Assembly (NCBI GenBank): GCA_026396285.1
Contig: JAPLXB010000045.1
Span: forward strand, 343 to 64,342
DNA length: 64,000 nucleotides
Direction of reading: 5' to 3'
Source of the DNA: Candidatus Micrarchaeota archaeon
GTDB lineage: Archaea > Micrarchaeota > Micrarchaeia > Norongarragalinales > JAPLXB01
The position numbers and the translations under genes were made by a program. Below the pieces are notes generated by a model. The model was not told the origin of the DNA and did no database searches. It worked only from the letters and a program-made list of their open reading frames with translations. Positions within the stretch are counted from its first letter, which is position 1, and each line of letters starts with the position of its first letter. Below are positions 1 through 64,000 of this stretch, piece by piece.

Positions 1-16
1 GCCGTGATTACCCGAT

Positions 17-667
17 TCATTTCTTTTCCGGGAACCTTTTCTCAAGGCGCTTCAATTCAGCGAGCCTGTGTTCGGCGAGCCACAGTGACTCGGGCACGTC
101 AAACCCGCCAAGGACGGCGTTCCTCAGGTCGTCGAGTTCCCGCCCCCCGTAAATGTTGTGTTCGTCCACTGCCGCACGGGACGGCGCAAGCCGCTTTTTC
201 ATCACGGTTTCATAAATTTTTTCGAGAGAGACCCGCTTGCCTTCAAGCCCGGCCACCGCCCGCAGAAGCGCTTCGGCCGCCTCCCGGTCGCGGTGGACGT
301 TTTCAAGCGCGTGGTGCGCCCGCGCAATCAACAGCGCCGCGACGGGCTTTTCCTTCGGCTCAAGCTCCAGCCGCGCGGCCCTCTCAACGCCGTAGGTGAC
401 GCTCGGTTTGGAAAGGAAGACGTCCACTGGTGAAACGTGTTTGAGCAAAAGCTGTTTGGCCGCGTCCTTGGGCGCCCCGGAACCAGTGGCCTTTGAAAGA
501 ATGCCGGTGACGAAATCCCCGACCCTTCCCGGCGACGGGTACTTTTCGCCGAGTTTTTTGCGCAACTCTTCCCTGCCCGCCTCCCTTAGCTTCGCGTAAA
601 CCGCGTGTTCCTTCATACCCGGCTTGGCGAACACGCCGTGGCCCTGCAACGTCACCACCAAAAGCAC
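17..667 (-). CDS. hypothetical protein (216 aa)
   Basis: Complete ORF with a plausible start and non-repetitive composition. The overlapping plus-strand ORFs are Arg/Pro-rich antisense artefacts. I recognised no conserved motif. Confidence 0.4.
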   Translation of the reverse strand: MLLVVTLQGHGVFAKPGMKEHAVYAKLREAGREELRKKLGEKYPSPGRVGDFVTGILSKATGSGAPKDAAKQLLLKHVSPVDVFLSKPSVTYGVERAARLELEPKEKPVAALLIARAHHALENVHRDREAAEALLRAVAGLEGKRVSLEKIYETVMKKRLAPSRAAVDEHNIYGGRELDDLRNAVLGGFDVPESLWLAEHRLAELKRLEKRFPEKK

Positions 668-705
668 CTACTATTATAAAAAACGTTTTTCCTTAAATAC
701 TCCGC

Positions 706-835
706 TGCCTCGGTAGCTCAGTTGGTAGAGCGACGCGCTGTTAACGCGTAGGTCGGCCGTTCGAGGAACCTTTTTTGCTCGCTGACGCTCGCAAAAAAGC
801 TTCACCAAAAAAGGTTGGAAAATCGGCCCCGAGGC
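706..835 (+). tRNA. tRNA-Asn (anticodon GTT) carrying a ~57-nt intron inside the T-loop (about 764..820); CCA not encoded
   Basis: Acceptor 5' GCCTCGG (706..712) pairs perfectly with CCGAGGC (828..834), with discriminator G at 835. D-arm is GCTC/GAGC. Anticodon stem ACGCG/CGCGT with loop CTGTTAA gives anticodon GTT and A37. T-stem GGCCG (754..758) pairs with CGGCC (823..827). The T-loop TTCGA..AT is interrupted by an insert whose ends, AACCTTTTTT and AAAAAAGGTT, pair with each other. Confidence 0.7.
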
Positions 836-840
836 GCTTT

Positions 841-2061
841 CTATTTTTCAGCGCCCTTGTCTTCAAAGAGCGTTTTTTCTATTATTTTCCTGACCTTCAG
901 CGCCTCGTAACACAATTTTACAAGCGTGGCGTGCCCCCTGACGCCTTTTCCCGATTCGATGGTTGCGACGAGGCCGAGGGTCTCCAAGTCGTGCAGGTAC
1001 TCGCGGAACCAGCGCGACGTCCGCGGCTCCTGCCCCCCGCGCTTCGCCAGCGAACAATACCGTTCATAGACTTCGCTTGAGAAATACAGCTTGTCCCCGC
1101 CTTCCTCCACCAGTTTCCTGTACTTCGTGTCAAGGGCGAGGGATGCCAGCCCGTAGAGGACGAACTGCTGGTGCTCGGGAAGGGTTGAAATGACTTCGAA
1201 CGCCTTGTCCTCGTCCGCCATCTTCCGCGCCTCCTCCACTTCCTTGTCGGCCACCTTGAGCATGCCCCGGCCCTCGGCGAGCTCGCCTGCCCTGAACAAC
1301 AGGTTGAGTGCATAGCGCGCGTCGCCGTTTTCCTTCGCCGCGATGGCTGCGGCGAGGTTGAGCGCGCTTTCCTCGACCGCCCCGTCCTTGAACGCTTCGG
1401 GAACGCGCTGGAGCAGTATCCCCCTCAATTGGGTGGCGTCGTACGGCTGGAACACGATTTCCTCCTCGCACAGGGAGCTCTTGCTGCGGACGTCGAGGCG
1501 CTGCTTGAAACTGACCCTGTTGCTTATCCCGATCATCGAGATGTTGCCTTTCTTCAGGTCGTCGTTGGCGCGCGTGAGCGTGTAAACGAGGCTGTCCAAG
1601 TCCTTCACCACGTCCACTTCGTCGAGCGCGACCACGAACTGTTTTCCGCCGCTTTCCTCTATCCAGTCCAGCAGCTTCTCGTAGAGCACCGCGAACGAGT
1701 ACCCGGTTTTCGCGAAGTCGGGCTGGTGCTCGGAAATGCATTTCTGGACCGCCTTGTAGCGCGAGTCGTAGATGCGGCAGTTCATGTAAACCGTCTTGAC
1801 GCCGTCCTGTTTTTCGCCGGCGAGCTTCCGGATGACCTGCTTCACCGTCGCAGTCTTTCCGGTGCCCGTCTGTCCGTAAATGAAGAGGTTGCGGGGCTTT
1901 GAATTCTTGAGCGCGGGCGCAAGGGCCACCATGAGCCTCTTGACTTCGGCCTCGCGGAAAATAAGCTTGTTCGGCACGTAGTGGGGCGAAAGTATGTCCC
2001 GGTTCCTGAATACCGTGCCTTGTTCAAGTAATTCGCTGAATTCCCCCAACGTGCCCACCAA
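841..2061 (-). CDS. orc1: Orc1/Cdc6 replication initiator (AAA+ ATPase with winged helix)
   Basis: Walker A IYGQTGTGKT. Walker B VVALDEVD. Sensor motifs and a C-terminal winged-helix region are present. Overall similarity to archaeal Cdc6/Orc1 is strong, and an AT-rich intergenic region lies immediately upstream. Confidence 0.9.
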   Translation of the reverse strand: MVGTLGEFSELLEQGTVFRNRDILSPHYVPNKLIFREAEVKRLMVALAPALKNSKPRNLFIYGQTGTGKTATVKQVIRKLAGEKQDGVKTVYMNCRIYDSRYKAVQKCISEHQPDFAKTGYSFAVLYEKLLDWIEESGGKQFVVALDEVDVVKDLDSLVYTLTRANDDLKKGNISMIGISNRVSFKQRLDVRSKSSLCEEEIVFQPYDATQLRGILLQRVPEAFKDGAVEESALNLAAAIAAKENGDARYALNLLFRAGELAEGRGMLKVADKEVEEARKMADEDKAFEVISTLPEHQQFVLYGLASLALDTKYRKLVEEGGDKLYFSSEVYERYCSLAKRGGQEPRTSRWFREYLHDLETLGLVATIESGKGVRGHATLVKLCYEALKVRKIIEKTLFEDKGAEK

Positions 2062-2221
2062 ACGCGCCGGCCGCGGCCGGTGCAGAAAGAAAGTGGGTGG
2101 ATTGTTTTTTAAATAAGTTGCTTGTGAATTTGTTGGTTTGGAAGCAAAGGGTTTTTAATAAACTCCCCCAAAACCAAATGTTAAAAAAACCGCGTTAGAA
2201 AACTCGTTCAGGGGTGTTTTC
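2062..2221. other. candidate replication origin / divergent promoter region between orc1 and sepF
   Basis: 160-bp ORF-free tract with much lower GC than its flanks, lying directly next to orc1/cdc6. An imperfect inverted repeat, TTGGTTTGG (2133..2141) and CCAAAACCAAA (2168..2178), flanks a T/A-rich stretch. TATA-like boxes sit at 2105..2116 (serving orc1 on the minus strand) and at TTAAAAAAA 2181..2189 (33 nt upstream of the sepF ATG). Confidence 0.3.
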
Positions 2222-2590
2222 ATGGGAATACTCACAAAACTGACAAAAGCCCTCGGCCTAGCCAAGGACATGAACATAGAGGACTTCATGACCGCCAGCG
2301 AGGCGGAGGAAGTGGACGTTCTCCACCAGGCCGCTGACTTCTACGTAAAGCCGATTGGCCTCCAGACAGACTCCGACATCAAGGCGGTCGAAGACGAATT
2401 GAACCAGAGGAACCTAATCCTGTTGAACATAACGCCGATTGCGAGGAACCCCGTGAAGCTCAAGAGCGCGGTCAACGAGCTCCGTTCCTTCGTGCACAAG
2501 ATAAACGGCGACATCGCGCGCATAGACGAGGACAAGATCCTCCTGACGCCCGCGAACGTCAAGATAGTCAAGAGGAAGAAACTCGGGTGA
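2222..2590 (+). CDS. sepF: SepF-like cell-division protein (FtsZ membrane anchor, DUF552)
   Basis: 122 aa. The N-terminal MGILTKLTKALG amphipathic helix and the C-terminal GDIARIDEDKILLTPANVKIVKRKKLG closely match the archaeal SepF pattern (GDIV..G.D.I.ITP..V.I.R.K). Confidence 0.75.
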   Translation: MGILTKLTKALGLAKDMNIEDFMTASEAEEVDVLHQAADFYVKPIGLQTDSDIKAVEDELNQRNLILLNITPIARNPVKLKSAVNELRSFVHKINGDIARIDEDKILLTPANVKIVKRKKLG

Positions 2591-2699
2591 GCCCGGGCAA
2601 GCGCCTTCCCGCGGCCGCGGCAACATCTGGCAAACCTTATTTCTGCCCCGAGCCCGCGGCCCGCTGCGCACGTTTAAAAAACACGGCGGCCCTCTCTTT

Positions 2700-3779
2700 T
2701 TGGTTTTCATGCAATTGGACGCGCCCGGTTTCTCGACTGTCCTCACTCCGGAGATAGCGCTCGGCATGGTGCAGAAGGCGCTTGCCAAGAAAAACTGGAA
2801 AAAATACGACATCGCGCAGATAAAGCTCGTTTACTCCCCTTACTGGGTGTTTTCCTTCGATGTGTTCGCCGAAGGCAACGTTCCGACGGGCAAGGCGGCG
2901 CTCAACGCCTTCACCGGCGAACTCAACGAATTCGTCCCCATGCTTTTGGACCGGCCCCTGAAAAAGACGAGGGACGTCGGGAAGGACTGCGAAGTCGAGC
3001 AGACCACGATTTCATCCGGCGAAGTCAAGGAAACCGCGGCCGCCAAGGTCGCGGCCCACGCGGGCATAAAAAAGGACTCCGTCGTCGCTTCCGCGGTCTC
3101 GAAAATCTACGCCCCGTTCTACCGCATCTGGGTGGACGTCGCGGACGACACGTTCAAGATAGACGTGGACGCGTGCCTCGGCGCGGCATTCGGTCTCGAG
3201 GCGATTCCCGAGAGGGAAAAGACGTGGGAGGAGTCGACTTCCGAGACCCTTGAGAAAATGAAGTCGCCCAAGGGGTGGATGGAGCTCGGCGCGCAGACTG
3301 TCGGGGCGGTCGCGGGCGGCGCCAAGGGCGCGAAAACAGGCGGCATGACCGACTGGCTGTTCGGGAGCCGCGAAGGCCACTACGTGATTCTCGCGGTGAT
3401 AATCCTTGCGGCGGCGTGGTATCTGTTCATGAAGCCCCAGGAATTCGTGTTTTCCTGCGACCCGGCTTCCAGGTTTCTGGCGGAGAAAAAAGGCTTGTTC
3501 GGCTCAACCAAGGTCATGGTGCCCCAGGCAATCAACCAAAGCAGCCGCCTGACCGTCTCCGGCGCGTGCCTCATAACCAACAAGGGCTCCAAGCCGCTTT
3601 CAATCGTGCTCAAGATTTCAATCGTCGAGGACGGGAAGCAGAACCCGGCGGCGTTTGAAACAATCTACTTGAACGACGTGCCGCCCTCGGATATGGCGGT
3701 GAACAAGACCTTTTCAATAGAGTGGGAACGCAAGCCGGGAGTCAAGGAGTACGCGGTCAGCGCCGAACGCGTCGCGTGA
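2700..3779 (+). CDS. hypothetical protein with one central transmembrane helix (359 aa), adjacent to sepF
   Basis: Complete ORF with a single hydrophobic helix, HYVILAVIILAAAWYLFM. No recognisable catalytic motif. Its stop overlaps the downstream convergent methyltransferase gene by 23 nt. Confidence 0.45.
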   Translation: MVFMQLDAPGFSTVLTPEIALGMVQKALAKKNWKKYDIAQIKLVYSPYWVFSFDVFAEGNVPTGKAALNAFTGELNEFVPMLLDRPLKKTRDVGKDCEVEQTTISSGEVKETAAAKVAAHAGIKKDSVVASAVSKIYAPFYRIWVDVADDTFKIDVDACLGAAFGLEAIPEREKTWEESTSETLEKMKSPKGWMELGAQTVGAVAGGAKGAKTGGMTDWLFGSREGHYVILAVIILAAAWYLFMKPQEFVFSCDPASRFLAEKKGLFGSTKVMVPQAINQSSRLTVSGACLITNKGSKPLSIVLKISIVEDGKQNPAAFETIYLNDVPPSDMAVNKTFSIEWERKPGVKEYAVSAERVA

Positions 3780-4503
3780 AAAGTTTCCTCATCCCGCTGA
3801 GCGCAGCGAACAGCGCCTGCGCCTCGTCGTCGCCCGGCCTCGCGCGCGCCACCACCTGGCTGAACGCCCGTGAAACCTTTTCCTTGTCCCTGACTGCCGG
3901 AAGCACTGAAACGGTTTCCTTGAACATGCGCGCCAGCCTCTCCACCTTTCCCTTGGCTGCGGGCCTGTAAAGCGGTTTCCCGTCCCTCGTGCCTGCATTC
4001 AATTCGTACAGCACGACTGCGACCGCGTGGGAAAGGTTCAGCACCGGGTACTTTGCGCCCGCAGGAATGTTTACAATGGCGTCGCATTTCTTCAAGTCAT
4101 CCAGTCCCAGCCCGCGGCCCTCGCTCCCGAACACGAGCGCCACCTCCCCTCCGCGGGAAGCGCCTTTTGCCCCTGCTCCGCCCCTTTCGGAAACGATTTC
4201 CGCGAGTCCGCGCGGCGTCACGCAGTTCTTGATGCTCCTCCAATAGCGCCTCGGCGCGCCAGTGGTTCCGGCGACGAACGAGCAGCCGCGCACCGCTGTT
4301 TCAAGCGACTTCGCCTGCCGCGCGTTTTTCAGCAGGGGCCACGCGTGCTTGGCGAACATTTTTGCCAGGAAACCAAGCCCGGCTTTGGGCCTCACGAGCC
4401 ACAGTTCGCGGGCGCCGAAGTTTTCCATCGCCCTCGCGACGCTGCCTAAGTTTATCTCGTATTCCGGTTCCACCAGCACGATTCTCACACGCACAAGCGC
4501 CAC
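3757..4503 (-). CDS. SpoU/TrmH-family (SPOUT) RNA 2'-O-methyltransferase
   Basis: SPOUT motifs are present: VLVEPEYEINLGSVARAMENFG, VFGSEGRGL and IPAGAKYPVLNLSHAVAVVLYEL. Confidence 0.75.
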   Translation of the reverse strand: MALVRVRIVLVEPEYEINLGSVARAMENFGARELWLVRPKAGLGFLAKMFAKHAWPLLKNARQAKSLETAVRGCSFVAGTTGAPRRYWRSIKNCVTPRGLAEIVSERGGAGAKGASRGGEVALVFGSEGRGLGLDDLKKCDAIVNIPAGAKYPVLNLSHAVAVVLYELNAGTRDGKPLYRPAAKGKVERLARMFKETVSVLPAVRDKEKVSRAFSQVVARARPGDDEAQALFAALSGMRKLFTRRVRR

Positions 4504-4759
4504 CTTTCCGCATCCGGTTTACATCCGCTTTTCTTTCCGGCCTTTCACTGAACCACTCAGGCAGGAAACACCATGCAGCTGGCAAAAATAAATTTTTTGT
4601 TTGCTCCAACTGCATGGTGTTTGGAAGCCGCTGGCTTCAGCCAGCGGCTCCGGCACTGGAAGGCCTGCACGTTGCAGACGGGCTCAGGCCTGAGTGGTTC
4701 ACTCCTTTGTTTTCTTCCCAGGACAAGGTTTTTTTAACCACCGGCTGGACAAGAAATTG

Positions 4760-6007
4760 ATGAAAAAGCTTTTGCCAGCGCTCCTTGCCGCAGTCCTGCT
4801 CCTGCAGTTCGCAGCCGGGATTTCAAGCGCCGAGGCCGCTGCCGCTGTCGGCGAATACGTCGGGACGGACAACCTGGAGAAAATGGACATAATCGAGTCG
4901 CCGTTGGAATACCGCGAGACGCAGTACTACGTCTTCTACTATCCCCCGCCGCCGGTTTCAAAGAACAGGCTCGTGGCGGCAGTCGCGTCCAGCGGCCAGG
5001 CAGTGGACGGCGACGATTTGCTGGGCGCCATTGCGCTCTCGGCCCACAAGTACGCGGTGTGGCAGATTCTTGAATCCACGTACTACCTGTCTTTCGGGGA
5101 TTTTTCCGCGTTTTCAAGCGACTTCAGGAAACGCCTTGCCGCGGCCTCTCCGGAGGCAGTCATTTCCTCAATCCAGTCCACTTACCCGTCGGTGACCCTG
5201 CTCCAGGTTGAGGGAAAGCTTTCGCTCATGGAGGCGAAACTCGACCTGCTTTCAGAGGTTTTGGACCAGGGGATGGAAAAGAGGGCGGTGTTCACCACGC
5301 AATACGCTTCTGACGCGCTGTCAAACCTGTTCTCCCACTACGTGCGCACCTTCTCGTCCTTCAGGGAGTTCCTTGACGCGGCCGAAGCCTACCAGTCGGC
5401 GGTGCTTGACGCGCAGGACAAGGTGAGGAACTCTAAGAACCTCACTGTTTCCGAAAAAGAGAGCGTGCTCAAGGCGTTGTCCCCGCTTTATGACGCCGGG
5501 AATCCGGGAAAGTTCAAGGATTCCTTCAAGTCGGGCGCCGCTTACTACGATTCAAGCGCGCTTGACGCGGGAAAATGGGCGAACGACAGCGTGGAGGGCT
5601 TCCTGTTCCTCAAGGCGAAGGTGGACGCGCTCAACGCCTATGCCCAGGTGCAGCCCAGGGTCGGGCAGATGCTGTCCAACGAGTTCTCATTCAAGGCCTG
5701 CGCGCTCGCCGACGACTGGAAAAAGCTCTCGGACGCGTGGAAGAAGGTTGAGGCGCTGAAACTCAGGGCCACCAGGGAAGCGTACCTCAACATGTCCGCG
5801 AGGATGGGCGAAGCCGATTCAATGGCGGTTTCGCTGAACGACAAGTACTCGCGGTGCATCCAGGCCACGCCGACGCCGGCTGCCGGCGGTGAAACAAGTT
5901 CCCTGGTCCAAGCAGGCCTCGCCGTGGCCGTAATCGCTTTGATCGGCTTCGCCGGCTACCGGTACTACATGCAGAAGAAACAGGAACAGGAGGAGCGCGG
6001 AGAATAA
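4760..6007 (+). CDS. secreted protein with N-terminal signal peptide and C-terminal transmembrane anchor (about 415 aa from the ATG at 4760)
   Basis: After the internal Met the protein begins with the signal MKKLLPALLAAVLLLQFAAGISSAEA. The C-terminus carries a Thr/Pro linker (TPTPAAGGETSS), then the helix LVQAGLAVAVIALIGFAGY, then a short basic tail. This resembles an archaeal C-terminal sorting signal. The annotated upstream extension from 4694 lacks a signal-peptide context. Confidence 0.5.
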   Translation: MKKLLPALLAAVLLLQFAAGISSAEAAAAVGEYVGTDNLEKMDIIESPLEYRETQYYVFYYPPPPVSKNRLVAAVASSGQAVDGDDLLGAIALSAHKYAVWQILESTYYLSFGDFSAFSSDFRKRLAAASPEAVISSIQSTYPSVTLLQVEGKLSLMEAKLDLLSEVLDQGMEKRAVFTTQYASDALSNLFSHYVRTFSSFREFLDAAEAYQSAVLDAQDKVRNSKNLTVSEKESVLKALSPLYDAGNPGKFKDSFKSGAAYYDSSALDAGKWANDSVEGFLFLKAKVDALNAYAQVQPRVGQMLSNEFSFKACALADDWKKLSDAWKKVEALKLRATREAYLNMSARMGEADSMAVSLNDKYSRCIQATPTPAAGGETSSLVQAGLAVAVIALIGFAGYRYYMQKKQEQEERGE

Positions 6008-6010
6008 GGG

Positions 6011-6775
6011 ATGGTCGTCGTGCGCGCCGAACCACCGCTCCAGGAACGCCCGCGCCTGCATGCAGCTGACAGAATACAGGCAATTGATTTCGCGAGGGGC
6101 GCCAACCTCGCCCTCATGGTCCTCTTCAACTACTCGGTCACACTGGATTATTTCGGGTTGGTAAGCATCCCGGCCGGCCCCCTGTACTGGACGCTTTACC
6201 CCGCCTTGATTGCTTCGGCGTTCATCTTCATTTCCGGGGCAGTGGCGCGCTTCGCCTCCCAAAAACGCGGCAAAAATTTTGCGCCAGGGTATTTTGCGCG
6301 GGGGCTCAGGCTAGTTGTTTTCGCGGCAGCCATAACCGGCTTCACCCTGCTTTTCGTCCCAAAGGCCGCGGTTTTGTTCGGAATACTCCACTTCTTCGCC
6401 TTCACCTCGTTCCTCGTGCCTCTTCTGGCAAAAAGGGACTGGATGAACATGAACCTCGTCGGCGGCCTCCTGGCAATCGCGGCTGGCCTATTGCTCCAGG
6501 TGGCGCGTTTTGACTTCCCCTACCTGTTGTGGCTCGGTTTCGTGCCAAATAATTTTTTCACCCTTGATTACTTCCCGGTCCTGCCGTGGGTCGGGGTGCT
6601 GATGCTGGGCATTTATTTCGGGAAAAAAGTCGTTGAAAAAACCGCAAAAATCAGAATCAGCGGGCGTGCCGCGGGCTTTTTCTCCTTCTTGGGCAGGAAC
6701 TCCCTTGCAATATACCTGGTCCACCAGCCGGTTCTGGTGCTTTTGCTGCTGGTCATGGGATTCAGGACGCCCTGA
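6011..6775 (+). CDS. polytopic membrane protein, probable DUF1624-like acyltransferase-fold family
   Basis: N-terminal RIQAIDFARG motif followed by 7 to 8 hydrophobic helices and a C-terminal LAIYLVHQP motif, as seen in DUF1624 / heparan N-acetyltransferase-like proteins. The exact start is uncertain. Confidence 0.45.
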   Translation: MVVVRAEPPLQERPRLHAADRIQAIDFARGANLALMVLFNYSVTLDYFGLVSIPAGPLYWTLYPALIASAFIFISGAVARFASQKRGKNFAPGYFARGLRLVVFAAAITGFTLLFVPKAAVLFGILHFFAFTSFLVPLLAKRDWMNMNLVGGLLAIAAGLLLQVARFDFPYLLWLGFVPNNFFTLDYFPVLPWVGVLMLGIYFGKKVVEKTAKIRISGRAAGFFSFLGRNSLAIYLVHQPVLVLLLLVMGFRTP

Positions 6776-6809
6776 CGCCGCGGCCCATCGCCATCGCTTG
6801 CGGCACGAG

Positions 6810-7700
6810 TCACTTGAGGTGCAGTTCCACGATGTCTCCGTCTGCAGGCTCGTAGTCCGCGCCCACCTGCTGGCCCGGGAACTTCGCCGAACCCCACACG
6901 CGCGCGTAGTCCAGGCCGCTGGCGAGTTCCTTGTGAATCTGCCTCGCCACGTCCAGCACGGTGCCGCCGGACTTTATCACGACCGGCTTCTCGTAGTCAG
7001 GCTCCCCGCGCGGCGTCTTCGTGAAAACCCTGACGACCCCGAGGGCGGAATAAATCCTTTCCTTCAGCGCCGTGACGCTTTTTGCGTCAGCCGTGTCGTA
7101 GTCCTTTTCCCGCGCCAGCCAAAGGATGTTTTTGCCGGGCAGGAAAACGCGGGCCGCCTCGTCGAAAAACCTTTTCGCGCCTTTTGCTTCCGCTTCCCCG
7201 CCTCCCCTGTCGAGGATGATTATCACTAGGTCGGCCTGGCGCGCGAACGCGAACAGCTTGGCCTTGTTTGATTCATTCATGCTCGGCGTGTCAATGACCT
7301 GCGCCTGCACTTTTTTCACTACCATCATGCCCGGCGCCGCTTCCCTGGTTTCAAAGGGCACGGGCGTGCTCTGTTTCCTCAGCCCGGTGACCGCGTTGAA
7401 CAACGCGGTTTTTCCCGCGTTCTGGAAGCCCAGCAGCACGACCTGTGCGTCGCCCTGCTTGCGCACGAACTCGCCGCGGCCTCCCCTTGCGGCTTTTTTC
7501 TTCGCCTTCTCCTTCGCCTCCTCCTTCCTCAGGCGCGCGAGCCTGTTTTTTATCTCCATGAGGATGCTTTGGGCGCCCTTGTGCTTGGGGCACAGGCTCA
7601 GCATTTCCTCGAGCGCGGCCTTCTTCTCCTCGAAGGTTTTGGCGGCGCGGTACCTCGCTTCAGCCGCGTAGTATTCCGGCGTGGCGTTCAGGGAAGCCAT
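6810..7700 (-). CDS. DRG/Obg-like GTP-binding protein with C-terminal TGS domain
   Basis: The N-terminal helix and Gly-rich segment (LARLRKEE...GGRGEFVRKQGDAQVVLLGFQNAGKTALFNAVTG) match the DRG N-terminus and G1 motif. The G domain is unusually short. The C-terminal TGS-like segment VVIKSGGTVLDVARQIHKELASGLDYARVWG...GDIVELH is present. Confidence 0.7.
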   Translation of the reverse strand: MASLNATPEYYAAEARYRAAKTFEEKKAALEEMLSLCPKHKGAQSILMEIKNRLARLRKEEAKEKAKKKAARGGRGEFVRKQGDAQVVLLGFQNAGKTALFNAVTGLRKQSTPVPFETREAAPGMMVVKKVQAQVIDTPSMNESNKAKLFAFARQADLVIIILDRGGGEAEAKGAKRFFDEAARVFLPGKNILWLAREKDYDTADAKSVTALKERIYSALGVVRVFTKTPRGEPDYEKPVVIKSGGTVLDVARQIHKELASGLDYARVWGSAKFPGQQVGADYEPADGDIVELHLK

Positions 7701-7774
7701 GCATTTAGCTAGGGTGCGGTGGATTAAAATTCTTCAGTGGCCGCTGCCGCGGTTCAGCTGCCCGCGTGTTTGTT

Positions 7775-8146
7775 TCACTGTTCGTATCCTTTTTTCTGCG
7801 GCGCGCCGAACGACTTGCGCTTGGGCACGTACTTGCGCCAGTCGATTTCGCCGGCTTTTATTTTTTCCACGAATTTCGCGAACTTTTTGTTCAGGGCGCG
7901 CTTGGTCTCGGGCGAATTGAATTTTTCCGGAAGCCGCTTGAACGTCGGGTATTCGGCGAGGTGGTAGAACGTCGCCTCATGCGCATCCCTTTCCTCCTTC
8001 CTGCCCTTCCCGGGCTCCCAGAACTGTTTTCCCTTCTCCTTTAGTTCCCTCAGCCTCTTGGCTGCGAAGCCAGCGAGGAGGCTCGTCCCTTCCTCGGCGC
8101 GGGAGAGTTTCTCGGGTTTTATCGGAACCATTGGCATCATCCGCAT
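7775..8146 (-). CDS. small basic hypothetical protein (123 aa)
   Basis: Lys/Arg-rich complete ORF. Its start codon overlaps the stop of the upstream Mtq2 methyltransferase gene (ATGA, shared base 8146), which suggests translational coupling. No motif recognised. Confidence 0.35.
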   Translation of the reverse strand: MRMMPMVPIKPEKLSRAEEGTSLLAGFAAKRLRELKEKGKQFWEPGKGRKEERDAHEATFYHLAEYPTFKRLPEKFNSPETKRALNKKFAKFVEKIKAGEIDWRKYVPKRKSFGAPQKKGYEQ

Positions 8147-8766
8147 CAGGCCGCTGCCTCGTTGTCGGGGTTTTTCTCCGCTTTTATTACAGTGATTTTC
8201 TCGAAGAAAAACCTTTTCTCGCCCGCGGTTTCGGCGCTGAAGCCTTTTTGCGCCAGTTTTTTGAGCGTCTTCCCCTCGTCCGACAGCGAGCTTGACAGGA
8301 ACAAAAGTTTTCCGCGCGGCGCCAAATGCCTGTCGAACTCGTCGAGGAACCGGTCAATGACTTTCCTCCCTGTTTTCCCGCCGTCCCATGCGGCCGAGTC
8401 CGCGAACCTCTTCTCGCCGGGGGAAACCGGCAGGTAAGGGGGGTTGAACGCGATGGTGTCGAACTTTCCCTTTACCGCGGAGAAAAGGTCGGTTTGGACG
8501 AAAGTGATTTTGCCCCCTGCGCCGTTTTTTCCGGCGTTCGCGCGGGCGGCCTCGAGGGCTTCCTTGCCCGCGTCCGCGGAGACAACCGCATTAACTTCCT
8601 TTTTCCTCGCCGCGGTGATTCCCTGGATGCCGCACCCCGTGCCCATGTCCAATACCCTGCCGGCCGCGAACTTTTCAACGGCCTCGGCCAGCAGGAAAGA
8701 GTCCTCGCGCGGCGCGTAGACCGCTTCAGTGAAGGAAAAGCGCATGCCGCGCCATTCGGTTTCCAA
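8146..8766 (-). CDS. HemK/Mtq2-type N5-glutamine (release-factor) methyltransferase
   Basis: Catalytic NPPY motif (TIAFNPPYLP). SAM-binding motif VLDMGTGCGIQG. Small-domain methyltransferase architecture typical of archaeal Mtq2. Confidence 0.7.
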   Translation of the reverse strand: METEWRGMRFSFTEAVYAPREDSFLLAEAVEKFAAGRVLDMGTGCGIQGITAARKKEVNAVVSADAGKEALEAARANAGKNGAGGKITFVQTDLFSAVKGKFDTIAFNPPYLPVSPGEKRFADSAAWDGGKTGRKVIDRFLDEFDRHLAPRGKLLFLSSSLSDEGKTLKKLAQKGFSAETAGEKRFFFEKITVIKAEKNPDNEAAA

Positions 8767-8803
8767 TCCACTCGCCGCCGCACCACTGCAATTGAATCCG
8801 GGG

Positions 8804-10366
8804 TTATTTCGGCCGCAGGTCTATCGCGAGCCCCAGGCGTTTCTCCAACTCGGCGATGTTCTTGCCCTGTTTGCCGATGAGCCGCGGCATCATGCGCTCC
8901 GGGACGAAGACAATCACTCTTCCAGCCTCGAATTCAACTTCGTAGTCCCCTCCGATGTGCTGCTCGAGTATTTTCTTCACCCGGCCCGCGTCCACTTCAA
9001 CGTGTTTTTTCTTCGCCTTCACTTCCCTAACGGGAAGCACGACCGTTTCTTCGCCGAACTTGTAAATCTCGTATTCCAGCACGCCCGTGATGAGGTCCTT
9101 GACTTCGATGACCGGCCTCGCGAGGTCGCGTTCAGTCATCCCGTAAGGCTGTTTCACGGTGAACTTGAGGTCAAGCACCTTGGCCACGCGCCCGCGTTCA
9201 ATGAAGACGATGGTGTCGATGATTTCCGGGATTACGCCCAAATCTATTTTCCCGATGAAGCGCTGCATGGCGTCGATTGCCTCGGCCGCGTGGACGACTC
9301 CGATCATCCCGATGCCCGAGAGCCTGAGGTCCGCGAACACGCGGAAATCATCAGGTTTCCTGACTTCGTCGAAAATCGTGTAATCCGGCCGCACCAAAAG
9401 CAGGATGTCGGCAGTGTTTTCAAACGAGCCCGCGATAGGCGCGTACTGGGTGATTTCCTTCCCGACCTGCAGGTCGCGCGGCTGTTCAAGGGTCTTCACG
9501 ATTTTTTTCATCGCGGCGTAGTGCTCGGCGAGCGCGGTCGCGAACGTGCTCTTTCCGCTTCCCGGCGGCCCTGAGACGAGGAGGCCCTCGACTTTTTCCC
9601 CGAGCCGCGCGTACAGTTCCTTCGGAATGTTGTATTCGTCGAGCGTCATTTTCCTGATGGGCTTCACTACCGTGAGTTCGAACGCTTCGCTGACCGGCGG
9701 CTTGGTGAAAATCACCCGGTATGGCCCGACTTGGAGCACTGTCGCGCCCTCCAAGTCTATTTCAATGAAGCTCTTTTCCACCCGCTTCGAGTACTCGACC
9801 GCTTCCTTGACCATTTTTTCTATCTCGTCGCGGGAAAGCGCGGCCCTTCCGGCTTCGCGCAACTCGAACGCGCCCGGCAGCCCGACCTTGGCTTTTGGGA
9901 GGCAGCCCTCCTTCAGGTGGACCGACAGCGTTTCCGGGTTGAAGTATTTCGCGAACTCGAGTTTCGCCTCTGCGACAATCGGCGCAAGGTAGACGACTTC
10001 TATTCCTTCGGCTTCGGCGACCTTGTTCTGCACCCTATCCGTCGTGTACAGCGTCGCGCCGTGCTTTTTCGCCACGGCCCTCACCATGGCGTCTATTTCG
10101 CCGAACCGCGCGTTCTCTATCTCGCCTGCGCCGGGCCTTTCGCCGGCGTATTCAATGGTGACGCCTTTTTCCCGTTCGGCGATCTGGACGAGTTTTTTGA
10201 GTTCGTCGAGTCCGGTGAACCCGGTTTCGCTCCCGGAATTCGCCTGGTGCTCCAGTTCCGCCACCGCGCAGAGCGGGATGATTATTTTAGCGGATTTTTC
10301 GCGCGAGACTATCTCGCTGACGCGGCCGTCTATCAGGACGCCGGTGTCTGGTACTATTGTTTTCAT
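8804..10366 (-). CDS. PIN-domain / PilT-like ATPase / KH-domain protein (archaeal PINA-type ATPase)
   Basis: N-terminal PIN-like domain (MKTIVPDTGVLIDGR). Central P-loop GPPGSGKSTF with Walker B IFDEV. C-terminal KH GXXG motif IGKQGKNIAELEKRLG. Confidence 0.8.
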   Translation of the reverse strand: MKTIVPDTGVLIDGRVSEIVSREKSAKIIIPLCAVAELEHQANSGSETGFTGLDELKKLVQIAEREKGVTIEYAGERPGAGEIENARFGEIDAMVRAVAKKHGATLYTTDRVQNKVAEAEGIEVVYLAPIVAEAKLEFAKYFNPETLSVHLKEGCLPKAKVGLPGAFELREAGRAALSRDEIEKMVKEAVEYSKRVEKSFIEIDLEGATVLQVGPYRVIFTKPPVSEAFELTVVKPIRKMTLDEYNIPKELYARLGEKVEGLLVSGPPGSGKSTFATALAEHYAAMKKIVKTLEQPRDLQVGKEITQYAPIAGSFENTADILLLVRPDYTIFDEVRKPDDFRVFADLRLSGIGMIGVVHAAEAIDAMQRFIGKIDLGVIPEIIDTIVFIERGRVAKVLDLKFTVKQPYGMTERDLARPVIEVKDLITGVLEYEIYKFGEETVVLPVREVKAKKKHVEVDAGRVKKILEQHIGGDYEVEFEAGRVIVFVPERMMPRLIGKQGKNIAELEKRLGLAIDLRPK

Positions 10367-10385
10367 TATTCAACTCCTCCGTTGG

Positions 10386-10396
10386 TTTTTATAAAA
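10386..10396 (-). promoter_or_regulatory. TATA-like box (TTTTTATAAAA) about 20 to 30 nt upstream of the PINA ATPase start
   Basis: The only AT-rich hexamer-plus element between the gene start at 10366 and the long GC-rich intergenic region. Spacing is typical of archaeal leaderless promoters. Confidence 0.3.
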
Positions 10397-10805
10397 CCAT
10401 TTCTGGGCGCCCGCTGTTTCTCGTATGGCCCTGTGGAAATTCCTCAAGGGTCTTTCAAAAAGCATTACTTGGACCCGCTTGCGCCCGTGCTTGGTTCTGA
10501 AACGTAAAACGTAAATTTCTTGATCTGGTTCCCCGTGTTTTTTCCGCTTGTTTTTCAAACTGCCGCGATTGAATGCGGGTTTCCCCGAGCTTTAGAAAAA
10601 GCGGCCTTGCCGCCCGAGTCTTTTCTTCCAAACCCTTTGGCTTCAGTAAAACTGGAAAAGCGCTTGTAGAATGAGACGGATTCGTCTAAATCTCTGGCAT
10701 TCAGTGCCGCCTGATGTACTTTCATTGCGGCTGGTTAATAATTGTTTGGAATGCGGCAAAGTTGCCTAAAACGGCTTGATACTGGCTTTAACGCGGGAAG
10801 GAAAC

Positions 10806-10818
10806 GTTTTTAAAGTTT
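10806..10818 (+). promoter_or_regulatory. TATA-like box (GTTTTTAAAGTTT) upstream of rpoH and the rpo operon
   Basis: AT-rich element 45 to 57 nt upstream of the rpoH ATG at 10863, at the end of a 490-bp ORF-free region. Confidence 0.25.
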
Positions 10819-10862
10819 CTTTCACAAGTTTGTTAACCGAATTCTCGATCAGCCTGTGGTCA

Positions 10863-11105
10863 ATGTTGAGCGCGCCCACCGTACACGTCCTAGTTCCAAA
10901 AATCGTTTTGGCTAGCGAAGACGAGGTCAAGGAAGCGCTTGAAGCGCACGGCGCGGCGAAGGAGAACCTTCCGCTCATCAAGGCGGATGACGCGGGGCTG
11001 AAGCTGAACGGCGTGCAGGCGGCGCCCGGCGACGTCGTCAAGTGCCTGCGCTCCAGCCAAGTGACTGGCAAGGAAGAGGCTTTTTACCGGCGCGTGGTCG
11101 AGTGA
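10863..11105 (+). CDS. rpoH: DNA-directed RNA polymerase subunit H (Rpo5)
   Basis: 80 aa from the internal ATG. Motifs HVLVPK...SEDEVKEALE...LPLIKADD...GDVVKCLR....FYRRVV match the RpoH consensus (LVPKHE..SEEE..LL....LP.I...DP....GDVV.I.R.S...G....YR.V). The 29-aa upstream extension in the ORF track has no homology. Confidence 0.8.
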   Translation: MLSAPTVHVLVPKIVLASEDEVKEALEAHGAAKENLPLIKADDAGLKLNGVQAAPGDVVKCLRSSQVTGKEEAFYRRVVE

Positions 11106-11139
11106 CAGTTGGCCCCGGCTTGAGCCGGGGATTCGGCAA

Positions 11140-12693
11140 TTGGGTTTCCGGGGTTTGGAACCGGGCCGTCTTGTCCGGCGGCGCCGGGTATTGGGCGCTG
11201 GAAGGCGCCTTTGCGGGAGTGGGTGTGGCTTGTTTCCTGAAATAACCGAATCTTACCTTCGAGAGAACTCGCTCGTCAAGCAGTTCATCGACTCCTACGA
11301 CAAGTTCGTTGAGAACGGGTTGCAGGAAATCGTTGACTCGCAGGCGGTGATAGAGCCGCAGATGGAGGGCGTGGTCGTGAAGCTAGGGCGGGTCAGCCTC
11401 GGCAGGCCGGTCGTCATCGAATACGACGGCTCCAAGAGGGAATTGTGGCCCATGGAGGCGAGGCTCAGGGACCTCACGTACTCGGCGCCGCTGTACCTGG
11501 AAATGACGCAGGCCGTGAACGGCGTTGAAAAGAAGCCCGAGAACGTTTACGTCGGCGAACTCCCGGTGATGCTGAAGTCAAAGCTGTGTTACCTTAGGGG
11601 AAAGAACGCGGACGAACTAGTCCAGGCCGGCGAGGACTCCCACGACCCCGGGGCGTACTTCATAATCAACGGCACCGAGAAATCGCTGATGACGCTGGAG
11701 GACCTGGCGCCGAACAGGATACTGGTGTCGCGCGAGAAGGACAAGGAGATGACGCAGGCCAAGGTTTTCTCCACGCGCCTCGGCTTCAGGGGACGCTGCA
11801 CCGTGGACAGGACGAAGGACGGGAAGTTTTACGTGACCATGCCTTCGTACAGCAAGGCGATTGAACTCATGCTGGTTCTCAAGGCCCTGGGATTGGACAA
11901 GGACGAAAAGGTGCTCGACGCTTTCCCGGAGCAGCCGGAAGTAAGGAACGACGTGCTCCTCAACCTCGAGTCCGACGAGGCGAAGGGCAGGAAGGACGCC
12001 CTTGAATCAATAGGCAAGCGCGCTGCGCCGGGCCAGCCAATTGAATACCAGATGAAGAGGGCGGAACTGCTGCTTGACCGGTATCTCCTGCCGCACATCG
12101 GCGTGAACGAGAAGGACCGGCTGGCGAAAGCGTATTTCCTGTGCAGGATGGCCGAACGGACGGTGTACGTCGCTTACAAGCTGCGGTCAGTCGAGGACAA
12201 GGACCACTACGCCAACAAGCGCCTCAAGATCTCGGGGAAACTGATGGAGGAACTGTTCAGGTACGCGTTCCAGTTTTTGGTCAAGGACGTGACTTACCAG
12301 ATGGAGCGCGCCAACGTCAGGGGCAGGAAAATCAGCATGTTCGCAATCGTGCGGCCTGACGCGCTTTCGGACAGGATAAAGTATTCCATGGCTACCGGCA
12401 ACTGGGTCGGGGGCCACACCGGCGTGTGCCAGCCTCTTGACCGCTACAACTACATTTCGGCAATGAGTTTCCTGCGGAGGGTGACGTCGCCGCTGGCGAA
12501 GAAGCACCCCCACCACAAGGCAAGGGACCTGCACGGCACGCACTGGGGCAGGCTTGACCCGAACGAGACTCCCGAGGGGCCGAACTGCGGCTTGGTGAAG
12601 AACCTGGCGCTGTTCTGCGAAATCACGACCGGCGCCGAAGAGGAGCCGCTGGAAGCGATGTTCAAGAAAGCGGGGGTCACGCTGCGCGCGTGA
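11140..12693 (+). CDS. rpoB2: DNA-directed RNA polymerase subunit B'' (N-terminal half of a split rpoB)
   Basis: Conserved RpoB N-terminal motifs SYLRENSLVKQFIDSYDKFVENGLQEIV and downstream rudder/lobe regions. The gene ends with a stop 27 nt before B'. The N-terminus from the ATG at 11140 is an odd Arg-rich 30 aa, so the true start may be the TTG at 11230, just before ITESYL. Confidence 0.85.
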   Translation: MGFRGLEPGRLVRRRRVLGAGRRLCGSGCGLFPEITESYLRENSLVKQFIDSYDKFVENGLQEIVDSQAVIEPQMEGVVVKLGRVSLGRPVVIEYDGSKRELWPMEARLRDLTYSAPLYLEMTQAVNGVEKKPENVYVGELPVMLKSKLCYLRGKNADELVQAGEDSHDPGAYFIINGTEKSLMTLEDLAPNRILVSREKDKEMTQAKVFSTRLGFRGRCTVDRTKDGKFYVTMPSYSKAIELMLVLKALGLDKDEKVLDAFPEQPEVRNDVLLNLESDEAKGRKDALESIGKRAAPGQPIEYQMKRAELLLDRYLLPHIGVNEKDRLAKAYFLCRMAERTVYVAYKLRSVEDKDHYANKRLKISGKLMEELFRYAFQFLVKDVTYQMERANVRGRKISMFAIVRPDALSDRIKYSMATGNWVGGHTGVCQPLDRYNYISAMSFLRRVTSPLAKKHPHHKARDLHGTHWGRLDPNETPEGPNCGLVKNLALFCEITTGAEEEPLEAMFKKAGVTLRA

Positions 12694-12720
12694 CGGAATA
12701 ACGAATACGGTTTTGGTGAA

Positions 12721-14562
12721 GTGGTTGGAATGAAGGTAAGCGTTTACTTGAACGGGCGGTTCATCGGGTTCACCGAGGAAGGCGAGAAACTCGCCCAGGA
12801 CATCCGCGACAAGAGGCGCGGCGGGGAGCTTGACCCCCAGGCCAACGTCGCCTACTATCCGCGCACCAACGAAGTCTTCGTCAACACCGACGAAGGCCGG
12901 GCGAGGCGGCCGCTGATAGTCGTCAAGCGCGGGAAAAGCATGTTCACTCCCCAGCACGCGGAAAAACTGAGGCAGAGACAGCTCGCTTGGAGCGGCCTCG
13001 TGAAGGAAGGCGTGGTTGAATACCTTGACGCGGAAGAGGAGGAGAACGCCTACGTTGCGATGGACGAAACCGAACTGGACCGCGCCACCGGGGCCGGAAA
13101 GGAGGAGCGCTTCACGCACCTTGAAATAGACCCTGCAAGCATCCTTGGCTACGCGTCCGCCCAGGTCCCGTTCCCGGAGCACAGCATGGCGCCGAGGGTC
13201 CTCATGGCCGCCCAGCACACGAAGCAGAGCCTCGGGCTGTACGCGTCAAATTACAACATGAGGACCGAGACAAGGGCGTATGTCCTCAACTATCCCCAGA
13301 AACCGCTTACAAAGACGAGGGTCTACGACTCCCTGGAGAACTACCGGCGCGCCAGCGGCCAGAACTTCGTCGTCGCGGTGCTTTCCTACCGCGGGTACAA
13401 CCTGAACGACGCGGTCGTCCTCAACAAGGACGCGATCGACCGCAGCCTTGCGCGGAGCGTCTTCCTCAGGACCTACGCCGACGAGGAGAGGCGCTATCCG
13501 GGCGGGCAGAAGGACAAGTTCGAGATCCCGCCTGAGTTCGTCCAAGGCTATCTCGGGGAACCCGATTACGCCAACCTTGACGAGAAGGGAGTGATCAACC
13601 CGGATACGCCAGTCGGGCCTGACTCGGTCCTCGTGGGCAAGACTTCGCCGCCGAGGTTCTTGAAGGAAATAAGCGCACTTGACGTGGAGACCGAGAAGCG
13701 GAGGGAGAATTCGCTGGCGGTCAGGAGCAACGAGTCAGGGGTCGTCGACGCGGTCATCATGTCCGAGACCACCTCTGGCAACAGGCTAGTGAAAGTCCGC
13801 GTGAGGAAGACGAACGTCCCGGAAATCGGGGACAAGTTCGCGTCGCGCTTCGGCCAAAAAGGGATCGTGTCAATGCTTGTTCCCCAGAGGGACCTGCCGT
13901 TCACCGCCTCGGGCGTCGTGCCCGACTTGATGATCAACCCCCACGCCATTCCCGGAAGAATGACTGCAGGCCACCTGATTGAAATGCTGGCAGGCAAGGC
14001 CGCATCCATCGACGGCAGGCGCAGGGACGGCACCGCGTTCACCGGCGAAAAGCGCGAGGACTTCGAGAAGACGCTCGCGGAAAACGGGTTCAGGTACACC
14101 GGCGAGGAACTCCTCTACGACGGGGTGACCGGCAAGATGATGCCGGCCAAGATTTTCGTGGGCGTGATTTACTACCAGCGCCTCCACCACCTCGTGAGCC
14201 TCAAGATGCACGCGCGCTCGCGCGGGCCCGTGCAGATGCTTACCCACCAGCCGACCGAGGGAAGGGCCCGCGAAGGCGGGTTGAGGCTGGGAGAGATGGA
14301 ACGCGACTGCTTCATAGGCTTCGGCGCGGCCGCGCTGCTGAAGGAGAGGATGATTGACTCAAGCGACAAGACCACGGAACTCGTGTGCGAGGACTGCGGG
14401 TCGCTGGGAGTCGCGGACAAGATAAAGAACCGCATTTACTGCCCCTTGTGCGAGTCCACGAACGTGCACGAGGTGGAAATGAGTTACGCGTTCAAGCTCC
14501 TATTGGACGAGATGAAGAGCATAGGGATTTTCCCGAAACTCCAGTTGAAGTCAAAAGGATGA
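12721..14562 (+). CDS. rpoB1: DNA-directed RNA polymerase subunit B' (C-terminal half of a split rpoB)
   Basis: Universal RpoB motifs GDKFASRFGQKG, NPHAIPGRMTAGHL and GGLRLGEMERDC, plus C-terminal Zn-binding CEDCGS...CPLCES. Confidence 0.9.
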   Translation: MVGMKVSVYLNGRFIGFTEEGEKLAQDIRDKRRGGELDPQANVAYYPRTNEVFVNTDEGRARRPLIVVKRGKSMFTPQHAEKLRQRQLAWSGLVKEGVVEYLDAEEEENAYVAMDETELDRATGAGKEERFTHLEIDPASILGYASAQVPFPEHSMAPRVLMAAQHTKQSLGLYASNYNMRTETRAYVLNYPQKPLTKTRVYDSLENYRRASGQNFVVAVLSYRGYNLNDAVVLNKDAIDRSLARSVFLRTYADEERRYPGGQKDKFEIPPEFVQGYLGEPDYANLDEKGVINPDTPVGPDSVLVGKTSPPRFLKEISALDVETEKRRENSLAVRSNESGVVDAVIMSETTSGNRLVKVRVRKTNVPEIGDKFASRFGQKGIVSMLVPQRDLPFTASGVVPDLMINPHAIPGRMTAGHLIEMLAGKAASIDGRRRDGTAFTGEKREDFEKTLAENGFRYTGEELLYDGVTGKMMPAKIFVGVIYYQRLHHLVSLKMHARSRGPVQMLTHQPTEGRAREGGLRLGEMERDCFIGFGAAALLKERMIDSSDKTTELVCEDCGSLGVADKIKNRIYCPLCESTNVHEVEMSYAFKLLLDEMKSIGIFPKLQLKSKG

Positions 14563-14563
14563 T

Positions 14564-17500
14564 TTGATTGGGTGCAGGTGTGTTTTTGTGATGAAGGCGA
14601 TTTCAGGCATTGAATTCGGCGTCTTTTCCCCGGAGAACGTGAGGAAAATGAGCGCGGTCAAGGTCACCGTGCCGGACACCTACGACGAGGACGGGTACCC
14701 CATCAGCGGCGGGCTCGCCGACCAGCATCTGGGCGTCATTGACCCCGGCCTCAAGTGCAAGACGTGCGGCGGCAGGATGAAGACGTGCGGCGGCCACTTC
14801 GGCCACATCGAGCTCGTCCGGCCGGTCGTGCACGTGGGTTTCGCCAAGCCGGTTTACCTGCTGTTGCGCGCGACGTGCAGGAAGTGCGGCCGCGCCATGA
14901 CCGCGGAATCGATTGAAAAGGCGAAGCGCATATCCGAGTGCCCGCACTGCGGCGAGCAGCAGAAAACCATCAAGTTCGTGAAGCCGACGAGTTTCTACGA
15001 GGAGGACCGCAGGGTTCTCCCGAACGAGGTCAGGGAACGCCTTGAACGCATTACCGACGAGGATTTGGCCGCGTGGGGGATAAAGCTGAGGCCCGAGTGG
15101 ATGGTGCTCACGATCCTGCTCGTGCCGCCGGTGACTGTCAGGCCAAGCATCACCCTTGAAACCGGGGAAAGAAGCGAGGACGACCTGACCCACAAGCTCG
15201 TGGACATTTTGAGGATCAACCAGCGCCTCGGGGAAAACATTGACGCGGGAGCGCCCCAGCTAATCATAGAGGACTTGTGGGAGCTTTTGCAGTACCACGT
15301 TGCGACGTTCTTTGACAACGAGACCGCGGGAATCCCGCCGGCGCGCCACAGGTCCGGCAGGCAGTTGAAGACGCTTTTCCAGCGCCTCAAGGGCAAGGAA
15401 GGAAGGTTCCGCTACAACCTGTCCGGCAAGAGGGTCAACTTTTCCGCGCGCACGGTGATTTCGCCTGACCCGATGCTGGGGATAAACGAGCTCGGCATAC
15501 CGCAGGAAATCGCCAAGGAACTCACGCTGCCGGTGTCGGTCACCGAATGGAACAAGGAGAACATGAAGGAGCTGGTGAAGGCGAACGCGGAGAAGATAAA
15601 CTACATAATCAGGCCGGACGGACGGAGGAAGAAGCTCATTCCCAGCAACGTCGACGAAATCGTCGCCGAACTTGCGCCGGGTTACGTGATTGAAAGGCAG
15701 TTGATGGACGGCGACCTAGTGATATTCAACCGCCAGCCGTCCCTCCACCGCGTGAGCATGATGTGCCACTCGGTGCGCGTGCTGCCGGGCAAGACGTTCA
15801 GGTTCAACGTCGCGGTCTGCGCGCCGTACAACGCGGACTTCGACGGGGACGAAATGAACATCCACGTGCCACAGAACGAGGAGGCGCAGAGCGAGGCGGA
15901 CATACTCATGAAGGTGCAGGACCAGATTCTTTCGCCGCGGAACTCGGAGCCGCTCATAGCGCCGATACTTGACCAAGTGAGCGGGCTTTACCTCTTGACT
16001 ATTGACGGCACGACGTTCACTAGGGCGGAGGCGTGCTCGCTGCTCGCAAGCGCCGGCATCGTGGAGGAAGTGGGTGGCGACAAGACGACCGGCAAGGAAC
16101 TGTTTTCGTTCCTGCTTCCCAAGGGATTTAACGTCGAGTACGTGAACCGCAGCAAGGAGGCCGTGAAGATAAAGAACGGCAAACTGTTGTCCGGCCACGT
16201 GGACAGCAAGATAAGCGACCTGCTCACCAAGCAGATTTTCGACGACTTCGGTTCCGAGGCGGCAAGGAAATTCCTGGACGCGGCCACGAGGATTTCAACG
16301 GAAGTGATCACGCGCTACGGCCTGTCGCTCAGCCTCGAGGACTACCACCTCAGCGAGGAGGGCGTGAAGGAAATAAGGGACATCTGGCGCGACGGAAGGA
16401 AAAAAGTGAAATCCCTTGTCCAACAGTACCGCGAGGGGAAACTCGAGAGAAAGCCGGGGAAAACACTGAAGGAGACCCTCGAGGAACTGGTCATGAATGT
16501 CCTTGAGCACACGAGGGACTCGTGCGGCCACCACCTGCTCCACCACATCAAGCGCGTGCCGTTGAAGGCGTTCGGCGCGCCGGTCAACCACAATTCCGCG
16601 CTCCTCATGAGCAGGGCGGGCGCGAGGGGAAAGCTCCTGAACGTGGTGCAGATGGCCGCGCTCGTTGGCCAGCAGGCCGTGAGGGGCAAGAGGATGAAGT
16701 CGGGTTACAAGAACAGGATACTCCCGCACTTCAAGAAAGGCGACCTGGGCGACGACGCAAGGGGTTTCGTGAGCAGCAGCTACGTAGAAGGCCTTGACCC
16801 GCTCCAGTACTTCTTCCACGCGGCCGGAGGCCGCGATTCGGTCGTGGACAAGGGCGTCAACCCCGCGAAGACGGGTTACATGCAGCGCAGGCTCATCAAC
16901 GCCCTCCAGGACATGATGGTTACCCCGAGCCGCTGCGTCAAGGACGCGGAAGGCAGCATAATCCAGTTCAAGTACGGCGACGACGGAATGGACATCGCAG
17001 GCAAGCCCATTTCACCGGGCGAGCCGGTGGGAGTCGTGGCCGCCCAAAGCATAGGCGAGCCCGGCACCCAGATGACGCTGAGGACATTCCACTACGCGGG
17101 AGTCGCTTCACTGGCGCAGCTTGGTTTCACGCGCCTCGTCGAAGTCGTGGACGCGAGGAAGACGCCCAAGAACCCGGTCATGGAAGTTTACCTGAAAAAA
17201 GAGTATTCCAAGGACCTGGACAAGGTGAAGGCCATCGCCTCCAGCATAGAGGAGATAACGGTTGACAAGATTGCGTCGGTCAAGGAGGAGTTCTCGAAGA
17301 AACTAATCCGCATCACGCTCGACACCGACGCGCTGGACGAGATGAAGATAAAGCCCGAGGAAGTGACCGAGAAAATAAAGGCCATCGAGCCCGCGACCAC
17401 GCGCGACAAGAACGTGATAACGGTGAAGACAAAAGCAGAGGACTTGAAGAGCATAAGGAAGATAACCACGCGGCTCAAGGAAATGACGCTAAAGGGGATA

Positions 17501-17980
17501 AAGGGCATCGCGCGCGCCATCATCGTTGAAATGAACGGCGAACTGACGCTCGCCACCGAGGGAAGCAACCTTGAGGAAGTGTTCAAGATACCCGCAGTGG
17601 ACGCGGTGCGCACGAGCACGAACGACATTGTCGAGATATCCAAGGTGCTGGGCATAGAGGCTGCGCGCAACTCCATCATAACCGAGATAGTGAAAGTCCT
17701 CGATGCACAGGATTTGAAAGTGGACCTGAGGCACATCATGCTCATTGCCGACGCGATGACGCTCAAGGGCGAAGTGAAGTCAATCGGCCGCCACGGGCTG
17801 GCAGGCGAAAAGGCGTCTGTCCTGGCGCGCGCGGCGTTCGAGGAGACCGCGAAGCACTTGCTCAAGGCGTGCGTCTACGGCGAAAGCGACCCGCTGAAGG
17901 GGGTCACTGAAAACATAATCATCGGCCAGACCATTCCCTGCGGCACCGGGACAGTAAACCTGGAAATGGACGTCGACTAG
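14564..17980 (+). CDS. rpoA: DNA-directed RNA polymerase subunit A, unsplit (A' and A'' regions in one 1138-aa reading frame)
   Basis: N-terminal Zn motif CKTCGG..CGGHFGH. Catalytic NADFDGDEMN. Bridge helix AKTGYMQRRLINALQDMM. About 50 aa later, with no intervening stop, come the A''-specific AAQSIGEPGTQMTLRTFHYAGV and the C-terminal jaw/cleft. The probable true start is MKAISGIEFG at 14591. Confidence 0.85.
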   Translation: MIGCRCVFVMKAISGIEFGVFSPENVRKMSAVKVTVPDTYDEDGYPISGGLADQHLGVIDPGLKCKTCGGRMKTCGGHFGHIELVRPVVHVGFAKPVYLLLRATCRKCGRAMTAESIEKAKRISECPHCGEQQKTIKFVKPTSFYEEDRRVLPNEVRERLERITDEDLAAWGIKLRPEWMVLTILLVPPVTVRPSITLETGERSEDDLTHKLVDILRINQRLGENIDAGAPQLIIEDLWELLQYHVATFFDNETAGIPPARHRSGRQLKTLFQRLKGKEGRFRYNLSGKRVNFSARTVISPDPMLGINELGIPQEIAKELTLPVSVTEWNKENMKELVKANAEKINYIIRPDGRRKKLIPSNVDEIVAELAPGYVIERQLMDGDLVIFNRQPSLHRVSMMCHSVRVLPGKTFRFNVAVCAPYNADFDGDEMNIHVPQNEEAQSEADILMKVQDQILSPRNSEPLIAPILDQVSGLYLLTIDGTTFTRAEACSLLASAGIVEEVGGDKTTGKELFSFLLPKGFNVEYVNRSKEAVKIKNGKLLSGHVDSKISDLLTKQIFDDFGSEAARKFLDAATRISTEVITRYGLSLSLEDYHLSEEGVKEIRDIWRDGRKKVKSLVQQYREGKLERKPGKTLKETLEELVMNVLEHTRDSCGHHLLHHIKRVPLKAFGAPVNHNSALLMSRAGARGKLLNVVQMAALVGQQAVRGKRMKSGYKNRILPHFKKGDLGDDARGFVSSSYVEGLDPLQYFFHAAGGRDSVVDKGVNPAKTGYMQRRLINALQDMMVTPSRCVKDAEGSIIQFKYGDDGMDIAGKPISPGEPVGVVAAQSIGEPGTQMTLRTFHYAGVASLAQLGFTRLVEVVDARKTPKNPVMEVYLKKEYSKDLDKVKAIASSIEEITVDKIASVKEEFSKKLIRITLDTDALDEMKIKPEEVTEKIKAIEPATTRDKNVITVKTKAEDLKSIRKITTRLKEMTLKGIKGIARAIIVEMNGELTLATEGSNLEEVFKIPAVDAVRTSTNDIVEISKVLGIEAARNSIITEIVKVLDAQDLKVDLRHIMLIADAMTLKGEVKSIGRHGLAGEKASVLARAAFEETAKHLLKACVYGESDPLKGVTENIIIGQTIPCGTGTVNLEMDVD

Positions 17981-18053
17981 TCAGCGCCGCCCGGCTGGTT
18001 TGCGGCAAGCCGCAATCCACCCTGTTTCCGCCTTTCCAGCACTTATTCCGCTT

Positions 18054-19229
18054 TTATTCCTTCGCGCGCGCGGCCGCGATTTTCTTGGACAGCGAGTCCA
18101 TGCCCGCCTTCTGCTCGATGAGCGTCTTCCCAAGAGCCACGACCGTGTCATAGAGCGCCTTGTCGAATTCAAGGGCAACCGACTGGGTGGACGAGAACGC
18201 CTTCATCATCTTCGCGAAATCGGCCATCGCGTTCCTCGTCGCCCGCGTGTCCTCCCTGACCGCCGACAACCCGGTTTCAAGGCGCTGGCGCATGCTCGTC
18301 ACGTCAATGAATGAGCGCAAACTGTCCAGTTTCTTCTCGTAAGCGGCGAAGTCGCCCTTGTCCGGGAGCCCCGCGAGCCTTGCATCGACGGCCTTTGACT
18401 GCGCCCTCAGCCCTGCCGCGGCCGACGCGAATTCCCTGGTGTTTTCCGCAACCACTTCTGTGAGGCCGGTCCTCAGCTCCTTTGCCGCTGCCGCGAATTC
18501 CTTGGTGTTTTCAGCCAATGCCTCGCTCAAGTCCGAGCGCAGCGCCTTCATTTCGCTCTTCAGGCCGCCGGCGGCTTCGGCGAACTCGTCGGAAGCCGAG
18601 GAAACAGTATCGTTTAATTTGCCCACTTGGGCAGCTGTCGGGAGCGCCGAAACCTTTTCCTGCAGCGCATCAACCTCCTTCAAAAGTTTTTCAACGGGCT
18701 TCCCGCTCTCTTCAAGGGTCTTGAGGATGTCCTTCCACTCCTCGCGCGACGGGAATTCCTTGAGTTTCTGAACCGACGCCGTCAGCTCCTGTTTCGTCGG
18801 CAGGGCCCCGATTGACTTATCCAACTCGTTCAAGTCGTCGCTGGTCGGCATCGCGAGGATTTTCTTGGAGACGCTGTCAATCGCCGTGCCCACGGACTGC
18901 ACTTGGGTCCTGAGCGCGTTCTTGTTGGCCTCCATCAGCACGTCAACGTCGCGCAAAAAGTCGTCAAAAGAAGTCTTGGAAGGCACGGTCTCCATGCGGG
19001 CTGAAATGATTTTCAGCGCGTTGGATGCGTCGCCCGCGCCGCGGGCCGCCGAGTCGGCGGCGTTGATTATTTTCTCGGAGGTTCCGGAAAAATCGCTTTC
19101 AAGAGCCGTTATTTTCTTCCCGGTCAAGTCGGATGACTTTTTCAACTCGTCCACGGACTCGGACAGGGCATCCACTTTTTTCACGAGCTCCAGGAAAGCC
19201 GCTTCAAGCCGCGCCAGAGTGTCAACCAA
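18054..19229 (-). CDS. coiled-coil protein with internal sequence repeats (391 aa), last gene of the giant-protein operon
   Basis: Almost entirely predicted alpha-helical with heptad character. The segment ENTKEFAAAAKELRTGL is repeated as ENTREFASAAAGLRAQ. No catalytic motifs. The gene is convergent with the rpoA stop. Confidence 0.5.
   Translation of the reverse strand: MVDTLARLEAAFLELVKKVDALSESVDELKKSSDLTGKKITALESDFSGTSEKIINAADSAARGAGDASNALKIISARMETVPSKTSFDDFLRDVDVLMEANKNALRTQVQSVGTAIDSVSKKILAMPTSDDLNELDKSIGALPTKQELTASVQKLKEFPSREEWKDILKTLEESGKPVEKLLKEVDALQEKVSALPTAAQVGKLNDTVSSASDEFAEAAGGLKSEMKALRSDLSEALAENTKEFAAAAKELRTGLTEVVAENTREFASAAAGLRAQSKAVDARLAGLPDKGDFAAYEKKLDSLRSFIDVTSMRQRLETGLSAVREDTRATRNAMADFAKMMKAFSSTQSVALEFDKALYDTVVALGKTLIEQKAGMDSLSKKIAAARAKE
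18412..18520. repeat. ~70-bp imperfect tandem duplication inside the coiled-coil CDS
   Basis: The unit CTGCCGCGGCCGACGCGAATTCCCTGGTGTTTTCCGCAAC (18412..18451) recurs as TTGCCGCTGCCGCGAATTCCTTGGTGTTTTCAGCCAATG (18482..18520). Confidence 0.4.
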
Positions 19230-19260
19230 CCAGACCAGTCCCCTCTAATCCCTGAAAGCC

Positions 19261-20121
19261 TCAGACGACTGTCGCGGGCTTCTTTTCACTGCCGCCGGCG
19301 CCCGCGGTTACCGGAGTTTTCCTAGCCGCTTCCTCCACTTTAGCCCTAAGTTGCGCGAGTTCCTTGGCCTGCGCAGTCTCCTTGATTTGGACCTTGAGCT
19401 GTTCCACGTCCCTTATCGTGTCGTTGATTTCGCGGAACATGCTCTTCACGTCGTTCGCCAGGCGCAGGTACTCTTCAAAACGTTTCTGGAACTCCACGAA
19501 AATGAATTCCACCTTGTCCGCGTGCTTTTCGGACTCGGCCTCAAGCTTCTTTATAGAAGAAAGCTCGCCCTTGACTTCCTCGTTCAGTTGCAGCAGCGTC
19601 TCCGTGCCCCTGGTCGCCATCAAGTCGTTCCTGACAATCTTCATTTCCTCCCCGAGCTTCTCCTCGATGGTCTCCACTTTTTCAACCATCCCCTTGACAA
19701 CCTCTATTTTCGCGTCAATTTTCTTGACGTCCATTGAGAGCTTTTCCGGCTGGACCGCCTCGACGAGGGCCGACGCCTTCTCCGCCTGCAGCTTCATTTC
19801 CCTGCCCGACTTTTCGCTCTCCAACAGCATTGCCCGCAATTCGCCTATTTCCTCGTTGAGCCGCGCGAATTTTTCGTCGGAAATCTGGCGGTACTGCTTC
19901 AGCGCCTCAATCTGGCCCCTGGCCAGCTCGAGGTCGCGTTCGAGCAGCGCAGCGCCCTTTGCCCCTCCCTGGCCCCTGCCGGGCTCGGGCTTTTCCTCTT
20001 CCTCGGGCGTGTATTTTTCCTCGCCGGAAACCATGGCCAAGTCGGTCATTGTTTCCAGTTCTTCCTCAGTGGGCCCTGTCTTTTTGGAAATCTTTTTCTT
20101 GATGGAATCCAGGAAACCCAT
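19261..20121 (-). CDS. acidic coiled-coil protein (286 aa)
   Basis: Short N-terminal amphipathic segment MGFLDSIKKKISKK, an acidic linker, then about 200 aa of heptad-repeat helix. This is reminiscent of ESCRT-III / PspA-like or archaellum-accessory coiled-coil proteins, but I make no confident family call. Confidence 0.45.
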   Translation of the reverse strand: MGFLDSIKKKISKKTGPTEEELETMTDLAMVSGEEKYTPEEEEKPEPGRGQGGAKGAALLERDLELARGQIEALKQYRQISDEKFARLNEEIGELRAMLLESEKSGREMKLQAEKASALVEAVQPEKLSMDVKKIDAKIEVVKGMVEKVETIEEKLGEEMKIVRNDLMATRGTETLLQLNEEVKGELSSIKKLEAESEKHADKVEFIFVEFQKRFEEYLRLANDVKSMFREINDTIRDVEQLKVQIKETAQAKELAQLRAKVEEAARKTPVTAGAGGSEKKPATVV

Positions 20122-20175
20122 TCCAACCCGCCCGGCGGCGTTGGCGCCGCCGCGTGCATTAATGCAGGCGGGCTT

Positions 20176-20418
20176 TTAATCGCTTTCCTCCACTTCGTTG
20201 ACGTTCCAGGCGCCGCACTTTGGGCACTTGGAGGGTTTTGAAAGCACGACCAGCCGCGAGTTGCCCCAGTCCTCCGGCTCAAGCAGATACTCGTTCCTGC
20301 ACCCGTGGCAAATCACGTAAATGCGGCTTATGCCGCTGGATCTCCCGACCGGGAACAGGTTGGTGCGCCCAATGCCAAGGAACCTGCCGAGCCCGGGCTG
20401 CCTGCCGATGAAAACCAT
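20176..20418 (-). CDS. small zinc-ribbon protein (about 80 aa from the internal ATG)
   Basis: Two CxxC pairs (CHGC ... CPKC) spaced about 40 aa apart. The upstream in-frame extension to 20544 is Gly/Ala/Arg-rich and probably not translated. Confidence 0.5.
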   Translation of the reverse strand: MVFIGRQPGLGRFLGIGRTNLFPVGRSSGISRIYVICHGCRNEYLLEPEDWGNSRLVVLSKPSKCPKCGAWNVNEVEESD

Positions 20419-20573
20419 TCTTTTCCTGCGCTTTTTTGCGGCCGGAAGGCGGCCTGCGGCGTGCCCGGGGCCGCGCCCCCCGTCCCATGCCAAGCCGTCG
20501 CCGGCGGCCGGTCCAGCGTCCCCTGCGCCTTTTTCGTCATCCACAAAACCGCCTTTTCCGGCCGGCGCCCCTT

Positions 20574-23500
20574 TCAGACGCCGTGCTTCTTCGCCTGCGT
20601 CTCCACCTTCTGGGTGAGGGACTCCATGTAAATGTCCACTATGTTGAACGCGCCTTTCTTGAGCTTGTCGCGGACGATGTTCAGTTCCAGTTCAAGGTCA
20701 AGCACGTCCACTCCCTTCGCTTTTATGGCGGCAACCTTCTCCTCCAGCACCTCTATCCGCTGGTTGTACTCGTCGTACTTCTGGAGCTCGGTTTCCGAAA
20801 GGCGGACGATGTTGTGCTGCAGCGCCCTGTAGGTCACGAAGTACGGCGCGCCCCTGTTGTACTCGGGGTTGTGCATCATGCCGCTCCCGATTGCGGACCG
20901 GACGATGCTCCTCGCGGTCTCGTCCCCGAACTTGGTCCTGATACGCTCCAAGTCGCCCTCGTACTTGGTGCGCATCTGGATTTCCGTGGAAATGTTTGCC
21001 TTGATTTCGCCCACGAAGTCGCTCAGCACCTGCGAAATGAGTACCAGGCCCAGGCCCCATTTCCTGTACTCCCTCGCCGCCCGCTCTATCTGCACGAGGC
21101 CCTCGCCGCTTCCCCCGAACTTGGGCAGCAGGCGGTGGACTTCGTCGTAAACGAACAGCACCTTGAGCTTCGGCGACTCCTCGGGCTGGCTGGCAAACAC
21201 CTGCTTGACCGTGTTGGCGTAGAAAGAGTCAACCTGCTGCGGCGTCAGCCGCGAAGTGACGAACACCGTTATTTCGCCGGGCCTCGTCAGTTTCTTGAGG
21301 TCAACCTGCTGGTCGGCGTTCTTGACTACGACGATGTTCCCGTCAAAGGCGCGCGCCTCGCTCAGCGACATCCCGAACTTCTTGTACGCCGCCAGCATCT
21401 CCCTGTTCTTCTGCGGCCTCAGGAAACCGCTCCACTGCGCGGTCGGGTCAAAGACGACCACCGCGATGCCTTTCTTGAGCGCCTCTTCCGCAATCACCTG
21501 CGCCGCCACCGTCTTTCCGGACCCGCTTCCTCCCGCGACCAGCGTGTGCATAGTGAGTTTTTGGAAGTCCACGAACGCCCGCACGTTCGTTTCCGCGATG
21601 AGGCCGAGGAACCCGCCGTCGGGCCCTGGCTGGGGCAGCGTCGCGAAGTCAATTTTCGACAAATACCTTTTCATCTTCGCCTTCTGGTACCGGTCGTAGT
21701 AAGCGTAACTCGTGCCGGCGGTCACTGCGGCTCCGGCGAGCAGCAGGTAGAACAGCGGGACGCCCATGAAACGCATTTCAAGCAGGCCAATCTGCACCTT
21801 GATGTTCGCGAACGCCGAAATCGCGCGCGTCGTGTTCAGGACAAGCCGGTAGTAGGCGGTCGCCTTGAGCATGTAAGTGCCGACCGCAAGGTCCGGCGGC
21901 ACCGTGATTGACTTCGTTATAGTCTGCGAGCTCTCGAACTCAAACGGGTCCCCTGACTCGAAAACCACCGCGTCAGTGTCGTAGTTTATCAGGTAGAGCC
22001 TGACGATGCCGCTGACGCTCTTGGTGGCGCCGGTGTTGAACAAGTTGAGGTCCACCTTGAAACTCTGGCCCGGCGACACGTCGGTCTGGTACGGGACTAG
22101 TTTCAAGTCAATGAACTTCTCCTTCGTCTCGCCAACGCGGATGGTGACTGGCATTACCGCCAAGCCGAGTTCGTTAGTGAAAATAATCTGGCCGTAGTAC
22201 ATGCCTGGTTTTGTGTCCTCGGGGATGCTGATTGCGGCCATTACCTCCGCGGTCTCTCCCGGCGCAAGGGTAACCGAAGGCCTGACCGAGAAGAACGGGA
22301 CCGTGTCGCCGGTCGCCTGGATTGCGACGGTGGTCGCGGAAGCGTTCTGGATGTTCTTCACGCGCAGGGTGACCATCGTCTCCTCGCCAAGGAGCAGTTC
22401 GAGGTAAATGGTCTGGGGATAAATATCGAGCCCGATTTTGTTCTCCATTCCTCCGGTCAGGTTCAGGACGGCTTCCAGCGTCTCGTTCGTGGAGTTCAGT
22501 ATCTCTCCCTTGGCCTGGGAAATGATTTTCTGGACTTCCTTCGCAATCTCCTCGAGCGACGGCCCGATTGCCCCCACCGCCATCGCCGGGGGAGCGGTAT
22601 ACCCTGGCTGAGCCCCTCCACCGCCGCCGTAAACGGTGACGTACGTCGCCCCGGGCGCCACGCCCAACACGCTCTCGCCGGCAGCGTAGGCGCTGAAACC
22701 GGTTATGACCACGGTTATCGAGCCCGGCATCCCTCCCTGCCTGCCGACGACGTTCGTCAACGAAATCCAGCCGCTCGGGCACGCGAGCGAAGTGAAGCCC
22801 CAGTCCGCGCACCGCGCCACGAACACGTTGTCAATGTTGTCGACCTGGGTCACGTCAAACGGCAGCGCCAGCGTGCCCGAAAACGACGGCGCCGGACGGC
22901 CGTCGGTGTAACTGAAGTTCAGCGCGAGGATGAACAGTTTCCTCATTGACGGCACGAGCGCCGCGTACACCGGAACCGAGTCTATGCCGATTGAAAGGTT
23001 CTCCATCTGCGAGAACGACACGCCCGACAACACGAGCGTCGCGTTCAACGCCTTTATCACCACGTCATAGGTCCTGTTGTAGACGTTGACCGAATAGTGG
23101 CCGGTCGCGTTAGTTGAGAAATTCGAGACTGTGACGTTTGTGCCGGGCCTGAGGAGCGTGAAGTTCGTCACCGTCCCCCCGCCAACGGAATTGGCTATGC
23201 GGCCCACGAAGTTCGCGATGTTGTAATAAACCTCGAACGGCGCGGAAACGTTGCGCTGGTTGCCGTCCAAGTCAGTCGCGGACACGACTGCGGTGTACCC
23301 GCCCAGGATGGAGAAGTTGGACGAGACCCTCCACGTGCCGCTCACAGTGTTCCCTGAAACCAGTGACATCGTGTGAGTGGTCACGGTGCTGTCCGGCCAC
23401 GTCACGAACGCGGTGACAGTCGAAACCTGCCTGTTGTCGGAAACGGCGGCTGAAACCACTGCGTTGCTTCCCTGCTGCGCGTCCGTGGTCGTCACGCTCA

Positions 23501-26500
23501 CCGACGGCTGCGTGATGTCCTTGTAGTAGAGGATTGACGCGTTCCTTCTGGTGAATATAACCGGCCCGTTCGGCGACGAGTAGTTTCCAATGACTACGAA
23601 ATCATAGAACTGCGCGTCGGTCTTGGACGGCGCAGTGAACGAAAGGATTTTGGAACTGCCCGCCGCGGTCATGTTGACTTGCGAGGCTTCGGTGTCGTTG
23701 ACGAACACGCGGTAGGTGACGTTTTCCGTGATGTCCGCCGGCGTGTAAAAGTCCACGAGCCGCACGGTGGCGTTGATTGAGTCGCCGGGAATGATTTGCG
23801 GCGGTGCGGAAACGCTTTCCAATAGTATTCCGTAGAAGAACGAGTTGAATGAGATGTTGACTTGCTTGTTGCCACTGCTTTCATTCACCTGCAGCACTCC
23901 TGCATAGTGGGCGTTGGTCTCATTGGCAGTGTAATTCATGCGAATGGCGAACGACTGGCCGCCTGAAAGCGACGTGGACGAGTCGAGCAGGTTCGCGAAC
24001 GTCGTCATGTTTCCAAACAGCCCGAACTGGAAGTTCAGGAACGCGTCAGCGGTACCGGTGTGCGTGATGACCGTGTCGCTGTTGACCTTGTTCTCGTTCG
24101 ACACCGCGTTTATGACCATGGTGTCGCGGCTGAGCGACCAGGAATAGTTCAAAGGCGTCACAACGTTTGCTGTGAATCCCTTCGTGTAGCCCGTTCCCTG
24201 CACGCTGCACGAAAAGCTCCTGCCCCCGACTCCCCCGCTGGAGGACACGCCATAGTCCACTCCGACGGTCGTGGATATGTTCACCGGGTTGTCCAAGGCG
24301 ACTGTCCGCGGCGAAGGCGAATAGGAAACCGTGACATTGGGGCTGATTGACGTGGTGGAGACTGCGAATGGAACGTTGTCGTTGCCCGTCGCCTCTACTG
24401 TGAGGTTTTGCACCGTGCTGTGGCCGTGCTCGATGGTCAGCGAAGCCGGGAACGTGACGGTGAAGTTCGGGTTGGACAAGACGCTTATCAAAACCGGGGA
24501 TGCCGTGTAAATGCCGCTGACGCCGTTCGGATTAACCCACTTGACTATTGGGTTGAAGTAGTAGGTTCCAAGGGCCCTGGGCGGCACGCTGACGTTGACG
24601 AACGTGCTGAACCAGCCCGGAGCGAGGTTCGCGTATGAAAGGTTCGTGTAACTGAAGCCGCTCGTGTTCGCGCCGCTGAACGAGCCGGTCACGTTCACCG
24701 AATAGCCCTTCACGTTGCCGCCGTTTACGATGAGAAACGGGATGGAAACGTTCTTTCCAACTGATTTCGTCACGTTCGCGACGCTCACCGCCTGGCCCGA
24801 GGCATTAATGTTCGTGGTGGGAACCACTTGGAACGAGAACTGCGTGGAATTAAGCTGGCCCGTGACGTCATTCACTCCAAAGGTCACGGCGTAGTCGTAA
24901 ACTCCCGTGATGTTCGTGTTGCCGAAGTCCACGTAAAACCTCCTGACGTCCTTGCAGAGGCCGCCGCAGTAGATGTCCGGGTCCTCCCAGTCGCTTGGGG
25001 GCGCAAAAGACCAGGAATAGCCGGGGGCCGTGACGTTGAAGAAGGCGGTCGAAGCGTTCAAGCCGTTGATTTCGTCGTCCGTGGCCCACACCTCAAGGGT
25101 GACGGACTTGTTGAATTCGACGAAACTCCTCCTAACTCCTTCCGTGATTGTTGACACGTTTATGAACTGGGGCGGCGCGTTGCTGACGTTGAAGAACACG
25201 TAAACGTCCCTGTTCGTCGGGTCCGCGGAACCGCTTTGCAAATGCGCCCTGATGCCATACCCGGGGGAGGCGTTGCTGCTCTCCTGGCCACTCTGGCCGA
25301 AGCAGATGTTTACAGAAGAGCCTTTTGAAACGGAAACCGTGTTGTTGTTGCAGTTGACTCCGCCGATGTTGATGTTCGGGCCGCACGTGCCTATGTAAGT
25401 GCAGTTCTTGTACCCGGGAACCGCGTCATACGACACCGAAAAGGTCAGGTCGATGTTTCCCGGGTTTTCAATGGTGTAATTTGCTATGATTCCCTTCTGG
25501 TTCAGCGCGAACGCGTTGGACTGGTTCGCGGACGGCACGATGACCCACGACGCGTTCGTGAGGACGTTGACGTTCACTTGAAGCGACTGGTTCACGTCCT
25601 GGCTCCCAGAGTAATACCCGGTCGTGTTCAGGAATCCATGGTATGCGCCGGGCGCCGCCTGGGCCGGGACCGACACGCTGAACGTCACGGTCTTCGTCGA
25701 GCCGGAGTTGGGAATCTTGGTGAAGCTCGTCCACTGGCTCGGGGAGAAGGAAATCCAAGAGGAGTTTATGGCGGTGGCAGTGAAGTTGTTGTTGACCGGG
25801 CCGAGCACAACGTTCCCGTCATTCGTCACCCCGATGGCTATTGTCTGCGACTGTCCCGGATACAAGTTCATGTCGAGCGAGGGAGTGATGTTGTATGACA
25901 GGTGCTTCGTCACCGCGCCGCCGATTTGCGTGGATGTGGTTATTGTCGTGTTGGATAAGTCGTTGTTCGTCCACGTCCCGTTCCAAGTCACCTGGTAATA
26001 CTGGCCCGGATTCAGCCCGGCGGGCAGCGTGACGTTGAAAACGCTGTAACAGTTGCCGCTCTGGATGAGTATGGCGCCGCACGTGGTGCCAAGTTCCACG
26101 ATAGACTCCATTAAGCCTATCTGGGACACGCCGATGTCCGGGTACGTCATGTCCGCCTTGTTGCTGTTGTTAAGACTAACAGTGATGTTCACTGAATAAG
26201 GCACGCTCGGCGTGTCAACGGTCGCGGGCGCGTTGAGCGTCCCGTCCGCCAGCTGTTCCTGGAACCAATCCTGGCCCGCCTTTTCTGCATAATCGTATTT
26301 CGTGCTGCTGTTGATGCCGGTCGCGAGTCGCCGGTCGAGTTGTAGAGCGTGATGCTCCGGGCGCCGTTCAACTGCGGCGCTGCCGACGCGTTGACCCACG
26401 TGATGTAAACCTCGTTCAGGAACGGCGTCTTGGAAGAGTCGTTTGAAGCGAAAACCGCGCGGTACCTCAGGTAACGCGAAACCGGTGCCTTGGCGAAGTC

Positions 26501-26633
26501 GCCGTAAAAGCCGCCGTACGCGGCAATCGTGGAAGAATTCGAATAGGAGTCGAGGGGCGTCCACTTGTAACTGTTGTTCGACGACGACGTGTACATGGTG
26601 ATGTTCGTTCCCGGCGGCTCGGTCGTCCACCAC
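20574..26633 (-). CDS. giant surface protein, C-terminal portion (ORF 2 of 2): Asn/Thr/Ser-rich Ig-like region, transmembrane helix, cytoplasmic HerA/FtsK-superfamily ATPase
   Basis: The first ~100 aa of the ORF (MVDDRAAGNEHHHVHVV...) are out-of-frame junk. Genuine sequence starts at ...ATGINSSTKYDYAEKAGQDW. A single hydrophobic helix GVPLFYLLLAGAAVTAG lies near the C-terminus. It is followed by a 379-aa cytoplasmic domain with Walker A LVAGGSGSGKT (21510..21533), Walker B VLFVYDEVH (21135..21158), and an arginine-finger region REYRKWGLGLVLISQ typical of DUF87/HerA/VirB4-like ATPases. Confidence 0.8.
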   Translation of the reverse strand: MVDDRAAGNEHHHVHVVVEQQLQVDAPRLLFEFFHDCRVRRLLRRLRQGTGFALPEVPRGFRFKRLFQDAVPERGLHHVGQRVGSAAVERRPEHHALQLDRRLATGINSSTKYDYAEKAGQDWFQEQLADGTLNAPATVDTPSVPYSVNITVSLNNSNKADMTYPDIGVSQIGLMESIVELGTTCGAILIQSGNCYSVFNVTLPAGLNPGQYYQVTWNGTWTNNDLSNTTITTSTQIGGAVTKHLSYNITPSLDMNLYPGQSQTIAIGVTNDGNVVLGPVNNNFTATAINSSWISFSPSQWTSFTKIPNSGSTKTVTFSVSVPAQAAPGAYHGFLNTTGYYSGSQDVNQSLQVNVNVLTNASWVIVPSANQSNAFALNQKGIIANYTIENPGNIDLTFSVSYDAVPGYKNCTYIGTCGPNINIGGVNCNNNTVSVSKGSSVNICFGQSGQESSNASPGYGIRAHLQSGSADPTNRDVYVFFNVSNAPPQFINVSTITEGVRRSFVEFNKSVTLEVWATDDEINGLNASTAFFNVTAPGYSWSFAPPSDWEDPDIYCGGLCKDVRRFYVDFGNTNITGVYDYAVTFGVNDVTGQLNSTQFSFQVVPTTNINASGQAVSVANVTKSVGKNVSIPFLIVNGGNVKGYSVNVTGSFSGANTSGFSYTNLSYANLAPGWFSTFVNVSVPPRALGTYYFNPIVKWVNPNGVSGIYTASPVLISVLSNPNFTVTFPASLTIEHGHSTVQNLTVEATGNDNVPFAVSTTSISPNVTVSYSPSPRTVALDNPVNISTTVGVDYGVSSSGGVGGRSFSCSVQGTGYTKGFTANVVTPLNYSWSLSRDTMVINAVSNENKVNSDTVITHTGTADAFLNFQFGLFGNMTTFANLLDSSTSLSGGQSFAIRMNYTANETNAHYAGVLQVNESSGNKQVNISFNSFFYGILLESVSAPPQIIPGDSINATVRLVDFYTPADITENVTYRVFVNDTEASQVNMTAAGSSKILSFTAPSKTDAQFYDFVVIGNYSSPNGPVIFTRRNASILYYKDITQPSVSVTTTDAQQGSNAVVSAAVSDNRQVSTVTAFVTWPDSTVTTHTMSLVSGNTVSGTWRVSSNFSILGGYTAVVSATDLDGNQRNVSAPFEVYYNIANFVGRIANSVGGGTVTNFTLLRPGTNVTVSNFSTNATGHYSVNVYNRTYDVVIKALNATLVLSGVSFSQMENLSIGIDSVPVYAALVPSMRKLFILALNFSYTDGRPAPSFSGTLALPFDVTQVDNIDNVFVARCADWGFTSLACPSGWISLTNVVGRQGGMPGSITVVITGFSAYAAGESVLGVAPGATYVTVYGGGGGAQPGYTAPPAMAVGAIGPSLEEIAKEVQKIISQAKGEILNSTNETLEAVLNLTGGMENKIGLDIYPQTIYLELLLGEETMVTLRVKNIQNASATTVAIQATGDTVPFFSVRPSVTLAPGETAEVMAAISIPEDTKPGMYYGQIIFTNELGLAVMPVTIRVGETKEKFIDLKLVPYQTDVSPGQSFKVDLNLFNTGATKSVSGIVRLYLINYDTDAVVFESGDPFEFESSQTITKSITVPPDLAVGTYMLKATAYYRLVLNTTRAISAFANIKVQIGLLEMRFMGVPLFYLLLAGAAVTAGTSYAYYDRYQKAKMKRYLSKIDFATLPQPGPDGGFLGLIAETNVRAFVDFQKLTMHTLVAGGSGSGKTVAAQVIAEEALKKGIAVVVFDPTAQWSGFLRPQKNREMLAAYKKFGMSLSEARAFDGNIVVVKNADQQVDLKKLTRPGEITVFVTSRLTPQQVDSFYANTVKQVFASQPEESPKLKVLFVYDEVHRLLPKFGGSGEGLVQIERAAREYRKWGLGLVLISQVLSDFVGEIKANISTEIQMRTKYEGDLERIRTKFGDETARSIVRSAIGSGMMHNPEYNRGAPYFVTYRALQHNIVRLSETELQKYDEYNQRIEVLEEKVAAIKAKGVDVLDLELELNIVRDKLKKGAFNIVDIYMESLTQKVETQAKKHGV

Positions 26634-29600
26634 TTAACCAAGTCCCAGTTCACTGCTTCGCCGGCGTCAATCGTGTGCTCGTAGTAGCCGGCAGTGTTCC
26701 CGGTTGAGAGGTTGATGTTTCCGGAGTTTATGGAGACGCTCGCATTCGAATAAGTTCCGCCGGTCCAGTCCGCGGAACCCGTTTCGGTGATGGTGTTGTT
26801 GGCCCACGAGTCGTTCCAGTAATACGCGCTGACGTTCACGTGCACGCCGCCGATGTCACTCCAAGTGGCGGTCTTGGCGAAGCCCGCAACCGTCGGCGGC
26901 GCCCAGGCGAAGAACGGGTCGGGCGAGTAAGTGCCGCTGCACTGGCGGCACGTGCGAGTGAAATTGATTGTGCCGTTTGTCCCGCTGCCCGACGGACTAT
27001 ACCCGCCGAGGGCGGTAACTGGACCGTAGTAAAGCAGCGAGGAGAACAACGCGTTTATTTTTCCGGCGTTACCGCCCGTGACAGTACTCCCGCCTTGTCC
27101 GCCGTTCGCATCAATAGTCTCAAAAATCAGCATGGTTCCGGTAAGGTTTACTGTCACGTTTCCTCCATTTCCTCCATATACCTTCCACTCAGTACTGCTG
27201 GCGCCGCATACCTTAATTTGATGCAAGTATGCGGTCTGTCCAGTCAACTCTACAGTTCCACCCGACCCGCAAACACTGGCAACAGTCCCACCACTATTCC
27301 ATCCCACGGCGCCAGTCGAAGTTATCGTCGTCAAGTTTATCGTCTGCGCCGCCACCCTAATCGCTCCTCCTGAGCCGCCATAGCCAGCATAGCCGCCAGC
27401 GCCAACGCCGTCTCCGCCAATTGATTTTATTTCAGTCCCATTTATCGCCTGGGCGATTACTGTAATGTTTCCAGTCCCTCCGCCATACGAGGTGCCAGCG
27501 CCATTCGTGCACTGCGCATAGCCTCCGACTGATTGAATGATCCCTAAGACCAGGATTTGAGACGAATTCATTAGTATGTTGCCTCCGCGCCCGCCATGGG
27601 CAAAGGAATATGTCCCGCTTGTGCTGCCGTAAGCGGCGCCTCCGCTCGAAGTTATGTTTGCCACTACGGTCTGCTGTGTGGAATTAATTGTTATAATTCC
27701 GCCTGAACCTCCATGGGGGTTGCCGCCGCCGGTATGATACGCTGACCCGCCATTAGACCTGACTAAGGTCGTTACGGTTATCGTCGGCGCTATCAGTTCG
27801 ACATTTCCTCCATCAGGCCCATAAACATCAAGTGGAGTGCCGTAGGAATACAAACCGGCTGAAACGTCTATTTGGGAAAGCCTAAGCGAACTGCCGGCGT
27901 TTATGTTCACGTCGCCTCCTTTGCCAGCGAGATAGTCGACTGCGCCGTTGGAATTGCCTCCGTTCGCGTTAACCGACGCCGCGGTGACATTGCCGGTCGC
28001 GTTTATTTTCAACGGGCCCCCCGGGCTGCCGGCTGTGGTTATCGTCGTGGCGTTTACCGAACCGTTCGCGTTAAACCTCACCGTTCCACCCGAACCGTAA
28101 CCGTAGGACGCACCAGATCCTCCTGATGTTGTTATTGTGCCCGCGTTTATTGTTCCGTTCGCGTTTATTGTGAGGTTTCCTCCCGCCCCCCCGAAGCCAT
28201 AGCCCGCTCCTCCTGTTGACGATATTGTTGAAACGTTTACTCCCCCGCCCGCGTTTATCGTGACCACGTCGGCATTACTCCCATCAAAAGCCGGAATAGC
28301 ACCATTTTTCGCTCCTCCGTCTGCAGCAATTGAATTGACTGTGACCTGGCCTGTTGCATTTATTGTCACTGCCCCTCCCTGACCAGTGTAGTACAGGCCG
28401 CCCTCGCTCGCCGTTCTAATGTTCGTGACTGTTACTGAGCCGTTCGCGTTTATCGTCAGCGGCCCTCCCGAGTAGCTTCCATCGTTGGCTGACGTGCCTG
28501 TTCTAGTTCCTGTTCCTATGTTCGTGGCTGTTACTGAGCCGTTCGCGTTAATCGTCACCGGCCCTCCAGAGCCGCCGTAGAAATCGGAGAGCTGCCCGTC
28601 TTCGGTTGATATCGTCGTGACGTTTATCGCGCCGTTCGCGTTCAGCGTTACGCTCCCGCCGCTGGACTGGTACCGGCCGCCGGCTCTCGCACTTATCAGG
28701 GAAGCTTTTATCGTGCCTGACGTGTTTATTTCAATGGAGCCACCATTCCCCCCGCCGGAGTTAAATTGTGAGCGGTTGCCGCCCATCGCCGTTATCGTGG
28801 TCACGTTCACTGGGCCGCTAGCGTTTAGCCTGATGCTTCCTCCAGACCCTGGATTATCCGGACCGGTTATGCCTGATGCGGTTATTGTCGTGCCGTTAAT
28901 TTGCTGCGCGTTTATGTCAATCGTGCCTCCATAATTGCCACGGCTCCGCGCGTCTATCGACGCTACATTGACCGCGCCCGTCGCGTTGATATAGACATTT
29001 CCCGGTAGTCCGTAACCGCTGAAAACAGTGTACTGATTTACTGTCGTTATCGTTCCTGCATTTATTGTCTGTGCAGTCAGACTGACATTTCCACTTCCTC
29101 CTGCTGCAGCGCCGTTTTTCTTGGTGGTGTCTATCGCATCCGGGTTTAAGGAATTTGCCCTGATTAAAAGATTGGTGCTGTGCGCGGTTATGCTGCCGGA
29201 GAACGTGTCCGAGGCATTCAAATGAACGTCTCCATAAGCCGGAATGCTTTGACTGCCGGTGAAGAAAAAGTTGCTGAAGGCCATGTTTGTTGAGTTGATG
29301 CCCAGCGGGTTCGAATCATGCCAAAACGACGATGAATAAAACGAGGCGTTCTGGTTCACCTGGAGCGACAGCGCCCCCGCAGAGTATACTGTCGCGCCGC
29401 CCGAGACGTTCAGGTACTCGTATGTCCTCGTCGCGGCCGCCATGTTGCACTGGATTCCATAGATTTTCGCGTTCGAGCCCTGGGCAGGCCCGCAGTTGAG
29501 CGAGTCGGGCTCGAGCCACGGCACGGCGTTAAATGACGGGTTGTTCGCGTAAAGCACGCTCGTGTCGTTTCCCTGCCAGTTGGGGAGGGTGAAGTAATAC

Positions 29601-31867
29601 GCGTCTGCCCCGGTCCAAGAGCCTCCTGGCGAGAACGACGTGGCGGCGAGGGAAACATTGACTATGTACCCGGTGCTGCCACTAACTACAGCGGTGGAGG
29701 AAAACGACGCGTTGGCCGCGGAAATGTCGATGTTGCCACCAGGGGAGGACCTGATAGTCCCCGCCTGATTGTAGTTGTTCGCAAAAAACCTTATCGAGTG
29801 AAGGTAGCCGCCTGACCCTTCGCCAACGAATCCGCCGTTTTCTATCGTCACGTTGCCGGAGAAATTGAAAGTGTGCGTGGTGTCGCTAACAAGGCCCGAG
29901 GTCCTGGTTATCCCCGCCCCGTTTTTGACGACGAGGTTGGTTCCGTTTATCGCGTAGTTTACGACCCTGATGTAGTGGAATTGGGTTATGTTGCACGTGT
30001 CCCCTCCCTCAAGGCTTCCTTGGTCGCACGCGAACACGGGAATCGTGAACTGGTCGATGAGCGAGAAGCTTGCATACCCGGTTTTTGAGCACGTGACGTT
30101 AAAGGACGCCGCGCCGTTCAGGTTGTTGGGGTTGACGGTCTTGTTGTACTCGTAAAGGCCCGAGGAGGCGTTGTAAGCCATGCTCGCGTCCGCGGCCCAC
30201 GAGCCGGCCGAGTTTTCGGAAAACAGGCACGTTGCGCCAGTGACTGGGTTGCCGGCAGCGCCCGTGTAATTCGCGTAAAACACTGGCTGGCGCGAGTAAT
30301 TCAACTGCTGTGCGATTGGGAGGTTTTCCATCGAGTCCCAAATCGCGAGGGCGGACGAGTAGTTTATCTGGAATGATACGTTGCTGACGACCGGGCTGGC
30401 CTGCGTGGAGTTGCTCGTGAGGTACATTTTGTACCGCATGTACCTCGCCTGGATTGGGGCCGAGGACGCGCTGGTTATCGCCTGGCCCGACGACGTGTAA
30501 TAGGCGGTCGGGTCAGCGAGCGGCCCGTGCCAGCCGTTCCACGTTACGCCATTGACTGAGTAATTGAGCTGGAAACTGAGGGCGGTGCCCGCCGGCACCA
30601 TGGCGTTGTAGAAGATTTTTTCCCACCTAACGCTGCTGCCGGCGTCGAAAGTGCTTGACTCGTAAGTGCCGTTCAGGTAATACCCCGGCGAACCGGTCGG
30701 GGTGTATGTCCACGTTTCGCCGTTGTTGCCGGTGGCGTTGTTTCCGCCGAACATGAGGAAAATCTTTTGCGCCGCGTAATACGCCATCGAGTGGTTCGCG
30801 CGCACAGGCGGCGGCGCCGGGTAAGTCACGTCAGACCACGTGTCGCCTCCCACGTCATAGGTGCGGATTGAATCAAGGTAACTTGCGCCGGTGTATCCGC
30901 CGAATTCAAGGAAAAGCCCCTGGTCTTGGTCAAACAACATTGTGTGGAACGCTTTCGCCCCCCCGGCTGCTTTCGCTCCCCAGGCGTTGGTGTTTGAATA
31001 GTATTCGCGCGTGTCGCTCAGGTAATCGGTTCCGTTGTATCCGCCGTCGAGTATGAACGTGCCTGAAGAAGTGGAGTATTCAAGCGCTGCGCCATAACGC
31101 GGCGAAGGCCAGTTTACTCCGAACGTCGTGTAGTTCACCCACGTGTTCTGCGTGAAATTGAATGCCCACAACTCGTTGAAAACGTTGGTGCCGTTGGTCC
31201 CGCCGAACAAGAAAATCGACTGGTTGGAGCCATGGTAAGCCATCGAGTAGTGATAGAGGGCTGGCGGGGATGCGGCGGGGCTGAGTAGCGTCCACGTGTT
31301 GTCCGAATAATTATAGGCCCACGTGTCGCTGAAAACGTTGGTGCCGTTCGTTCCGCCGAAAAGTATGATCCTGCCGCTGAGCGGGTCGTAAACCATTTTC
31401 ATGCCATAGCGCGGGGACGGGGCCGTGGACGGGTTGCGGTCAGTCCAGTTGTTGTTTGTGGAAAAATTATATGCCCGCGTGTCATTCAACGGGCCTGTGC
31501 CGTAGCCTCCGAACAACACCATGATTGCGGCGTTGTTTTCATAAGCCATTGCAAACGAGTTCCTGTCCGACGGCGAAGCCGCGGGCGTGAACTGCGTCCA
31601 GTTGACGAACTGCTTGAGCGTGAGGTTAGTGACTGAAACGTTCATCGTGTTGCTGAACGTGCCTTGGGTCCATTTCGCGGTGTCCTGGGACAGGTTTTTC
31701 AACGGCCCCTCCGCCATGAACAATCCGGTCACGGGGATGTTCACGCCCTCGAAATACTGGTAGAACAAGCCGATGCCGGCGACCACTGCGGCGCACGCTA
31801 ACACGATGGCAAGCCTCTTAGCCCACGGACTCTTGTTTCCACGTTTTTGGGGGGACATGCAGCCCAC
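26189..31867 (-). CDS. giant surface protein, N-terminal portion (ORF 1 of 2): signal anchor, Kelch beta-propeller, then Gly-rich beta-helix-like repeat array
   Basis: Signal-anchor helix LAIVLACAAVVAGIGLF. Five or six Kelch-like blades with F/LFGG and W-x-Y motifs (aa ~95..390). About 650 aa of ~30-aa repeats of the form GG.GG.VTINANG.V.VT.I.T. N-x-S/T sequons throughout. The last ~45 aa of this ORF (RPASTAARNTIMQKRRARIG...) are Arg-rich out-of-frame read-through. The true continuation is in the overlapping frame of the next ORF. Confidence 0.8.
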   Translation of the reverse strand: MGCMSPQKRGNKSPWAKRLAIVLACAAVVAGIGLFYQYFEGVNIPVTGLFMAEGPLKNLSQDTAKWTQGTFSNTMNVSVTNLTLKQFVNWTQFTPAASPSDRNSFAMAYENNAAIMVLFGGYGTGPLNDTRAYNFSTNNNWTDRNPSTAPSPRYGMKMVYDPLSGRIILFGGTNGTNVFSDTWAYNYSDNTWTLLSPAASPPALYHYSMAYHGSNQSIFLFGGTNGTNVFNELWAFNFTQNTWVNYTTFGVNWPSPRYGAALEYSTSSGTFILDGGYNGTDYLSDTREYYSNTNAWGAKAAGGAKAFHTMLFDQDQGLFLEFGGYTGASYLDSIRTYDVGGDTWSDVTYPAPPPVRANHSMAYYAAQKIFLMFGGNNATGNNGETWTYTPTGSPGYYLNGTYESSTFDAGSSVRWEKIFYNAMVPAGTALSFQLNYSVNGVTWNGWHGPLADPTAYYTSSGQAITSASSAPIQARYMRYKMYLTSNSTQASPVVSNVSFQINYSSALAIWDSMENLPIAQQLNYSRQPVFYANYTGAAGNPVTGATCLFSENSAGSWAADASMAYNASSGLYEYNKTVNPNNLNGAASFNVTCSKTGYASFSLIDQFTIPVFACDQGSLEGGDTCNITQFHYIRVVNYAINGTNLVVKNGAGITRTSGLVSDTTHTFNFSGNVTIENGGFVGEGSGGYLHSIRFFANNYNQAGTIRSSPGGNIDISAANASFSSTAVVSGSTGYIVNVSLAATSFSPGGSWTGADAYYFTLPNWQGNDTSVLYANNPSFNAVPWLEPDSLNCGPAQGSNAKIYGIQCNMAAATRTYEYLNVSGGATVYSAGALSLQVNQNASFYSSSFWHDSNPLGINSTNMAFSNFFFTGSQSIPAYGDVHLNASDTFSGSITAHSTNLLIRANSLNPDAIDTTKKNGAAAGGSGNVSLTAQTINAGTITTVNQYTVFSGYGLPGNVYINATGAVNVASIDARSRGNYGGTIDINAQQINGTTITASGITGPDNPGSGGSIRLNASGPVNVTTITAMGGNRSQFNSGGGNGGSIEINTSGTIKASLISARAGGRYQSSGGSVTLNANGAINVTTISTEDGQLSDFYGGSGGPVTINANGSVTATNIGTGTRTGTSANDGSYSGGPLTINANGSVTVTNIRTASEGGLYYTGQGGAVTINATGQVTVNSIAADGGAKNGAIPAFDGSNADVVTINAGGGVNVSTISSTGGAGYGFGGAGGNLTINANGTINAGTITTSGGSGASYGYGSGGTVRFNANGSVNATTITTAGSPGGPLKINATGNVTAASVNANGGNSNGAVDYLAGKGGDVNINAGSSLRLSQIDVSAGLYSYGTPLDVYGPDGGNVELIAPTITVTTLVRSNGGSAYHTGGGNPHGGSGGIITINSTQQTVVANITSSGGAAYGSTSGTYSFAHGGRGGNILMNSSQILVLGIIQSVGGYAQCTNGAGTSYGGGTGNITVIAQAINGTEIKSIGGDGVGAGGYAGYGGSGGAIRVAAQTINLTTITSTGAVGWNSGGTVASVCGSGGTVELTGQTAYLHQIKVCGASSTEWKVYGGNGGNVTVNLTGTMLIFETIDANGGQGGSTVTGGNAGKINALFSSLLYYGPVTALGGYSPSGSGTNGTINFTRTCRQCSGTYSPDPFFAWAPPTVAGFAKTATWSDIGGVHVNVSAYYWNDSWANNTITETGSADWTGGTYSNASVSINSGNINLSTGNTAGYYEHTIDAGEAVNWDLVKWWTTEPPGTNITMYTSSSNNSYKWTPLDSYSNSSTIAAYGGFYGDFAKAPVSRYLRYRAVFASNDSSKTPFLNEVYITWVNASAAPQLNGARSITLYNSTGDSRPASTAARNTIMQKRRARIGSRNSWRTGRSTRPRPLTRRACLIQ
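26950..29000. repeat. in-frame tandem repeat array (~30-aa Gly-rich beta-helix-like units) within the giant gene
   Basis: At least 20 successive units such as GGSVTLNANGAINVTTISTEDG, GGPVTINANGSVTATNIGTG and GGAVTINATGQVTVNSIAADGG. The DNA is correspondingly repetitive (many GGx GGx ... ACC ATC AAC GCx runs) and generates the spurious antisense ORFs at 27872..28126 and 28617..28934. Confidence 0.6.
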
Positions 31868-31884
31868 TTTTTAGGGTTTTCCGC

Positions 31885-31960
31885 TTTTTTAATGGTTACC
31901 TGCCTGGGGCTGGGCGCAAGAAATAAAAACCAGTTTGTTAAACAAGATTTAACAATGTTA
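31885..31960 (-). promoter_or_regulatory. putative promoter/operator of the giant-protein operon
   Basis: On the gene strand, a TATA-like ATTAAAAAAG (31885..31894) sits 18 to 27 nt upstream of the ATG. Further upstream are two adjacent near-palindromes, TGTTAAACA (31936..31944) and TAACAATGTTA (31950..31960), that share the half-site TGTT/AACA. Confidence 0.3.
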
Positions 31961-32055
31961 TCAAAACCGTGGTGGCGCGTTAACGGCGTTGTGATGGCCT
32001 TTCATCCTTTCATTGGCGCTTTGAACGGTTTTGAAACGGTTGAGGGGGCGGTGGT

Positions 32056-32364
32056 TTGGCCGGTGAATTCGTTGGGTTCAGGGCGCCGCAGCAGTTGACG
32101 AAAACGGTTGCGTGGCTCGCGAAACTCGAGGGCAAGGACAAGTCCCAGGAATACCGGGAAGTGTTCGAGGCGGGATTGCGGGAAAAGCGCCGCGAGCTTG
32201 CGCTTTCCAAGTACCTGGCCGGGGGGACGAGCGTGGAAAAGGCGGCTGAAATCGCCGGCGTCTCGGTGTGGGAGATGCTTGACGTGCTGGAAGAGAAAGT
32301 GGTTTCCATAAACTTTGATTTTGAGGGCTTCGTCGCCGCGCTCGCGCGCGAGAAGGAGAAGTGA
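32056..32364 (+). CDS. UPF0175-family antitoxin (HTH-containing)
   Basis: The conserved C-terminal segment KAAEIAGVSVWEMLDVLEEKVV matches the UPF0175 hallmark (AAelaGvs.weF...L...gi). The stop overlaps the start of the downstream DUF3368 toxin gene (ATGA-type overlap at 32361..32364). Confidence 0.6.
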   Translation: MAGEFVGFRAPQQLTKTVAWLAKLEGKDKSQEYREVFEAGLREKRRELALSKYLAGGTSVEKAAEIAGVSVWEMLDVLEEKVVSINFDFEGFVAALAREKEK

Positions 32365-32879
32365 TTGCCGTGCTGGCGGTGGCTGACAGCGTAACTCTAA
32401 TAAAATGCATGAGGGTCCGCGGCCTCCCGGAACTCCTGAGGAAGAGGTATTCCCGGGTCATTGTGCCCCAGGCGGTTTTTGCCAACGTGGTGGAAGCCGG
32501 CCGCGGGCTGGGAAAGCCCCATGTCGTGGATTTGGAAAAGGATTTCGCGAAAGGCTTTTTTGAGAGGAAAAGCGCGCCCCGCGGCGTTTCCGAAGCCTTG
32601 GTGGCCGAGGGCTTGGGCGCGGGCGAGGCCGAGGCAGTGGCGCTCGCCAAGGAGGTGGAGGCCGACGAACTGCTTGTTGACGAGAAGCCCGCCCGGAAAA
32701 TCGCGGTCCGGCTCGGAATCCATTCAATGCCCCTTGCGGCGCTGATAATCGCAGGGGCCCAGAAGAAGGCGGTTTCAAGGGAAAACGCGAAGAAAATGCT
32801 GGAAGAGCTGCTTGCTAAAAACTACCGCATAAGCGCCGCGCACTACATCAGCATAATTGAAATGGTTGACGAAGCGTGA
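32361..32879 (+). CDS. DUF3368-family PIN-like toxin, cognate to the UPF0175 antitoxin
   Basis: The D.S.LI.L, LGAGEAEAVALAKE and LLVDEKPARKIA motifs are diagnostic of DUF3368 (LG.GEaeaiaLA ... lDD..AR..A). The gene pairs with the upstream UPF0175 gene. Confidence 0.65.
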   Translation: MIAVLAVADSVTLIKCMRVRGLPELLRKRYSRVIVPQAVFANVVEAGRGLGKPHVVDLEKDFAKGFFERKSAPRGVSEALVAEGLGAGEAEAVALAKEVEADELLVDEKPARKIAVRLGIHSMPLAALIIAGAQKKAVSRENAKKMLEELLAKNYRISAAHYISIIEMVDEA

Positions 32880-33084
32880 CGGGGTTGCCAGCTGCCCGGA
32901 AAAAGGGCGCAAGGAAAATAATATAAACGCCCCGCCCCCACTTTCTCTTCACTCCTTTTTTGGAATTGAATGGGGAGTAAACCCGGACTGCTTGGGCGAC
33001 GGCTTCGCCATCGCCGGTGTAGCAGGGTTTGAGAACCATTCCGAAAACGTTTCACGTTTTTTCGGATTGCTTGAAGTGCGTGCA

Positions 33085-33390
33085 ATGGACATTGACCGGG
33101 CCATCAGGACAGCAGTGGATACTGGAAAGGTTTTTCTGGGCGCGGACAAGTCAAGGAAGCTTTCCCTCACCGGCGGGGCCAAGCTAGTCGTGATTGCGGC
33201 GAACTGCCCCGAGGACGCGGGCAGGGACCTGAGGCGCTACTGCGAACTCTCCAGCATACCCGTAGTCCCTTACGCGGGGACCAGCATGGAATTGGGCACC
33301 GTGTGCGGGAAACCGTTTCCAGTTTCCGCGCTGAGCGTGCTTGAGGAAGGGACGTCGGACATAATGAAGGCGGCAGAGGGAAAAAAATAA
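33085..33390 (+). CDS. rpl30e: 50S ribosomal protein L30e
   Basis: 101 aa from the internal ATG. The sequence AIRTAVDTGKVFLGADKSRK...GGAKLVVIAAN...ELSSIPVVPYAGTSMELGTVCGKPFPVSALSV aligns along its length with archaeal L30e. The 76-aa upstream extension in the ORF track has no homology. Confidence 0.8.
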   Translation: MDIDRAIRTAVDTGKVFLGADKSRKLSLTGGAKLVVIAANCPEDAGRDLRRYCELSSIPVVPYAGTSMELGTVCGKPFPVSALSVLEEGTSDIMKAAEGKK

Positions 33391-33431
33391 GCAGGGCAGC
33401 GGGACGGCTGGCGTCATGTTTTGGGCGGTGA

Positions 33432-33860
33432 ATGTTTTTGGCTGTGACGATTTCAAACAACGAGATACAGGCGATCAACATGTTCGAGGCAAGGACGGGC
33501 GCGCGGGCGAACGACGTCGTTTTTACGGACGACACAGTGATTTTCATGGTCCAGAAAGGCGACTTGGGGCGGGCAATCGGGAGGAACGGCGCCACCATAA
33601 TGGGTTTGAAGAAGGCGCTTGACAAGGAAGTAGAGCTCGTGGAGTCCGCCGACACCTTGGAAGGGCTGTTGGCAAACCTTTTCCGCCCGGCGCAAGTGAC
33701 TGAAGTCAGGCTGGAGGAAAGGGATGGGAAAAAAGTGGCGGTAGTGAAAGTGGATGCGAAGAGCAAGGGCCTCGCCATCGGCAAGGGAGGGAAGAGGATA
33801 AATTCCGCGAGAATCATTGCAAAACGGTGCTTTGACTGCGACGAAGTGAGGCTGGCTTGA
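33432..33860 (+). CDS. nusA: transcription termination/antitermination factor NusA (archaeal two-KH form)
   Basis: 142 aa with two KH GXXG motifs (IGRNGATI and IGKGGKRI). Canonical position between L30e and S12. Confidence 0.85.
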   Translation: MFLAVTISNNEIQAINMFEARTGARANDVVFTDDTVIFMVQKGDLGRAIGRNGATIMGLKKALDKEVELVESADTLEGLLANLFRPAQVTEVRLEERDGKKVAVVKVDAKSKGLAIGKGGKRINSARIIAKRCFDCDEVRLA

Positions 33861-33938
33861 AAAACGGCGCTGAAGGATGCTGGATGATACTAAATTGATG
33901 ATTGATGCTGGAAATCGATTGTTTTATGGTGATGATGG

Positions 33939-34367
33939 ATGGGAATGGGTGAATTCGCCGGAAGGTACTTGGAACGCAGCAGGAAGAAGAGGCGCTGGCG
34001 CAAGAAGACGTGGAAAAGGAAGGCGCTCGGCCTAAAGGAAAAATTCGACCCGCTGGAAGGCGCGCCGATGGCGAAGGGAATTGTTCTCAAAAAAGTGGGA
34101 ATGGAGCAGAAGCAGCCGCACTCGGGAATCATCAAGTGCGTCGTCGTCCAGCTCATTAAGAATGGTAAGAAGGTGACCGTTTTTGCGCCGCGGGACAAGG
34201 CCATCGGGTTCATTGACGAGCACGACGAAGTGACGATATCCGGCCTGGGCGGCTCGCAGCGCGGGCAAATGGGTTCCATTCCCGGAGTCAGGTACAAGGT
34301 CGACGCCGTGAACGGAGTGAATTTGGACCAGTTGAGGCTCAAGAAGAAGGAGAAACCGAAGAGGTAA
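33939..34367 (+). CDS. rps12: 30S ribosomal protein S12 (uS12)
   Basis: Matches [45 protein letters not shown]...PGVRYKV. Confidence 0.9.
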
Positions 34368-34377
34368 AGTGATTTGA

Positions 34378-35031
34378 ATGGAAGGGCAGGAAAACGTTGA
34401 AAAGGGCAAAATCGCGGAACGCGGCGGAGAGACGAAACTCTTCGGCAAATACTCGTTCGAGGGCATTGAAGTCAGGGACCCGGGCATCAGGCAGTACGCG
34501 TCGTTCACGCCCGTCGTTTACCCGCACACTTTCGCGAGGCACGCCAACAAGCAGTTCGCGAAATCAAAGGTCAACGTGGTCGAACGGCTCGCGAACAAGC
34601 TCATGCGCGGCGGGACCGGCGGCAAGCTCGGCGGCAAACTCATACGCACGCACGGGAAGCTCCAGGGCAAGAAACTCCGCGTGCTGAAAATAATGGAGGA
34701 CGCGTTCGCCATCATACTCGCGCAGACCAAGCAGAACCCGGTCCAGGTTCTCGTGAGGGCGATTGAAAACAGCGCGCCCCGCGAGGACGTGACGAGCGTG
34801 CGCTTCGGCGGCATCGCCTACCAAGTCGCAGTCGACGTGGCCGCGCAGAGGCGGCTTGACATGGCGCTGAGGAACATCACGGTCGCGGCAATCATGGGCT
34901 CGTTCAACAAGAAGCCCACGCTGGCGGAGACGCTGGCGAACGAAATCATCCTCGCGGGCAAGGGCGACCCGAACAGCTACGCGATAAAGCGCAGGAACGA
35001 CACTGAGAGGATGTCGCGGAGCGCGAGATGA
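34378..35031 (+). CDS. rps7: 30S ribosomal protein S7 (uS7)
   Basis: Matches LFGKYSFEGIEVRDPGI...VNVVERLANKLMRGG...DVTSVRFGGIAYQVAVDVAAQRRLDMALRNI. Confidence 0.9.
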   Translation: MEGQENVEKGKIAERGGETKLFGKYSFEGIEVRDPGIRQYASFTPVVYPHTFARHANKQFAKSKVNVVERLANKLMRGGTGGKLGGKLIRTHGKLQGKKLRVLKIMEDAFAIILAQTKQNPVQVLVRAIENSAPREDVTSVRFGGIAYQVAVDVAAQRRLDMALRNITVAAIMGSFNKKPTLAETLANEIILAGKGDPNSYAIKRRNDTERMSRSAR

Positions 35032-35131
35032 TAATGGTTGCCAAGGCCGCAGGGGGCGCTGGCTCCCTGCTGGCGCGGAGCGCAAGGCAAGGAGTAAAAC
35101 GTCACTAAGCGTTTTTTTGAAGTGATTTTCC

Positions 35132-37321
35132 ATGGTGCGAAAGGAAGCGGCAGTGGACTACGTGGCCCGCCTGATGGGCAACAGGAAGAACATCAGGAAC
35201 ATGGGAATCGTTGCGCACGTGGACCACGGCAAGACAACCTTGAGTGACACGTTGGTTGCCAGGGCCGGCCTCATTTCCCAGGAGCTGGCGGGCGAGCAGC
35301 GCGTGCTGGATTTCGACGAGCAGGAGCAGGCGCGCGGGATAACGATAAAGGCGGCGAACATTTCAATTCCCTTCGAGCAGGGCGGCGAAGAGTACCTGAT
35401 CAACCTGATTGACACGCCGGGGCACGTTGACTTCGGCGGCCACGTGACCAGGGCAATGAGGGCAGTTGATGGGGTGATTCTCGTCATTGACTGCGTGGAG
35501 GGGATAATGCCCCAGACCGAGACGGTGCTGAGGCAGGCCCTCAAGGAAAAAGTCAAGCCCGTGCTGTTCATCAACAAGGTGGACCGCTACATCAACGAGT
35601 TGAAGCTGGACGCGCAGGCCATGCAGCAAAGGTTCGTGAAAATCATCACGAACGTCAACAAACTCATTTCCTCTTATGCCACGCCGGAGTTGAAGGAAAC
35701 CTGGCAAATCAAGGTGGAGGACGGGAACGTGGCGTTCGGGTCCGCGTTCAACAAGTGGGCCATTTCGTTTCCCGTGATGAAGGCAAAGGGCGTCACGTTC
35801 AAGGACATTTACGACAACTGCGCCAGGGAAGACCACAAGGCGCTTCAGGAAAAGGCGCCGCTCGGCGACGTGATACTGGACATGGTGATAAAGAACCTGC
35901 CGAACCCGTTGGAGGCCCAGAAGTACCGCATCCCGGTGATTTGGCACGGCGACCCCGCGAGCGACGCCGGGAAGGCAATGATGTCCTGCGACCCCTTGGG
36001 CAGGGCTTGCATGATGATTACCGCAATCCAAATGGATCCCCACGCGGGCGAAGTCGCGGTGGGGCGGCTGTATTCCGGAACCATCCAGAAAGGCACCGAG
36101 CTTTACCTGGCTTCGCGCTACAAGAGCGAGAAAGTGCAGCAAGTCAACGTGTACATGGGGCCGGACCGGATCCCGGTTGACAAGGCCACGGCAGGCAACA
36201 TCGTCGCACTGGTTGGCTTGAAGGAAGTGTTTGCGGGCGAGACCGTGAGCGAGGGCCAGATGCCGGCTTTTGAAAAAATCAAGCACCACAGCGAGCCCGT
36301 GGTCACGAAGAGCATCGAGGCCAAGAACCCCAAGGAATTGGTGAAGCTTGTTGAAATCCTCCGCAAACTGGTCAAGGAGGATCCCACGCTCCGCATCCAA
36401 ATCAACCAGGAGACCGGAGAGCACCTGATGTCGGGAATGGGCGAACTCCACCTGGAAATCATTGAATACAAGATAACCAAGGAACGCGGAGTGGAAATCG
36501 TGACGTCGCAGCCGATTGTCGTCTACCACGAGACCATAACAGACAAGGGGCCTGTCCTGGAAGGGAAGTCTCCGAACAAGCACAACAAGTTCAAGCTTTC
36601 CGTCGAACCGCTCGAGCCGTCGGTGGTCGCCGCCTTTGACGAGGGCACGATTGACGAGGAAATGAAGGGAAGGGACTTGGTTGAACGCCTGGTCAAGGCG
36701 GGGTTGCCGCGCGACGAGGCGAAGAACATAATGGCGATGAAGAACAAGTGCCTGTTCATTGACGTGACGAAAGGAGTCCAGTACCTCCAGGACGTAAAGG
36801 AACTCCTGATCCAGGGTTTTGAGGAAGCGATGGACGAGGGGCCGCTCGCGAAGGAAAAAGTCGTGGGCATAAAAGTGCTTTTGGACGACGCAAGCATCCA
36901 CGTCGACCCGGCGCACCGCGGGCCCGCGCAGATAATCCCGGCGCTCAAGCACCCGGTGTACGCGGGAATGCTGATGGCGAAAACGATTCTCCTTGAACCC
37001 AAGCAGAAGCTCGTGGTGCAGGCGCCGGCCGACTACATGAGCGGCATCATTGCCCAAATCCAGGGCAGGCGTGGGCAGATACTGAACATAGAACAGGAAG
37101 AGGGGGAAGTGATGACGATTAACGCGAAGGTGCCGGTTGCTGAAATGTTCGGGTTCGCCAGCGAAATCCGCAGCGCGTCCCAGGGGAGGGCGGTGTGGTA
37201 CTCGGAATACGCCGGATACGAGCGCATGCCGCCGGAGCTGCAGGCGAGGACAGTGACTTCCATCCGCAAGCGCAAGGGAGAGCCGGAGACGCCGCCGACC
37301 GCCAGGGACTTCCTGGACTGA
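35132..37321 (+). CDS. fusA: translation elongation factor 2 (aEF-2)
   Basis: G motifs AHVDHGKTTLSD and DTPGHVDF. Domain IV diphthamide-region motifs are present. 729 aa. Confidence 0.95.
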   Translation: MVRKEAAVDYVARLMGNRKNIRNMGIVAHVDHGKTTLSDTLVARAGLISQELAGEQRVLDFDEQEQARGITIKAANISIPFEQGGEEYLINLIDTPGHVDFGGHVTRAMRAVDGVILVIDCVEGIMPQTETVLRQALKEKVKPVLFINKVDRYINELKLDAQAMQQRFVKIITNVNKLISSYATPELKETWQIKVEDGNVAFGSAFNKWAISFPVMKAKGVTFKDIYDNCAREDHKALQEKAPLGDVILDMVIKNLPNPLEAQKYRIPVIWHGDPASDAGKAMMSCDPLGRACMMITAIQMDPHAGEVAVGRLYSGTIQKGTELYLASRYKSEKVQQVNVYMGPDRIPVDKATAGNIVALVGLKEVFAGETVSEGQMPAFEKIKHHSEPVVTKSIEAKNPKELVKLVEILRKLVKEDPTLRIQINQETGEHLMSGMGELHLEIIEYKITKERGVEIVTSQPIVVYHETITDKGPVLEGKSPNKHNKFKLSVEPLEPSVVAAFDEGTIDEEMKGRDLVERLVKAGLPRDEAKNIMAMKNKCLFIDVTKGVQYLQDVKELLIQGFEEAMDEGPLAKEKVVGIKVLLDDASIHVDPAHRGPAQIIPALKHPVYAGMLMAKTILLEPKQKLVVQAPADYMSGIIAQIQGRRGQILNIEQEEGEVMTINAKVPVAEMFGFASEIRSASQGRAVWYSEYAGYERMPPELQARTVTSIRKRKGEPETPPTARDFLD

Positions 37322-37327
37322 ACGCCA

Positions 37328-37696
37328 TCAGATGAGTTTGACGCGGTCGAATTTGCTGAAGTGCTTGTCCCCCGTTACCAGCACCACCCCTTCTTTTTGG
37401 GCAGTGGCCAAAATGATGGCGTCTGCCAGACTGAGGCCCTCTTCTGCCTTCAGTTTGGCCGCCTTGAGCGAGATGTCGTTTGTCACATCGATTATTTCGC
37501 TCCTGTTCATCATGAACCTTTTCTTTTCCTCCGCCTCTCCCTTGGCGCTTCTGAGGTATTTGGCATAAACTTCGATGAGGTTTATCTGGGAGACGACGAT
37601 TCTCTCGCCGGACTCGATGAATTCCCCCGCCCTTTTTCCCTTCGGGCTTCCGAAAAAGTACTCGAACCACGCGTAGGAGTCAATCAAAACGGTCAT
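37328..37696 (-). CDS. vapC: PIN-domain toxin VapC
   Basis: 122 aa. Acidic PIN residues in MTVLIDSYAWFEY, LSLADAIILATA and VLVTGDKHF. Confidence 0.75.
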   Translation of the reverse strand: MTVLIDSYAWFEYFFGSPKGKRAGEFIESGERIVVSQINLIEVYAKYLRSAKGEAEEKKRFMMNRSEIIDVTNDISLKAAKLKAEEGLSLADAIILATAQKEGVVLVTGDKHFSKFDRVKLI

Positions 37697-37883
37697 GCTC
37701 TTCCCTCACGCCCTGCAGGCTGAAGCGCCGGGTCGTCCCGAAAAGGCTCTTTTTCTTCACGAAATGCCTGGCCAAAATGGCGTTGAGCGCCTCGGAAAGC
37801 TTCCTCGCGGTGCCGTACTGCTTCTTGGCCTCCTCGACGAGCATCTCGTAAAGCTCGTCCCGCACGATGAAACTCGTCTTCAT
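37680..37883 (-). CDS. vapB: VapB-type antitoxin (small DNA-binding protein)
   Basis: 67-aa ORF immediately upstream of vapC, overlapping it by 17 nt. MKTSFIVRDELYEMLVEEAKK resembles RHH/SpoVT-AbrB antitoxin N-termini. Confidence 0.55.
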   Translation of the reverse strand: MKTSFIVRDELYEMLVEEAKKQYGTARKLSEALNAILARHFVKKKSLFGTTRRFSLQGVREEHDRFD

Positions 37884-37972
37884 AACTTCACCTTACAAAA
37901 AAGACTCTGAACTTCTTTATAAAACTTCCTAAATCAAGGCGGCGGCCGGGGACTTCCTGGACTGATGCGCGT

Positions 37973-38863
37973 TCACCTGCAGTACCGTTCATGCACGCGC
38001 ACTTTCTTGAACCGGTTAGACAAAAGCAGCTTGTTGTAGGCTTCGCCGACGCACCTTCCGACGCCGAAGTTTGTTTTTTCCAGCAACACGTTTTTCATTT
38101 TTTTAAGCATCTCTTCGCCCACGCCTTTTTTCGCGGCCCTGCGTGCAAACTTGTTGAAACTTTTTTCATAGGCCTGTCTTTGGAGGGCGGCGACCGCTTT
38201 ATCGTCCCTGAGGAACGGGGCAGATGTTTCCTTCAAGGCGGTCGCGAGCGCCGGGTGTTCGTCCATCAAAGCATTAAGTGCCGCTTCTGTCGGGCGCTGC
38301 CGCCGGTCGAATTTTTCCAAAAACTTGCCGCAAACCAGCAGGTTTTCCGCCCCCAGCCTACGCATCCTTTCAGTCACTGAATTCCAGTCCTCGTGCGCGG
38401 GAAGGGGCTCCCCTTTTTTCGTGGGAACTATTATGATGCGCCACGGTATGAACCGCCATTTCTCATTCAACGTGGCGCGTACAAGTTTTTGAGTTTCCTT
38501 TACTTCCCTGCGCTCCTCTTCTATTCGTTTGAGTGTTTCTGGAATCTCGTGCTTTTCTTCGAACAAAAACACGGGAACAGGTTCGCCAGGTTTGCATAGG
38601 TCAAAGCGAATGTATGGAAAAAGAATATTTTTCTCCATCTCTCTATCCACTCTTAGTTTTTCCTGAGCCTCAGCAATTTTTTTATCACATGCCTCGTACT
38701 CAGACGGTTGCATTTTAAACGGGTCCGGTTCAGGCAAGGCGTCCAAGGGGTGTGGACCGTAAAAAGGGTGCACGAGCACGAAAGCGCGTCCGCCGGATTT
38801 CCTAAACCACTCGCGCACCGTGGCCTCATCCCTCTTCGTCAGCTTGTGGATTTCCTTCAGCAT
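37973..38863 (-). CDS. hypothetical protein, paralogue A of a tandem pair (about 296 aa from the internal ATG)
   Basis: Shares MLKEIHKLT...GGRAFVLVHPFY, LLVCGKF and a C-terminal KTNFGVGRCVGEAYNKLLLSNRFKKVRVHERYC with the adjacent gene. The upstream extension to 38956 would overlap paralogue B and is rejected. Confidence 0.5.
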   Translation of the reverse strand: MLKEIHKLTKRDEATVREWFRKSGGRAFVLVHPFYGPHPLDALPEPDPFKMQPSEYEACDKKIAEAQEKLRVDREMEKNILFPYIRFDLCKPGEPVPVFLFEEKHEIPETLKRIEEERREVKETQKLVRATLNEKWRFIPWRIIIVPTKKGEPLPAHEDWNSVTERMRRLGAENLLVCGKFLEKFDRRQRPTEAALNALMDEHPALATALKETSAPFLRDDKAVAALQRQAYEKSFNKFARRAAKKGVGEEMLKKMKNVLLEKTNFGVGRCVGEAYNKLLLSNRFKKVRVHERYCR

Positions 38864-38874
38864 TTTTCCATCCC

Positions 38875-39639
38875 TCACTCGCAGTATTTCTTCATTATCC
38901 GCACCGTTTTGAAGGCCTTGGAAAGCAGCAGCGAGTTGTACGCGAGGCCCACGCACATGGTTGCGCCGTAATTCGTTTTTTCCATGTACCTTTTCTTGTT
39001 TTCCTCAATCTCCTTTTCACTCACTCCTTTCTTGGCGGCTGCGCGCCCCCACTCGTCGATGATTTTCTGGTAGTGCTCTTTTTCAATCTCGGCGACGCGC
39101 TCGTCATTTTCTACGCCGGACTTCAGCTCGTCTTCTACGAATCCCCGCGGGTGCTCGTTGTTCCAGCCCGGGAACAGGTACTGGTCGACGCCGCCGGTGC
39201 GGTCGTGTGTTCCTAAAAAAGTGCCGCACACGAACAGCTTTTCGGCGCCAAGTTTTTTCATCCGTCCAATCAGCTCGCTCCAGCCCTCCGCCTTCGGGGC
39301 GGGGCGTTCTTTTTCAGTTGGCACGACGATTATCCCGCGCCTCTTCCTTCCCTTGTTTTTTTCCTCCAACCCCCTTATTTTTTCAAAAACTTTTTCCAGC
39401 CGTTGCCCTTCCTCGAACAGGAAGACGGGCGTCCGTGCGTCCCCGCTTTTCGGGAACAGGAGGGACTCGATTTTTTGCAGCGAAATCGCGCTGGGATGTG
39501 ATTGCGCGGTTTCGCGGAGTATGTGGCTGCCTTCGAAAAACGGGTGGACAAGCACGAAAGCCCGGCCCCCGGATTCTTGGAGCCATTTCCGCGCCCGGGC
39601 CGACTCGTTTTCTGTGAGGCGATGGATTTCCCTGAGCAT
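38875..39639 (-). CDS. hypothetical protein, paralogue B of a tandem pair (254 aa)
   Basis: The segments MLREIHRLT...GGRAFVLVHPFF, LFVCGTF and KTNYGATMCVGLAYNSLLLSKAFKTVRIMKKYC are collinear with paralogue A. Confidence 0.5.
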   Translation of the reverse strand: MLREIHRLTENESARARKWLQESGGRAFVLVHPFFEGSHILRETAQSHPSAISLQKIESLLFPKSGDARTPVFLFEEGQRLEKVFEKIRGLEEKNKGRKRRGIIVVPTEKERPAPKAEGWSELIGRMKKLGAEKLFVCGTFLGTHDRTGGVDQYLFPGWNNEHPRGFVEDELKSGVENDERVAEIEKEHYQKIIDEWGRAAAKKGVSEKEIEENKKRYMEKTNYGATMCVGLAYNSLLLSKAFKTVRIMKKYCE

Positions 39640-39849
39640 TTCCGCACCGAAAGCGTTTTGCGCGCGCAGCGATTTAAACCCTTATCCGGAGCGGCCGGCG
39701 GAAAGGAAAACGTTTTTAAAGAAACTTTGGCATAATGAGGTAGCGAAATGGCCGACAGGCTTAACATGGCTATTTTTTCGTGAAGTTTAACCAAAGGTGG
39801 GTGTTTTCCACCGCGAAAACGCTCCATCATAGTTTGGGGGGGATTTGAA

Positions 39850-41121
39850 ATGGCAGCTAAGCCGCACTTGAACCTGATTTTCACTGGTCACGTTGACCAC
39901 GGGAAATCAACGCTAGTCGGAAGAGTGCTTTACGACACCGGCGCAGTGTCCGAACAGGACTTGAGGAAGCTGAAGGAAGAGGCGGCCAAACTCGGAAAGG
40001 CCACGTTCGAGTTCGCCTTCGTCATGGACCAACTCAAGGAGGAAAGGGAAAGGGGTTTGACCATTGACATCGCGCACAGGGATTTCAACACCAACAAGTA
40101 CTACTTCACAATCATTGACGCGCCAGGGCACAAGGACTTCATCAAGAACATGATCACCGGCGCAAGCCAGGCCGACGCAGCGGTGCTCGTGTGCTCCGCC
40201 AAGGAAGGGGTGCAGGCGCAGACGATTGAACACGCTTTCCTTTTGAAGGTGCTGGGCGTCCAGCAGTTCATCGTCGCCATCAACAAGATGGACGCGGTGA
40301 ACTACGACCGCGTCAAGTACGAGGAGACGAAGCAGGCGCTGTCGGCGAAAATTAAGCCGATGGGTTACCCGGTTGACAAGATTCCGTTCATTCCGGTGTC
40401 TGCGTACATGGGGGACAACATCGTGAAGAAAAGCGACAAGACCCCGTGGTACAGCGGCCCGACGCTCAACGAGGCTTTTGACCTGCTCATTGAACCGAAG
40501 AAGCCGACGGACAAGCCGCTGAGGCTGCCAATCCAGGAAGTCTTCACCATCACCGGCCAGGGAACCGTCCCAGTCGGGAGAGTGGAGTCGGGGACGCTCA
40601 AGCCGAACACCGTAGTCGTGATAATGCCTGAGAACGTGCAGGGCGAAGTGAAGAGCATTGAAATGCACCACCAGCCCCTCGCGGAAGCGGTGCCCGGGGA
40701 CAACATCGGGTTCGCGCTCAAAGGCATCGACAAGAAAGCCATAAAGAGGGGCTCCGTACTTGGTATTCCGACGAATCCGCCGAAAGTGGCGGAGGAATTC
40801 ACTGCCCAAATCGTGGTGTTGAACCACCCGACCGCCATCGGAAAGAACTACACGCCAGTGTTCCATTTGCACACCGCGCAAGTCGCCTGCACGATAACCG
40901 AAATCGTGGAGAAAAAGGACCCGAAGACAGGCGCGACGCTGCAGAAGAACCCGGATTTCATCAAGACCGGCGACGCGGCAATCGTGAAAATAAAGCCCAC
41001 GAGGCCGCTGGTGGTTGAAAAATACTCGGACTTCCCGGCCCTCGGAAGGTTCGCCATGAGGGACATGGGAATGACGGTCGCCGCCGGAATAGTTCTGGAC
41101 GTGGTGCCGAGAAAAGCATAA
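39850..41121 (+). CDS. tuf: translation elongation factor 1-alpha (aEF-1alpha)
   Basis: Motifs [17 protein letters not shown] and NKMD. 423 aa. Full-length similarity to archaeal EF-1alpha. Confidence 0.95.
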
Positions 41122-41237
41122 TTCCATTCAAAGAAAGGAAACGCGGAACGCCACAAAGGTTTTCCGAGCCAACAACTCGGGAAAAGACACGGACCCGCCG
41201 CGTTTTCCGCATTTTATTTTTCAAAAAAAAACGGTGT

Positions 41238-41549
41238 ATGAACATGCAGAAGGCGCGCATAAAACTGGAGAGCCAGAACTGTGACGACTTGGACGGGGTC
41301 TGTGGCCAGATAAAGGAAATCGCGCGCCGCACAGGCATTGAAATCAGGGGACCCATCCCGCTGCCCACGAAGAAATTAAGGATATCCACTCGCAAGACTC
41401 CCTGCGGCGACGGGTCCGACACTTACGAAAAGTGGGAAATGCGCATCCACAAGCGGTTGATTGAAATCAAGGCCGACGACCGGGCGCTCCGCGAAGTCAT
41501 GCGCATCAAGTTCCCCGAGACAGTGAACGTCGAAATGACTCTCGGATGA
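41238..41549 (+). CDS. rps10: 30S ribosomal protein S10 (uS10)
   Basis: Matches [42 protein letters not shown]...[30 protein letters not shown]. Confidence 0.9.
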
Positions 41550-41556
41550 GCCTTTC

Positions 41557-42120
41557 CTACAAGTACTCCCTCGGCTTGTTCTTCTTCCTAGCCATCAGTT
41601 CCTGGAGCGCGCTGATTTTCACGTGCATTTCGGCGTACTTCGCCTTCGCCGCCGGGTTTTCCGCCTTTTCGTTCCTTAGCCCCGCCCTTTCCCGGAGGTA
41701 TCTCGGCTCGGCCAATTCCATTATCTTGAAAGGAATCCCCTCGGCGTCGACTTCCAGCTTCCTGATGTCCCGGTGCCTCATGAAATCGTCAAGGGCTTCG
41801 GAAAGGGTGCCGAGTTTCTGGCCCGCGCCACTGCCGCCTTCCTCCGCCAGCCGCCTCTTTTCCATGAACGCCTCCAGGCTTTTCTTGTTGACGAACAGTT
41901 TCTTCCTGAACCGTCCCCACTTCCAAGGCACCATCCTTCCGGATATCTTGCGCTGCGAGCGAAGGCTGTGAACGAAGTCAATGGTGCCGTCCAGTTTTTC
42001 CGCAGCCTCCTCAGTCGTGTAGTGCGTGTCCCTGAGTCCCGCAGGTATTTCCGCCGCCCTGTCCGCGCCGGCGCCCAATTCGTTCGCCCGCGGTTTTTCC
42101 GCCCTGCCGCGTTCCCTCAT
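41557..42120 (-). CDS. excisionase-family HTH DNA-binding protein (paralogue 1)
   Basis: HYTTEEAAEKLDGTIDFVHSLRSQRKISG matches the excisionase/MerR-like HTH pattern (lt..EaA..lgvs..tvyrl...g.i). The rest is a basic coiled region. Confidence 0.5.
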   Translation of the reverse strand: MRERGRAEKPRANELGAGADRAAEIPAGLRDTHYTTEEAAEKLDGTIDFVHSLRSQRKISGRMVPWKWGRFRKKLFVNKKSLEAFMEKRRLAEEGGSGAGQKLGTLSEALDDFMRHRDIRKLEVDAEGIPFKIMELAEPRYLRERAGLRNEKAENPAAKAKYAEMHVKISALQELMARKKNKPREYL

Positions 42121-42674
42121 GTCCTCTTCCCCCAGCGCTTTGCCAGCATCAGTTTGCCCAAGGCATTCATCCTGTCAAGCACCTCGTTGTGTTCCCTTAC
42201 CGCCGACGGGCCCTCGGCAAGGCGCTTCTTCAATTCCAGCATCCTTTCCTTGTAACCTGCCTCGGCCCGTTTGATAATTTTGTTAGGAATCCCACGAGTC
42301 AAGGCACTCATTTCACGGATGTTCCTTTTCTTAGCATATTTGTCCAGCGCCCCCTCTAGTGCTTGCATCCATTTCTCGCGCGACATTCCGCCAGCGGAGG
42401 GCTTTTCCGCGGCTTTTTCCAGCGCTTTTTCCCTCGCATATTCCAGGACCGCATTCTTTTCCAGCAGGAAAACGCGCCTCCCAAGAGCCGGGTCCCATGG
42501 CGCGATGCCCGGAATGATTTTCCTGCTGTAAAGCACGGCGGCATTACTCGACTGTACGCCTATTTTCTCCGCCGCTTCCCGCGTAGTGAAATGCGTCTTC
42601 CTGAAGCGCTTCAATTCAACCGATTTCCACGCGTCCCGCCTAGGCGTCACGGCCAACCAAACGCACCCCCTCAA
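42117..42674 (-). CDS. excisionase-family HTH DNA-binding protein (paralogue 2)
   Basis: HFTTREAAEKIGVQSSNAAVLYSRKIIPG uses the same architecture as the neighbouring gene. Its stop overlaps the paralogue 1 start by 4 nt. Confidence 0.5.
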   Translation of the reverse strand: MRGCVWLAVTPRRDAWKSVELKRFRKTHFTTREAAEKIGVQSSNAAVLYSRKIIPGIAPWDPALGRRVFLLEKNAVLEYAREKALEKAAEKPSAGGMSREKWMQALEGALDKYAKKRNIREMSALTRGIPNKIIKRAEAGYKERMLELKKRLAEGPSAVREHNEVLDRMNALGKLMLAKRWGKRT

Positions 42675-42722
42675 CCACTATGTGAAACAATCAATATAAA
42701 CCGCGGCCCTCTTTTTCTTACC

Positions 42723-42886
42723 GCCGGGGTGGCAGAGCGGTTATTGCGCCAGAACCTTTTCTTTCTTCCGAAGAAAGTAAAGCTTCACCAAAAGAAAGAA
42801 GGATTTAGGCGAACCTTGAGGCCGCTTCGCGGCAGGGGAGCTGGTGTCCCTCACGGGACGCGGGAGTTCGAATCTCCCCCCCGGCG
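42723..42886 (+). tRNA. class II (long variable arm; Leu/Ser-type) tRNA interrupted by an intron of about 80 nt; anticodon not resolved by eye
   Basis: Acceptor GCCGGGG (42723..42729) pairs perfectly with CCCCGGC (42879..42885), with discriminator G. D-arm is GCA...TGC. Intact T-arm GGGAG TTCGAAT CTCCC. Variable-arm hairpin GTCCC-TCAC-GGGAC. The segment 42751..42809 is homologous to the intron of the tRNA at 706..835. Confidence 0.5.
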
Positions 42887-42964
42887 TACGATGCTGGAAA
42901 GGCGCTTCGCGCCTTTCGGTGTAGCGGATGGGCGTCCGCCGCCCCGCCTGCAAACGGTAGTCAA

Positions 42965-43582
42965 ATGTCTTTCAACAACGTGGTTTTCGACTGGAGCGGG
43001 ACCCTCAGCGACGACTTCGACGGGTGCTACGAGGCCGGGATGAAGACGCTGGAGTCGTTCGGAGTCAAGCGCTTCAGCCGCGAGGAATACGTTCGCAGGT
43101 TCGAAATGCCCTACATGGGCTACTACCGGAAACTCGGCGTCACTGCGCCAAAAGAGGAAATCGACAGGCGGTTCAGGAAAATCATTTTGGAAACGAAGCC
43201 CAAGCCCCTTCCCGGCGCCCGCGAACTGCTCGAGCAGCTCTCGCTGCGGGGCAAGAAAATGGCAGTCCTCAGTTCCCATCCGCACGAAAAACTCTTGGCC
43301 GAAGCGAGCGAGTACGGGTTCGCCGGCTTTTTTGAAAAAATCGCGGGCGGGGTCCACGACAAGCGCCTCGCCCTCGCCGGCCTCCTCGAGGAACTGGGTT
43401 TTGAAAAGCCGGATACGGTTTTCGTCGGCGACCACATGCACGAAATCGAGGCCGGGAAACAGGCTGGCGTGGCCGTCGCCGCGGTTCCCTCAAAGTACAC
43501 TCCGCGGGCAGCGCTGGCCGCCGCAAAACCCGATTATCTCCTTGACTCAATCACGGACGTCTTGAAGGTGGTGAGTGAATGA
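42965..43582 (+). CDS. HAD-superfamily hydrolase (phosphatase)
   Basis: Motif I VVFDWSGTLSDD. Motif IV GDHMHEIEAG. Rossmann-like core. Confidence 0.7.
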   Translation: MSFNNVVFDWSGTLSDDFDGCYEAGMKTLESFGVKRFSREEYVRRFEMPYMGYYRKLGVTAPKEEIDRRFRKIILETKPKPLPGARELLEQLSLRGKKMAVLSSHPHEKLLAEASEYGFAGFFEKIAGGVHDKRLALAGLLEELGFEKPDTVFVGDHMHEIEAGKQAGVAVAAVPSKYTPRAALAAAKPDYLLDSITDVLKVVSE

Positions 43583-44013
43583 AAAAACCCCGCGGCCTTG
43601 GACAGAAATATCCCGAAGTCACGGTCGGCGCAGTGATACGCGACCGCCGCGGCAAGGTGCTTTTCATACGTTCGCCCAAGTGGTTCGGCAAGCTCACCAT
43701 TCCCGGGGGCCACGTTGAACTGGGAGAAACGCGGGAAGGGGCTTTGGAGCGCGAGGTGCGCGAGGAAACCGGCCTCACGGTACGGGTGGGGCGGCTGCTG
43801 AACAGCGGTGAACTGATTTTTTCAAAGGAATTCATCCGGCCCGGGCACTTCATTTTCTTCGACTACCTGTGCTCGGTGAAGGGCGGGAAACTCAAACCGG
43901 ACGGAAGGGAAGTCACTGAAGCGGTGTGGCTCGAGCCGCGCGAGGCGATGAGGCTGGGCGTGGACTCGTTCACTGGGAAAACCCTGGGAAAACTTTTGGG
44001 TGGGCGCGAATGA
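43579..44013 (+). CDS. NUDIX hydrolase
   Basis: Nudix box GGHVELGETREGALEREVREETGL. Confidence 0.8.
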   Translation: MKKPRGLGQKYPEVTVGAVIRDRRGKVLFIRSPKWFGKLTIPGGHVELGETREGALEREVREETGLTVRVGRLLNSGELIFSKEFIRPGHFIFFDYLCSVKGGKLKPDGREVTEAVWLEPREAMRLGVDSFTGKTLGKLLGGRE

Positions 44014-44543
44014 TTTTCGTTTCAACGAGCAGGAAACCGTCGCAGGAAACCCGGCGGCTGGCGCGGTGGCTCGCGCTACTCGCCGGCGGGGAAACGGAGA
44101 ACAGGGGCAAGCGCAGCGTAGGCGAAGTCGCTGCACGCGCTGCTGTCCGGGGCTTTTCGCGCGTGCTGTTCATTTACGAGAAGCACGGCACTCCGCGGGA
44201 ACTTGTTTTCTTCGACGAGGACAAGGGATGGCTTGAGCCCGGAATAATCTTGTCAGGCGTTGTTTTCCCGGACAAGGAAAGGGAAAAAGAGGCGGGGAAG
44301 GGAGGGAAGCGGCCGCGGCTCCCGGGCGCGGCGCGCGTTGTCGCAGTCGACGCGGCAGGGGAGAAAATCAAGGGCCTTTTCGGCATCGGGGAAAAGGGGA
44401 AAGAAGGCGTTGAAGAGGATTCCGGGGATTTCGTGGAAATAAGGGCCGGCGGAAAGGAAATCTCGTTCCAGTACTGCGGCAAGCAGGTTGGGCCGCGGCT
44501 AAAGACAACGGTTGCCGCGGGCGGCGGAGGAAAAGAAACTTAA
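44010..44543 (+). CDS. Brix-domain ribosome-biogenesis protein (archaeal Imp4/Brix homologue)
   Basis: From the internal ATG (ATGA overlap with the Nudix stop), MIFVSTSRKPSQETRRLARWLA matches the archaeal Brix N-terminus (IITTSRKPS..R.lak.La). The C-terminus is a Gly/Lys-rich tail. Confidence 0.6.
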   Translation: MIFVSTSRKPSQETRRLARWLALLAGGETENRGKRSVGEVAARAAVRGFSRVLFIYEKHGTPRELVFFDEDKGWLEPGIILSGVVFPDKEREKEAGKGGKRPRLPGAARVVAVDAAGEKIKGLFGIGEKGKEGVEEDSGDFVEIRAGGKEISFQYCGKQVGPRLKTTVAAGGGGKET

Positions 44544-44561
44544 ACGCGGTGCGGGTAAGGA

Positions 44562-46304
44562 TTGGGCGGCCCGGCGCTGCCGGCGCGTTTCGGCGTGGTT
44601 CCAATGGCGGATGCTTCAATTATTCCAACAATGCTTGCGAACGTCACCCATTCCGCGGCCGCCAACGCAACGGCTTCCGGGGCGGCGGCAAGCGTCATCC
44701 AGTCCCAAGCCGTGCTTCAAGTCATCGTCATCCTCGTCGCCGGAGTTTTTGCCGCGAGGATAGCAAAAAAACTCGACATTCCCGTGATTGTCCCGCTTCT
44801 GATATCAGGTTACCTGCTCGGGCCCGACGTCCTCAACATCTTCAACCCCGCCGACTACGGCATAAGCATAGGCCTGCTGGCGGCCGTCGCGGTCCCGGTG
44901 ATTTTGTTCTACGACGGGCTCAAAATCGAGCCGCGCACGCTGGAGGCGTCGTGGAAAACCATTCTTTCCATCAACACCGTCGCGGTTTTGGTCACGGTTT
45001 TCGGCATCGCCGGCGCTGCCAGCTACTTCTTCGGCTTCTCGTGGACTTCCGCTTTCCTTTTGGGCGCGATACTGGCGTCAACCGACCCCGCGGCCATCCT
45101 GCCGGTGCTGAAGAAGCTCAACATTGACAAAAGGGTTTCAAGCATATTGGAGGCGGAAACGGCGTTCAACGACGCGGCGGCCCTCGCGCTCTTCGGCGTC
45201 ATCATCGGGGTGGTGGCAGCCAACTCGTTTTCGCTCCAGGAAGGCTTCTCGCAGTTCATCACGCTCTTTTTCTGGAGCATGCTCGTGGGGCTGATGGTCG
45301 GCTTGGCTGCGCGAGAGTTTTTGATACGCCTGAAAGTGGAGCGCGACCTCGCGTTCGCGTCGTTCGCAGTGCTTTTCGCGAGCTTCATCGTCGCCCAAGG
45401 GGTTTTCAACGTCAGCGGCGCCATCGCGGCAGTCGTGGCCGCAGTGATTTTCGGCGAATACGTGCGCTCCAAGCACGTTGACTCCATTCAAAGGATGTAC
45501 GCCCTCAGCAGCTGGGAGGACATAAACTTCCTCGCCATCGCCATTGTGTTTCTCGGCCTCGGCTCCTCGCTCCAGTTGTCGAAGATACTGCCGTTCCTGT
45601 TCCCGGGCATGGTGATCGCTTTCCTTTTCATGTACGTCGTGCGCCTCGGCGCCATAGTGTTGAGCATGGTTTTCGACAAGTCGTTCTCGCTGCGGGAAAA
45701 ACTGTTCATCTCGCTGATTGGCGCGCCGCGCGGCACCGTTTCCGCGGCACTGGCGTCGTCGGCGCTGGTAATGGCCCCCATTGGCGTGCTTGGCGGCGGC
45801 GACATGGAATCGGTGTTTTACATCACGCTGGTCGTCATCGTCACGACCGTCGTGGCGACCTCGCTTTCAGCGACCCGCATCGCAACCAAACTGTTGGGCG
45901 CCAGCGAGGACCCGGTGGAGGAGAAGTACCGCACGCTCAAAGTGGACTTGAAGGCGATGATGGTAGCCGCCCACCGCCTCAGGGACGAGTGGAAATCAGG
46001 TTTGCTCAGCAACAGGATGTACGACGAGCTCAATTCCCAGCAGGCCGCGCTGATAAAGGCGGCGGAGCACCAGCTGACAATGATTTCACGGACTCACCCC
46101 GACTACGAGATGAGGGAAAAACTCGACCGGACGCGCGGCCTCGTGGTCGCCCAAATCAATTCGCTGGAGGAGGCGTACACGAACAAGGAGATTTCCGAAA
46201 AAAGCTACGACGAACTGCTTGAAAAATACAACGCGGTGCTGGGCCGCCTCTCCGAGCTTGAAGCGGCGAAGGGGCGGCGGCAGGCGCATGGCGGAGGGCG
46301 GTGA
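44562..46304 (+). CDS. Na+/H+ (cation:proton) antiporter, CPA1/NhaP family, with cytoplasmic C-terminal domain
   Basis: 12 to 13 hydrophobic helices. Motifs ILASTDPAAILPVL and ETAFNDAAALALF are characteristic of CPA1. The true start is probably MADASIIPT at 44604. Confidence 0.8.
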   Translation: MGGPALPARFGVVPMADASIIPTMLANVTHSAAANATASGAAASVIQSQAVLQVIVILVAGVFAARIAKKLDIPVIVPLLISGYLLGPDVLNIFNPADYGISIGLLAAVAVPVILFYDGLKIEPRTLEASWKTILSINTVAVLVTVFGIAGAASYFFGFSWTSAFLLGAILASTDPAAILPVLKKLNIDKRVSSILEAETAFNDAAALALFGVIIGVVAANSFSLQEGFSQFITLFFWSMLVGLMVGLAAREFLIRLKVERDLAFASFAVLFASFIVAQGVFNVSGAIAAVVAAVIFGEYVRSKHVDSIQRMYALSSWEDINFLAIAIVFLGLGSSLQLSKILPFLFPGMVIAFLFMYVVRLGAIVLSMVFDKSFSLREKLFISLIGAPRGTVSAALASSALVMAPIGVLGGGDMESVFYITLVVIVTTVVATSLSATRIATKLLGASEDPVEEKYRTLKVDLKAMMVAAHRLRDEWKSGLLSNRMYDELNSQQAALIKAAEHQLTMISRTHPDYEMREKLDRTRGLVVAQINSLEEAYTNKEISEKSYDELLEKYNAVLGRLSELEAAKGRRQAHGGGR

Positions 46305-46310
46305 GTAAAA

Positions 46311-46574
46311 ATGAAAGCGTACCTTGAAATCGGGTTTTCCTCGCCCGGGCAGGCGAAGGCCGCGCTCAAGGCGTTCGAGGCAGGCGGAGGAAGCGAAGGC
46401 GATGCGGGCGGCGCCGGAATGGCGTCGGTGCGCGCCGGAGTGGAAAAAAACGCGCTGCGCGTGGACGTGGCCGCAGCCGAGTTCGCGGCGCTGCGCGCAA
46501 GGACGACGAGCGCCCTCAGGGACCTGAAAGTCATAATAGATGCAATGAAAATGAAGGGTGGTAACAGTGTCTGA
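46311..46574 (+). CDS. pcc1: KEOPS complex subunit Pcc1-like protein
   Basis: 87 aa. MKAYLEIGFSS...ALRVDVAAAEFAALRARTTSALRDLKVIIDAM follows the Pcc1 pattern (MKA.LEIEF.S...A......L.I.IEAED.SALRA.LNS.LRWIKVA). Confidence 0.5.
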   Translation: MKAYLEIGFSSPGQAKAALKAFEAGGGSEGDAGGAGMASVRAGVEKNALRVDVAAAEFAALRARTTSALRDLKVIIDAMKMKGGNSV

Positions 46575-46914
46575 ATTGACCGAAGAGCAGAAGAAGGACG
46601 TGATGGAGTTCCAGAACATGCAGCAGCAGCTCCAGTTCATTTCCATCCAGCGCCAGCAGACTGCGGTCCAGTTGGCCGAGGCGAAGAACGCTCTCGGCGA
46701 AGTGAAGAAAAGCGAGGGAACGCTGTACCGCTTGGCGGGAACCGTCCTCGTGCCGAAGAAGAAAGACGCCCTTGAAAAAGAGCTTGCCGGCGAAATAGAG
46801 GCGCTTGAGGCAAGGCAGGGCATCATCCAGAAACAAGAGGACAAGATACGGGAACGCGCGCCCGCGCTCGCGAAAAAAATCGAGGCCATCCAGAAGGCGG
46901 CGAAAAACGGGTGA
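46558..46914 (+). CDS. pfdB: prefoldin beta subunit
   Basis: Coiled coil, beta-hairpin, coiled coil. QKKDVMEFQNMQQQLQFISIQRQQ...TLYRLAGTVLVPKKKDALEKEL...LEARQGIIQKQEDKIRE. GTG start at 46558. Confidence 0.75.
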   Translation: MVTVSELTEEQKKDVMEFQNMQQQLQFISIQRQQTAVQLAEAKNALGEVKKSEGTLYRLAGTVLVPKKKDALEKELAGEIEALEARQGIIQKQEDKIRERAPALAKKIEAIQKAAKNG

Positions 46915-46922
46915 AGCGCTGA

Positions 46923-47966
46923 ATGCCTTCCAGGCAAGAGCAAAGGGAGCCGGGTGCTGCGCCGGGGCAGGCGGGCGGCCATGCCGGCCGCAGGGCGCCG
47001 ACGCTGTTGAACCTGTTGTCCGGGTTGTCGGCGCTCAAGGGCAGGACGCTCGTCACCTTCCATTCGCTGGGAGACGCGGACGCGGCCAACAGCGCCGTCG
47101 TCATCCGCGACCTGGTGCAAGGCCTTTCCAAGAGCGCGTGCGACGTCAAGTCGCCTGACCAGGTCGGCGGCCACGCGAGGAAAATACTCGAGAGGCTCGG
47201 CGTCTCGGTGGAACCGGCGGGAAGCCTTTCCGGCTACTCCAACATCGTCTTCATGGACGTAAGCACCCGCGTCCTGCTGGGCGCGCGCGCAGCGGAATTC
47301 GCCGCGTTTCCCGGGAAAACAATCGTGGTGGACCACCACCAGTACAACACCGCCCTGCTAAGGGCTGGTTTTTCGTACATTGACGGCGGCCGCAGCAGCT
47401 CGTGCGAAATAGTTTACCAGCTCATGCGCCTCGCCCGCAGGAGGCCAACGCCGCTCCAGGCCACGCTCCTCTTAGCCGGCATCCTGGCGGACACGGCGTT
47501 GTTCAAGAACTCGGACCAGTACACGTTCGAGGCGGCCGCCTACCTCCTTAAGCACTCGGGAAAAACTTACCGCGAGGCGCTGGACCTGGTTTTTGCCGCA
47601 CCGGATTTCTCCCAGCGCGCGGCAGCGCTCAAGGCGGTCCAGCGGGCGGCCGTGCAGAAAATCAACGGCCTGCTAGTCGCCGTATCGGAATCCAACGCCT
47701 TTGACCTTGACTGCGCTGCAGGGCTCGTGGGCCTCGGCTGCGACTACGCGTTCGTGGGAAGCAGGCGCGAGGGAAGGATTTCGGGGGCCAAGAGGGGGTC
47801 GCTCAACGGAATAGGCATCGGGCTGATAATGGAGCGGGCGGGCAAGGCAATGAAGGGGTCGGGCGGCGGGCACGAGAACGTGGGCGGCGCAAGCGGGAAG
47901 CCGGCGCTGTTGGACGCAGGGCTCGCGGAATGCGTGGAAGCAGTCAAGGCATGCTCCGGGAAATGA
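46923..47966 (+). CDS. DHH-family phosphoesterase (NrnA-like)
   Basis: Motifs GDADA, VVDHHQ and a GGGH motif near the C-terminus (GSGGGHENVGG). The N-terminal ~35 aa (Gly/Ala/Arg-rich) may not be translated. Confidence 0.65.
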   Translation: MPSRQEQREPGAAPGQAGGHAGRRAPTLLNLLSGLSALKGRTLVTFHSLGDADAANSAVVIRDLVQGLSKSACDVKSPDQVGGHARKILERLGVSVEPAGSLSGYSNIVFMDVSTRVLLGARAAEFAAFPGKTIVVDHHQYNTALLRAGFSYIDGGRSSSCEIVYQLMRLARRRPTPLQATLLLAGILADTALFKNSDQYTFEAAAYLLKHSGKTYREALDLVFAAPDFSQRAAALKAVQRAAVQKINGLLVAVSESNAFDLDCAAGLVGLGCDYAFVGSRREGRISGAKRGSLNGIGIGLIMERAGKAMKGSGGGHENVGGASGKPALLDAGLAECVEAVKACSGK

Positions 47967-48025
47967 GTCCCGGGCGGCAGGGGCCGGCCGCTGGACAGCC
48001 GCCAAAAACAGCCGTAAAATAAACC

Positions 48026-48445
48026 TTACAGCGCGAGCGCGAGGACGCTGGCGACCGCCAGGATTATTGCCGCGAATTCCTTTGCCGACAGGCGTTCGCC
48101 TAGGAAAAAGTATGAAAGCACTGCGACGAGGACGGTGCTAAGGCCCATGAGCGCGGTCACGACCGACACCTTGCCGTCGCGGAGCGCGAGGACCACGCCG
48201 AAGAAGGCGGTTGTGGAAAACGCGACGAACACGACTGCCCACTTGACGAGGTCGGCGTTGATTTTCCCGGTTATGACGAGGAAAGCGACGACTCCGAGGA
48301 TGACGAGGACGACTATTCCGGCCATGGGAAGGACGTCGCCCATGCTCATTTTCGCTTCCCCGGCTTTCCCGACCAGGATTTTAAGCACGACGTTTGACAG
48401 CGCGAGGAAAACCATTGCCGCCGCAGCGAGCCACATCCACTCCAT
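48026..48445 (-). CDS. small EamA/DMT-like 4-TM membrane protein
   Basis: 139 aa from the internal ATG (MEWMW). Four hydrophobic helices. Motif LGERLSAKEFAAIILAVASVLAL. The basic N-terminal extension to 48532 is rejected. Confidence 0.5.
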   Translation of the reverse strand: MEWMWLAAAAMVFLALSNVVLKILVGKAGEAKMSMGDVLPMAGIVVLVILGVVAFLVITGKINADLVKWAVVFVAFSTTAFFGVVLALRDGKVSVVTALMGLSTVLVAVLSYFFLGERLSAKEFAAIILAVASVLALAL

Positions 48446-48600
48446 GCCATCACCCCCTCGTTTTTTCACGGCCTTTGCGGCCTTTTTTGTTTTTTTTCTT
48501 CCCATGGCCTTACCACAAATTACTTTAAACAACGGCGGGCATTTAATAAAAGCGGTTCAGTTCCGGGAATGCCGCAAGAACCGCGGCGAAGGCGTTTTCC

Positions 48601-49788
48601 ATGAAGATAGCGGTGATGTCCGACTTCCACTTCGGCTACAACGATGACGCGCTCACGCAGGCGGGCGACGCGCTGAGGAAGGCGCGGGGGCTCGCGGATT
48701 TCGTGATTGCGGCCGGCGACTTGTTCGACTCCCGCATCCCGAGGCAGGAAGTGGTGAACGATTCCGTGAGGCTGTTGAAGGACCACAACCGGCGCACGAA
48801 CGTGGATTCGCTGAAAATAACCGTCCTTGAAGGCGACGGCGGCGACGGGGAAAAAGCCGTCGACCGCATTCCGGTTATCGCGATTTACGGCACGCACGAG
48901 CGCCGCACCAAGGGGCTTGTCAACGCGGTGCAGGTCCTTGATTCCGCGGGCCTCGTGCTCAACGCGCACGCGCGGACGATAGTGGTTGAAAAAGGCGGCG
49001 AGCGCGTGGCGGTCCAGGGCATGGGCGGAGTGCCGGAGGAGCAGGCCGCCGAACACTTGCGGCTGCTTTCGCAGAAGCCGCTTGCGGGCGCATTCAACAT
49101 TTTCGTGTTCCACCAGTCGCTCAAGGAAGTGATTTCAGTCGGCGAAGGGATGTCGGCCTCGGAACTGCCCCCGGGTTTTGACGTGTACGTGGACGGCCAC
49201 ATCCACTGGGCCCAGGAACTCAAGTCGCAGGGCAAACGGATTCTTTTGCCCGGCAGCACCGTGGTCACGCAGATGAAGGAGAGCGAAACCGGCCCAAAGG
49301 GGTTTTACCTGCTTGACACCGCGTCCGGCGAGGCGTCGTTCGTGAAGATAGAATCGCGGCAGTTCTTTTTCTCCGAAATAGCCTTCGAGAACGCTTCGCC
49401 CAGCGAAGTTGAGCGCAAGGCGCGGGAGAAGCTGGCGGAAATACTCGTCCAAGCCGGCGGCCGCGTGCCGCTGGTGAAACTGAAGCTGCGGGGGACGCTT
49501 GAGAAGGGAATCCAGGCCCAGAACATTGACCTGGGTGGCGTGGAAAAGGATTTTGCCGAGAGGATGGCGCTGGCCATTGACAAGGAATTCGCTTCCGAGG
49601 AATTGAGGGAAAAGATAGAGTTGCTGCGCCGCCTGCGGGACGAGAAGAAAAGCGTGCGCGAAATGGGCCTGGCCGTCCTGAAAAAGAAGTTGTCCGAGGC
49701 CGGCAACGGGGGCGCGGCGCTGAAGGCGGAGGAGTTGTTCGAGCTTTTGGCAGAAGGCGAAGTCGGCAAGGCGCTGGAAATCGTTTGA
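48601..49788 (+). CDS. mre11: Mre11/SbcD-family metallophosphoesterase (no adjacent rad50)
   Basis: Phosphoesterase motifs SDFHFG, GDLFD, GTHE and GHIH. C-terminal ~130-aa helical region as in archaeal Mre11. Confidence 0.55.
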   Translation: MKIAVMSDFHFGYNDDALTQAGDALRKARGLADFVIAAGDLFDSRIPRQEVVNDSVRLLKDHNRRTNVDSLKITVLEGDGGDGEKAVDRIPVIAIYGTHERRTKGLVNAVQVLDSAGLVLNAHARTIVVEKGGERVAVQGMGGVPEEQAAEHLRLLSQKPLAGAFNIFVFHQSLKEVISVGEGMSASELPPGFDVYVDGHIHWAQELKSQGKRILLPGSTVVTQMKESETGPKGFYLLDTASGEASFVKIESRQFFFSEIAFENASPSEVERKAREKLAEILVQAGGRVPLVKLKLRGTLEKGIQAQNIDLGGVEKDFAERMALAIDKEFASEELREKIELLRRLRDEKKSVREMGLAVLKKKLSEAGNGGAALKAEELFELLAEGEVGKALEIV

Positions 49789-49810
49789 TCAGCGCAAACG
49801 GCCTTGTGGT

Positions 49811-50461
49811 TCACTCCATGACAATCCTCGCGTCCACGACCAGCGCGTTTTCCTCGTCGGCTATTACCGGGTTGAAGTCGAGCTCGGTTATGCGCGGGTT
49901 TTCCTCAAGCAGTTTCGCGGTCTTCAACAGCAGTGCCTTGACTTTTTCCTTGTCCGCCTTTTTTCCCCTGAAGCCGTCGCCTTCCAGGAACGCCCTTGCC
50001 TTGGTTTCGACGACCATTTTCTCCGCGTCCCCGCTGGTGATGGGGCACACGCGCAGCGAAAAGTCCTTGTAAAGCTCCACGTAGATCCCGCCCAAGCCGA
50101 ACAAAAGCGTCTGCCCGAACACCGGGTCCTTTTTCCCGCCGACCATCAGTTCGACGCCCCGCGCCTGCTCCTGGAGGAGGTACGTGTCAACGCGGAGGCC
50201 CTGGCTCTTCACTGACTCCGTGAGTTTCGCGAACGCGAGCATGATTTCCCTGTCCGAGGAAAGGTTCATCGCCACGAGCCCGCGTTCGGTCTTGTGCGTG
50301 GCGTCGGAAGACATGACCTTGAGGACCACGGGCCGCTCCATGCGCTGGCTCTGGCTGATGATTTCCCCCAAATCGTTGGAGGCGAAGCTGGGCGCAAGCG
50401 GTATCCCGTACTTGGCGAGCAACTCCCTCGCTTCCAAGAACCTCAGCATCATTCCAGTCAC
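49811..50461 (-). CDS. ATP-grasp domain protein (ADP-forming acyl-CoA synthetase beta-subunit-like)
   Basis: ATP-grasp fold signature: EARELLAKYGIP, VVLKVMS and ELMVGGKKDPVFG. Confidence 0.6.
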   Translation of the reverse strand: MTGMMLRFLEARELLAKYGIPLAPSFASNDLGEIISQSQRMERPVVLKVMSSDATHKTERGLVAMNLSSDREIMLAFAKLTESVKSQGLRVDTYLLQEQARGVELMVGGKKDPVFGQTLLFGLGGIYVELYKDFSLRVCPITSGDAEKMVVETKARAFLEGDGFRGKKADKEKVKALLLKTAKLLEENPRITELDFNPVIADEENALVVDARIVME

Positions 50462-50530
50462 CTACTATTCTGCAACGCTTTTTTAAACGAACCAATTAAA
50501 AAACGCGCGCTGAAACCACTTTGTGAATCT

Positions 50531-51781
50531 ATGAAGCTGGTTTTCCACGGCGCGTGCCGCGAAATAGGCCGGAGCTGCATTGAAATCCAGGAAGGCGGCT
50601 CGCGCGTGCTCCTTGACGCGGGAATGAAGGTCCACGACCACGCCGAACCCGTGAGGGTGAGCGGCCCGTTTGACGCGGTCATCCTCTCCCACGCCCACTT
50701 GGACCACAGCGGCGCCCTCCCCACCCTCCAAAGGCACAGGCCGGTGCCGGTTTACTGCACGTTCCCGACCGTCCCGCTGGCGACGCTGTTGCTCGAGGAC
50801 TCGGAAAAAGTGGCCATGAAAAGGGGGCACACGCCCCATTTTTCGGCTAGGGAAATGAAGGCATTGGAGAAAAACACGATCCCGGTCCCGTACCGCAACG
50901 AGTACGAGATTGCCGAAGAAGCCTCTTTTTCGTTCTCTGACGCCGGCCACATTCCGGGCTCGGCGATAACCGCTTTCCACGGCAGCGAAAAAACCCTCGT
51001 TTACACAGGCGACTACAAGCTTTCGCCCACGCGCCTCCACGCGGGCGCCGACCTGCCCAAAGCGGCGGATGTGCTCGTCACTGAAAGCACTTACTCGGAA
51101 AAAGAGCTGCCGGACAGGAAAAAGCTTGAAAGGGATTTCTGCGACGGCGTCCGCGACGTGGTTGAGTCCGGGCTCACGGCGCTCATCCCGTGCTTTGCAG
51201 TGGGCAGGACCCAGGAAATACTCCAGGTGCTCGAAGCAGGCGGCATCACCGGCGCATGGATCCAGGGCATGGGAACGAAAGTCTGCGGGATACTATCGGA
51301 CTATCCATCGTACATTAGCAGCCCGCGGGCGCTTGCGAAGGCCCTTGACGAATCGCGGTTCATTGAAACGCGGAAGCAGGCGAGGAAAGTTCTTGAGGAA
51401 CCCGGCGTAATCATTGCGACTGCCGGGATGCTTGACGGCGGGCCCGCACTTGGGTATCTCATTGAATTGAACAAGACCGGCAAAGGCAAAGTCTTCCTCA
51501 CCGGATTCCAGGTGCCTGGCACCAACGGCCGCAGGCTCCTGGAGGAAGGGGTGGTGAAGACTGAAAGAGGCCGCCTGAAAATAAACATCGCAGCCGAGTT
51601 CTACAATTTCTCAGCCCATTCGTCGCGCGACGACCTGTTCAAGACAGTTGAGCGGCTTTCGCCTGAAAAAGTGTTCTGCATCCACGGCGACGAGCCCGCC
51701 TGCATCGCGTTCGCGGAAGAGCTCAGGGAAAAGGGTTTTGAAGCCCGCGCGCCTCAGGCTGGTGAGGCGTTCGAGGCATAG
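50531..51781 (+). CDS. metallo-beta-lactamase / beta-CASP family ribonuclease
   Basis: From the internal ATG (MKLVFHG). HAHLDHSGALP motif 2, followed by beta-CASP motifs A, B and C (D...H...H). The 80-aa upstream extension overlaps the convergent ATP-grasp gene and is rejected. Confidence 0.75.
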   Translation: MKLVFHGACREIGRSCIEIQEGGSRVLLDAGMKVHDHAEPVRVSGPFDAVILSHAHLDHSGALPTLQRHRPVPVYCTFPTVPLATLLLEDSEKVAMKRGHTPHFSAREMKALEKNTIPVPYRNEYEIAEEASFSFSDAGHIPGSAITAFHGSEKTLVYTGDYKLSPTRLHAGADLPKAADVLVTESTYSEKELPDRKKLERDFCDGVRDVVESGLTALIPCFAVGRTQEILQVLEAGGITGAWIQGMGTKVCGILSDYPSYISSPRALAKALDESRFIETRKQARKVLEEPGVIIATAGMLDGGPALGYLIELNKTGKGKVFLTGFQVPGTNGRRLLEEGVVKTERGRLKINIAAEFYNFSAHSSRDDLFKTVERLSPEKVFCIHGDEPACIAFAEELREKGFEARAPQAGEAFEA

Positions 51782-51796
51782 TGCCTGGTGGCTTGA

Positions 51797-52972
51797 ATGA
51801 GGAGGAAGCACAGCATCTGCATGCTGAACCCATTCTACTTCCCCTACCCAGGGGGCACCGAGAAGCACGTGTACGAGGTGTCGCGCCGGCTCGCGAAAAT
51901 GGGTTACGACGTCAACGTCCTCTGCGCGCCCCACGCCAAGGGCCTGCCCGAAGAGGAAATTATTGAAGGAGTGCGCGTCAAGCGCATCAAGTGGGCGACC
52001 GCGCTCTTCGAACTGCCGAAGCCGCTTCCGCCCCCGATGCCAGTCAACCCGTTGCAGCCGCTTGAAATCCACGCCATGGCAAAGCGCTGCGAACTCTTCC
52101 ACATCCACAACCGCTTCGTCTACAACCTGCTTGACGTCGCGCTGGTGAAAAAAATAGAGGGAAGGAAGCTGGCGCTCACGCTGCATAACGCGCGGCCCGT
52201 CGGCATAGAGCCCGTGACGGACTTCTTCGGCGGCCTCTACGACGACGCGATTGGCAGCAGCATTTTCCGCGCCTGCGACGCCATCGCCGCCAACTCGCGG
52301 AACACGATGGAGACGACGCTTGAGAAGGAGTTTTGGGGCAAGTGCAGCGTCGTTTACAACGGAGTGGACGAGAAGTTCTTCAACCCCCGCAACCGAGGCG
52401 ACACAGTGATAGACAACCTGGGCCTTGAGGGAAAGAAGACCGTTTTCTGCGTGGCGAGGTTCGTGGAACAGAAAGGGCTGGTTTACCTCTTCGACGCAAT
52501 GAAGGAAGTCTTGAAGCGGGAGAAGGACGCCAAGCTGATACTCTTGGGCCGGGGGCCGCTTGAAAAGGAATTCAAGGCGCGCGTCAAGAAACTGGGGATT
52601 GAACGGAACGTGGACATCGTCACCGAGAAAATCCCGGAAGGCGACTTGGCGCAGTTCTACGCCGCCTGCGACGTGTTCGCGCTGCCGTCGCTGTGGGAGC
52701 CGTTCGGAATGGTTTTCACCGAAGCCATGGCGACCGGGAAACCGGTAATCGGCTCCACTGCCGGCGGGATTCCGGAAATAATCACCCCCGACGTCGGTTT
52801 CGTGGTCCCGCCCCGCGATTCCAAGACGCTTGCCGACCGCCTGCTGCGGCTGCTGGAAGACGCTTCGCTGCGGAAGAAAATGGGCGCCGCCGCGCGGAAA
52901 AGAGTGGAGAAGATGTTCACGTGGGACCACACCGCCCGCGGATACGACGAATTGTACAAGCGCATTCTTTGA
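51797..52972 (+). CDS. glycosyltransferase, GT4 family (group 1)
   Basis: GT-B fold. N-terminal GGTEKHV. C-terminal EPFGMVFTEAMATGKPVIGS(E-x7-E region). Confidence 0.8.
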   Translation: MRRKHSICMLNPFYFPYPGGTEKHVYEVSRRLAKMGYDVNVLCAPHAKGLPEEEIIEGVRVKRIKWATALFELPKPLPPPMPVNPLQPLEIHAMAKRCELFHIHNRFVYNLLDVALVKKIEGRKLALTLHNARPVGIEPVTDFFGGLYDDAIGSSIFRACDAIAANSRNTMETTLEKEFWGKCSVVYNGVDEKFFNPRNRGDTVIDNLGLEGKKTVFCVARFVEQKGLVYLFDAMKEVLKREKDAKLILLGRGPLEKEFKARVKKLGIERNVDIVTEKIPEGDLAQFYAACDVFALPSLWEPFGMVFTEAMATGKPVIGSTAGGIPEIITPDVGFVVPPRDSKTLADRLLRLLEDASLRKKMGAAARKRVEKMFTWDHTARGYDELYKRIL

Positions 52973-53032
52973 AAAGCGCCTGTTTTGAAAAAAGTTTTTG
53001 AAAAAGCCCGGGGCGGCGGAAAATCCGGGGAG

Positions 53033-53422
53033 TCAGAGGTATTTCCTGAGGACTTCGCGGGCGAGGCCGTACTTGTTTATCTTGATTGCGAAGATGCCCG
53101 CGGTTTTCTCGTTGTTGAGCAAGTGGATGTTCTCTATGTTTATCCCCTCGTCGGCGAGGGCGCGGCTCATGGCCGCGAGCGCCCCCGGCTTGTTCGGCAG
53201 GCGCACGACGAGCACGTCGGTGTCCATGACCTTGAACCCGGCCTTGTTGAGCACGCGCTTGGCCTTGATGTACGCGTTCGTGAGTATGCGCAGTATCGCG
53301 GTCTTCTGGGGCGTCACCTCCACCGACAGGGAGTCTATGTTGACTTTTTTTCCGCCCAAGGCACCGCTCACGTCGGCGAGGAGGCCGACGCGGTCCTTTT
53401 CTACGATTGTAAGTTCTTTCAT
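53033..53422 (-). CDS. tandem ACT-domain regulatory protein (about 130 aa)
   Basis: From the internal ATG. Two beta-alpha-beta-beta-alpha-beta units: ELTIVEKDRVGLLADVSGALGGKKVNI and VLVVRLPNKPGALAAMSRALADEGINI. The 69-aa upstream extension lacks any similarity. Confidence 0.6.
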   Translation of the reverse strand: MKELTIVEKDRVGLLADVSGALGGKKVNIDSLSVEVTPQKTAILRILTNAYIKAKRVLNKAGFKVMDTDVLVVRLPNKPGALAAMSRALADEGINIENIHLLNNEKTAGIFAIKINKYGLAREVLRKYL

Positions 53423-53501
53423 GCGCCTACACCGACGATGGCCGGGCCATCGTCCAGTCAGTTTGATTGCCTGGATTCCTCTGGGCGGCGTATTTAAATA
53501 A

Positions 53502-54272
53502 TTGAAGCGAGTAATGCCCGCGGTGCATAAAGTGGCTAAGCCGAAAATTGTTGGCGCCGGCGTCAAGCTGGGAGTGGTCATCCCGTTGTACAACGACCCG
53601 AACCTGGTCAACTGCGTTACGGTACTCATGCGCCAGCTCGAGGGACTTGACGCAAAGGTGATAGTCTGCGATTCCTCCCCGAAGCCGATTGATTACAAGA
53701 GATACGGCGTGTTCGCCGACCCGCGGATTTACATACTGCGTTATCCGGGAACCATCGGCGAGGCAAGGGACCGCGGGGTAAGGTTCGCAAAGGACCGCGA
53801 CGTGATCCTGAACCTGGACTCGGACTGCATTCCGGCGCCCGACTGGGTGGAGAGGTACGTTAAGGAACTCATCAGCTACGACCTCGTGTACGGAGTTTAC
53901 CGCACGAAGGGCTACTTTTTATCCAATTTCCTGATTTCCCTCGGAATCGCGCCGTTGGGCGGGAACATGGGCTACAAGCGCGTCGTGTGGGAAAAAGTCG
54001 GCGGCTTCGTGAGGGACCGGTACGAGGACCTTATTTTCCTGAAGAAGGCGCAGACGTCCGGGTTCAAGGTGAGGTTCGACTCCAACATCGGAGTCGTCCA
54101 CCTGCGGCCCCACGGGCTCGGCAGGACAATCCGCGACGACATACTGAAGGGCGTGTGGGTTTGGCTGACTACGCCGCGCCAAAAGGCGGGCGAGGCCGAG
54201 GCTGCCCACAGGCACAAGGAAGCTGTTGAAAAGGCCCGCGGTTCGGAGCTCGTCAAGGTAAAGAAAAAGTGA
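53502..54272 (+). CDS. glycosyltransferase, GT2 family (soluble)
   Basis: GT-A N-terminus VVIPLYNDPNLV with DSD (LNLDSDCIP) and downstream acidic residues. C-terminal basic helix. Confidence 0.7.
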   Translation: MKRVMPAVHKVAKPKIVGAGVKLGVVIPLYNDPNLVNCVTVLMRQLEGLDAKVIVCDSSPKPIDYKRYGVFADPRIYILRYPGTIGEARDRGVRFAKDRDVILNLDSDCIPAPDWVERYVKELISYDLVYGVYRTKGYFLSNFLISLGIAPLGGNMGYKRVVWEKVGGFVRDRYEDLIFLKKAQTSGFKVRFDSNIGVVHLRPHGLGRTIRDDILKGVWVWLTTPRQKAGEAEAAHRHKEAVEKARGSELVKVKKK

Positions 54273-54313
54273 CCCCGGGGTTTCGCGTGGCCGCCGTGCC
54301 GCTGGCTGGTGCC

Positions 54314-54970
54314 TCAGGTTTTCCGGGTGCAGGGGACGAGGGAGCGGATTATTTCCTCGGTCACTATGCCTTCTATTTTTTTCTCGTTGATTACGAGCGA
54401 CGGCGTCTTTTCAATCCCGTATTTTTTCATCAGCGTGGGCAGCACCCCTATTTCCAGGTCGGTCGGGAACGCGAAAATGCGCACGTTGACGCACTGGTCC
54501 CGCACCTTGTCCAGGACCTCGGCCTGGGCCCTGCATTCGACGCAGTCCCTCTTGTCGGGATAGAAGTAGAGGATGGGCGTGATGCCCGCCGGCGCGTCGC
54601 TGCAGTATTTCTGCAACTGCGTCACGTAAAGCCACAGTTCGCTGTTGGTGAGGATGTACTTGCGCTTGATTTGCTCAGTGCTTGAAAGGATGCTCGTGTG
54701 CCGCACTTCCTCCAGCTGCCGGGCAAGCCCGTAAATGTTGTTCAACTGCTCCATCGTCTTCGCCTCCAGCGCCGGGCACGCGTCCCGGGTGGCGTTGGCG
54801 GTCTGTATGTAAAACAAGAGGATGCGCGAGGACTGCATCTCCTCGTCTATCGTTGCCAGCTGGCTGCTCACCGAGTCCGCGCGCGTGTCGTCAAGGTATT
54901 TTATGAGGAAGAAGTTGGCGGCGAAAAACAGGAGGGTAAGGAACAACGCTTTCACGTACACGCTCACCAT
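54314..54970 (-). CDS. membrane-anchored thioredoxin-fold protein (CxxC)
   Basis: N-terminal TM helix. Thioredoxin-like core with active-site-like DCVEC, and a cis-Pro region LPTLM. Confidence 0.5.
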   Translation of the reverse strand: MVSVYVKALFLTLLFFAANFFLIKYLDDTRADSVSSQLATIDEEMQSSRILLFYIQTANATRDACPALEAKTMEQLNNIYGLARQLEEVRHTSILSSTEQIKRKYILTNSELWLYVTQLQKYCSDAPAGITPILYFYPDKRDCVECRAQAEVLDKVRDQCVNVRIFAFPTDLEIGVLPTLMKKYGIEKTPSLVINEKKIEGIVTEEIIRSLVPCTRKT

Positions 54971-54983
54971 ATGACATCCCCTC

Positions 54984-56315
54984 CTACCGCGTCCCCCACG
55001 TCCGCTTGGTCCCGATGGCCTCGTGGACCATGCTCGAGAAGTAAACGAGTGAGATGAAAAGCGAGTACACTGTCATGAACACGGTGATGAACGGCAGCTG
55101 GGACAAGCGGACCGGCTGGTTTGCTATCTTGAAGCTCTGCCACACGATGTAGCCCCACACCACCATGGTGAGGGCGAAGAAGATGATGCTGGAGTCCACG
55201 ACCATGCTCGCGAACACGCCGGGGTTGTACAGGAGGCTGGAGTCCACCGCGGCCACGTTCAGGAGCCCGAGGACGCCGTTGGCGACGTTCGCCCCGTTCA
55301 ATGCGATGAGGCGGGCGACGAAAACCACTCCCAGGAACTCCACGAGGAACGAAACCGGGTACACGAAGCGCCCGAAGTCCCCGTATTTCGCGTTGAACAG
55401 CATGTGCGAGTACTTGCCGCCGTTGAAAATCTTTCCCCTCAGCCACCGCAGGCGCTGCTTGTACAGCGAGCCTATGGTGGCGGGCACCTCGGTGTATATC
55501 CTTGCGTCCGTCGTGCACTTGATGCGGTAGCCCTTGTCCTGGAGGTGGAGCGCGATTTCCATGTCCTCGGTGATGTTGTCCGCGTCAAAGCCGCCGACGT
55601 CCGCCAGGGCGCGCTTGGAATAAATTGACATGGGGCCCGGCGTGACGAGCAGGCTGTCCAGGCGCCCGAGTGCCGTGTGCCAGAACCCGAACGCGGTGTA
55701 GTACTCTATTTCCTGGATTTTCTGGATCATTGTTGACGGCTTGTGGACGCAGACCAGCGCGATGACCGCCCCGACTTTTCCGTCCGTGAAGTGCCTCACC
55801 ATCTTCAAGAGCGCGTCGCGCTCAGGGTACGTGTCGGCGTCAATGCATGCCACGAGTTCGCCTCTCGCGAACCGCAGCGCCTGGTTGATGGAGCGTCCTT
55901 TGCCCTGGTTCTTCCCGTTAATCACGAGCCTGAAGTCCTTTCCGCGCGCAGCCGCCTTTTTCTTGAACGCCTTGATGCGCGCCAGCGTGTCGTCGGTGCT
56001 CGCGTCCTCTACCACTATGACCTGCAGCGGCTTCGGGTAATCCATGGCCAAGACGTTTTCAAGGCATTTTCCAATGGTTTTCGCGCAATTGTAGGCCGAA
56101 ACAATGACTGAAATCGCCGGCTTGCGTTCGGTCGTCTCCTCCTCCTTCTCCTCCCAGTACGTGAGGAGGTAAACCATTGCCACGTAAATGAAAACGAAGT
56201 TGGTGACGAGGTAGATGGCGATGAACGGGACGAAGGATGCCAGCAGGTAAAACAGGATAGTCCCCCCGGCTAACACGACGAGGGCGGAGAACCAGAAGCT
56301 TTCCCTGACGTCCAT
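54984..56315 (-). CDS. processive membrane glycosyltransferase, GT2 family (synthase-like)
   Basis: N-terminal TM helices. GT-A domain with VIVSAYN, VEDASTD and DADT. C-terminal Q-x-x-R-W motif (QRLRWLRG), followed by more TM helices. Confidence 0.75.
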   Translation of the reverse strand: MDVRESFWFSALVVLAGGTILFYLLASFVPFIAIYLVTNFVFIYVAMVYLLTYWEEKEEETTERKPAISVIVSAYNCAKTIGKCLENVLAMDYPKPLQVIVVEDASTDDTLARIKAFKKKAAARGKDFRLVINGKNQGKGRSINQALRFARGELVACIDADTYPERDALLKMVRHFTDGKVGAVIALVCVHKPSTMIQKIQEIEYYTAFGFWHTALGRLDSLLVTPGPMSIYSKRALADVGGFDADNITEDMEIALHLQDKGYRIKCTTDARIYTEVPATIGSLYKQRLRWLRGKIFNGGKYSHMLFNAKYGDFGRFVYPVSFLVEFLGVVFVARLIALNGANVANGVLGLLNVAAVDSSLLYNPGVFASMVVDSSIIFFALTMVVWGYIVWQSFKIANQPVRLSQLPFITVFMTVYSLFISLVYFSSMVHEAIGTKRTWGTR

Positions 56316-56336
56316 GTTCCCATCCGGTTGATTCGT

Positions 56337-57518
56337 TCAGGCAGCGCCCGTTCCGTTGCCCGCGCTGGCGCTGACTATTTTTCCCGTAGCCAAGTCCCTG
56401 TAAACGGCGTCCTTTATCGCGCCCATGTTCCTGAACACGAGCCACCCGTCCGGCTCGACTGTCCCGACCTGGGGCCAGACCTGCGCCAGCACCACGTATT
56501 CCGCGGCATCCGGCGAGACAAGCGTCGTAGGTGCGGCAGTGATGTTGTATTTTTGCACGAGCGCCCTTCCCTCCGAAGAGTTCAATTCCACCGTGGACTC
56601 GTTCGTTATCACGAGGCCCATTTGCTCGAAAATCGTCTTGTGCATCACGGGGTCGTAGCAGCCCGTGCACGACGAGTCAGCGAGCGTCACGAGAGTCACT
56701 CTTCCCTTTATTGAGCCCGTCTTTAGGTCCAGGTACGGCGGGTTCGGCGTCCTTATGACGTGCGTCCCGTCGCTTTCGACCGAACCGATTTGTTCCCATG
56801 CGGTCTCGAAGTCGCCGTATTCCGCGGCGTCCTTTGAAAGAATCAGCGTTGGCACGTTCGTTATCCCGTACTTCGCTATGAGTGCCTTGGCTTCCGCTGA
56901 ACCGTATTCCAAAACCGTTACGTTGGTGATGCTCATTCCAAGGGTCTTCAGTTGCTGGATGGCCTGGGAGTAGTCGCCGCAGTCAGCGCACGACGAGTCC
57001 TTGACGTAAGTGACGGTTATCCTTCCCTTCGCCTCGCCCGTCTTCAAGTCAATGAAAACCGGCCCGGGTTTCGTGAGCACGAGAGCGCCCTGCTTTTCCT
57101 CGCCCAATTGGCTGAAGGCTTCCTTGGCGCCGGTTGAATTGACTGCCCCGGTGACGACCATGGACGGGATTTTCCCGATGCCGTATTTGGAGATTAGTTC
57201 CTTTCCCTGCGCCGACGAAAACTCCACCGCGTCCTCCTTCGTCACGTTTGTCCCCCCGTTCCTTATGGCCGTTACAACTTGTTCCAAGTCATAGCAGTCA
57301 CTGCAGTTGGAGGCGATTATCTTCACGATTTGCACCGTGTCCGCCGGACCGCCTGATGCGGCCGCGGGTTTTTGCGCGAACACCATGAACGCAGCTGCAG
57401 CGATTATCGCCACTGCCAGTATCCCGCCGGCTATCTGGAGGTCGCGGACCTTGAACGCGAACTCGTCTTCCAGGAAATTCCTTCCCTTCCCACTGTGGTG
57501 CCTTTTCTCTCCAGCCAT
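56337..57518 (-). CDS. membrane-anchored extracytoplasmic protein with three tandem thioredoxin-like domains
   Basis: N-terminal TM anchor. Three ~105-aa repeats each carry a CxxC, (CSDCYD, CADCGD, CTGCYD), followed by a conserved KYGI(T/G)..PT motif. N-glycosylation sequons are present. Confidence 0.6.
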   Translation of the reverse strand: MAGEKRHHSGKGRNFLEDEFAFKVRDLQIAGGILAVAIIAAAAFMVFAQKPAAASGGPADTVQIVKIIASNCSDCYDLEQVVTAIRNGGTNVTKEDAVEFSSAQGKELISKYGIGKIPSMVVTGAVNSTGAKEAFSQLGEEKQGALVLTKPGPVFIDLKTGEAKGRITVTYVKDSSCADCGDYSQAIQQLKTLGMSITNVTVLEYGSAEAKALIAKYGITNVPTLILSKDAAEYGDFETAWEQIGSVESDGTHVIRTPNPPYLDLKTGSIKGRVTLVTLADSSCTGCYDPVMHKTIFEQMGLVITNESTVELNSSEGRALVQKYNITAAPTTLVSPDAAEYVVLAQVWPQVGTVEPDGWLVFRNMGAIKDAVYRDLATGKIVSASAGNGTGAA

Positions 57519-57685
57519 TCAACCCACTCTCCATTCACTTTAACATCATTTTAACCAAGGCCGCCTAAAGCGATTTTCCCACCGGCGGCAACAGCGTCCA
57601 AGAAATCAGCACGCAAAGGAATAAAATGACTCCGAACCCCCGGCGCAGGCCCCGCCAGCGCAACCGCCGGTTCCCGGCCCGCGGA

Positions 57686-58477
57686 CTATATTTTTCCAAG
57701 CAGCGCGCCGATGGCGTATCCCGCGATTGCGGCGGCGATGCCAACGAACGCCATCTCGGTCCCGCTCTTCCACGGCTTCCCAATGGTCAGCTGCGCCTTC
57801 TTGTACCCTGCCCCGAACAACACTGCGGTCGCGAGCGCAAGCGCCGCCAGCATCCCCTCCCACACCGGGAGGAAAAAGAACGGCAGTATCGGTATGAAGG
57901 AGCCGCCGAGTGACGCGAACCCGACTACCGCGGCCTCGCGCACCGGGTTGGCCCTTTTCGCCTCCTCGCCGAGCCCGAGCTCGTCTGTCAACATCGCGTC
58001 AAGCCACGTTTTCTTGTCAGAAGTTATTTTCTTCACTATTCCGTCCAGCGTCCTGCCCTGGAACCCTTTCTTCATGTAAATCAGGCGCACTTCCTCGCGC
58101 TCGATGTCGGGCGCGTTCTCCATCTCCCACTTTTCCCTCTCGCGCTCGCTCACGTAATTGTCCTGCGTCGCGCGCGCGGACGTGTAGGCCACTGCCGCCA
58201 TGGAAATGCTTTCCGCAAACGTGCCGGCGAGGCCGGAAATGAGGATGAGGCGCGCGTCGTTCGTCGCGCTCGCGACGCCCAACACGAGGCCGAGCACGTT
58301 GACGACGCCGTCCTGGCCGCCTAAAATCACTTGCCTGAGCAGCGAGCCGCTCGGGCTCCGCTGCGCGTGCTCCTCCAATTCCCGGGTGGCGAGCTTGCTG
58401 GCCCTTGACCTGGACATCCCCTTTTCGATGAGCCCGGCCAGTTTGGAGAGCCGCTCGCCGTCCGGCTTCGGATCCAT
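57686..58477 (-). CDS. VIT1/CCC1-family iron/manganese transporter
   Basis: LRQVILGGQDGVVNVLGLVLGVA and the five-helix arrangement with a cytoplasmic metal-binding helical insert are typical of VIT1. Confidence 0.75.
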   Translation of the reverse strand: MDPKPDGERLSKLAGLIEKGMSRSRASKLATRELEEHAQRSPSGSLLRQVILGGQDGVVNVLGLVLGVASATNDARLILISGLAGTFAESISMAAVAYTSARATQDNYVSEREREKWEMENAPDIEREEVRLIYMKKGFQGRTLDGIVKKITSDKKTWLDAMLTDELGLGEEAKRANPVREAAVVGFASLGGSFIPILPFFFLPVWEGMLAALALATAVLFGAGYKKAQLTIGKPWKSGTEMAFVGIAAAIAGYAIGALLGKI

Positions 58478-58574
58478 GCAAAAAAAACCCGCGCCGCCTT
58501 TTTATCCCTTATTGCATTCGCATGCCCCCTCTTTTTTTGCCGCCCGTGCCTTTTCCATTCTACCCCAATTTGGC

Positions 58575-58792
58575 CCACTTGAGGATGAGGCTGCTCGGCA
58601 GTGCTGATGTCCCTCAGCACCGTCATCGTCGCGGCAAACGCCATGCTCCTCGCGAGGCTCAAGCTCTGACCCTGGTCCGTTCTCCCGACGGCGCCAGACC
58701 CTCTTCTCGCGTCTACCACAGTGGCTTTCAGCTCGGTTTCCGTGGTTGCGAACTCGCTGCGCCTCAAGGGATTCAAGCCCGCGCTGCATTAG
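58575..58792 (+). pseudogene. remnant(s) of the C-terminal transmembrane helix of a P-type (heavy-metal) ATPase
   Basis: Two short out-of-phase reading frames end in LSTVIVAANAMLLARLKL* (stop 58656..58658) and AFSSVSVVANSLRLKGFKPALH* (stop about 58790..58792). Both resemble the conserved extreme C-terminus of CopA-like ATPases (ALSSVSVVxNALRLxR). No upstream ATPase body is present. Confidence 0.3.
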
Positions 58793-58823
58793 GGTAATAT
58801 AGCGGCCCGCCCCCAACTTTTTC

Positions 58824-59513
58824 ATGCCCAGCATCGGACAAGAACGCCGCCTCCTGGAAAAAGAGCTGGAGAAAGCCTCCGAACACGACCGGAGGCAAAG
58901 GACCGGCGTCGTCACGGTCCCAAAACCATACCTGCCCCAAATACTTGCCGAAATGAAGAGGGGCCACAAAGTGGTGGCCATAGGCGCTGGCGAGGAAAAG
59001 GAGGTCCTAAAACGCACCGGCGCCCGCGTCATAAACGTGGACGAGGTCGAGACGCCCCGCGCGGACATCGTGAAACCGGCTGCCGCGGAGCAACTTTCAA
59101 GGATACTTCCCAAAACGCACCTGCCAGCCGACCACGTCGTGGCGCTGAACGTGCTCGACATAGCGTACAACCCAATCGAGATATGCCGCCAAGCGTTCAA
59201 GACCCTCAAGCCAGGCGGGACGCTGTGGGTGGGCACCCCGTTCGGCTGGTACGGCGCGGGCCACGGCGCCTACTACGCCATCGGCGACAAGTTCAAGCAC
59301 GCCAGGGAGCTCTTCGCAGAACGCGGCCTGCTGCAGGTCGAGGAAGGCGGCTTGGATAAATTCAGTTTCGACGCCGACTACGTAAAGCACCTGTTGACAA
59401 AGGCGGGCTTCAGGCCCGAAAACGTCCAGCTTGTGTCGAGGCACGAAGGAATTTCATTCAAGAACATGGCCGCCGTATTCGGCCTGATTAAGGCGGTCAA
59501 GCACCGCGAGTGA
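58824..59513 (+). CDS. class I SAM-dependent methyltransferase
   Basis: Motif I region VVAIGAGEE. Post-I region VINVDEVE. Methyltransf_11-like LKPGGTLWV. Confidence 0.55.
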   Translation: MPSIGQERRLLEKELEKASEHDRRQRTGVVTVPKPYLPQILAEMKRGHKVVAIGAGEEKEVLKRTGARVINVDEVETPRADIVKPAAAEQLSRILPKTHLPADHVVALNVLDIAYNPIEICRQAFKTLKPGGTLWVGTPFGWYGAGHGAYYAIGDKFKHARELFAERGLLQVEEGGLDKFSFDADYVKHLLTKAGFRPENVQLVSRHEGISFKNMAAVFGLIKAVKHRE

Positions 59514-59522
59514 CTCCGCCGC

Positions 59523-60218
59523 TCACTCCAAGCCGCCTTTTCTCTTCAAGCGCCAATAGTTTTTGAGCGCGCGGCCGACGTCAAACGAGTTCAGGAAAAT
59601 ATCCAAGTCGGTGAGCCTGCCGGTGACGCGCCCCTTTTCCAAGACCACTGCCTGCGGGTCTGGCACGTGCACCAGGTTCCTTGTCCTGTCCAGCGGCGGA
59701 AGCCCCTTCAGTTCCCCGCTCTTTACGTAGTGCTGCGTCGCCCCCCTGAGCGTGATGGCCCCTTTTTCGTCAAAAATCCTCATCGCCTCGTCCGGGTCGG
59801 TTTTTCCCGCGATTTTTTTCATCGCTTCCCACGCGTTCCCGGCCTTCACCGCGTTTATCGCCTTTTTCGGCAGGTGGAGCAATTCCACGGCGATGTTGCG
59901 GTGGCACAAGCCCTTTGCAGAGTACGCGTCCAGGATTCTTTTCACGTCCCCCGGCCTCTCCTTTGCGAGCCTATCGAGGACGTGCTTGTACGTTTCCACA
60001 ACGCTCCGCTTCCCGAACCGCTTCCTGGAAAAGCCGAGGGGCGTTATGCCATAGTACTCATACACCTGTTCCACCGCCTTCCTGTACTTTTGGTGGCCGG
60101 GCTTGTGGACGACGAACACGACGTTTTTAGGCAAAAGCATTTCCTTGACCGCACCGCGCCCAACGCGCAGGAGGCGCACCGCGGTCGCCGCCGACTTCTC
60201 CATTTTTTCCACTGGCAT
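59523..60218 (-). CDS. hypothetical protein (231 aa)
   Basis: Complete ORF with ordinary composition. No recognised motifs. Confidence 0.4.
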   Translation of the reverse strand: MPVEKMEKSAATAVRLLRVGRGAVKEMLLPKNVVFVVHKPGHQKYRKAVEQVYEYYGITPLGFSRKRFGKRSVVETYKHVLDRLAKERPGDVKRILDAYSAKGLCHRNIAVELLHLPKKAINAVKAGNAWEAMKKIAGKTDPDEAMRIFDEKGAITLRGATQHYVKSGELKGLPPLDRTRNLVHVPDPQAVVLEKGRVTGRLTDLDIFLNSFDVGRALKNYWRLKRKGGLE

Positions 60219-60285
60219 GAATCAATAGGCGGGAAACAGTTTTTATTCATTGGGCAGGGGCGAAAAGCAGTGTCCCTCTACCGGC

Positions 60286-61476
60286 TTATTCCCCGAGCGC
60301 GTGCTCGTAGACTTTGAGGAGGCGGTCGGTGGACCGGGAGATGCTGTACTCTTCCGCGGTCTTCCTCGCGTTGGAGCATAATTTTGAAAAGCGCTTCTTC
60401 GGCATGCAAAGCGTTTCCGTGATTTTCTCCGCGCACTCCGCGGCGTCGAACGGCTTGAACAGGAAGCCGTTGTGGTCGTCCATCACCGTTTCCGGCAGCG
60501 CCATCGCGTTCGCCGCGACAGCGGGCTTGCCGCACGCCATCGCTTCAAGCACCGACAGCCCCTGGGTCTCGAAAGTGGAGGCGGTAGCGAGGAGGTCGCA
60601 GGCGGAATAATACTTTGGAAGGTCCCTGCCGGGGACGAATCCGGTGAACGTGACGATGTCCGCGACTTTTTTCTCGCGGGCCGCCTTCTCGTACAGGGCG
60701 CGCGCAGGGCCGTCGCCGGTGATGACTAACTTGAAGCCGCCTTTCCCGCCCTCCCTCATCAGGCGGGCCGCCTCCAGCAGCACGTCCACGTTCTTTTCGA
60801 AACTCAGGCGGCCGGCAACGAGGACCATTTTCTCCCCGGGCTTTACGCCGAGTTTCCTGCGGACGCCTGCTGCCCCGCCGATTCCGGGCCGGAACTTCCG
60901 CGTGTCAACGCCGTTCGGGACCACGACCGCGTTGCGTACCCCGTGCTCCTGCAACAGCGCCCGGATGACCTGCGTGGGCGCGGTGACCGTCTGGAAAGGC
61001 CGGTAGAACAGCTTGATGGCCCGCCACGTCACCCTCCACGCCAGCCTCTTTGTCCACGCGCTCCGCGCATACGCGGCGGCAGCCTGGGGAAGCAGGGTGT
61101 GGAAAGTGCCGACAAGCGGCAGGCCGAGGTCCTTGGATGCCTGAATCGCCGCCAACCCCATTGACGCCATCGCGTGGCAGTGGACGACGTCGAGGCCGTC
61201 GCCGGCGGCGTCGCTCTTCGCCGCGAACGGGAAGTACGCGACCTTGTACTGCGGGTACAACGGGAACGAGAAGGAGTCGTAGTAGTGGACCAGCGGGTCC
61301 GTGTTTCTCTTCGCCGCCGCGCCGTCCCCCGACGAGTAGATTGACACCTTGTGGCCGCGCTTCTGGAGCTCGCCCCGGAACGAGATGATTGAGTTGACTA
61401 CGCCGTCAACGTTCGGGAGGTACGTGTCGGTGAAAAAACCTATTTTCATGCCCAACGCCTTTTTGATTGGATTCAC
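60286..61476 (-). CDS. glycosyltransferase, GT4 family (group 1)
   Basis: GT-B fold. N-terminal MKIGFFTDTYLPNVDGV. C-terminal ETQGLSVLEAMACGKPAVAAN. Confidence 0.8.
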   Translation of the reverse strand: MNPIKKALGMKIGFFTDTYLPNVDGVVNSIISFRGELQKRGHKVSIYSSGDGAAAKRNTDPLVHYYDSFSFPLYPQYKVAYFPFAAKSDAAGDGLDVVHCHAMASMGLAAIQASKDLGLPLVGTFHTLLPQAAAAYARSAWTKRLAWRVTWRAIKLFYRPFQTVTAPTQVIRALLQEHGVRNAVVVPNGVDTRKFRPGIGGAAGVRRKLGVKPGEKMVLVAGRLSFEKNVDVLLEAARLMREGGKGGFKLVITGDGPARALYEKAAREKKVADIVTFTGFVPGRDLPKYYSACDLLATASTFETQGLSVLEAMACGKPAVAANAMALPETVMDDHNGFLFKPFDAAECAEKITETLCMPKKRFSKLCSNARKTAEEYSISRSTDRLLKVYEHALGE

Positions 61477-63320
61477 CTGAGGAGCAGGAGGGAAACGAAT
61501 GCCGCGACCACCGAAAGCACGAAGACCGCGGGTGCAGTGATTTTTGTGACTGCCACGATGGAATTCACCGTGGAAATGAGTTCCGAGGAGCGCTTTGAGC
61601 CCAGGATTTCCAACTCGATTTTTTCAACAGCCATCCCGGCCTCCACCGGCTCCAAGTCGTTCAAGGCCTGTGCCACCGCCGCATCTATCCTCTCCGCGAG
61701 CGCCTTCCTGCTAGTCCTCATGCCCAGCGGGTTGTGCGTCCCGTTCACGGCGTTCACCGCGTGCGAGTCGGTCGTCATGATGTCGCAGTAGTCGAACCCG
61801 AATTTCCTGAGGCGCGAAAGCACTTCTGCCCTGAACGCGGGCAAGGCGTTGTTGGCGTCAATGAGCACTAGGCAGTATTTCCTCGCGCCCACGCCGAATA
61901 CCGCGACTCGGAGTCCTGCACCGGCGATTCCCTCGGTCGTTGAAAAGCCCTTCAAGTCGTCCACTGCGGTGCCCATGCGCAATTGCCCGCCGTCCTCGCC
62001 GGGATCGAGCGAGTCAATCGCTTCCTCGAACGCGAAGTAGTCCCCTCCTCCGGACTCTATCTTGTGGCCGCTGGTCTTGGAGTTGTGGCAGTCCACTAAC
62101 ACCGCCTCGGAAAACTTTTTCAGCGCCCGATTGCGCAAGGCCACGCCGAGCGGGAACTCGATGTCCTCGGTGGAGTGGGGCGCGCGGGAAACCGCGAGAA
62201 AGCCCTTTCCCCCGAAAGAGAATCCGAAAACGCGGCCCGAGTCCCTTTCGCTGAAAACGAAGCTCGCCTCGCCGGAAAACTTCTTCTGCCGCGCAACCAT
62301 TTCCCCGAGCGCCTTTTCCACGCCGTGGACGCTGGAAGAATACACGGGATTGAAGTCGTGGTCGGTGAGGGAATGGAACACGAACGCGGGCGCCCCGAAC
62401 TTGCCTGCCACCCACCTTGAGATCGCCGCAGGGAATTCGCTGCCGCCCAGGTTGCCGAAAGGCCCGAAGTGCACGTGGGGCACCACGAAAAACGCCTTGT
62501 ACCCCCCGCCCAGCTCTCCCCTGGCGACTGCGGCGGCCTGCGTGCGCCTTTTCCTGAACACGACGACTCCGAGCAGCGTCGTCGCCTTCTCGCCCATTTC
62601 CGAAAGCACTTCCTCCAAGCCCTTGCTTCCCTTTATCCACTGCGCGAAGAACAGGGCCGCCGCCTGGACGCCGGATATTCCGAAGTTCCTGCGCGCGGGC
62701 GCGTTAATCATGTAAAACAACGACCACAGCGCCACCAGCAGGATGGCCGTTGACACGATGAAGCTGCCGGCAGCCACGATCGGCGAAGGAGCGCCCATCG
62801 CGTCCGACGCCCGCCACAAGACCGTGAAGGAAAGGTTCGCGACCGGCTGCAGAAGCGAAAGCACCACCGCCTTCCTGCCGTAATTCAAGGCCACATACGA
62901 CGAAGTGAACCACAGGATGAAAACAAGGGAATTCGCGAGCAGGACCGGCACGTACAATTCAACGTTCCAGAACTTCGTCACGAGGACGCCCGCAATATAA
63001 ACTGCCGCCGCGAGCACCGCGCTGGCGAACGCGATGAAAATGAAGTGCCTGAACCCCTTCCTGAACTCCTTGCGCGAAGCCATGGTGGTCGCGAGCGCCG
63101 CGGCGACGAGCGCGGGCAAAGCCAGGACGAGTACGCCTTCGGCTCCGCCGTAAACCAGCGCGTCGGTGAGGGAAAACGAGCCGTTGATGGAAAGCAGCGC
63201 GGTCAGCAGGAACCCGGCCGCGAAAGAAACCGCGAGCAGGTATGCCGTAGTCTTCCTGTACGACGGCAGGGTGAAAATTAATCCGGTGACGCTCACTGCC
63301 TTCTGCTCAATCATGTCCAT
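61473..63320 (-). CDS. large polytopic membrane protein with cytoplasmic domain (possibly DUF2070-like)
   Basis: From the internal ATG (MDMIEQ). About 8 N-terminal TM helices, a ~350-aa soluble domain, and one C-terminal TM helix. The 103-aa upstream extension to 63629 is Arg/Pro-rich junk. ATGA overlap with the downstream GT4 gene. Confidence 0.45.
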   Translation of the reverse strand: MDMIEQKAVSVTGLIFTLPSYRKTTAYLLAVSFAAGFLLTALLSINGSFSLTDALVYGGAEGVLVLALPALVAAALATTMASRKEFRKGFRHFIFIAFASAVLAAAVYIAGVLVTKFWNVELYVPVLLANSLVFILWFTSSYVALNYGRKAVVLSLLQPVANLSFTVLWRASDAMGAPSPIVAAGSFIVSTAILLVALWSLFYMINAPARRNFGISGVQAAALFFAQWIKGSKGLEEVLSEMGEKATTLLGVVVFRKRRTQAAAVARGELGGGYKAFFVVPHVHFGPFGNLGGSEFPAAISRWVAGKFGAPAFVFHSLTDHDFNPVYSSSVHGVEKALGEMVARQKKFSGEASFVFSERDSGRVFGFSFGGKGFLAVSRAPHSTEDIEFPLGVALRNRALKKFSEAVLVDCHNSKTSGHKIESGGGDYFAFEEAIDSLDPGEDGGQLRMGTAVDDLKGFSTTEGIAGAGLRVAVFGVGARKYCLVLIDANNALPAFRAEVLSRLRKFGFDYCDIMTTDSHAVNAVNGTHNPLGMRTSRKALAERIDAAVAQALNDLEPVEAGMAVEKIELEILGSKRSSELISTVNSIVAVTKITAPAVFVLSVVAAFVSLLLLR

Positions 63321-63389
63321 TTGAAACCCGCCGGAAAACCACAATTTAATAGGAAAGAGGAATTTAAACCCCAGCGCATCTTGTCTTCT

Positions 63390-64000
63390 ATGGAAAACGG
63401 GGGGAAGAAAAAACACGGGGCAGGGGAGACGCGCCACGCGAAAGCGTGCGCCAGGTGCGGCTCCGCCGAAGGGCCTTTCGCCGGCGCCTTGTGCGCGGCG
63501 TGTTTCGCGGCAGTCAACCGGCTTTACTCGATTCCGGGGCTGGAAGTCAGGAAGTGCCAGTTGTGCGGGAAGGTGCGCCTCGGAAGCGAGTGGAAGGGCG
63601 TGGGAAGAGTCGCGGGCTGGGTGAAGCAAAAAATCAAGCCAAACTACCCGCTCAAAAGCGCGGCGGTCTCAATTGCCGGCGCAGGGGAAGGGGCCAAAAC
63701 AGCCGCCGAACTGGACCTGGTGTTTGACGTGCACGGGACGGCAGTGGGGAAAAAGGACGCGGTTGAAATAAAGTTCGTCCCAACGGTGTGCCTCAAGTGC
63801 TCGCGCATCGCTTCAGGCTACCACGAGGCGATAATCCAGCTGCGCGGCGACACCGACCGCATTGAACGGGTTGAGAAGAAAATAATCCGCCTAATCGAAC
63901 GCATGAGTTTCGTCTCCGGCCTGCACCAGAAAAAAGAAGGGGTTGACATCCATTCAGGCTCCAACGCGGCCGCAAAAGAGGCGCTGTCCGCCCTCGGCTT
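63390..64000 (+). CDS. nmd3: NMD3-family 60S ribosomal subunit export/biogenesis protein (3'-truncated by the window end)
   Basis: N-terminal Cys4 clusters CARCG...CAAC and CQLCG...C...C. IIQLRG motif. The ORF has no stop before the window end, so it is absent from the ORF track. Confidence 0.6.
   Translation, partial: MENGGKKKHGAGETRHAKACARCGSAEGPFAGALCAACFAAVNRLYSIPGLEVRKCQLCGKVRLGSEWKGVGRVAGWVKQKIKPNYPLKSAAVSIAGAGEGAKTAAELDLVFDVHGTAVGKKDAVEIKFVPTVCLKCSRIASGYHEAIIQLRGDTDRIERVEKKIIRLIERMSFVSGLHQKKEGVDIHSGSNAAAKEALSALG

Follow-up and report, generated by a model that had tools for sequence, protein, structure and literature searches.

The segment at positions 707–836 (+ strand) of the 64-kb stretch of DNA analysed here (‘the window’) is very probably a genuine and functional gene for tRNA-Asn(GUU) in a DPANN archaeon of the Candidatus Micrarchaeota; its transcript would be spliced to remove a 57-nt intron lodged in the T-loop, between tRNA positions 59 and 60 (Table 1). 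The same window holds a second hidden tRNA gene, tRNA-Ser(UGA), and an intron at position 30/31 of that gene is, judging from the alignment of the two, clearly homologous to the T-loop intron of tRNA-Asn. The analysis establishes the gene itself, its exact junctions, the bulge–helix–bulge (BHB) motif around them, the conservation and covariation of the gene and its motif in relatives, and selection on its exons.

The tRNA-Asn gene lies one nucleotide downstream of the limits first given to it (706–835), and is otherwise much as the original prediction had it, a tRNA-Asn(GUU) interrupted in its T-loop by a non-canonical intron. As can be read directly from the sequence, every pair of the four stems is Watson–Crick, the anticodon loop is intact, and the conserved positions G18, G19, U54, U55, C56 and A58 and the G53–C61 pair are present. 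Because CTT directly follows the discriminator, no CCA is encoded, again as foreseen. When the insert is removed in silico, ARAGORN calls a canonical tRNA-Asn(gtt) of 73–74 nt. A covariance model of Micrarchaeota tRNA-Asn, trained on 11 spliced or intronless sequences, aligns to 707–836 over its full length (81.2 bits, E = 1e-16), a match that is partly by construction since the training set contains the window's own spliced sequence. Upstream of the gene, an A/T-rich, TATA-like box is the putative promoter; a similar (T/A)ATATAAA(A)CG box stands at an equal distance upstream of the orthologues in two relatives (L081 and L082), where the 60 nt upstream of the gene are otherwise only 61–64% identical to those of the window.

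Table 1. Features of the tRNA-Asn and tRNA-Ser genes, in window coordinates (↓, predicted cut).
Feature	Position	Strand	Remarks
Putative archaeal promoter, A/T-rich TATA-like box TATTATAAAAAA then CG	671–682	+	~25–36 nt 5′ of the mature end
tRNA-Asn 5′ exon, positions 1–59	707–765	+	identical to exon of orthologues L082, L088, L089
tRNA-Asn acceptor stem, GCCTCGG (positions 1–7) × CCGAGGC	707–713 × 829–835	+	
tRNA-Asn positions 8–9, TA; position 26, G			
tRNA-Asn D arm, GCTC / AGTTGGTA / GAGC			
tRNA-Asn anticodon arm, ACGCG / CTGTTAA / CGCGT			anticodon GTT (GUU)
tRNA-Asn variable region, AGGTC			
tRNA-Asn T-stem, GGCCG × CGGCC (outer helix h)	755–759 × 824–828		
tRNA-Asn T-loop, TTCGAG, 57-nt insert, T			
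Central BHB helix, exon strand H (U54 U55 C56 G57)	760–763	+	pairs with 817–820
5′ bulge B1 (A58 G59 ↓ G; A764 G765 ↓ G766)	764–766	+	predicted cleavage after G765
tRNA-Asn intron, 57 nt, position 59/60	766–822	+	from orthologue T-loop TTCGAGT and BHB geometry
Intron helix h′, 5′ strand AACCUUUUUUG	767–777	+	pairs with 806–816
Intron helix h′, 3′ strand CAAAAAAGGUU	806–816	+	
Central BHB helix, intron strand H′ (GGAA)	817–820	+	
3′ bulge B2 (A821 A822 ↓ U823 = U60)	821–823	+	predicted cleavage after A822
tRNA-Asn 3′ exon, positions 60–73 including discriminator G73	823–836	+	no CCA
tRNA-Asn discriminator (G73)	836	+	
T-rich trailer 3′ of tRNA-Asn	837–848	+	
tRNA-Ser(UGA) gene	42723–42886	+	exons 42723–42752, 42814–42820, 42839–42886
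tRNA-Ser intron, 61 nt, position 30/31	42753–42813	+	paralogue of the Asn 59/60 intron
tRNA-Ser canonical intron, 18 nt, position 37/38	42821–42838	+	strict hBHBh′

The host is an archaeon of the Candidatus Micrarchaeota, and its archaeal nature had been anticipated from the letters alone. An orc1/cdc6 gene (841–2061, – strand) is the convergent neighbour of tRNA-Asn; the 402-aa form of its product (the open reading frame, with a different start codon, has 406 aa) matches a protein from a Candidatus Micrarchaeota metagenome-assembled genome at 100% identity, all of its strong homologues are from Micrarchaeota, and the best matches of other window proteins are likewise to this phylum. The window content is a typical archaeal core, with SepF, RpoH, split RpoB, RpoA, S7, aEF-2, aEF-1α and S10. 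A seemingly ORF-free, repeat-rich region at 27.3–32.2 kb proved to be a second giant ORF.

The length of the insert and the arm in which it lies were correctly described at the outset, but its position was not: it sits at 59/60 (TTCGAG↓…↓T) and not at 58/59 (TTCGA↓…↓AT). Several pairs of cuts give a 7-nt T-loop in silico, and we used the orthologues to choose among them. Only cutting at G765↓G766 and A822↓U823 yields the T-arm of the orthologues (GGCCG-TTCGAGT-CGGCC), which places the intron at 59/60, and a tRNA-Asn spliced at these two sites is identical at 73 of 73 positions to the spliced orthologues from L082, L088 and L089. In a canonical BHB motif, a 4-bp helix is followed on the 3′ side of either strand by a 3-nt bulge, which is cut after its second base, and in the canonical intron loop positions 32–35 form this helix with the intron's 3′ end (Marck and Grosjean 2003, as cited in PMC3239211 and PMC4090602). 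In the tRNA-Asn gene the orthologue-defined cuts obey this rule, each falling after the second base of a 3-nt bulge, and the relaxed BHB motif that had been expected lies precisely where the orthologues place the splice junctions. The central helix comprises the pairs U760–A820, U761–A819 and C762–G818, followed by a G763×G817 mismatch. The complementarity noticed between the ends of the insert, AACCTTTTTT(G) at 767–777 and (C)AAAAAAGGTT at 806–816, extends to 11 bp and constitutes the intron helix h′.

Bulges and both flanking helices are thus in register, conforming to the relaxed definition of the motif and not to the strict 3-4-3 one: the motif is an hBHBh′, mildly relaxed by its single G·G mismatch, and a strict endonuclease of the α4 or α′2 type might fail to cut such a substrate, given its central helix of 3 bp plus G·G. 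When the insert was shuffled 200,000 times, 0.25% of the shuffled sequences could form three or more of the four central pairs and, in register with them, an h′ of 4 bp or longer, and none reached the observed three pairs and 11 bp, which excludes a chance origin of the motif. Folding of the pre-tRNA reproduces the motif in part: the minimum free energy structure contains the acceptor stem, D-stem, T-stem and 11-bp h′, but RNAfold leaves the 3-bp central helix open, and a fold with the BHB imposed is about 1.2 kcal/mol less stable.

We compared the gene with its counterparts in other Micrarchaeota by a genome scan with an Orc1 alignment, which gave 80 Micrarchaeota loci, to which closer relatives were added through protein look-ups. 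tRNA-Asn genes in the Orc1 loci were located with a short acceptor/D-arm pattern and spliced manually, guided by the BHB and checked with ARAGORN; a fuzzy search of these loci with the window's 5′ exon found no match, and a metagenome scan with the 3′ part of that exon returned only two orthologues with D-loop introns and no further copy with a T-loop intron. tRNA-Asn lies close to orc1 in many Micrarchaeota loci, and each of the genes listed here gives a 73-nt tRNA-Asn(gtt) after splicing. In L082, L088 and L089 (the last two being metagenome contigs; Orc1 identity 79%), tRNA-Asn is placed between orc1 and a conserved ORF of ~216 aa, as in the window, and its exons are identical to the window's, with the T-arm uninterrupted. 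These exons are 100% conserved, versus 61–64% identity in the 60 nt upstream and ~77% in the adjoining orc1 DNA, and this conservation between diverged flanks points to purifying selection on the tRNA-Asn exons.

The introns of these orthologous genes number from zero to four and occupy four fixed positions (17/18, 30/31, 37/38 and 59/60). Besides the window gene, with its single intron at 59/60, introns are found at 17/18 (31 nt), 30/31 (37 nt) and 37/38 (50 nt) in L081, at 17/18 (34 nt) in L082, L088 and L089, at 30/31 (44 nt) and 59/60 (95 nt) in L001, at all four positions in L041, L062 and L071 (that at 59/60 being 16–18 nt long), at 17/18, 30/31 and 37/38 in L018, L032 and L059, at 17/18 in L011 and at 37/38 in L012, while L005, L013, L076 and L087 have none. 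The four-intron genes exceed the published maximum of three introns per tRNA gene (PMC3239211, PMC4033280, PMC8450103), and one orthologous tRNA-Asn beside orc1 with zero to four introns offers a compact natural experiment on intron gain and loss. Across the 11 distinct spliced sequences, 99.6% of stem cells are paired, and double (compensatory) changes occur at 10 stem pairs. The 59/60 introns also covary within themselves. All five of them, a small sample, have B1 = A58 G59↓N and B2 = AA↓U60; L001 forms its central helix from UUCG/CGAA, and L041, L062 and L071 form theirs from UUCA/UGAA, a compensatory G57–C versus A57–U change, and the first pair of h′ is U–A in L041 and C–G in L062. The 16-nt intron of L071 lacks h′ altogether and is of the hBH type, like a published case from ARMAN-2.

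Both tRNA genes of the 64-kb window are invisible to ARAGORN, which found no tRNA in it, and one of them was reached by Rfam through a false alignment only: the Rfam tRNA model covers just 707–768 of tRNA-Asn (35.3 bits), skipping the T-arm and taking CGAGG at 762–766 as the 3′ strand of a false acceptor stem. The other gene, a class II tRNA-Ser(UGA) missed by ARAGORN and Rfam alike, surfaced as a weak match to the tRNA-Asn covariance model (42826–42886) adjoining an exact 15-nt match to the Asn intron; in its intron mode ARAGORN miscalls this gene as tRNA-Ala. At the Rfam gathering thresholds and at E ≤ 10, the misaligned tRNA hit was the only match; neither the Asn intron nor the tRNA-Ser gene was matched by any family, and no group I, group II or snoRNA family appeared. 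A scan for T-arms revealed no tRNA in the window beyond these two, and no better, uninterrupted tRNA-Asn, which might have cast doubt on the locus, was found in the window by ARAGORN, Rfam, the covariance model or the T-arm scan. Micrarchaeota metagenome-assembled genomes annotated with such tools would seem to be without tRNA-Asn and tRNA-Ser, and missed calls of this kind would distort inferences of completeness, auxotrophy or codon usage for DPANN archaea.

Spliced in silico, the tRNA-Ser gene gives an 85-nt tRNA-Ser(tga), and both of its junctions are confirmed by an intronless orthologue (L092). Its canonical 37/38 intron has the central helix CUUG/CAGG, bulges AG↓G and GG↓A, and h′ CCGC/GCGG, while its 30/31 intron has a 4-bp central helix (H CGCC, H′ GGCG) with B1 AG↓A and B2 AA↓C. 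It is the latter that resembles the T-loop intron of tRNA-Asn: the two agree in 44 of 68 aligned columns (z = 6.0), a score reached by none of 5000 shuffles, versus z from –0.3 to 1.9 for eight unrelated Micrarchaeota introns compared with the Asn intron as controls. The two introns have in common (G)AACCUUUU at the 5′ end and, in the apical part where the BHB imposes no constraint, AAAGCUUCACCAAAA, including the exact shared 15-mer, as well as AAGG(U/A)U, GG as the first bases of a central-helix strand, and a 3′-terminal AA↓. Further copies of the intron sequence were found neither in the window nor in ~0.9 Mb of Micrarchaeota loci. In the two closest relatives (L081 and L082) tRNA-Asn is without a T-loop intron; the tRNA-Ser of a sister genome (L091, from the same assembly as L081) is without the 30/31 intron and has a T-loop intron of its own.

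How the intron came to be in the T-loop is a question on which we lean, if only slightly, towards transposition: the Asn 59/60 intron would be a recent copy from a family of BHB introns with a member in tRNA-Ser(UGA) 42 kb away. This reading is favoured because the two introns are homologous and both are absent from the nearest relatives (L081, L082, L091 and L092). The 4-base strand at the 3′ end of each intron is suggestive as well, as Asn H′ (GGAA) and Ser H′ (GGCG) differ only at the two positions that face U54 and U55, where the Asn bases are those required for pairing, and the G facing G57 is kept; the G·G mismatch is thus possibly a footprint of the Ser intron as donor. Alternatively, the Asn intron might be the last survivor of an ancestor with introns at 17/18, 30/31, 37/38 and 59/60, the others having been differentially lost. 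The use of only four positions across 17 tRNA-Asn genes clade-wide would be expected from such an ancestor, as would the occurrence of all four introns in three genes, of subsets in others and of none in four genes, the scatter of intron states over an Orc1 neighbour-joining tree, and the shared ACCAAC at the start of the 37/38 introns of L081 and L041. We nonetheless consider retention rather unlikely, given that the window intron has no significant similarity to other 59/60 introns (z = 0.2 with L001, z = 1.8 with L041) and a strong one to the Ser 30/31 intron of its own genome, and that the two closest relatives have no intron at this site in tRNA-Asn. Moreover, the 59/60 site is a structural mimic of the canonical anticodon-loop site, both having a 5-bp stem, a 7-nt loop and an intron between the sixth and seventh loop bases, with the start of the loop (four bases) paired to the intron's 3′ end and the cuts falling after the second base of 3-nt bulges; recurrent insertion at such a structural twin of 37/38 is to be expected, which also counts against retention. 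The mimicry has its limits, in that the window intron lies in the T-arm and not the anticodon arm and its central helix carries the G·G mismatch.

Two further readings would deprive the insert of its status as an intron. Since the insert bears terminal inverted repeats of 10–11 bp (767–777 and 806–816), and a related copy 42 kb away suggests that the sequence has moved, it could be taken for a MITE-like element that inactivated this tRNA-Asn, with a functional tRNA-Asn elsewhere in the genome; the failure of ARAGORN at the locus, the truncated Rfam alignment and a view limited to a 64-kb window would all fit such a pseudogene. It is nevertheless highly improbable. Excising the inverted-repeat unit, with or without the flanking GG, gives no T-loop, whereas the BHB-predicted cuts do; there is no target-site duplication; the sole other copy in the window and the Micrarchaeota loci (~0.9 Mb) also interrupts a tRNA gene, at a site where a BHB can form and where an intronless orthologue confirms the junctions; and the exons are fully conserved beside diverged flanks, with the same site filled, and covarying, in the tRNA-Asn of four other Micrarchaeota lineages. 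A MITE or insertion sequence was rejected on the same grounds, as the inverted repeats are there but without a duplication and in two copies only, both in tRNA genes at BHB sites. An assembly or binning error, i.e. a chimeric join within the tRNA gene, is conceivable in principle in a metagenome-assembled genome, but its probability is close to nil: the 130 nt of the locus recur base for base in a Logan assembly made independently from run SRR20698646, so that the insert is no assembly artefact, and its removal restores a perfect tRNA while the insert itself forms a BHB in perfect register.

Other classes of insert were also considered. Group I and group II introns have catalytic cores of more than 200 nt that are recognizable by Rfam models, and a self-splicing intron of either group was rejected for an insert of only 57 nt without an Rfam match even at E ≤ 10. 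Box C/D sRNAs carry C (RUGAUGA) and D (CUGA) boxes with C′/D′ copies. The window intron is of the same order of size as a C/D sRNA and includes one CUGA (781–784), which recalls the box C/D intron of euryarchaeal tRNA-Trp; unlike that intron, it lacks a C box and a further D box and matches no snoRNA family of Rfam, and it is not a C/D RNA.

Splicing of the tRNA-Asn pre-tRNA, and the enzymes that would perform it, we infer along the following lines. Transcription from the A/T-rich box ~30 nt upstream would produce a pre-tRNA with the 57-nt intron between positions 59 and 60, in which T-loop bases U54–C56 and the intron's 3′ end would form a short helix; as this helix is flanked by the T-stem and the 11-bp intron hairpin, each splice site would come to lie in a 3-nt bulge. 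The splicing endonuclease EndA, by analogy with ARMAN-2 most likely of the broad-specificity ε2 type, would then cut each bulge behind its second base, at G765↓G766 and A822↓U823, and an RtcB-type ligase would join the exons to restore the T-loop UUCGAGU (junction …GGCCGUUCGAG↓UCGGCC…), the CCA presumably being supplied at the end by the CCA-adding enzyme. In a scan of ~57 ORFs from the window at two E-value cut-offs, neither EndA (PF01974, PF02778) nor RtcB domains were detected.

Introns of this type are already known in Micrarchaeota from ARMAN-2, in which 56% of the tRNA genes are disrupted (Fujishima et al. 2011, PMC3239211): its tRNA-Cys has a 13-nt relaxed-BHB intron at 59/60, its tRNA-Pro has introns at 53/54 and 59/60, and its recombinant three-unit ε2 endonuclease cleaves a 59/60 substrate in vitro (PMC3239211). 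Position 59/60 is also among the listed non-canonical intron positions (PMC4090602). Like its ARMAN-2 counterparts, the window gene comes from a genome of this phylum with many disrupted tRNA genes and has its intron at 59/60 of the T-loop, within a relaxed BHB substrate. It differs in its isoacceptor (Asn), in the length of its intron (57 versus 13 nt), in having a full outer intron helix (hBHBh′ with one mismatch versus hBH), and in that cleavage, demonstrated for ARMAN-2, is here inferred. Transposed non-canonical tRNA introns are known from the Thermoproteales (Fujishima et al. 2010, as summarized in PMC4033280 and PMC4090602) and, as described in these summaries, are similarly found in different tRNAs and at different positions of one genome, with a fast turnover between close relatives. 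The mark of a transposed family, namely similar introns in different tRNA genes of one genome, is present in the pair formed by the Asn 59/60 and Ser 30/31 introns; only two members are seen because the view of this genome spans 64 kb. The window lineage, in contrast to the Thermoproteota of those accounts, belongs to the DPANN/Micrarchaeota, and its likely enzyme is ε2 and not (αβ)2. A pair of introns resembling donor and recipient therefore makes transposition testable outside the Thermoproteales, in an unrelated lineage with a probably different endonuclease architecture.

A more speculative extension of the transposition reading, which we regard as improbable, is that the Asn intron is a mobile structured RNA element, beyond a passive BHB insert, with the core GAACCUUUU-(variable hairpin)-AAAAGCUUCACCAAAA that is common to the Asn 59/60 and Ser 30/31 introns. 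If so, Micrarchaeota tRNA introns would be gained wherever the element meets ‘AG↓’ plus four bases that pair with its 3′ end, and the G·G mismatch would be an unrepaired footprint of a jump from Ser to Asn. A search of a viral collection with the gapped core AACCTTTT-N(5–35)-AAGCTTCACCAAAA returned 12 stretches (~7 distinct sequences), and two composition-matched control patterns returned none and five (one distinct sequence), respectively. The motif in the viral sequences has no Rfam family match and the 14-mer no match in the literature searched; we treat its recurrence as a lead and not as evidence for horizontal transfer. Several of the other matches in the collection look like coincidences in coding sequence. 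One 35.5-kb viral contig is giant-virus-like, encoding a eukaryote-type topoisomerase II, C2H2 zinc fingers and a DUF5832 protein (Pfam), and it contains at least six intergenic copies of the core, often in tandem, in which a GC-rich hairpin differs from copy to copy, with compensatory changes, between the conserved halves.

The window carries a second tRNA gene, a class II tRNA-Ser(UGA) missed by both ARAGORN and Rfam, whose two introns, at 30/31 and 37/38, have their junctions confirmed by an intronless orthologue in a locus of a near relative (L092). The tRNA-Ser(UGA) of the sister genome (L091, which shares its assembly with L081) lacks the 30/31 intron and contains a 37/38 intron together with a T-loop intron of ~38 nt, and comparison with the window therefore indicates that intron positions have been swapped between close relatives, in tRNA-Asn and tRNA-Ser alike. 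At the tRNA-Asn locus, the only Rfam tRNA match in the window (707-768, +) is a false alignment, which skips the T-arm and pairs the acceptor bases at 708-712 with CGAGG at 762-766 (T-loop bases followed by the first base of the intron). The output of an annotation pipeline here would be a shortened tRNA with incorrect boundaries.

Three other Micrarchaeota loci with tRNA-Asn near orc1 (L041, L062 and L071) contain tRNA-Asn genes with four introns each, at 17/18, 30/31, 37/38 and 59/60, which ARAGORN detects as tRNAs only after all four have been excised. These genes come from three separate MAG studies and are distinguished from one another by compensatory changes. Three reviews or tool papers give three introns per gene as the known maximum for archaeal tRNA (PMC3239211, PMC4033280, PMC8450103).

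The gapped core common to the Asn 59/60 and Ser 30/31 introns of the window (GAACCTTTT-hairpin-CAAAAGCTTCACCAAAA) was found again in viral contigs (L100, L102 and L103), including at least six intergenic copies in one giant-virus-like contig that encodes topoisomerase II, C2H2 zinc fingers and DUF5832. The real pattern matched about seven distinct sequences, and two composition-matched control patterns matched 0 and 1; this viral recurrence could be partly coincidence.

We also observe a structured, lineage-specific module consisting, in this order, of UGG, a 9-bp hairpin with compensatory change in seven of its nine pairs, and CGGUGUAG. In the window, one copy is part of the 5′ leader that precedes an L30e-like gene, one sits immediately ahead of an ACT-domain-like ORF, next to its start codon, and one follows closely on the 3′ side of tRNA-Ser. 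In L091, a single copy accounts for most of the tRNA-Ser T-loop intron. A covariance model search across other Micrarchaeota loci, about 0.9 Mb in total, found no further copies, and the module has no Rfam match. Its GGUG could serve as a Shine-Dalgarno element.

Coordinates of tRNA genes, introns, sequence elements and neighbouring genes
Feature	Location	Strand
tRNA-Ser(UGA)	window 42723-42886	+
Ser intron 30/31	window 42753-42813	+
Ser intron 37/38	window 42821-42838	+
Intronless tRNA-Ser(UGA)	L092 2904-2988	
Sister-genome tRNA-Ser(UGA)	L091 about 2452-2587	+
Four-intron tRNA-Asn	L041 8073-8219	-
Four-intron tRNA-Asn	L062 7333-7477	-
Four-intron tRNA-Asn	L071 8740-8884	-
Core matches	L100 256-307, 11090-11206, 11857-11948	-
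Core match	L102 837-886	-
Core match	L103 1476-1523	+
Module copy	window 32985-33026	+
Module copy	window 42887-42928	+
Module copy	window 53423-53464	-
Module copy	L091 2532-2573	+
Module copy	L091 2590-2631	+
Paralogous ORFs	window 41557-42674	-
Giant tandem ORFs	window 20574-26633 and 26189-31867	-
orc1/cdc6-sepF spacer	window 2062-2221	
RpoB, split	window 11140-12693 and 12721-14562	
RpoA	window 14564-17980	+

Between rpS10 and tRNA-Ser lies a ~1.1-kb insertion, absent from L091 and L092, that comprises a tandem pair of paralogous ORFs, 187 and 185 aa long, with a common F/HxTTxEAAEK motif and no Pfam match, and which may be a mobile-element remnant adjoining the tRNA gene. Two giant tandem ORFs encode a 2019-aa protein with a HerA-like ATPase domain close to its C-terminus and an 1892-aa protein of degenerate repeats, each about 31-33 aa; as their predicted ends overlap by ~445 nt, the true start of the downstream ORF is probably internal. 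A candidate replication origin is the 160-bp A/T-rich spacer from which orc1/cdc6 and sepF diverge; the two genes also stay paired in L081, L084-L087 and L090, the related loci for which gene tables were consulted. Finally, RpoB is split in two, and RpoA appears to be encoded by one ORF of 1138 aa that spans Rpb1 domains 1-5 and is not followed by a separate A″ gene. Unsplit RpoA is unusual in archaea, and this one may be of phylogenetic interest.

Follow-up and report, generated by a model that had tools for sequence, protein, structure and literature searches.

Accessory DNA at three junctions of the conserved RNA polymerase, ribosomal protein and elongation factor gene string of a Micrarchaeota archaeon

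The locus analysed here raises the question of whether a conserved string of RNA polymerase, ribosomal protein and elongation factor genes has been interrupted by accessory DNA and, if so, by what kind of process. The window, a stretch of 64,000 nt, belongs to a metagenome-assembled genome (MAG) contig of a member of the Micrarchaeota (DPANN), a tiny archaeon of the symbiotic type. Its L30e is identical to P0152, encoded on a Ca. Micrarchaeota MAG contig (64,874 bp) at NCBI. All genes named in the initial annotation were present where it had placed them (Pfam). The upstream conserved unit (10776..17980, plus strand) comprises the genes for RpoH (10776-11105), RpoB'' (11140-12693), RpoB' (12721-14562), and RpoA (14591-17980), the latter with A' and A'' fused in a single ORF; the Pfam matches were Rpb5_C, Rpb2_1-7, and Rpb1_1-5. 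The middle unit (33085..37321, plus strand; Pfam and synteny) includes the genes for L30e (33085-33390), NusA-KH, S12, S7, and EF2 (35132-37321). The genes for EF1a (39850-41121) and S10 (41238-41549) follow at 39850..41549 on the same strand (Pfam). We conclude with high confidence that this string is broken at three places by lineage-specific DNA, which is located between separately promoted blocks. The ancestral string would have consisted of three such units, [rpoH-rpoB''-rpoB'-rpoA], [L30e-NusA-S12-S7-EF2], and [EF1a-S10-tRNA-Ser], with extra DNA gained in this lineage at both unit boundaries and at the S10/tRNA-Ser junction.

The largest interruption separates the end of rpoA (17980) from the start of the L30e gene (33085). 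In closer relatives, L166 (RpoA 83% identical) and L167-L169 (RpoA C-terminus 86-87% identical), the same gap is only 110-226 nt long. Of 25 other Micrarchaeota loci, 24 had a gap shorter than 400 nt, as did all nine non-Micrarchaeota loci (mostly Methanobacteria). Nucleotide identity between the window and L166 was 80% up to position 17979, and blastn comparison with the relatives set the breakpoints at 17980 (left) and 33075-33083 (right). After alignment of the spacers, the right boundary moved to ~32905. The large insert is thus ~14.9 kb in size (~17981-32904), with the rpoA stop codon on one side and the L30e TATA box on the other. The initial annotation, which had extended it to 33084, is valid up to ~32904; the last ~180 nt (~32905-33084) are the conserved L30e promoter/leader. 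The same annotation had asked whether related genomes would share the window's gene order as the ancestral one; L166 and L167-L169 display direct rpoA-L30e order instead.

Most of the insert is occupied by a minus-strand gene cluster. Two giant ORFs, one with DUF87/HerA at its C-terminus (20574-26633) and one with a Kelch propeller (26189-31867), had been read as parts of a giant-protein operon. The giant coding region is real, but alignment with L086 indicates one frameshifted gene rather than two. The single ORF of L086 (>3920 aa) is colinear with frame -2 of the window down to 26339 and with frame -1 from 26321; together with three-frame translation, this places the frameshift at 26321..26339. 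With the frames joined, the predicted product is ~3,758 aa long. The frameshift may mark a pseudogene or an assembly error. The N-terminal part (26339..31867, minus strand) carries a signal anchor, a Kelch beta-propeller and a G/N-rich repeat region (Pfam Kelch and internal coding repeats). The C-terminal part (20574..26321, minus strand) carries an Ig-like/NPCBM_assoc ectodomain, a transmembrane (TM) segment at ~21695-21764, a cytoplasmic ATPase of the DUF87/HerA superfamily, and a terminal coiled coil. The DUF87 match scored 42.4 bits versus a Pfam cut-off of 23.2, and NCBIfam yielded weak, distant matches of the ATPase to CedD, TraC, HerA, and TraD. A hydrophobic segment was located at aa 19-37 and a TM segment at aa 3361-3385; N-X-S/T sequons numbered 137 in the ectodomain (4.1 per 100 aa) versus one in the cytoplasmic part. 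The predicted protein therefore combines a signal anchor, a putatively N-glycosylated ectodomain of ~3,300 aa (Kelch, beta-helix-like, Ig-like), a TM helix, a cytoplasmic FtsK/HerA/VirB4-superfamily ATPase, and a coiled-coil tail, an architecture suggestive of a role at the cell surface or in host contact. Among 1145 representative homologs of the ATPase domain, its position was nearly always C-terminal; for the 364 representatives at E<1e-30, whose proteins range in length from about 400 to 6253 aa, this was almost always so.

Directly downstream of this gene is that for a 286-aa coiled-coil partner protein (19261-20121, minus strand), predicted to be cytoplasmic. According to tblastn, 61 of 81 metagenomic loci have a homolog downstream of the giant gene, with a single exception encoded on the same strand; clustering recovered the partner gene in 57 loci with a median offset of 383 nt. 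The giant gene and its coiled-coil partner are therefore a conserved gene pair. A 122-aa ORF (20176-20544, minus strand), whose translation has a C-terminal CxxC...CxxC motif, showed no family matches and had no homologs in the 81 related loci. The last gene of the cluster (18054-19229, minus strand) encodes a 391-aa coiled-coil protein with weak coiled-coil Pfam matches only; no homolog was detected in the 81 loci, and a profile built from the tails of partner proteins scored 5.7 bits against it. An inverted repeat resembling a terminator, TTGCGGC-AA-GCCGCAA (18000..18017), was recognised between this gene and the convergent rpoA. The cluster would be transcribed towards rpoA, and both transcripts would probably stop at the shared hairpin. 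At the right end of the insert, two plus-strand genes overlap by 4 nt: a UPF0175 antitoxin-like gene (32056-32364; 34.2 bits versus a cut-off of 27.9) and a DUF3368 (PIN-like) toxin-like gene (32361-32879; 17.3 bits, under its cut-off). DUF3368 is listed unmarked as a precomputed Pfam match in Logan contig L083.

The insert between EF2 and EF1a (37328..39639) has a GC content of 0.529 (GC3 of par327, 0.60) and is located entirely on the minus strand. It contains genes for VapC (PIN domain, 81.8 bits; 37328-37696), an overlapping 67-aa VapB-like, antitoxin-like ORF (37680-37883), and two paralogues (37973-38863 and 38875-39639; 36% identical, E 1e-54). Homology with the relatives L172 and L173 ends at 37317 and restarts at 39706; these relatives possess hisD-hisC-hisB between EF2 and EF1a instead. 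The initial annotation treated EF2-EF1a adjacency as part of the conserved string. This is correct for the sub-clade to which the window belongs, but of 50 other Micrarchaeota loci, 49 do not have EF1a downstream of EF2, and the linkage is a feature of that sub-clade.

The third junction contains two minus-strand HTH paralogues (41557-42120 and 42117-42674; 31% identical, E 8e-17), of which only the first matched HTH_17, below the cut-off (24 versus 27 bits). In relative L170, S10 is followed after 182 nt by tRNA-Ser and then by a HAD gene, and no HTH genes are present. The tRNA named in the initial annotation proved to be a tRNA-Ser(UGA) (42723-42886, plus strand) with two introns of 61 nt (42753-42813) and 18 nt (42821-42838). 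It was missed by default ARAGORN and by Rfam; ARAGORN run on the spliced product gave a perfect cloverleaf. Homologous tRNA-Ser genes also occur 3' of S10 in L170 and in Methanobacteria. With relatives uninterrupted at rpoA-L30e, breakpoints mapped, and the other two junctions different in relatives, the initial proposal of accessory insertions at three junctions holds.

Conserved promoter-like blocks adjoin two of these sites. The region upstream of L30e (32905..33084, plus strand), with the TATA-like box AAAATAATATAAA and a leader, is outside the insert; in L166, L167, and L168 the complete spacer between rpoA and L30e can be aligned with it. The region upstream of EF1a (39706..39849, plus strand) contains the box GAAAACGTTTTTAAAG and a conserved leader of ~55 nt ending in a T-run (alignment with L170, L171, and L172); it had no Rfam match. 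These BRE/TATA-like boxes and leaders are common to the window and its relatives, and they probably function as promoters. Since such blocks precede both L30e and EF1a, the inserts would be located between transcription units and not inside operons. The core units would keep their own promoters and core-gene expression would be undisturbed, so that insertions would survive exactly at these positions. The earlier claim that rearrangements target intercistronic gaps is thus supported with regard to location; the apparent targeting is explained more simply by survival of insertions at harmless sites.

Assemblies often break at giant repetitive genes and at pairs of paralogues, and Logan contig L081 indeed begins within par254, at 39449. 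An assembly or binning chimera is nevertheless extremely unlikely. The initial annotation had named mis-assembly at the edges of the large block as a concern, yet both edges are reproduced at 99.98% identity: contig L082 covers window positions 17128-21857, and L083 covers the giant-gene N-terminus, UPF0175, DUF3368, L30e, and NusA. These Logan assemblies probably derive from the MAG's own sample, so the agreement tests the assembler rather than the data, and it spans both junctions of the 15-kb block, while the EF2-side junction of the EF2-EF1a insert is represented by the MAG contig alone; no record of the exact EF2 product was found. Composition is also uniform, and flanking synteny with L170 continues on the far side. 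Equally, we regard it as very unlikely that the ancestor already had the block at this site and that it was deleted in L166 and L167-L169. The rpoA-L30e site is variable across the order, since the more distant Norongarragalinales genome L002 has 1.9 kb between the two genes and, in L001, the genes preceding L30e are unrelated. The cargo of L002, however, consists of two Cys-rich secreted proteins unrelated to those in the window, and in none of 81 loci does the giant-gene module have an rpo or ribosomal-protein gene less than 10 kb away. The direct adjacency in nearly all other loci, Micrarchaeota and non-Micrarchaeota alike, and the compact spacer kept in relatives, colinear with the window's L30e leader, disfavour deletion on parsimony.

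Gain of the block in this lineage being preferred, its nature has to be considered. A toxin-antitoxin pair at one end, an ATPase distantly related to the conjugative VirB4, TraC, and TraD, and excisionase-like HTH_17 genes adjoining the tRNA at the third junction would fit an integrated provirus, plasmid or ICE-like island with its own addiction module. We consider this quite improbable, because Pfam revealed no integrase, transposase or relaxase in the block and no direct or inverted repeats bracket it. A GC or codon-usage discontinuity, which the initial annotation suggested looking for, was not seen: GC is 0.576 in the block versus 0.584 in the whole window, and GC3 and codon bias are within the native range (B=0.13 for the ATPase half). 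The small accessory proteins tested had no PHROG or plasmid matches, and the ATPase domain, par254, and HTH187 had none to viral contigs; the giant gene and its partner form a chromosomal DPANN module in the 81 metagenomic loci. The block cannot be recognised as a mobile element and would instead be a DPANN host-interaction locus of the resident type; its DNA probably arrived by relocation within the genome or by transfer from another DPANN archaeon. Adaptive placement, the "highly expressed context" of the initial annotation, in which the core-gene neighbourhood couples surface/host-interaction or toxin-antitoxin genes to growth-rate-dependent expression, is likewise unlikely. It could account for three separate inserts clustered in one 32-kb conserved locus and for cargo at NusA/S12 (5 of 28 loci) and S7/EF2 (14 of 42 loci) in other Micrarchaeota, including a 1209-aa beta-helix protein. 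The cargo, however, is varied and for the most part unrelated, comprising flavodoxin, GT2, HTH regulators, his genes, and unknowns. The giant cluster, moreover, runs towards rpoA instead of being co-oriented with it, and each insert is flanked by predicted conserved promoters.

Survival of insertions between transcription units remains the preferred explanation, and the locus can be compared with known systems. Multi-intron tRNAs occur in Thermoproteales and ARMAN-type archaea, as reportedly described by Sugahara et al. (2008) and Fujishima et al. (2011). The tRNA-Ser(UGA) of the window resembles them, with one canonical (37/38) and one non-canonical (30/31) intron predicted. The window has all members of the archaeal str/RNAP super-operon in canonical order and orientation. 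It differs from the fetched Methanobacteria loci, which are compact and also have tRNA-Ser(TGA) 3' of S10, by interruptions of 14.9, 2.4, and 1.2 kb and by the single fused rpoA ORF.

The giant gene is SPEARE-like, as judged from the published architecture rather than from the sequence of a named SPEARE. These proteins are represented by NAR1_1133 of Ca. Nanohaloarchaeum antarcticus and SVXNc_0300 of Ca. Nanohalococcus (Hamm 2019, PMC6642349; 2023, PMC10266531). Their conserved cytoplasmic part has been described from Micrarchaeota too, their genomic position is variable, and in nanohaloarchaea a second VirB4/TraG ATPase is encoded downstream (PMC6642349, PMC10266531). The putative shared features are a very long ORF, a signal or anchor at the N-terminus, adhesion-type repeats in an extremely large ectodomain, one TM segment near the C-terminus followed by the P-loop ATPase and terminal coiled coil, and a conserved cytoplasmic part combined with a variable ectodomain. 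Unlike SPEAREs, the protein of the window has no laminin-G, serine-protease or toxin-like domain detectable by Pfam, its ectodomain consists of a Kelch propeller and G/N-rich repeats, its gene is frameshifted, and the downstream gene encodes a coiled-coil protein instead of a second ATPase.

In comparison with genomic islands and toxin-antitoxin-stabilised regions, the inserts differ by having no integrase, att repeats or tRNA 3'-end targeting and, for the large block, no compositional discontinuity. They share with them lineage-specific cargo, UPF0175/PIN-like and VapBC modules, a location between transcription units, and sites that are occupied by other cargo in relatives. As the inserts are located between separately promoted blocks, the interrupted string is real yet ordinary, an instance of genome-island biology.

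The window is part of a genome of the Micrarchaeota (DPANN). Its GC content is 0.58, and the best relatives of its EF-2 among GTDB species representatives are Micrarchaeota MAGs, with identities of up to 71%. Proteins identical to its L30e and EF-1α are recorded from a 'Candidatus Micrarchaeota archaeon' MAG in NCBI. No exact match to the products was on record for RpoA (with either start) or EF2. Pfam searches confirmed the core genes named in the initial annotation: RpoH, the split RpoB''/RpoB', RpoA, L30e, NusA-KH, S12, S7, EF-2, EF-1α, and S10 are encoded in canonical order on the plus strand, and the accessory genes lie at the positions reported there. A' and A'' of RpoA are fused in one ORF (14591-17980, +; 1129 aa), with a length of 1129-1134 aa across the window, the closely related locus L166, and the Micrarchaeota locus L002. 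Several other Micrarchaeota loci also gave one continuous RpoA match; the remaining Micrarchaeota loci with RpoA gave two separate matches, some of them 0.4-1.8 kb apart (L005, L012, L027).

For comparison of gene order, the proteins of the window were mapped onto 80 EF-2-centred loci from species-representative genomes. Methanobacteria display a compact string from RpoH through S10, with median gaps of 26 nt between RpoA and L30e and of 172 nt between EF2 and EF1α. The RpoA-L30e gap is below 400 nt in 24 of 25 Micrarchaeota loci; the sole exception, L002, has 1.9 kb with two Cys-rich secreted proteins, which are unrelated to the cargo of the window. EF1α is not located downstream of EF2 in 49 of the 50 more distant Micrarchaeota loci, and the linkage of these two genes is a feature of the sub-clade to which the window belongs. 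Breaks in the string occur in other Micrarchaeota as well, between NusA and S12 (5/28 loci) and between S7 and EF2 (14/42 loci), while 16 further loci contain no S7 within the 3-10 kb covered upstream of EF2. The cargo at these breaks is heterogeneous and includes a flavodoxin, a GT2 glycosyltransferase, a 1,209-aa β-helix protein, HTH regulators, and many unknowns.

Closer relatives of the rpoA-L30e region were found through L30e homologues. RpoA of L166 is 83% identical to that of the window, likewise fused and 1129 aa long; in L167-L169, the RpoA C-terminus is 86-87% and L30e 82% identical. In all of these loci, rpoA is followed by L30e after 110-226 nt. In blastn comparisons, homology with the relatives reaches position 17979/17980 of the window and restarts at 33075-33083, and direct alignment revealed that window ~32905-33084 is colinear with their entire rpoA-L30e spacer. 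The inserted DNA therefore corresponds to ~17981-32904, about 14.9 kb. The conserved spacer contains a TATA-like box of the form AAAA(n)ATATAAA as well as a conserved leader; the block was inserted downstream of the rpoA stop codon and upstream of the putative L30e promoter. Two Logan contigs assembled from run SRR20698646 span both junctions of the block: L082 equals window 17128-21857 at 99.98% identity, and L083 covers the N-terminus of the giant gene, UPF0175, DUF3368, L30e, and NusA. A perfect 7-bp hairpin is located between rpoA and the convergent giant-gene cluster; this hairpin and the convergent orientation suggest insulated transcription of rpoA and the cluster.

The L30e leader (32905-33084, +) comprises TGGGGAGTAA, a GGCGACGGCTTCGCCATCGCC hairpin, and TTGAGAACCATTCC, all common to L166, L167, and L168, and might be a candidate autoregulatory (K-turn-type) element for an L7Ae-family protein. 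No credible Rfam matches to the conserved leaders were obtained. The motif CGGTGTAG is present upstream of both L30e and the HAD gene, with four occurrences vs about one expected.

The block carries a giant gene, a 122-aa ORF, two coiled-coil genes of 286 aa (cc286; 19261-20121, -) and 391 aa (cc391; 18054-19229, -), and a putative UPF0175/DUF3368 pair. The giant gene is represented by two ORFs, 26189-31867 and 20574-26633, which overlap by 445 nt in different frames. The homologous metagenomic locus L086 possesses one unbroken ORF of >3,920 aa, which is colinear with the reading frame of 26189-31867 as far as nt 26339 and with that of 20574-26633 from nt 26321. The window therefore holds one gene of ~3,758 aa with a frameshift at 26321-26339, which may be genuine or erroneous, and this gene may be inactive in the present assembly. 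The joined protein has an N-terminal hydrophobic anchor (aa 19-37), an ectodomain of 3,328 aa that combines a Kelch propeller with G/N-rich repeats and Ig-like/NPCBM_assoc modules, a TM helix (aa 3361-3385) followed by a K/R-rich stretch, and a cytoplasmic part of 373 aa that bears Walker A/B motifs and has a coiled-coil tail. The ectodomain contains 137 N-X-S/T sequons, i.e., 4.1 per 100 aa vs 0.1-0.35 per 100 aa in cytoplasmic proteins.

By motif and profile, the cytoplasmic domain is classed as a P-loop ATPase of the FtsK/HerA superfamily. The Walker A (GGSGSGKT) and Walker B (VLFVYDEVH) motifs occur in the translation, and the corresponding positions are invariant in the homologue alignment. 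The Pfam score for DUF87 is 42.4 bits (cut-off 23.2), that for ResIII is weak (16.8 bits), weak and distant NCBIfam matches point to TraC(VirB4), TraD, CedD, and HerA, and HerA-like structures in PDB match distantly (E 7e-5 to 3e-3). AlphaFold models built from single sequences, for the ATPase domain (pLDDT 49.9) and the accessory protein par254 (pLDDT 42.6), were too poor for a fold search. Within the otherwise poor ATPase model, long helices are predicted for the last ~70 residues (pLDDT 74-90), whose sequence is heptad-rich.

Since low-complexity candidates swamped a word-index search with the whole giant protein, which returned one match, an exhaustive search with the ATPase domain was used instead. 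Among 1.84 billion representatives, the TM+ATPase module had 1,145 relatives, 364 of them at E<1e-30; it is almost always C-terminal, in proteins of about 400 to 6,253 aa. The closest named relative is a 'DUF87 domain-containing protein [Ca. Micrarchaeota]', and cluster names gave no other name. We examined 81 giant-gene loci, namely 80 from metagenome contigs and locus L085. A cc286 homologue lies directly downstream of the giant gene in 61 of them and shares its strand with a single exception; none of the 81 contains rpo or ribosomal-protein genes within 10 kb of the module. A HerA-like piece upstream of L30e in L001 was considered as an orthologue and rejected as a generic HerA-like ATPase, being only 25% identical.

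No conservation of the 122-aa and 391-aa genes was detectable in related loci. The closest cc286 homologues are 583-631 aa long (L086:11771-13555; L087:4415-6310; L089:1275-3026), approximately the sum of 286 and 391 aa, and cc286 and cc391 may be a split version of these longer partners. Comparison of cc391 with the tails of the longer proteins gave no phmmer or blastp match and a profile score of 5.7 bits. Giant surface genes recur near this locus within the clade. The related locus L171, whose EF1α is 87% identical, has a giant gene of >3,657 aa with faint Big_1/CarboxypepD_reg matches (L171:14768-21272, -) 3 kb downstream of S10.

The right end of the block is formed by the putative UPF0175/DUF3368 (PIN-like) toxin-antitoxin pair, whose genes overlap by 4 nt. 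UPF0175 scored 34.2 bits (cut-off 27.9), while DUF3368 scored 17.3 bits, below its cut-off of 27.3; a precomputed DUF3368 match is listed unmarked in L083. The giant gene and the UPF0175 gene diverge from an AT-rich intergenic region (31868-32055) with the near-palindrome GTTTGTTAAACAAGATTTAACAATGTT, a possible toxin-antitoxin operator or divergent promoter pair.

The insert between EF2 and EF1α consists of a VapBC pair and two paralogues without known function, par254 and par327 (37973-39639). The PIN domain scored 81.8 bits (cut-off 23.6) and is preceded by a putative 67-aa antitoxin ORF with a 17-nt overlap, for which PHROGs and NCBIfam gave no family assignment. This insert has the lowest GC content in the window (0.529), with a GC3 of 0.60 in par327. 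In the relatives L172 and L173, the latter from the same sample as L166, EF-2 is 83% identical, and the space between EF2 and EF1α is occupied by hisD, a hisC-HAD fusion, and hisB (3.7 kb; L172:2920-6375 and L173:1187-4642), which share the orientation of the translation genes. Homology to the window ends at 37317 and restarts at 39706. The Logan contig L081 from the same run begins at 39449 within par254, i.e., inside the paralogue pair; for the left (EF2-side) junction of this middle insert, the window assembly is therefore the only source. Upstream of EF1α (39706-39790, +), an invariant GAAAACGTTTTTAAAG box precedes a ~55-nt conserved segment, GGCATAATGAGATAGCGAAATAGCCGACAGGCTTAACATGGCTATTTTTTCGT, ending in a T-run. 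Both are common to L170, L172, and also L171, in which the upstream genes are different. The ~55-nt segment, a possible 5' leader, attenuator, or small RNA, had no match in Rfam.

In Methanobacteria, tRNA-Ser(TGA) is located 35-110 nt past S10. In the relative L170 (EF1α 90% identical), the tRNA follows S10 after 182 nt, and HAD, Nudix, and additional genes then run collinear with the window; in the window, two HTH paralogues (1.1 kb) separate S10 from the tRNA. The tRNA-Ser(UGA) gene (42723-42886, +) was missed by Rfam and default ARAGORN in its unspliced form. It becomes perfect once two introns are removed in silico with L170 as a guide: a 61-nt intron that interrupts the anticodon stem at a non-canonical site (42753-42813, +) and an 18-nt intron at the canonical 37/38 site (42821-42838, +). 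The spliced sequence folds into a cloverleaf whose variable arm is long and whose anticodon is UGA, and its exons show homology to the tRNA of L170. When one or two deletions were enumerated blindly, the tRNA identity stayed ambiguous; the comparison with L170 resolved it. The L170 tRNA-Ser (L170:2451-2535) has a 15-nt canonical intron only and seems to lack the T-arm 3' half and the acceptor stem (19-nt alignment gap); this could reflect truncation of the gene, a split tRNA, or an error in the assembly. The only tRNA reported by Rfam at the gathering threshold in the window (707-768, +; 35.3 bits) was passed over by default ARAGORN and may be atypical too.

With relatives that lack the inserts and with mapped breakpoints, the main reading of the initial annotation, that lineage-specific inserts interrupt a conserved gene string, proved right. 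The promoter-like blocks conserved upstream of L30e and EF1α argue that its 'super-operon' is a series of units, each with its own promoter. Of the inserts, the two larger ones would lie at boundaries between transcription units, and the third lies between S10 and its tRNA. The proposal that rearrangements target intercistronic gaps is not needed, selection against disruptive insertions being the simplest reading.

The discontinuity in GC content and codon usage sought at the 14.9-kb block was not observed: its GC content is 0.576 vs 0.584 for the window, with GC3 of 0.68-0.81 and a codon bias relative to the other genes of the window of B=0.13-0.29, regarded as within the native range (0.15-0.40). 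An integrative mobile element, whether a provirus, an ICE, or an integrated plasmid, was considered as the source of the block. This explanation is disfavoured by the native composition, the absence of integrase, recombinase, or transposase domains from the window (Pfam) and of direct or inverted (att-like) repeats bracketing the block, and the lack of virus or plasmid relatives among the proteins tested. Namely, no PHROG or plasmid relatives of the small accessory proteins were detected (par254 was used in the plasmid search), viral contigs contained no relatives of the ATPase domain, par254, or the HTH paralogue HTH187, and PHROGs and NCBIfam yielded no informative match to the small accessory proteins. 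The block could be a resident locus that was relocated, or a transfer from another DPANN archaeon.

We regard the locus as an ordinary, though well documented, example of accessory DNA accumulating where a DPANN genome is permissive; the cargo includes a SPEARE-like putative host-interaction locus and toxin-antitoxin modules. No general principle is changed by this case. It shows how a gene string that ranks among the most conserved in archaea tolerates lineage-specific DNA at unit boundaries, which helps to calibrate synteny-based annotation in DPANN. It also maps a SPEARE-like locus of Micrarchaeota with a conserved coiled-coil partner, a candidate host-contact machinery in an uncultivated lineage. 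A broader reading is tentative and, in our estimate, rather unlikely to hold as a whole: that the rpo/str/EF unit boundaries of Micrarchaeota are recurrent permissive 'safe-harbour' sites accumulating surface/host-interaction genes and toxin-antitoxin modules, and that the giant TM-anchored HerA/VirB4-like ATPase protein and the downstream cc286-family protein form a widespread two-gene cell-surface machine of DPANN.

SPEARE proteins, e.g., NAR1_1133 and AOV94740.1, are giant surface proteins of DPANN archaea, described in nanohaloarchaea as consisting of a signal peptide, an Ig-rich ectodomain, a TM, a VirB4/TraG-like ATPase, and a coiled coil (PMC10266531). The cytoplasmic ATPase region was termed ResIII-like by Hamm 2019 (PMC6642349), who found the conserved cytoplasmic part in Micrarchaeota too. 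The protein of the window is similarly thousands of amino acids long (in a frameshifted ORF), mostly extracytoplasmic, and anchored at the N-terminus, with a single TM near the C-terminus, a cytoplasmic ATPase, and a coiled coil C-terminal to it. It differs in the ectodomain, for which Hamm 2019 (PMC6642349) listed at least one laminin-G domain and a serine protease or toxin-like domain. Pfam (E<=0.01) revealed no Laminin_G or peptidase domain in the giant protein, only Kelch, NPCBM_assoc, and weak Ig-like matches; protease and nuclease domains are, however, disputed as family-defining (PMC10266531). The gene neighbourhood differs as well: a second ATPase lies downstream in the nanohaloarchaeal descriptions, whereas most loci of the window type have a cc286-family coiled-coil gene at this place, a pairing absent from those descriptions. 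As the architecture agrees with the SPEARE descriptions from nanohaloarchaea and laminin-G and protease domains were not found, the giant protein is called SPEARE-like, the likeness being one of architecture.

Follow-up and report, generated by a model that had tools for sequence, protein, structure and literature searches.

DPANN archaea rely on physical contact with their hosts, and the molecular machines for this contact are largely unknown. In a Candidatus Micrarchaeota MAG, a giant surface protein ending in an ATPase domain is encoded together with three small proteins, which raises the question whether these proteins form one machine and what such a machine would do. Here, we analyzed a 64,000-nucleotide stretch of this MAG (hereafter the window) and propose that one of the three, the 286-aa coiled-coil protein CC286, works as a membrane-tethered adaptor or scaffold in an envelope-spanning, DPANN-wide ATPase apparatus, of which the window holds the Micrarchaeota version. 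We put the probability of this reading at roughly one half.

Organization of the minus-strand unit

An earlier note on this DNA had described the locus as one unit of five minus-strand genes. All five open reading frames are present, co-oriented and tightly spaced, but they probably represent four genes. The coding score of the giant protein changes frame near position 26340, about 150 nt ahead of the stop of giant ORF 1 (26189-31867), and an imperfect 14-nt tandem duplication lies at the frame switch; deleting this duplication joins ...SITLYNSTG to INSSTKYDY... in frame. Giant ORF 2 (20574-26633) has no signal of its own, and its first ~1,500 residues contain 61 N-glycosylation sequons, a density of 4.0 per 100 aa. 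Both ectodomain parts have 4.0-4.1 sequons per 100 aa, compared with 0.3 in the cytoplasmic tail and cytoplasmic proteins. Because of the frame switch, the duplication and a sequon-rich ORF 2 that lacks its own signal or TM start, both ORFs are most likely a single frameshifted gene of ~3,760 aa (20574..31867, minus strand; frameshift near 26310-26340), and the unit therefore comprises four genes. If the frameshift is real, the ATPase may be absent as a product in this population.

Downstream of the giant gene follow a putative Zn-ribbon ORF (Zn80) after 155 nt (29 nt if a longer, 122-aa version is taken), CC286 after a further 54 nt and the 391-aa protein CC391 after another 31 nt. A sequence scan found no terminator-like hairpin with a T-run on the minus strand between the genes of the unit. 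The spacer between Zn80 and CC286 (20122..20175, minus strand) is GC-rich and structured, with an 8-bp stem (20145-20152 with 20133-20140), a GGUUGGA Shine-Dalgarno-like end and a predicted RNA fold of -33.6 kcal/mol (z -2.9; 3 of 200 shuffles fold as well); it is not terminator-like because it has no T-run. Shine-Dalgarno-like elements precede the internal genes of the unit, and the other internal operon genes of the window are comparable in this respect. A TATA-like box (ATTAAAAAA, 31885..31893, minus strand), read from the sequence 27-35 nt ahead of the start codon (ATG at 31858), is a candidate promoter for the whole unit. A/T boxes stand at about the same distance before the window's other first-in-unit genes and are missing from internal operon genes. 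A TATA-like GATTAAAAG ~55 nt ahead of CC286 could be part of an internal promoter, which may argue against a single-promoter unit. A scan for sigma-70 promoters, which carries no meaning in an archaeon, returned nothing.

The giant protein has only two TM segments according to a hydropathy scan, one at the N-terminus of ORF 1 and one at ORF 2 aa 1615-1645. The latter serves as the predicted anchor (21699..21770, minus strand) directly ahead of the ATPase domain, and the basic stretch DRYQKAKMKRY that follows it would place this domain on the cytoplasmic side by the positive-inside rule. Pfam models recognize Kelch repeats at the N-terminus and, within the ectodomain, NEW3-like (NPCBM_assoc) domains that lie ~140 aa before the TM segment. 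The ectodomain is probably N-glycosylated. In the C-terminal domain (20814..21602, minus strand), Walker A (GGSGSGKT, aa 1701, 21510-21533) and Walker B (LFVYDE, aa 1826, 21141-21158) are both intact, DUF87 (42.4 bits, cut-off 23.2) and HerA_C (31 bits, cut-off 22) match above the Pfam cut-offs, and the PDB sequence matches are HerA-like proteins (E 3e-5 to 1e-3). By its Walker motifs and family-model scores, the C-terminus of the giant protein is a P-loop ATPase of the HerA/FtsK superfamily.

The unit adjoins housekeeping genes, with rpoA on one side and L30e-NusA-S12-S7-EF2 on the other. The rpo/ribosomal-protein cluster, which is normally contiguous in archaea, is split here by the 14-kb unit and a putative toxin-antitoxin pair beside it, the latter assigned by eye from translations (one ORF was scanned and had no Pfam match). 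Such a split might suggest the insertion of a HerA-based anti-phage or mobile module, and the ATPase has weak matches to anti-phage HerA models (E 2e-6). The scores against NF042944 and NF042943 are, however, 26.6 and 18.3 bits versus cut-offs of 850 and 800, and no effector domain (Sir2, DUF4297, nuclease) was found in the neighboring genes. The GC content of the unit is no different from that of its flanks, the ATPase shares ~50% identity over 358 aa with its counterparts at loci of distant DPANN lineages and sits in a stable operon, and the giant ectodomain and neighboring surface proteins point to the cell envelope. A defense or mobile island is hence highly improbable.

CC286 belongs to a large unnamed coiled-coil family

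CC286 (19261..20121, minus strand, ATG start) has a pI of 5.1 and neither cysteine nor TM segment. Its codon-usage score of 0.67 is positive in the annotated frame only, and the GC3 of the three small genes (0.74-0.79) resembles that of rpoA. A search with CC286 yielded 35 homologs (E 2.4e-38 to 2.3e-11), and a profile search with the family, which is unnamed and defined here by a single alignment (A1), returned 973, 787 and 353 clusters at E<=1e-3, 1e-10 and 1e-30, respectively. Neither Pfam nor NCBIfam has a model for this family, and we did not find it described in the searchable literature. The alignment holds 15 invariant residues and a core with the motifs NE(Q/E)(I/V)GELR, LVE(A/S)VQP(D/E)KL, DAKIEALKA, FRG and HADKVE. 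These read NEEIGELR, LVEAVQPEKL, DAKIEVVKG, TRG and HADKVE in the window protein (profile match E 1e-81). Members combine a conserved N-terminal region of ~300 positions with a C-terminal extension of very variable length, giving totals of 270-939 aa.

From its N-terminus, CC286 consists of a hydrophobic-basic motif (MGFLDSIKKKISKK, 20080-20121; hydrophobic moment 0.55), an acidic disordered linker (19957-20079) and the conserved two-helix core (aa 56-268; 19318-19956), all on the minus strand. Such an N-terminal motif, exemplified by MGFLDSIKKK and MFDFLKKKK, is present in 120 of 177 family representatives and is followed by a net acidic linker; a subset of the family has KGFFSKLFGKK-type C-terminal tails. 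The N-terminal motif probably tethers these proteins to the membrane. The AF2 model of CC286 (pLDDT 74) predicts helices at residues 4-11, 56-122 and 125-268 with disorder at 12-55, and its helices are kinked at the conserved VQPEKL. It is an elongated monomer (pTM 0.27) and holds no information on assembly.

CC286 had no match in Pfam, no structural match in the PDB and no closer Micrarchaeota relatives in metagenome contigs. Among 16 family members, Pfam matches were limited to generic coiled-coil or helical models, at E 1e-2 to 4e-6 and in no more than 5 of the proteins. Some homologs carry the JGI name 'chromosome segregation ATPase', and the SMC models TIGR02168 (cut-off 567 bits) and TIGR02169 (cut-off 729 bits) reach 19.3 and 16.1 bits. 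A P-loop is absent, and we read this match as coiled-coil bias. We likewise found no sequence or fold match to Snf7 or PspA_IM30 that would make CC286 an ESCRT-III or PspA protein. Pfam and NCBIfam scans agree with the earlier view that the small proteins have no recognizable catalytic motif.

Conservation of the neighborhood across DPANN archaea

Among the 56 informative DPANN loci, i.e., those whose upstream flank spans 5 kb or more, 51 encode the ATPase domain upstream and on the same strand as the CC286 homolog, at a median distance of 1.6 kb; 4 of the 56 have no ATPase within 10 kb. In the window, CC286 lies 456 nt downstream of the ATPase domain in the same orientation. Adjacent genes overlap or are at most 30 nt apart at 33 of 48 junctions between the ATPase and the intervening gene and at 32 of 48 between the intervening and the coiled-coil gene, and 19 of these short junctions are 4-nt overlaps. 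The arrangement occurs independently in loci of Woesearchaeota, Pacearchaeota and other Nanoarchaeota (Nanobdellota), and also on a contig carrying a methenyl-H4MPT cyclohydrolase gene. The window is its only example in Micrarchaeota. At a second Micrarchaeota locus (L007), which is without it, a 616-aa CC286 homolog adjoins a histone gene and not the ATPase, with only 860 nt of upstream sequence there.

Most other lineages encode a small helical protein of ~95-130 aa directly downstream of the ATPase, in the slot of the Zn-ribbon, and in many other lineages the CC286 homologs have variable C-terminal coiled-coil extensions where CC391 sits in the window. An HMM of 23 small helical proteins revealed no separate gene of this partner family in the six-frame translation of the window. 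Its best match was a C-terminal helical hairpin of the ATPase itself (giant ORF 2 aa 1945-1992; 20658..20801, minus strand; domain E 0.021), and it also matched the equivalent position in several other ATPases, a weak but positionally consistent signal. In other lineages, the operons additionally encode secreted proteins, large PKD/DUF2341 surface proteins among them, and those of the Pacearchaeota type have a ~260-aa secreted protein downstream.

All three small proteins had been proposed earlier as adaptors or regulators of the ATPase or as a scaffold, with co-conservation in relatives as the touchstone. CC286 clearly shows such co-conservation, with synteny in 51 of 56 loci, and its role would be one of those proposed. 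Zn80 and CC391 do not show it, as neither has a detectable relative outside the organism.

A partnership of ATPase and CC286 could also serve cell division or chromosome segregation, with the ATPase as an archaeal functional counterpart of FtsK and CC286 as a membrane-tethered divisome scaffold like EzrA, DivIVA or MinD-associated proteins. The MinD-like terminal motifs of the family and the position of the locus among housekeeping genes are consistent with this, and an analogy is offered by the HerA-domain protein HVO_1301, which is found at midcell in Haloferax volcanii (bioRxiv 10.64898/2026.07.16.738847). We nevertheless regard a division role as quite unlikely. The sequon-rich ectodomain varies from a few hundred residues (locus L005) to ~3,400 in the window, which has no FtsK-like parallel, and the large PKD/DUF2341 and other secreted proteins in the operons of other lineages also speak against it.

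Two orphan genes in the unit

Zn80 (20176..20418, minus strand, ATG start) is an orphan ORF of 80 aa with two putative zinc knuckles, C37-x2-C40 at 20299-20310 and C65-x2-C68 at 20215-20226. The reading frame is open up to a GTG at 20544, giving the 122-aa version, and the 42-codon N-terminal extension is not coding-like. Zinc-ribbon models of Pfam and NCBIfam all scored under threshold (E 0.03-0.1), and beta strands flank the knuckles in a single-sequence AF2 model. A search of 5.8 billion proteins found homologs in the same organism only, and tblastn found none in 86 related loci. A second assembly of the same population gives no power for a selection test on this ORF because it has a single difference in 4,730 nt.

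CC391 (18054..19229, minus strand, TTG start) is convergent with rpoA and encodes an orphan acidic helical repeat protein (pI 5.2) without cysteine or TM segment, in which six phi-P-x-K/x-x-E/D-phi motifs and one 22-aa repeat are recognizable. A protein search, a metagenome scan and tblastn against 86 related loci retrieved homologs from the same organism only; the protein search scored the 8,000 candidates sharing most words, and distant coiled-coil relatives could escape it. As a whole, the protein scores 34.9 bits against Pfam DUF2730 (PF10805; cut-off 24.9), with no single stretch passing, and ~25 other coiled-coil families also match weakly; the DUF2730 score most likely reflects repeat and coiled-coil bias. 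Profiles revealed no relation of CC391 to the CC286 family, and its match to the 616-aa Micrarchaeota homolog, within the C-terminal half of that protein, reached an E of only 0.047. Its position and similar P-x-K-x-E motifs suggest that CC391 could be a C-terminal extension that split off from the CC286 family.

Such orphans might have nothing to do with the ATPase. If CC286 alone belonged to the system, one or both of Zn80 and CC391 would be lineage-specific genes unrelated to it, or Zn80 no gene at all, placed here by an accident of a compact genome. Neither has homologs, a CxxC protein is absent from the position of Zn80 in the ~50 non-redundant other loci examined, and the Zn80 codon-usage score is modest (0.24, positive in the annotated frame only), as is the model pLDDT of 50. 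On the other hand, the two CxxC pairs have typical zinc-ribbon spacing and the in-frame GC3 of Zn80 is 0.79. CC391 has a clear coding signal (0.51, positive in the annotated frame only) and starts 31 nt past CC286, same-strand gaps are short and devoid of terminator-like sites, and the same slot holds an accessory gene in other lineages as well. On balance, this restricted membership is unlikely. The link of Zn80 and CC391 to the ATPase is drawn from position and spacing in one genome and is accordingly put forward as a possibility.

A proposed envelope-spanning machine

The core of the proposed apparatus would be a bitopic protein with an N-terminal signal anchor, a huge and fast-evolving ectodomain, one TM helix and a conserved cytoplasmic ATPase of the HerA/FtsK type, which by superfamily analogy may act as a ring-shaped translocating motor, with DNA, protein or a surface structure as its possible cargo. 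CC286 would be its obligatory cytoplasmic partner. The short N-terminal motif would bind the inner membrane face, and the flexible acidic linker would keep the long two-helix coiled coil beside the ATPase, where CC286 could position, oligomerize or regulate the motor as an adaptor, stator or scaffold. Zn-ribbon and CC391 may be lineage-specific accessory subunits that fill the slots of the helical protein and the extension in this organism. Accessories would then be swapped between lineages, the Zn-ribbon taking the place of the small helical protein and a separate coiled-coil gene that of the C-terminal extension.

It is tempting to speculate that the giant ATPase glycoprotein, the CC286-family scaffold and the accessories represent a previously undescribed, DPANN-wide motor for a cell-to-cell bridge to the host that exchanges DNA, protein or lipid. 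The fast-evolving ectodomain would set host specificity in such a bridge, and the conserved cytoplasmic ATPase together with the coiled-coil module would act as the engine shared between lineages. We consider this extension of the model rather unlikely. The locus itself points to a conserved operon that combines a HerA-type motor, equipped with a huge variable surface domain, with a coiled-coil family of roughly 800 clusters. Should this pair prove to be a surface or transfer machine, it would offer a concrete and testable candidate for the way in which cultivated DPANN archaea interact with their hosts.

Comparison with known systems

Two families of DPANN dark matter proteins described by Makarova et al. 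2019 (PMC6393860), compared here by description only, fit parts of the operon: cls.004340 (NEQ484), an alpha-helical protein in housekeeping context, fits the CC286 family, and cls.004306 (NEQ255), a secreted protein adjoining predicted secretion components, fits the ~260-aa secreted protein of Pacearchaeota-type operons. The same study gives no link of either to a HerA-type ATPase. Makarova et al. 2015 (PMC5898192) predicted a secretion system that is a different one, based on MoxR. In the searchable literature, we found no work joining DPANN archaea, a HerA/DUF87 ATPase and a coiled-coil partner.

The short hydrophobic-basic terminal motifs of the CC286 family resemble targeting sequences of the MinD/FtsA type. 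The membrane-targeting tail of E. coli MinD is KGFLKRLFGG, to which the KGFFSKLFGKK tails are similar. The general motif of the family is, however, N-terminal and resides on a coiled-coil protein, not on a ParA-type ATPase. An N-terminal amphipathic helix, subsequent long helices and a predicted peripheral membrane location are shared with ESCRT-III, PspA and Vipp1. Unlike these, CC286 has a 45-residue acidic linker between N-terminal helix and core, and among the Pfam matches listed for 16 family members none is to an ESCRT-III- or PspA-type family, nor is there a structural match in the PDB.

Type VII secretion loci encode EssC/EccC ATPases with WXG100, Lap and LXG helical proteins, and the gene layout of the DPANN operons is reminiscent of them. 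Both have a membrane-bound FtsK/HerA-type motor beside helical proteins of ~100 aa and a longer helical partner that is conserved in its N-terminal part but variable at the C-terminus. Given this analogy and the secreted proteins encoded in the same operons, the ATPase could be a T7SS/T4SS-like export motor, with the CC286-family and small helical proteins serving as its cargo or as modules for cargo targeting. We find such an export function rather unlikely. The operons have a single ATPase domain instead of three and no sequence relationship to T7SS, with no WXG100 or LXG match and a noise-level DUF3958 match in only 1 of 16 CC286-family members. The variable C-termini are coiled coils without toxin or enzyme domains, the N-terminus is like a membrane-targeting motif and unlike a secretion signal, and a core with 15 invariant residues is unusual for effectors.

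T4SS ATPases are, to our knowledge, without a large ectodomain. CedD is the best NCBIfam match of the window ATPase, yet identity with a CedD/VirD4-like import ATPase was rejected, the score against NF053655 being 31.5 bits versus a cut-off of 600 and covering 52 residues around the P-loop. Homologs of CedA, CedA1/A2, VirB2 and VirB6 were not seen. The CedD/VirD4-like and CedB/VirB4-like translocases, which serve transfer systems of archaea and bacteria (PMC11823120), are from the same superfamily, with TM helices N-terminal to the motor and small membrane or accessory genes alongside, and no large ectodomains are described for them in that work. In contrast, the window ATPase has an ectodomain of ~3,400 residues, and its coiled-coil partner family is without counterpart in the Ced and T4SS machineries.

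Conserved pairing of a HerA/FtsK-type ATPase with the CC286 family

The gene for CC286, the 286-aa coiled-coil protein of the minus-strand unit, recurs in other genomes downstream of a gene for the ATPase that forms the C-terminal tail of giant ORF 2. In the first three contexts found (loci L002, L003 and L005), the gene for a large protein anchored by a DUF87 ATPase comes first, one or two small genes come next, and a CC286 homolog closes the series. A scan covering one genome per species yielded 136 relatives; 80 loci were retained, almost throughout from DPANN, and 56 loci were informative (at least 5 kb of upstream sequence) for tblastn with the window's cytoplasmic ATPase domain. This domain was located upstream of the CC286 homolog and on the same strand in 51 of the 56, with about 50% identity across all 358 residues and at a median distance of 1.6 kb. 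The genes are tightly coupled: the ATPase gene overlaps the next gene or lies within 30 nt of it at 33 of 48 junctions, as does the intervening gene relative to the CC286 homolog at 32 of 48, and 19 of the overlaps among these genes are of 4 nt. Conservation is much stronger in the ATPase domain than in the ectodomain, whose only two hits were weak and fell within the ~230 residues at its C-terminal, TM-proximal end. Neighbourhood conservation of the small proteins that the earlier note had grouped with the ATPase thus holds for CC286, and does not hold for the Zn-ribbon and the 391-aa coiled-coil protein (CC391), which are orphans.

Individual loci vary in their gene content. Two tandem DUF87 ATPase genes (1,322 and 801 aa) precede the CC286 homolog in L003 (2452-8833), and in four further loci (L011, L025, L041, L057) a shorter ATPase is followed by a protein of 1,200-1,750 aa. 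In L005 (JGI 3300038380, Ga0434945_000832), two genes, for a tRNA deacylase and a Yip1 protein, stand between the ATPase and the CC286 homolog, and the contig further encodes methenyl-H4MPT cyclohydrolase, deoxyhypusine synthase and CarS; this gene content suggests that the pairing may extend beyond DPANN. L077 (PXDC01000294.1) bears the label of a Verrucomicrobia MAG, and about ten loci (L008, L009, L019 and others) that of 'uncultured Methanosarcinales', the latter with operons that look Woesearchaeota-type; both labels are probably binning or labelling errors. KaiC-like ATPase genes (PF06745) are located less than 10 kb from the operon in L002, L003 and L005, possibly by chance.

The CC286 family

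The first homolog search with CC286 returned 35 homologs (E 2.4e-38 to 2.3e-11) from Woesearchaeota, Pacearchaeota, Micrarchaeota and unclassified archaea, with Pfam matches limited to generic coiled-coil models. A CC286 profile run against 1.84 billion cluster representatives recovered 973 clusters at E<=1e-3, 787 at E<=1e-10 and 353 at E<=1e-30, and a 16-sequence alignment contains 15 invariant residues and the conserved blocks NEQIGELR, LVEAVQPDKL, DAKIEALKA, FRG and HADKVE. Judged by these profile matches, CC286 is a member of a large unnamed family. Its members range from ~270 to 939 aa, and every match covers the first ~300 positions of the profile, which makes the C-terminal extension the variable part. 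The homolog in L007, the sole other Micrarchaeota locus recovered, has 616 aa: the conserved domain (41% identity), a coiled-coil extension of ~330 residues and a C-terminal KGMFQSLWDRIKK tail.

The AlphaFold model of CC286 (mean pLDDT 74) consists of a short helix (4-11), a disordered acidic stretch (12-55) and a core in which a 67-residue helix leads, through a kink at the conserved VQPEKL, into a 144-residue helix; comparison with the PDB gave no structural match. ESCRT-III, PspA and SMC were ruled out as identities by NCBIfam/Pfam models and PDB structure comparison. A short hydrophobic-basic motif followed by an acidic linker opens the protein in 120 of 177 family representatives (e.g., MGFLDSIKKK, MFDFLKKKK, MWPFKKK), and a subset carries KGFFSKLFGKK-type C-terminal tails. 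We take these termini to be similar to the membrane-targeting tail of MinD.

Organization of the minus-strand unit

The five ORFs described in the earlier note were each found on the minus strand, namely giant ORF 1 (26189-31867), giant ORF 2 (20574-26633), the 80-aa Zn ORF (20176-20418, its frame open up to GTG at 20544), CC286 (19261-20121) and CC391 (18054-19229), with spacings of 155, 54 and 31 nt at the small genes. The count of five genes probably falls to four, as both giant ORFs are probably one gene with a coding-frame switch at a duplication. The window belongs to a Candidatus Micrarchaeota MAG; CC286 is identical to NCBI protein NTY90_04755, encoded on a 64.9-kb contig, and the same locus in the Logan assembly of run SRR20698646 shows 1 difference over 4,730 nt. 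Codon usage and GC3 back the annotated frames of CC286, CC391 and the Zn ORF, most weakly the last, and lend no support to a 42-codon upstream extension of the Zn ORF. CC286 is indeed acidic (pI 5.1), CC391 likewise (pI 5.2), and sequence composition and hydropathy reveal neither cysteine nor a TM segment in either.

The giant ORFs overlap by 445 nt, and the final ~50 residues of ORF 1 and the initial ~100 of ORF 2 have an out-of-frame look. A sliding coding score is positive in the ORF 1 frame down to about 26350 and in the ORF 2 frame from there on. The sequence at this switch (26310-26340, minus strand), CGACCGGCGACTCGCGACCGGC, is an imperfect 14-nt tandem duplication (CGACCGGCGACTCG / CGACCGGC...), and deletion of 14 nt there brings ...SITLYNSTG in frame with INSSTKYDY.... 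Only two hydrophobic segments are present, at the N-terminus of ORF 1 and at aa 1615-1645 of ORF 2. N-glycosylation sequons occur at about 4 per 100 residues in both ectodomain parts, against 0.3-0.4 in the ATPase tail, CC286, CC391 and RpoA. Since ORF 2 alone would be a sequon-rich ectodomain devoid of an export signal, we read both ORFs as probably one gene, about 3,760 aa long, whose product would begin with a signal anchor and Kelch repeats, continue with a long repeat and Ig-like region and end with a TM helix and the cytoplasmic ATPase. The interruption may be a genuine frameshift or may stem from an error in the assembly.

An A/T box, ATTAAAAAA, at 31885-31893 on the minus strand lies 27-35 nt before the ATG of the giant gene (31858), and a comparable box stands at a similar distance before the genes that open other units in the window. 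No such box precedes the internal genes of the window's known operons, which have GGTGA-like elements instead; CC286 has GGGTTGGA immediately before its ATG. At its 3' end, the unit converges with rpoA (14564-17980), and a scan for terminator-like sites found no hairpin with T-run on the minus strand. In the stretch 20122-20178 (minus strand), the 54-nt spacer between the Zn ORF and CC286 forms a GC-rich, branched and stable stem-loop (-33.6 kcal/mol, z -2.9) that has no T-run, ends at an SD-like GGUUGGA and may influence translation or transcript stability. Some 55 nt upstream of CC286 lies a further A/T element, GATTAAAAG, which would allow for an internal promoter. These signals are compatible with the proposed co-transcription as one unit, without proving it.

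The unit and a plus-strand gene pair, ~14 kb for the unit, lie between rpoA and L30e-NusA-S12-S7-EF2 (32857-37321; region 11140-37321), a cluster that is usually contiguous in archaea. RpoA, split into A' and A'' in most archaea, is here a single 1,138-aa ORF (14564-17980, plus strand) with Rpb1 domains 1 to 5, and the upstream rpoB is split (11140-12693, 12721-14562). The plus-strand pair consists of overlapping ORFs of 102 aa (32056-32364) and 172 aa (32361-32879), divergent from the giant gene; by eye, their translations look like an antitoxin and a PIN-like toxin, and the 172-aa ORF, the one scanned, gave no Pfam hit at E<=0.001. The position of the unit might suggest a defence or mobile island; its GC content does not differ from that of the flanks, and we find this reading hardly credible.

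Accessory genes and orphans

Exactly one gene separates the ATPase from the CC286 homolog in 36 of 51 loci, and almost all such genes belong to one helical family (motif RKKGxD...IPSKI...EAT), with 94-130 aa in Pacearchaeota-type loci and 200-300 aa, including an extra N-terminal module with NDFADW, in Woesearchaeota-type loci. No CxxC pairs occur in these proteins, and the family HMM found no separate member in the window. Its best match there, with a weak score, is the C-terminal hairpin of the ATPase (aa 1945-1992), a position matched weakly and consistently in other ATPases. From their position beside an ATPase gene, the helical proteins could also be read as cargo for secretion, as in a T7SS; given the membrane-targeting-like termini of the CC286 family, we consider this quite unlikely.

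A ~60-aa repeated module, KNDF(A/S)xW(I/V), without a Pfam match, is present in most Woesearchaeota-type ATPases, within their C-terminal extension (e.g., L002 4846-8814, last ~330 aa), and at the N-terminus of the small helical partner (L010 9050-9889; L002 9049-9954). The window's ATPase lacks an extension of this type. Farther upstream, genes for a large surface protein (PKD or DUF2341) and for a small ribbon-helix-helix protein are present in many loci. Pacearchaeota-type operons close with a conserved ~260-aa secreted protein, which carries a signal peptide and, at its C-terminus, YYF(Y/F)VELE; its gene directly follows the CC286 homolog, often overlapping the stop of the latter (L061 10852-11637; L069 10834-11622; L075 10688-11476; L084 10702-11475). 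The operon partner proteins, including this one, had no Pfam match.

The Zn-ribbon and CC391 had homologs only in the same organism among 5.8 billion proteins, with scoring for CC391 confined to the 8,000 candidates that had most words in common, and no further relatives in the related loci or the metagenome scan. The putative zinc-ribbon assignment rests on two CxxC pairs; zinc-ribbon family models stayed below threshold, and the single-sequence model is low-confidence. Profile comparison did not connect CC391 with the CC286 family, and its match to the extension of the 616-aa L007 homolog reached E 0.047 only. Gene order in the other loci places the Zn-ribbon in the slot of the small helical protein and CC391 at the position of the variable CC286-family extension, a positional likeness that does not imply homology. 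Their restriction to one organism would suit two genes unrelated to the system; given the slots that they occupy, we think this unlikely.

Proposed function and relation to known systems

Walker A and B are both intact in the ATPase, which scores above the Pfam cut-offs for DUF87 and HerA_C and shows only distant matches to solved HerA-like proteins; this assigns it by sequence to the HerA/FtsK superfamily. Curated models for CedD, TraC, VirB4 and anti-phage HerA were missed by wide margins. The superfamily assignment would also accommodate an FtsK-like role in division, here with a long sequon-rich ectodomain; we judge this very unlikely.

The analysis establishes synteny, gene coupling, topology signals and motifs, and on them we build a proposal in which contact, membrane binding and cargo are what we infer. 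The giant protein would be an envelope-spanning motor, with CC286 as its adaptor or scaffold, tethered through the N-terminal motif to the inner side of the membrane. Exchangeable accessories would complete it: the Zn-ribbon in the window, replaced in other loci by the small helical protein, and either CC391 or the coiled-coil extension. We give this reading about even odds (roughly 0.5).

Membrane-anchored members of the HerA/FtsK superfamily are DNA or protein translocases. CedD is one example (PMC11823120). No published description of the ATPase/CC286 operon was found in the searched literature. Makarova et al. 2019 (PMC6393860) list two DPANN-specific dark-matter clusters, reported without a link to an ATPase, whose one-line descriptions suit the CC286 family and the secreted protein, compared by description only; on that basis, the ~260-aa secreted protein may correspond to the NEQ255-type cluster. 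The fusion to a giant ectodomain and the coiled-coil partner family thus appear undescribed, and a membrane-anchored HerA/FtsK-type motor with accessories is already known.
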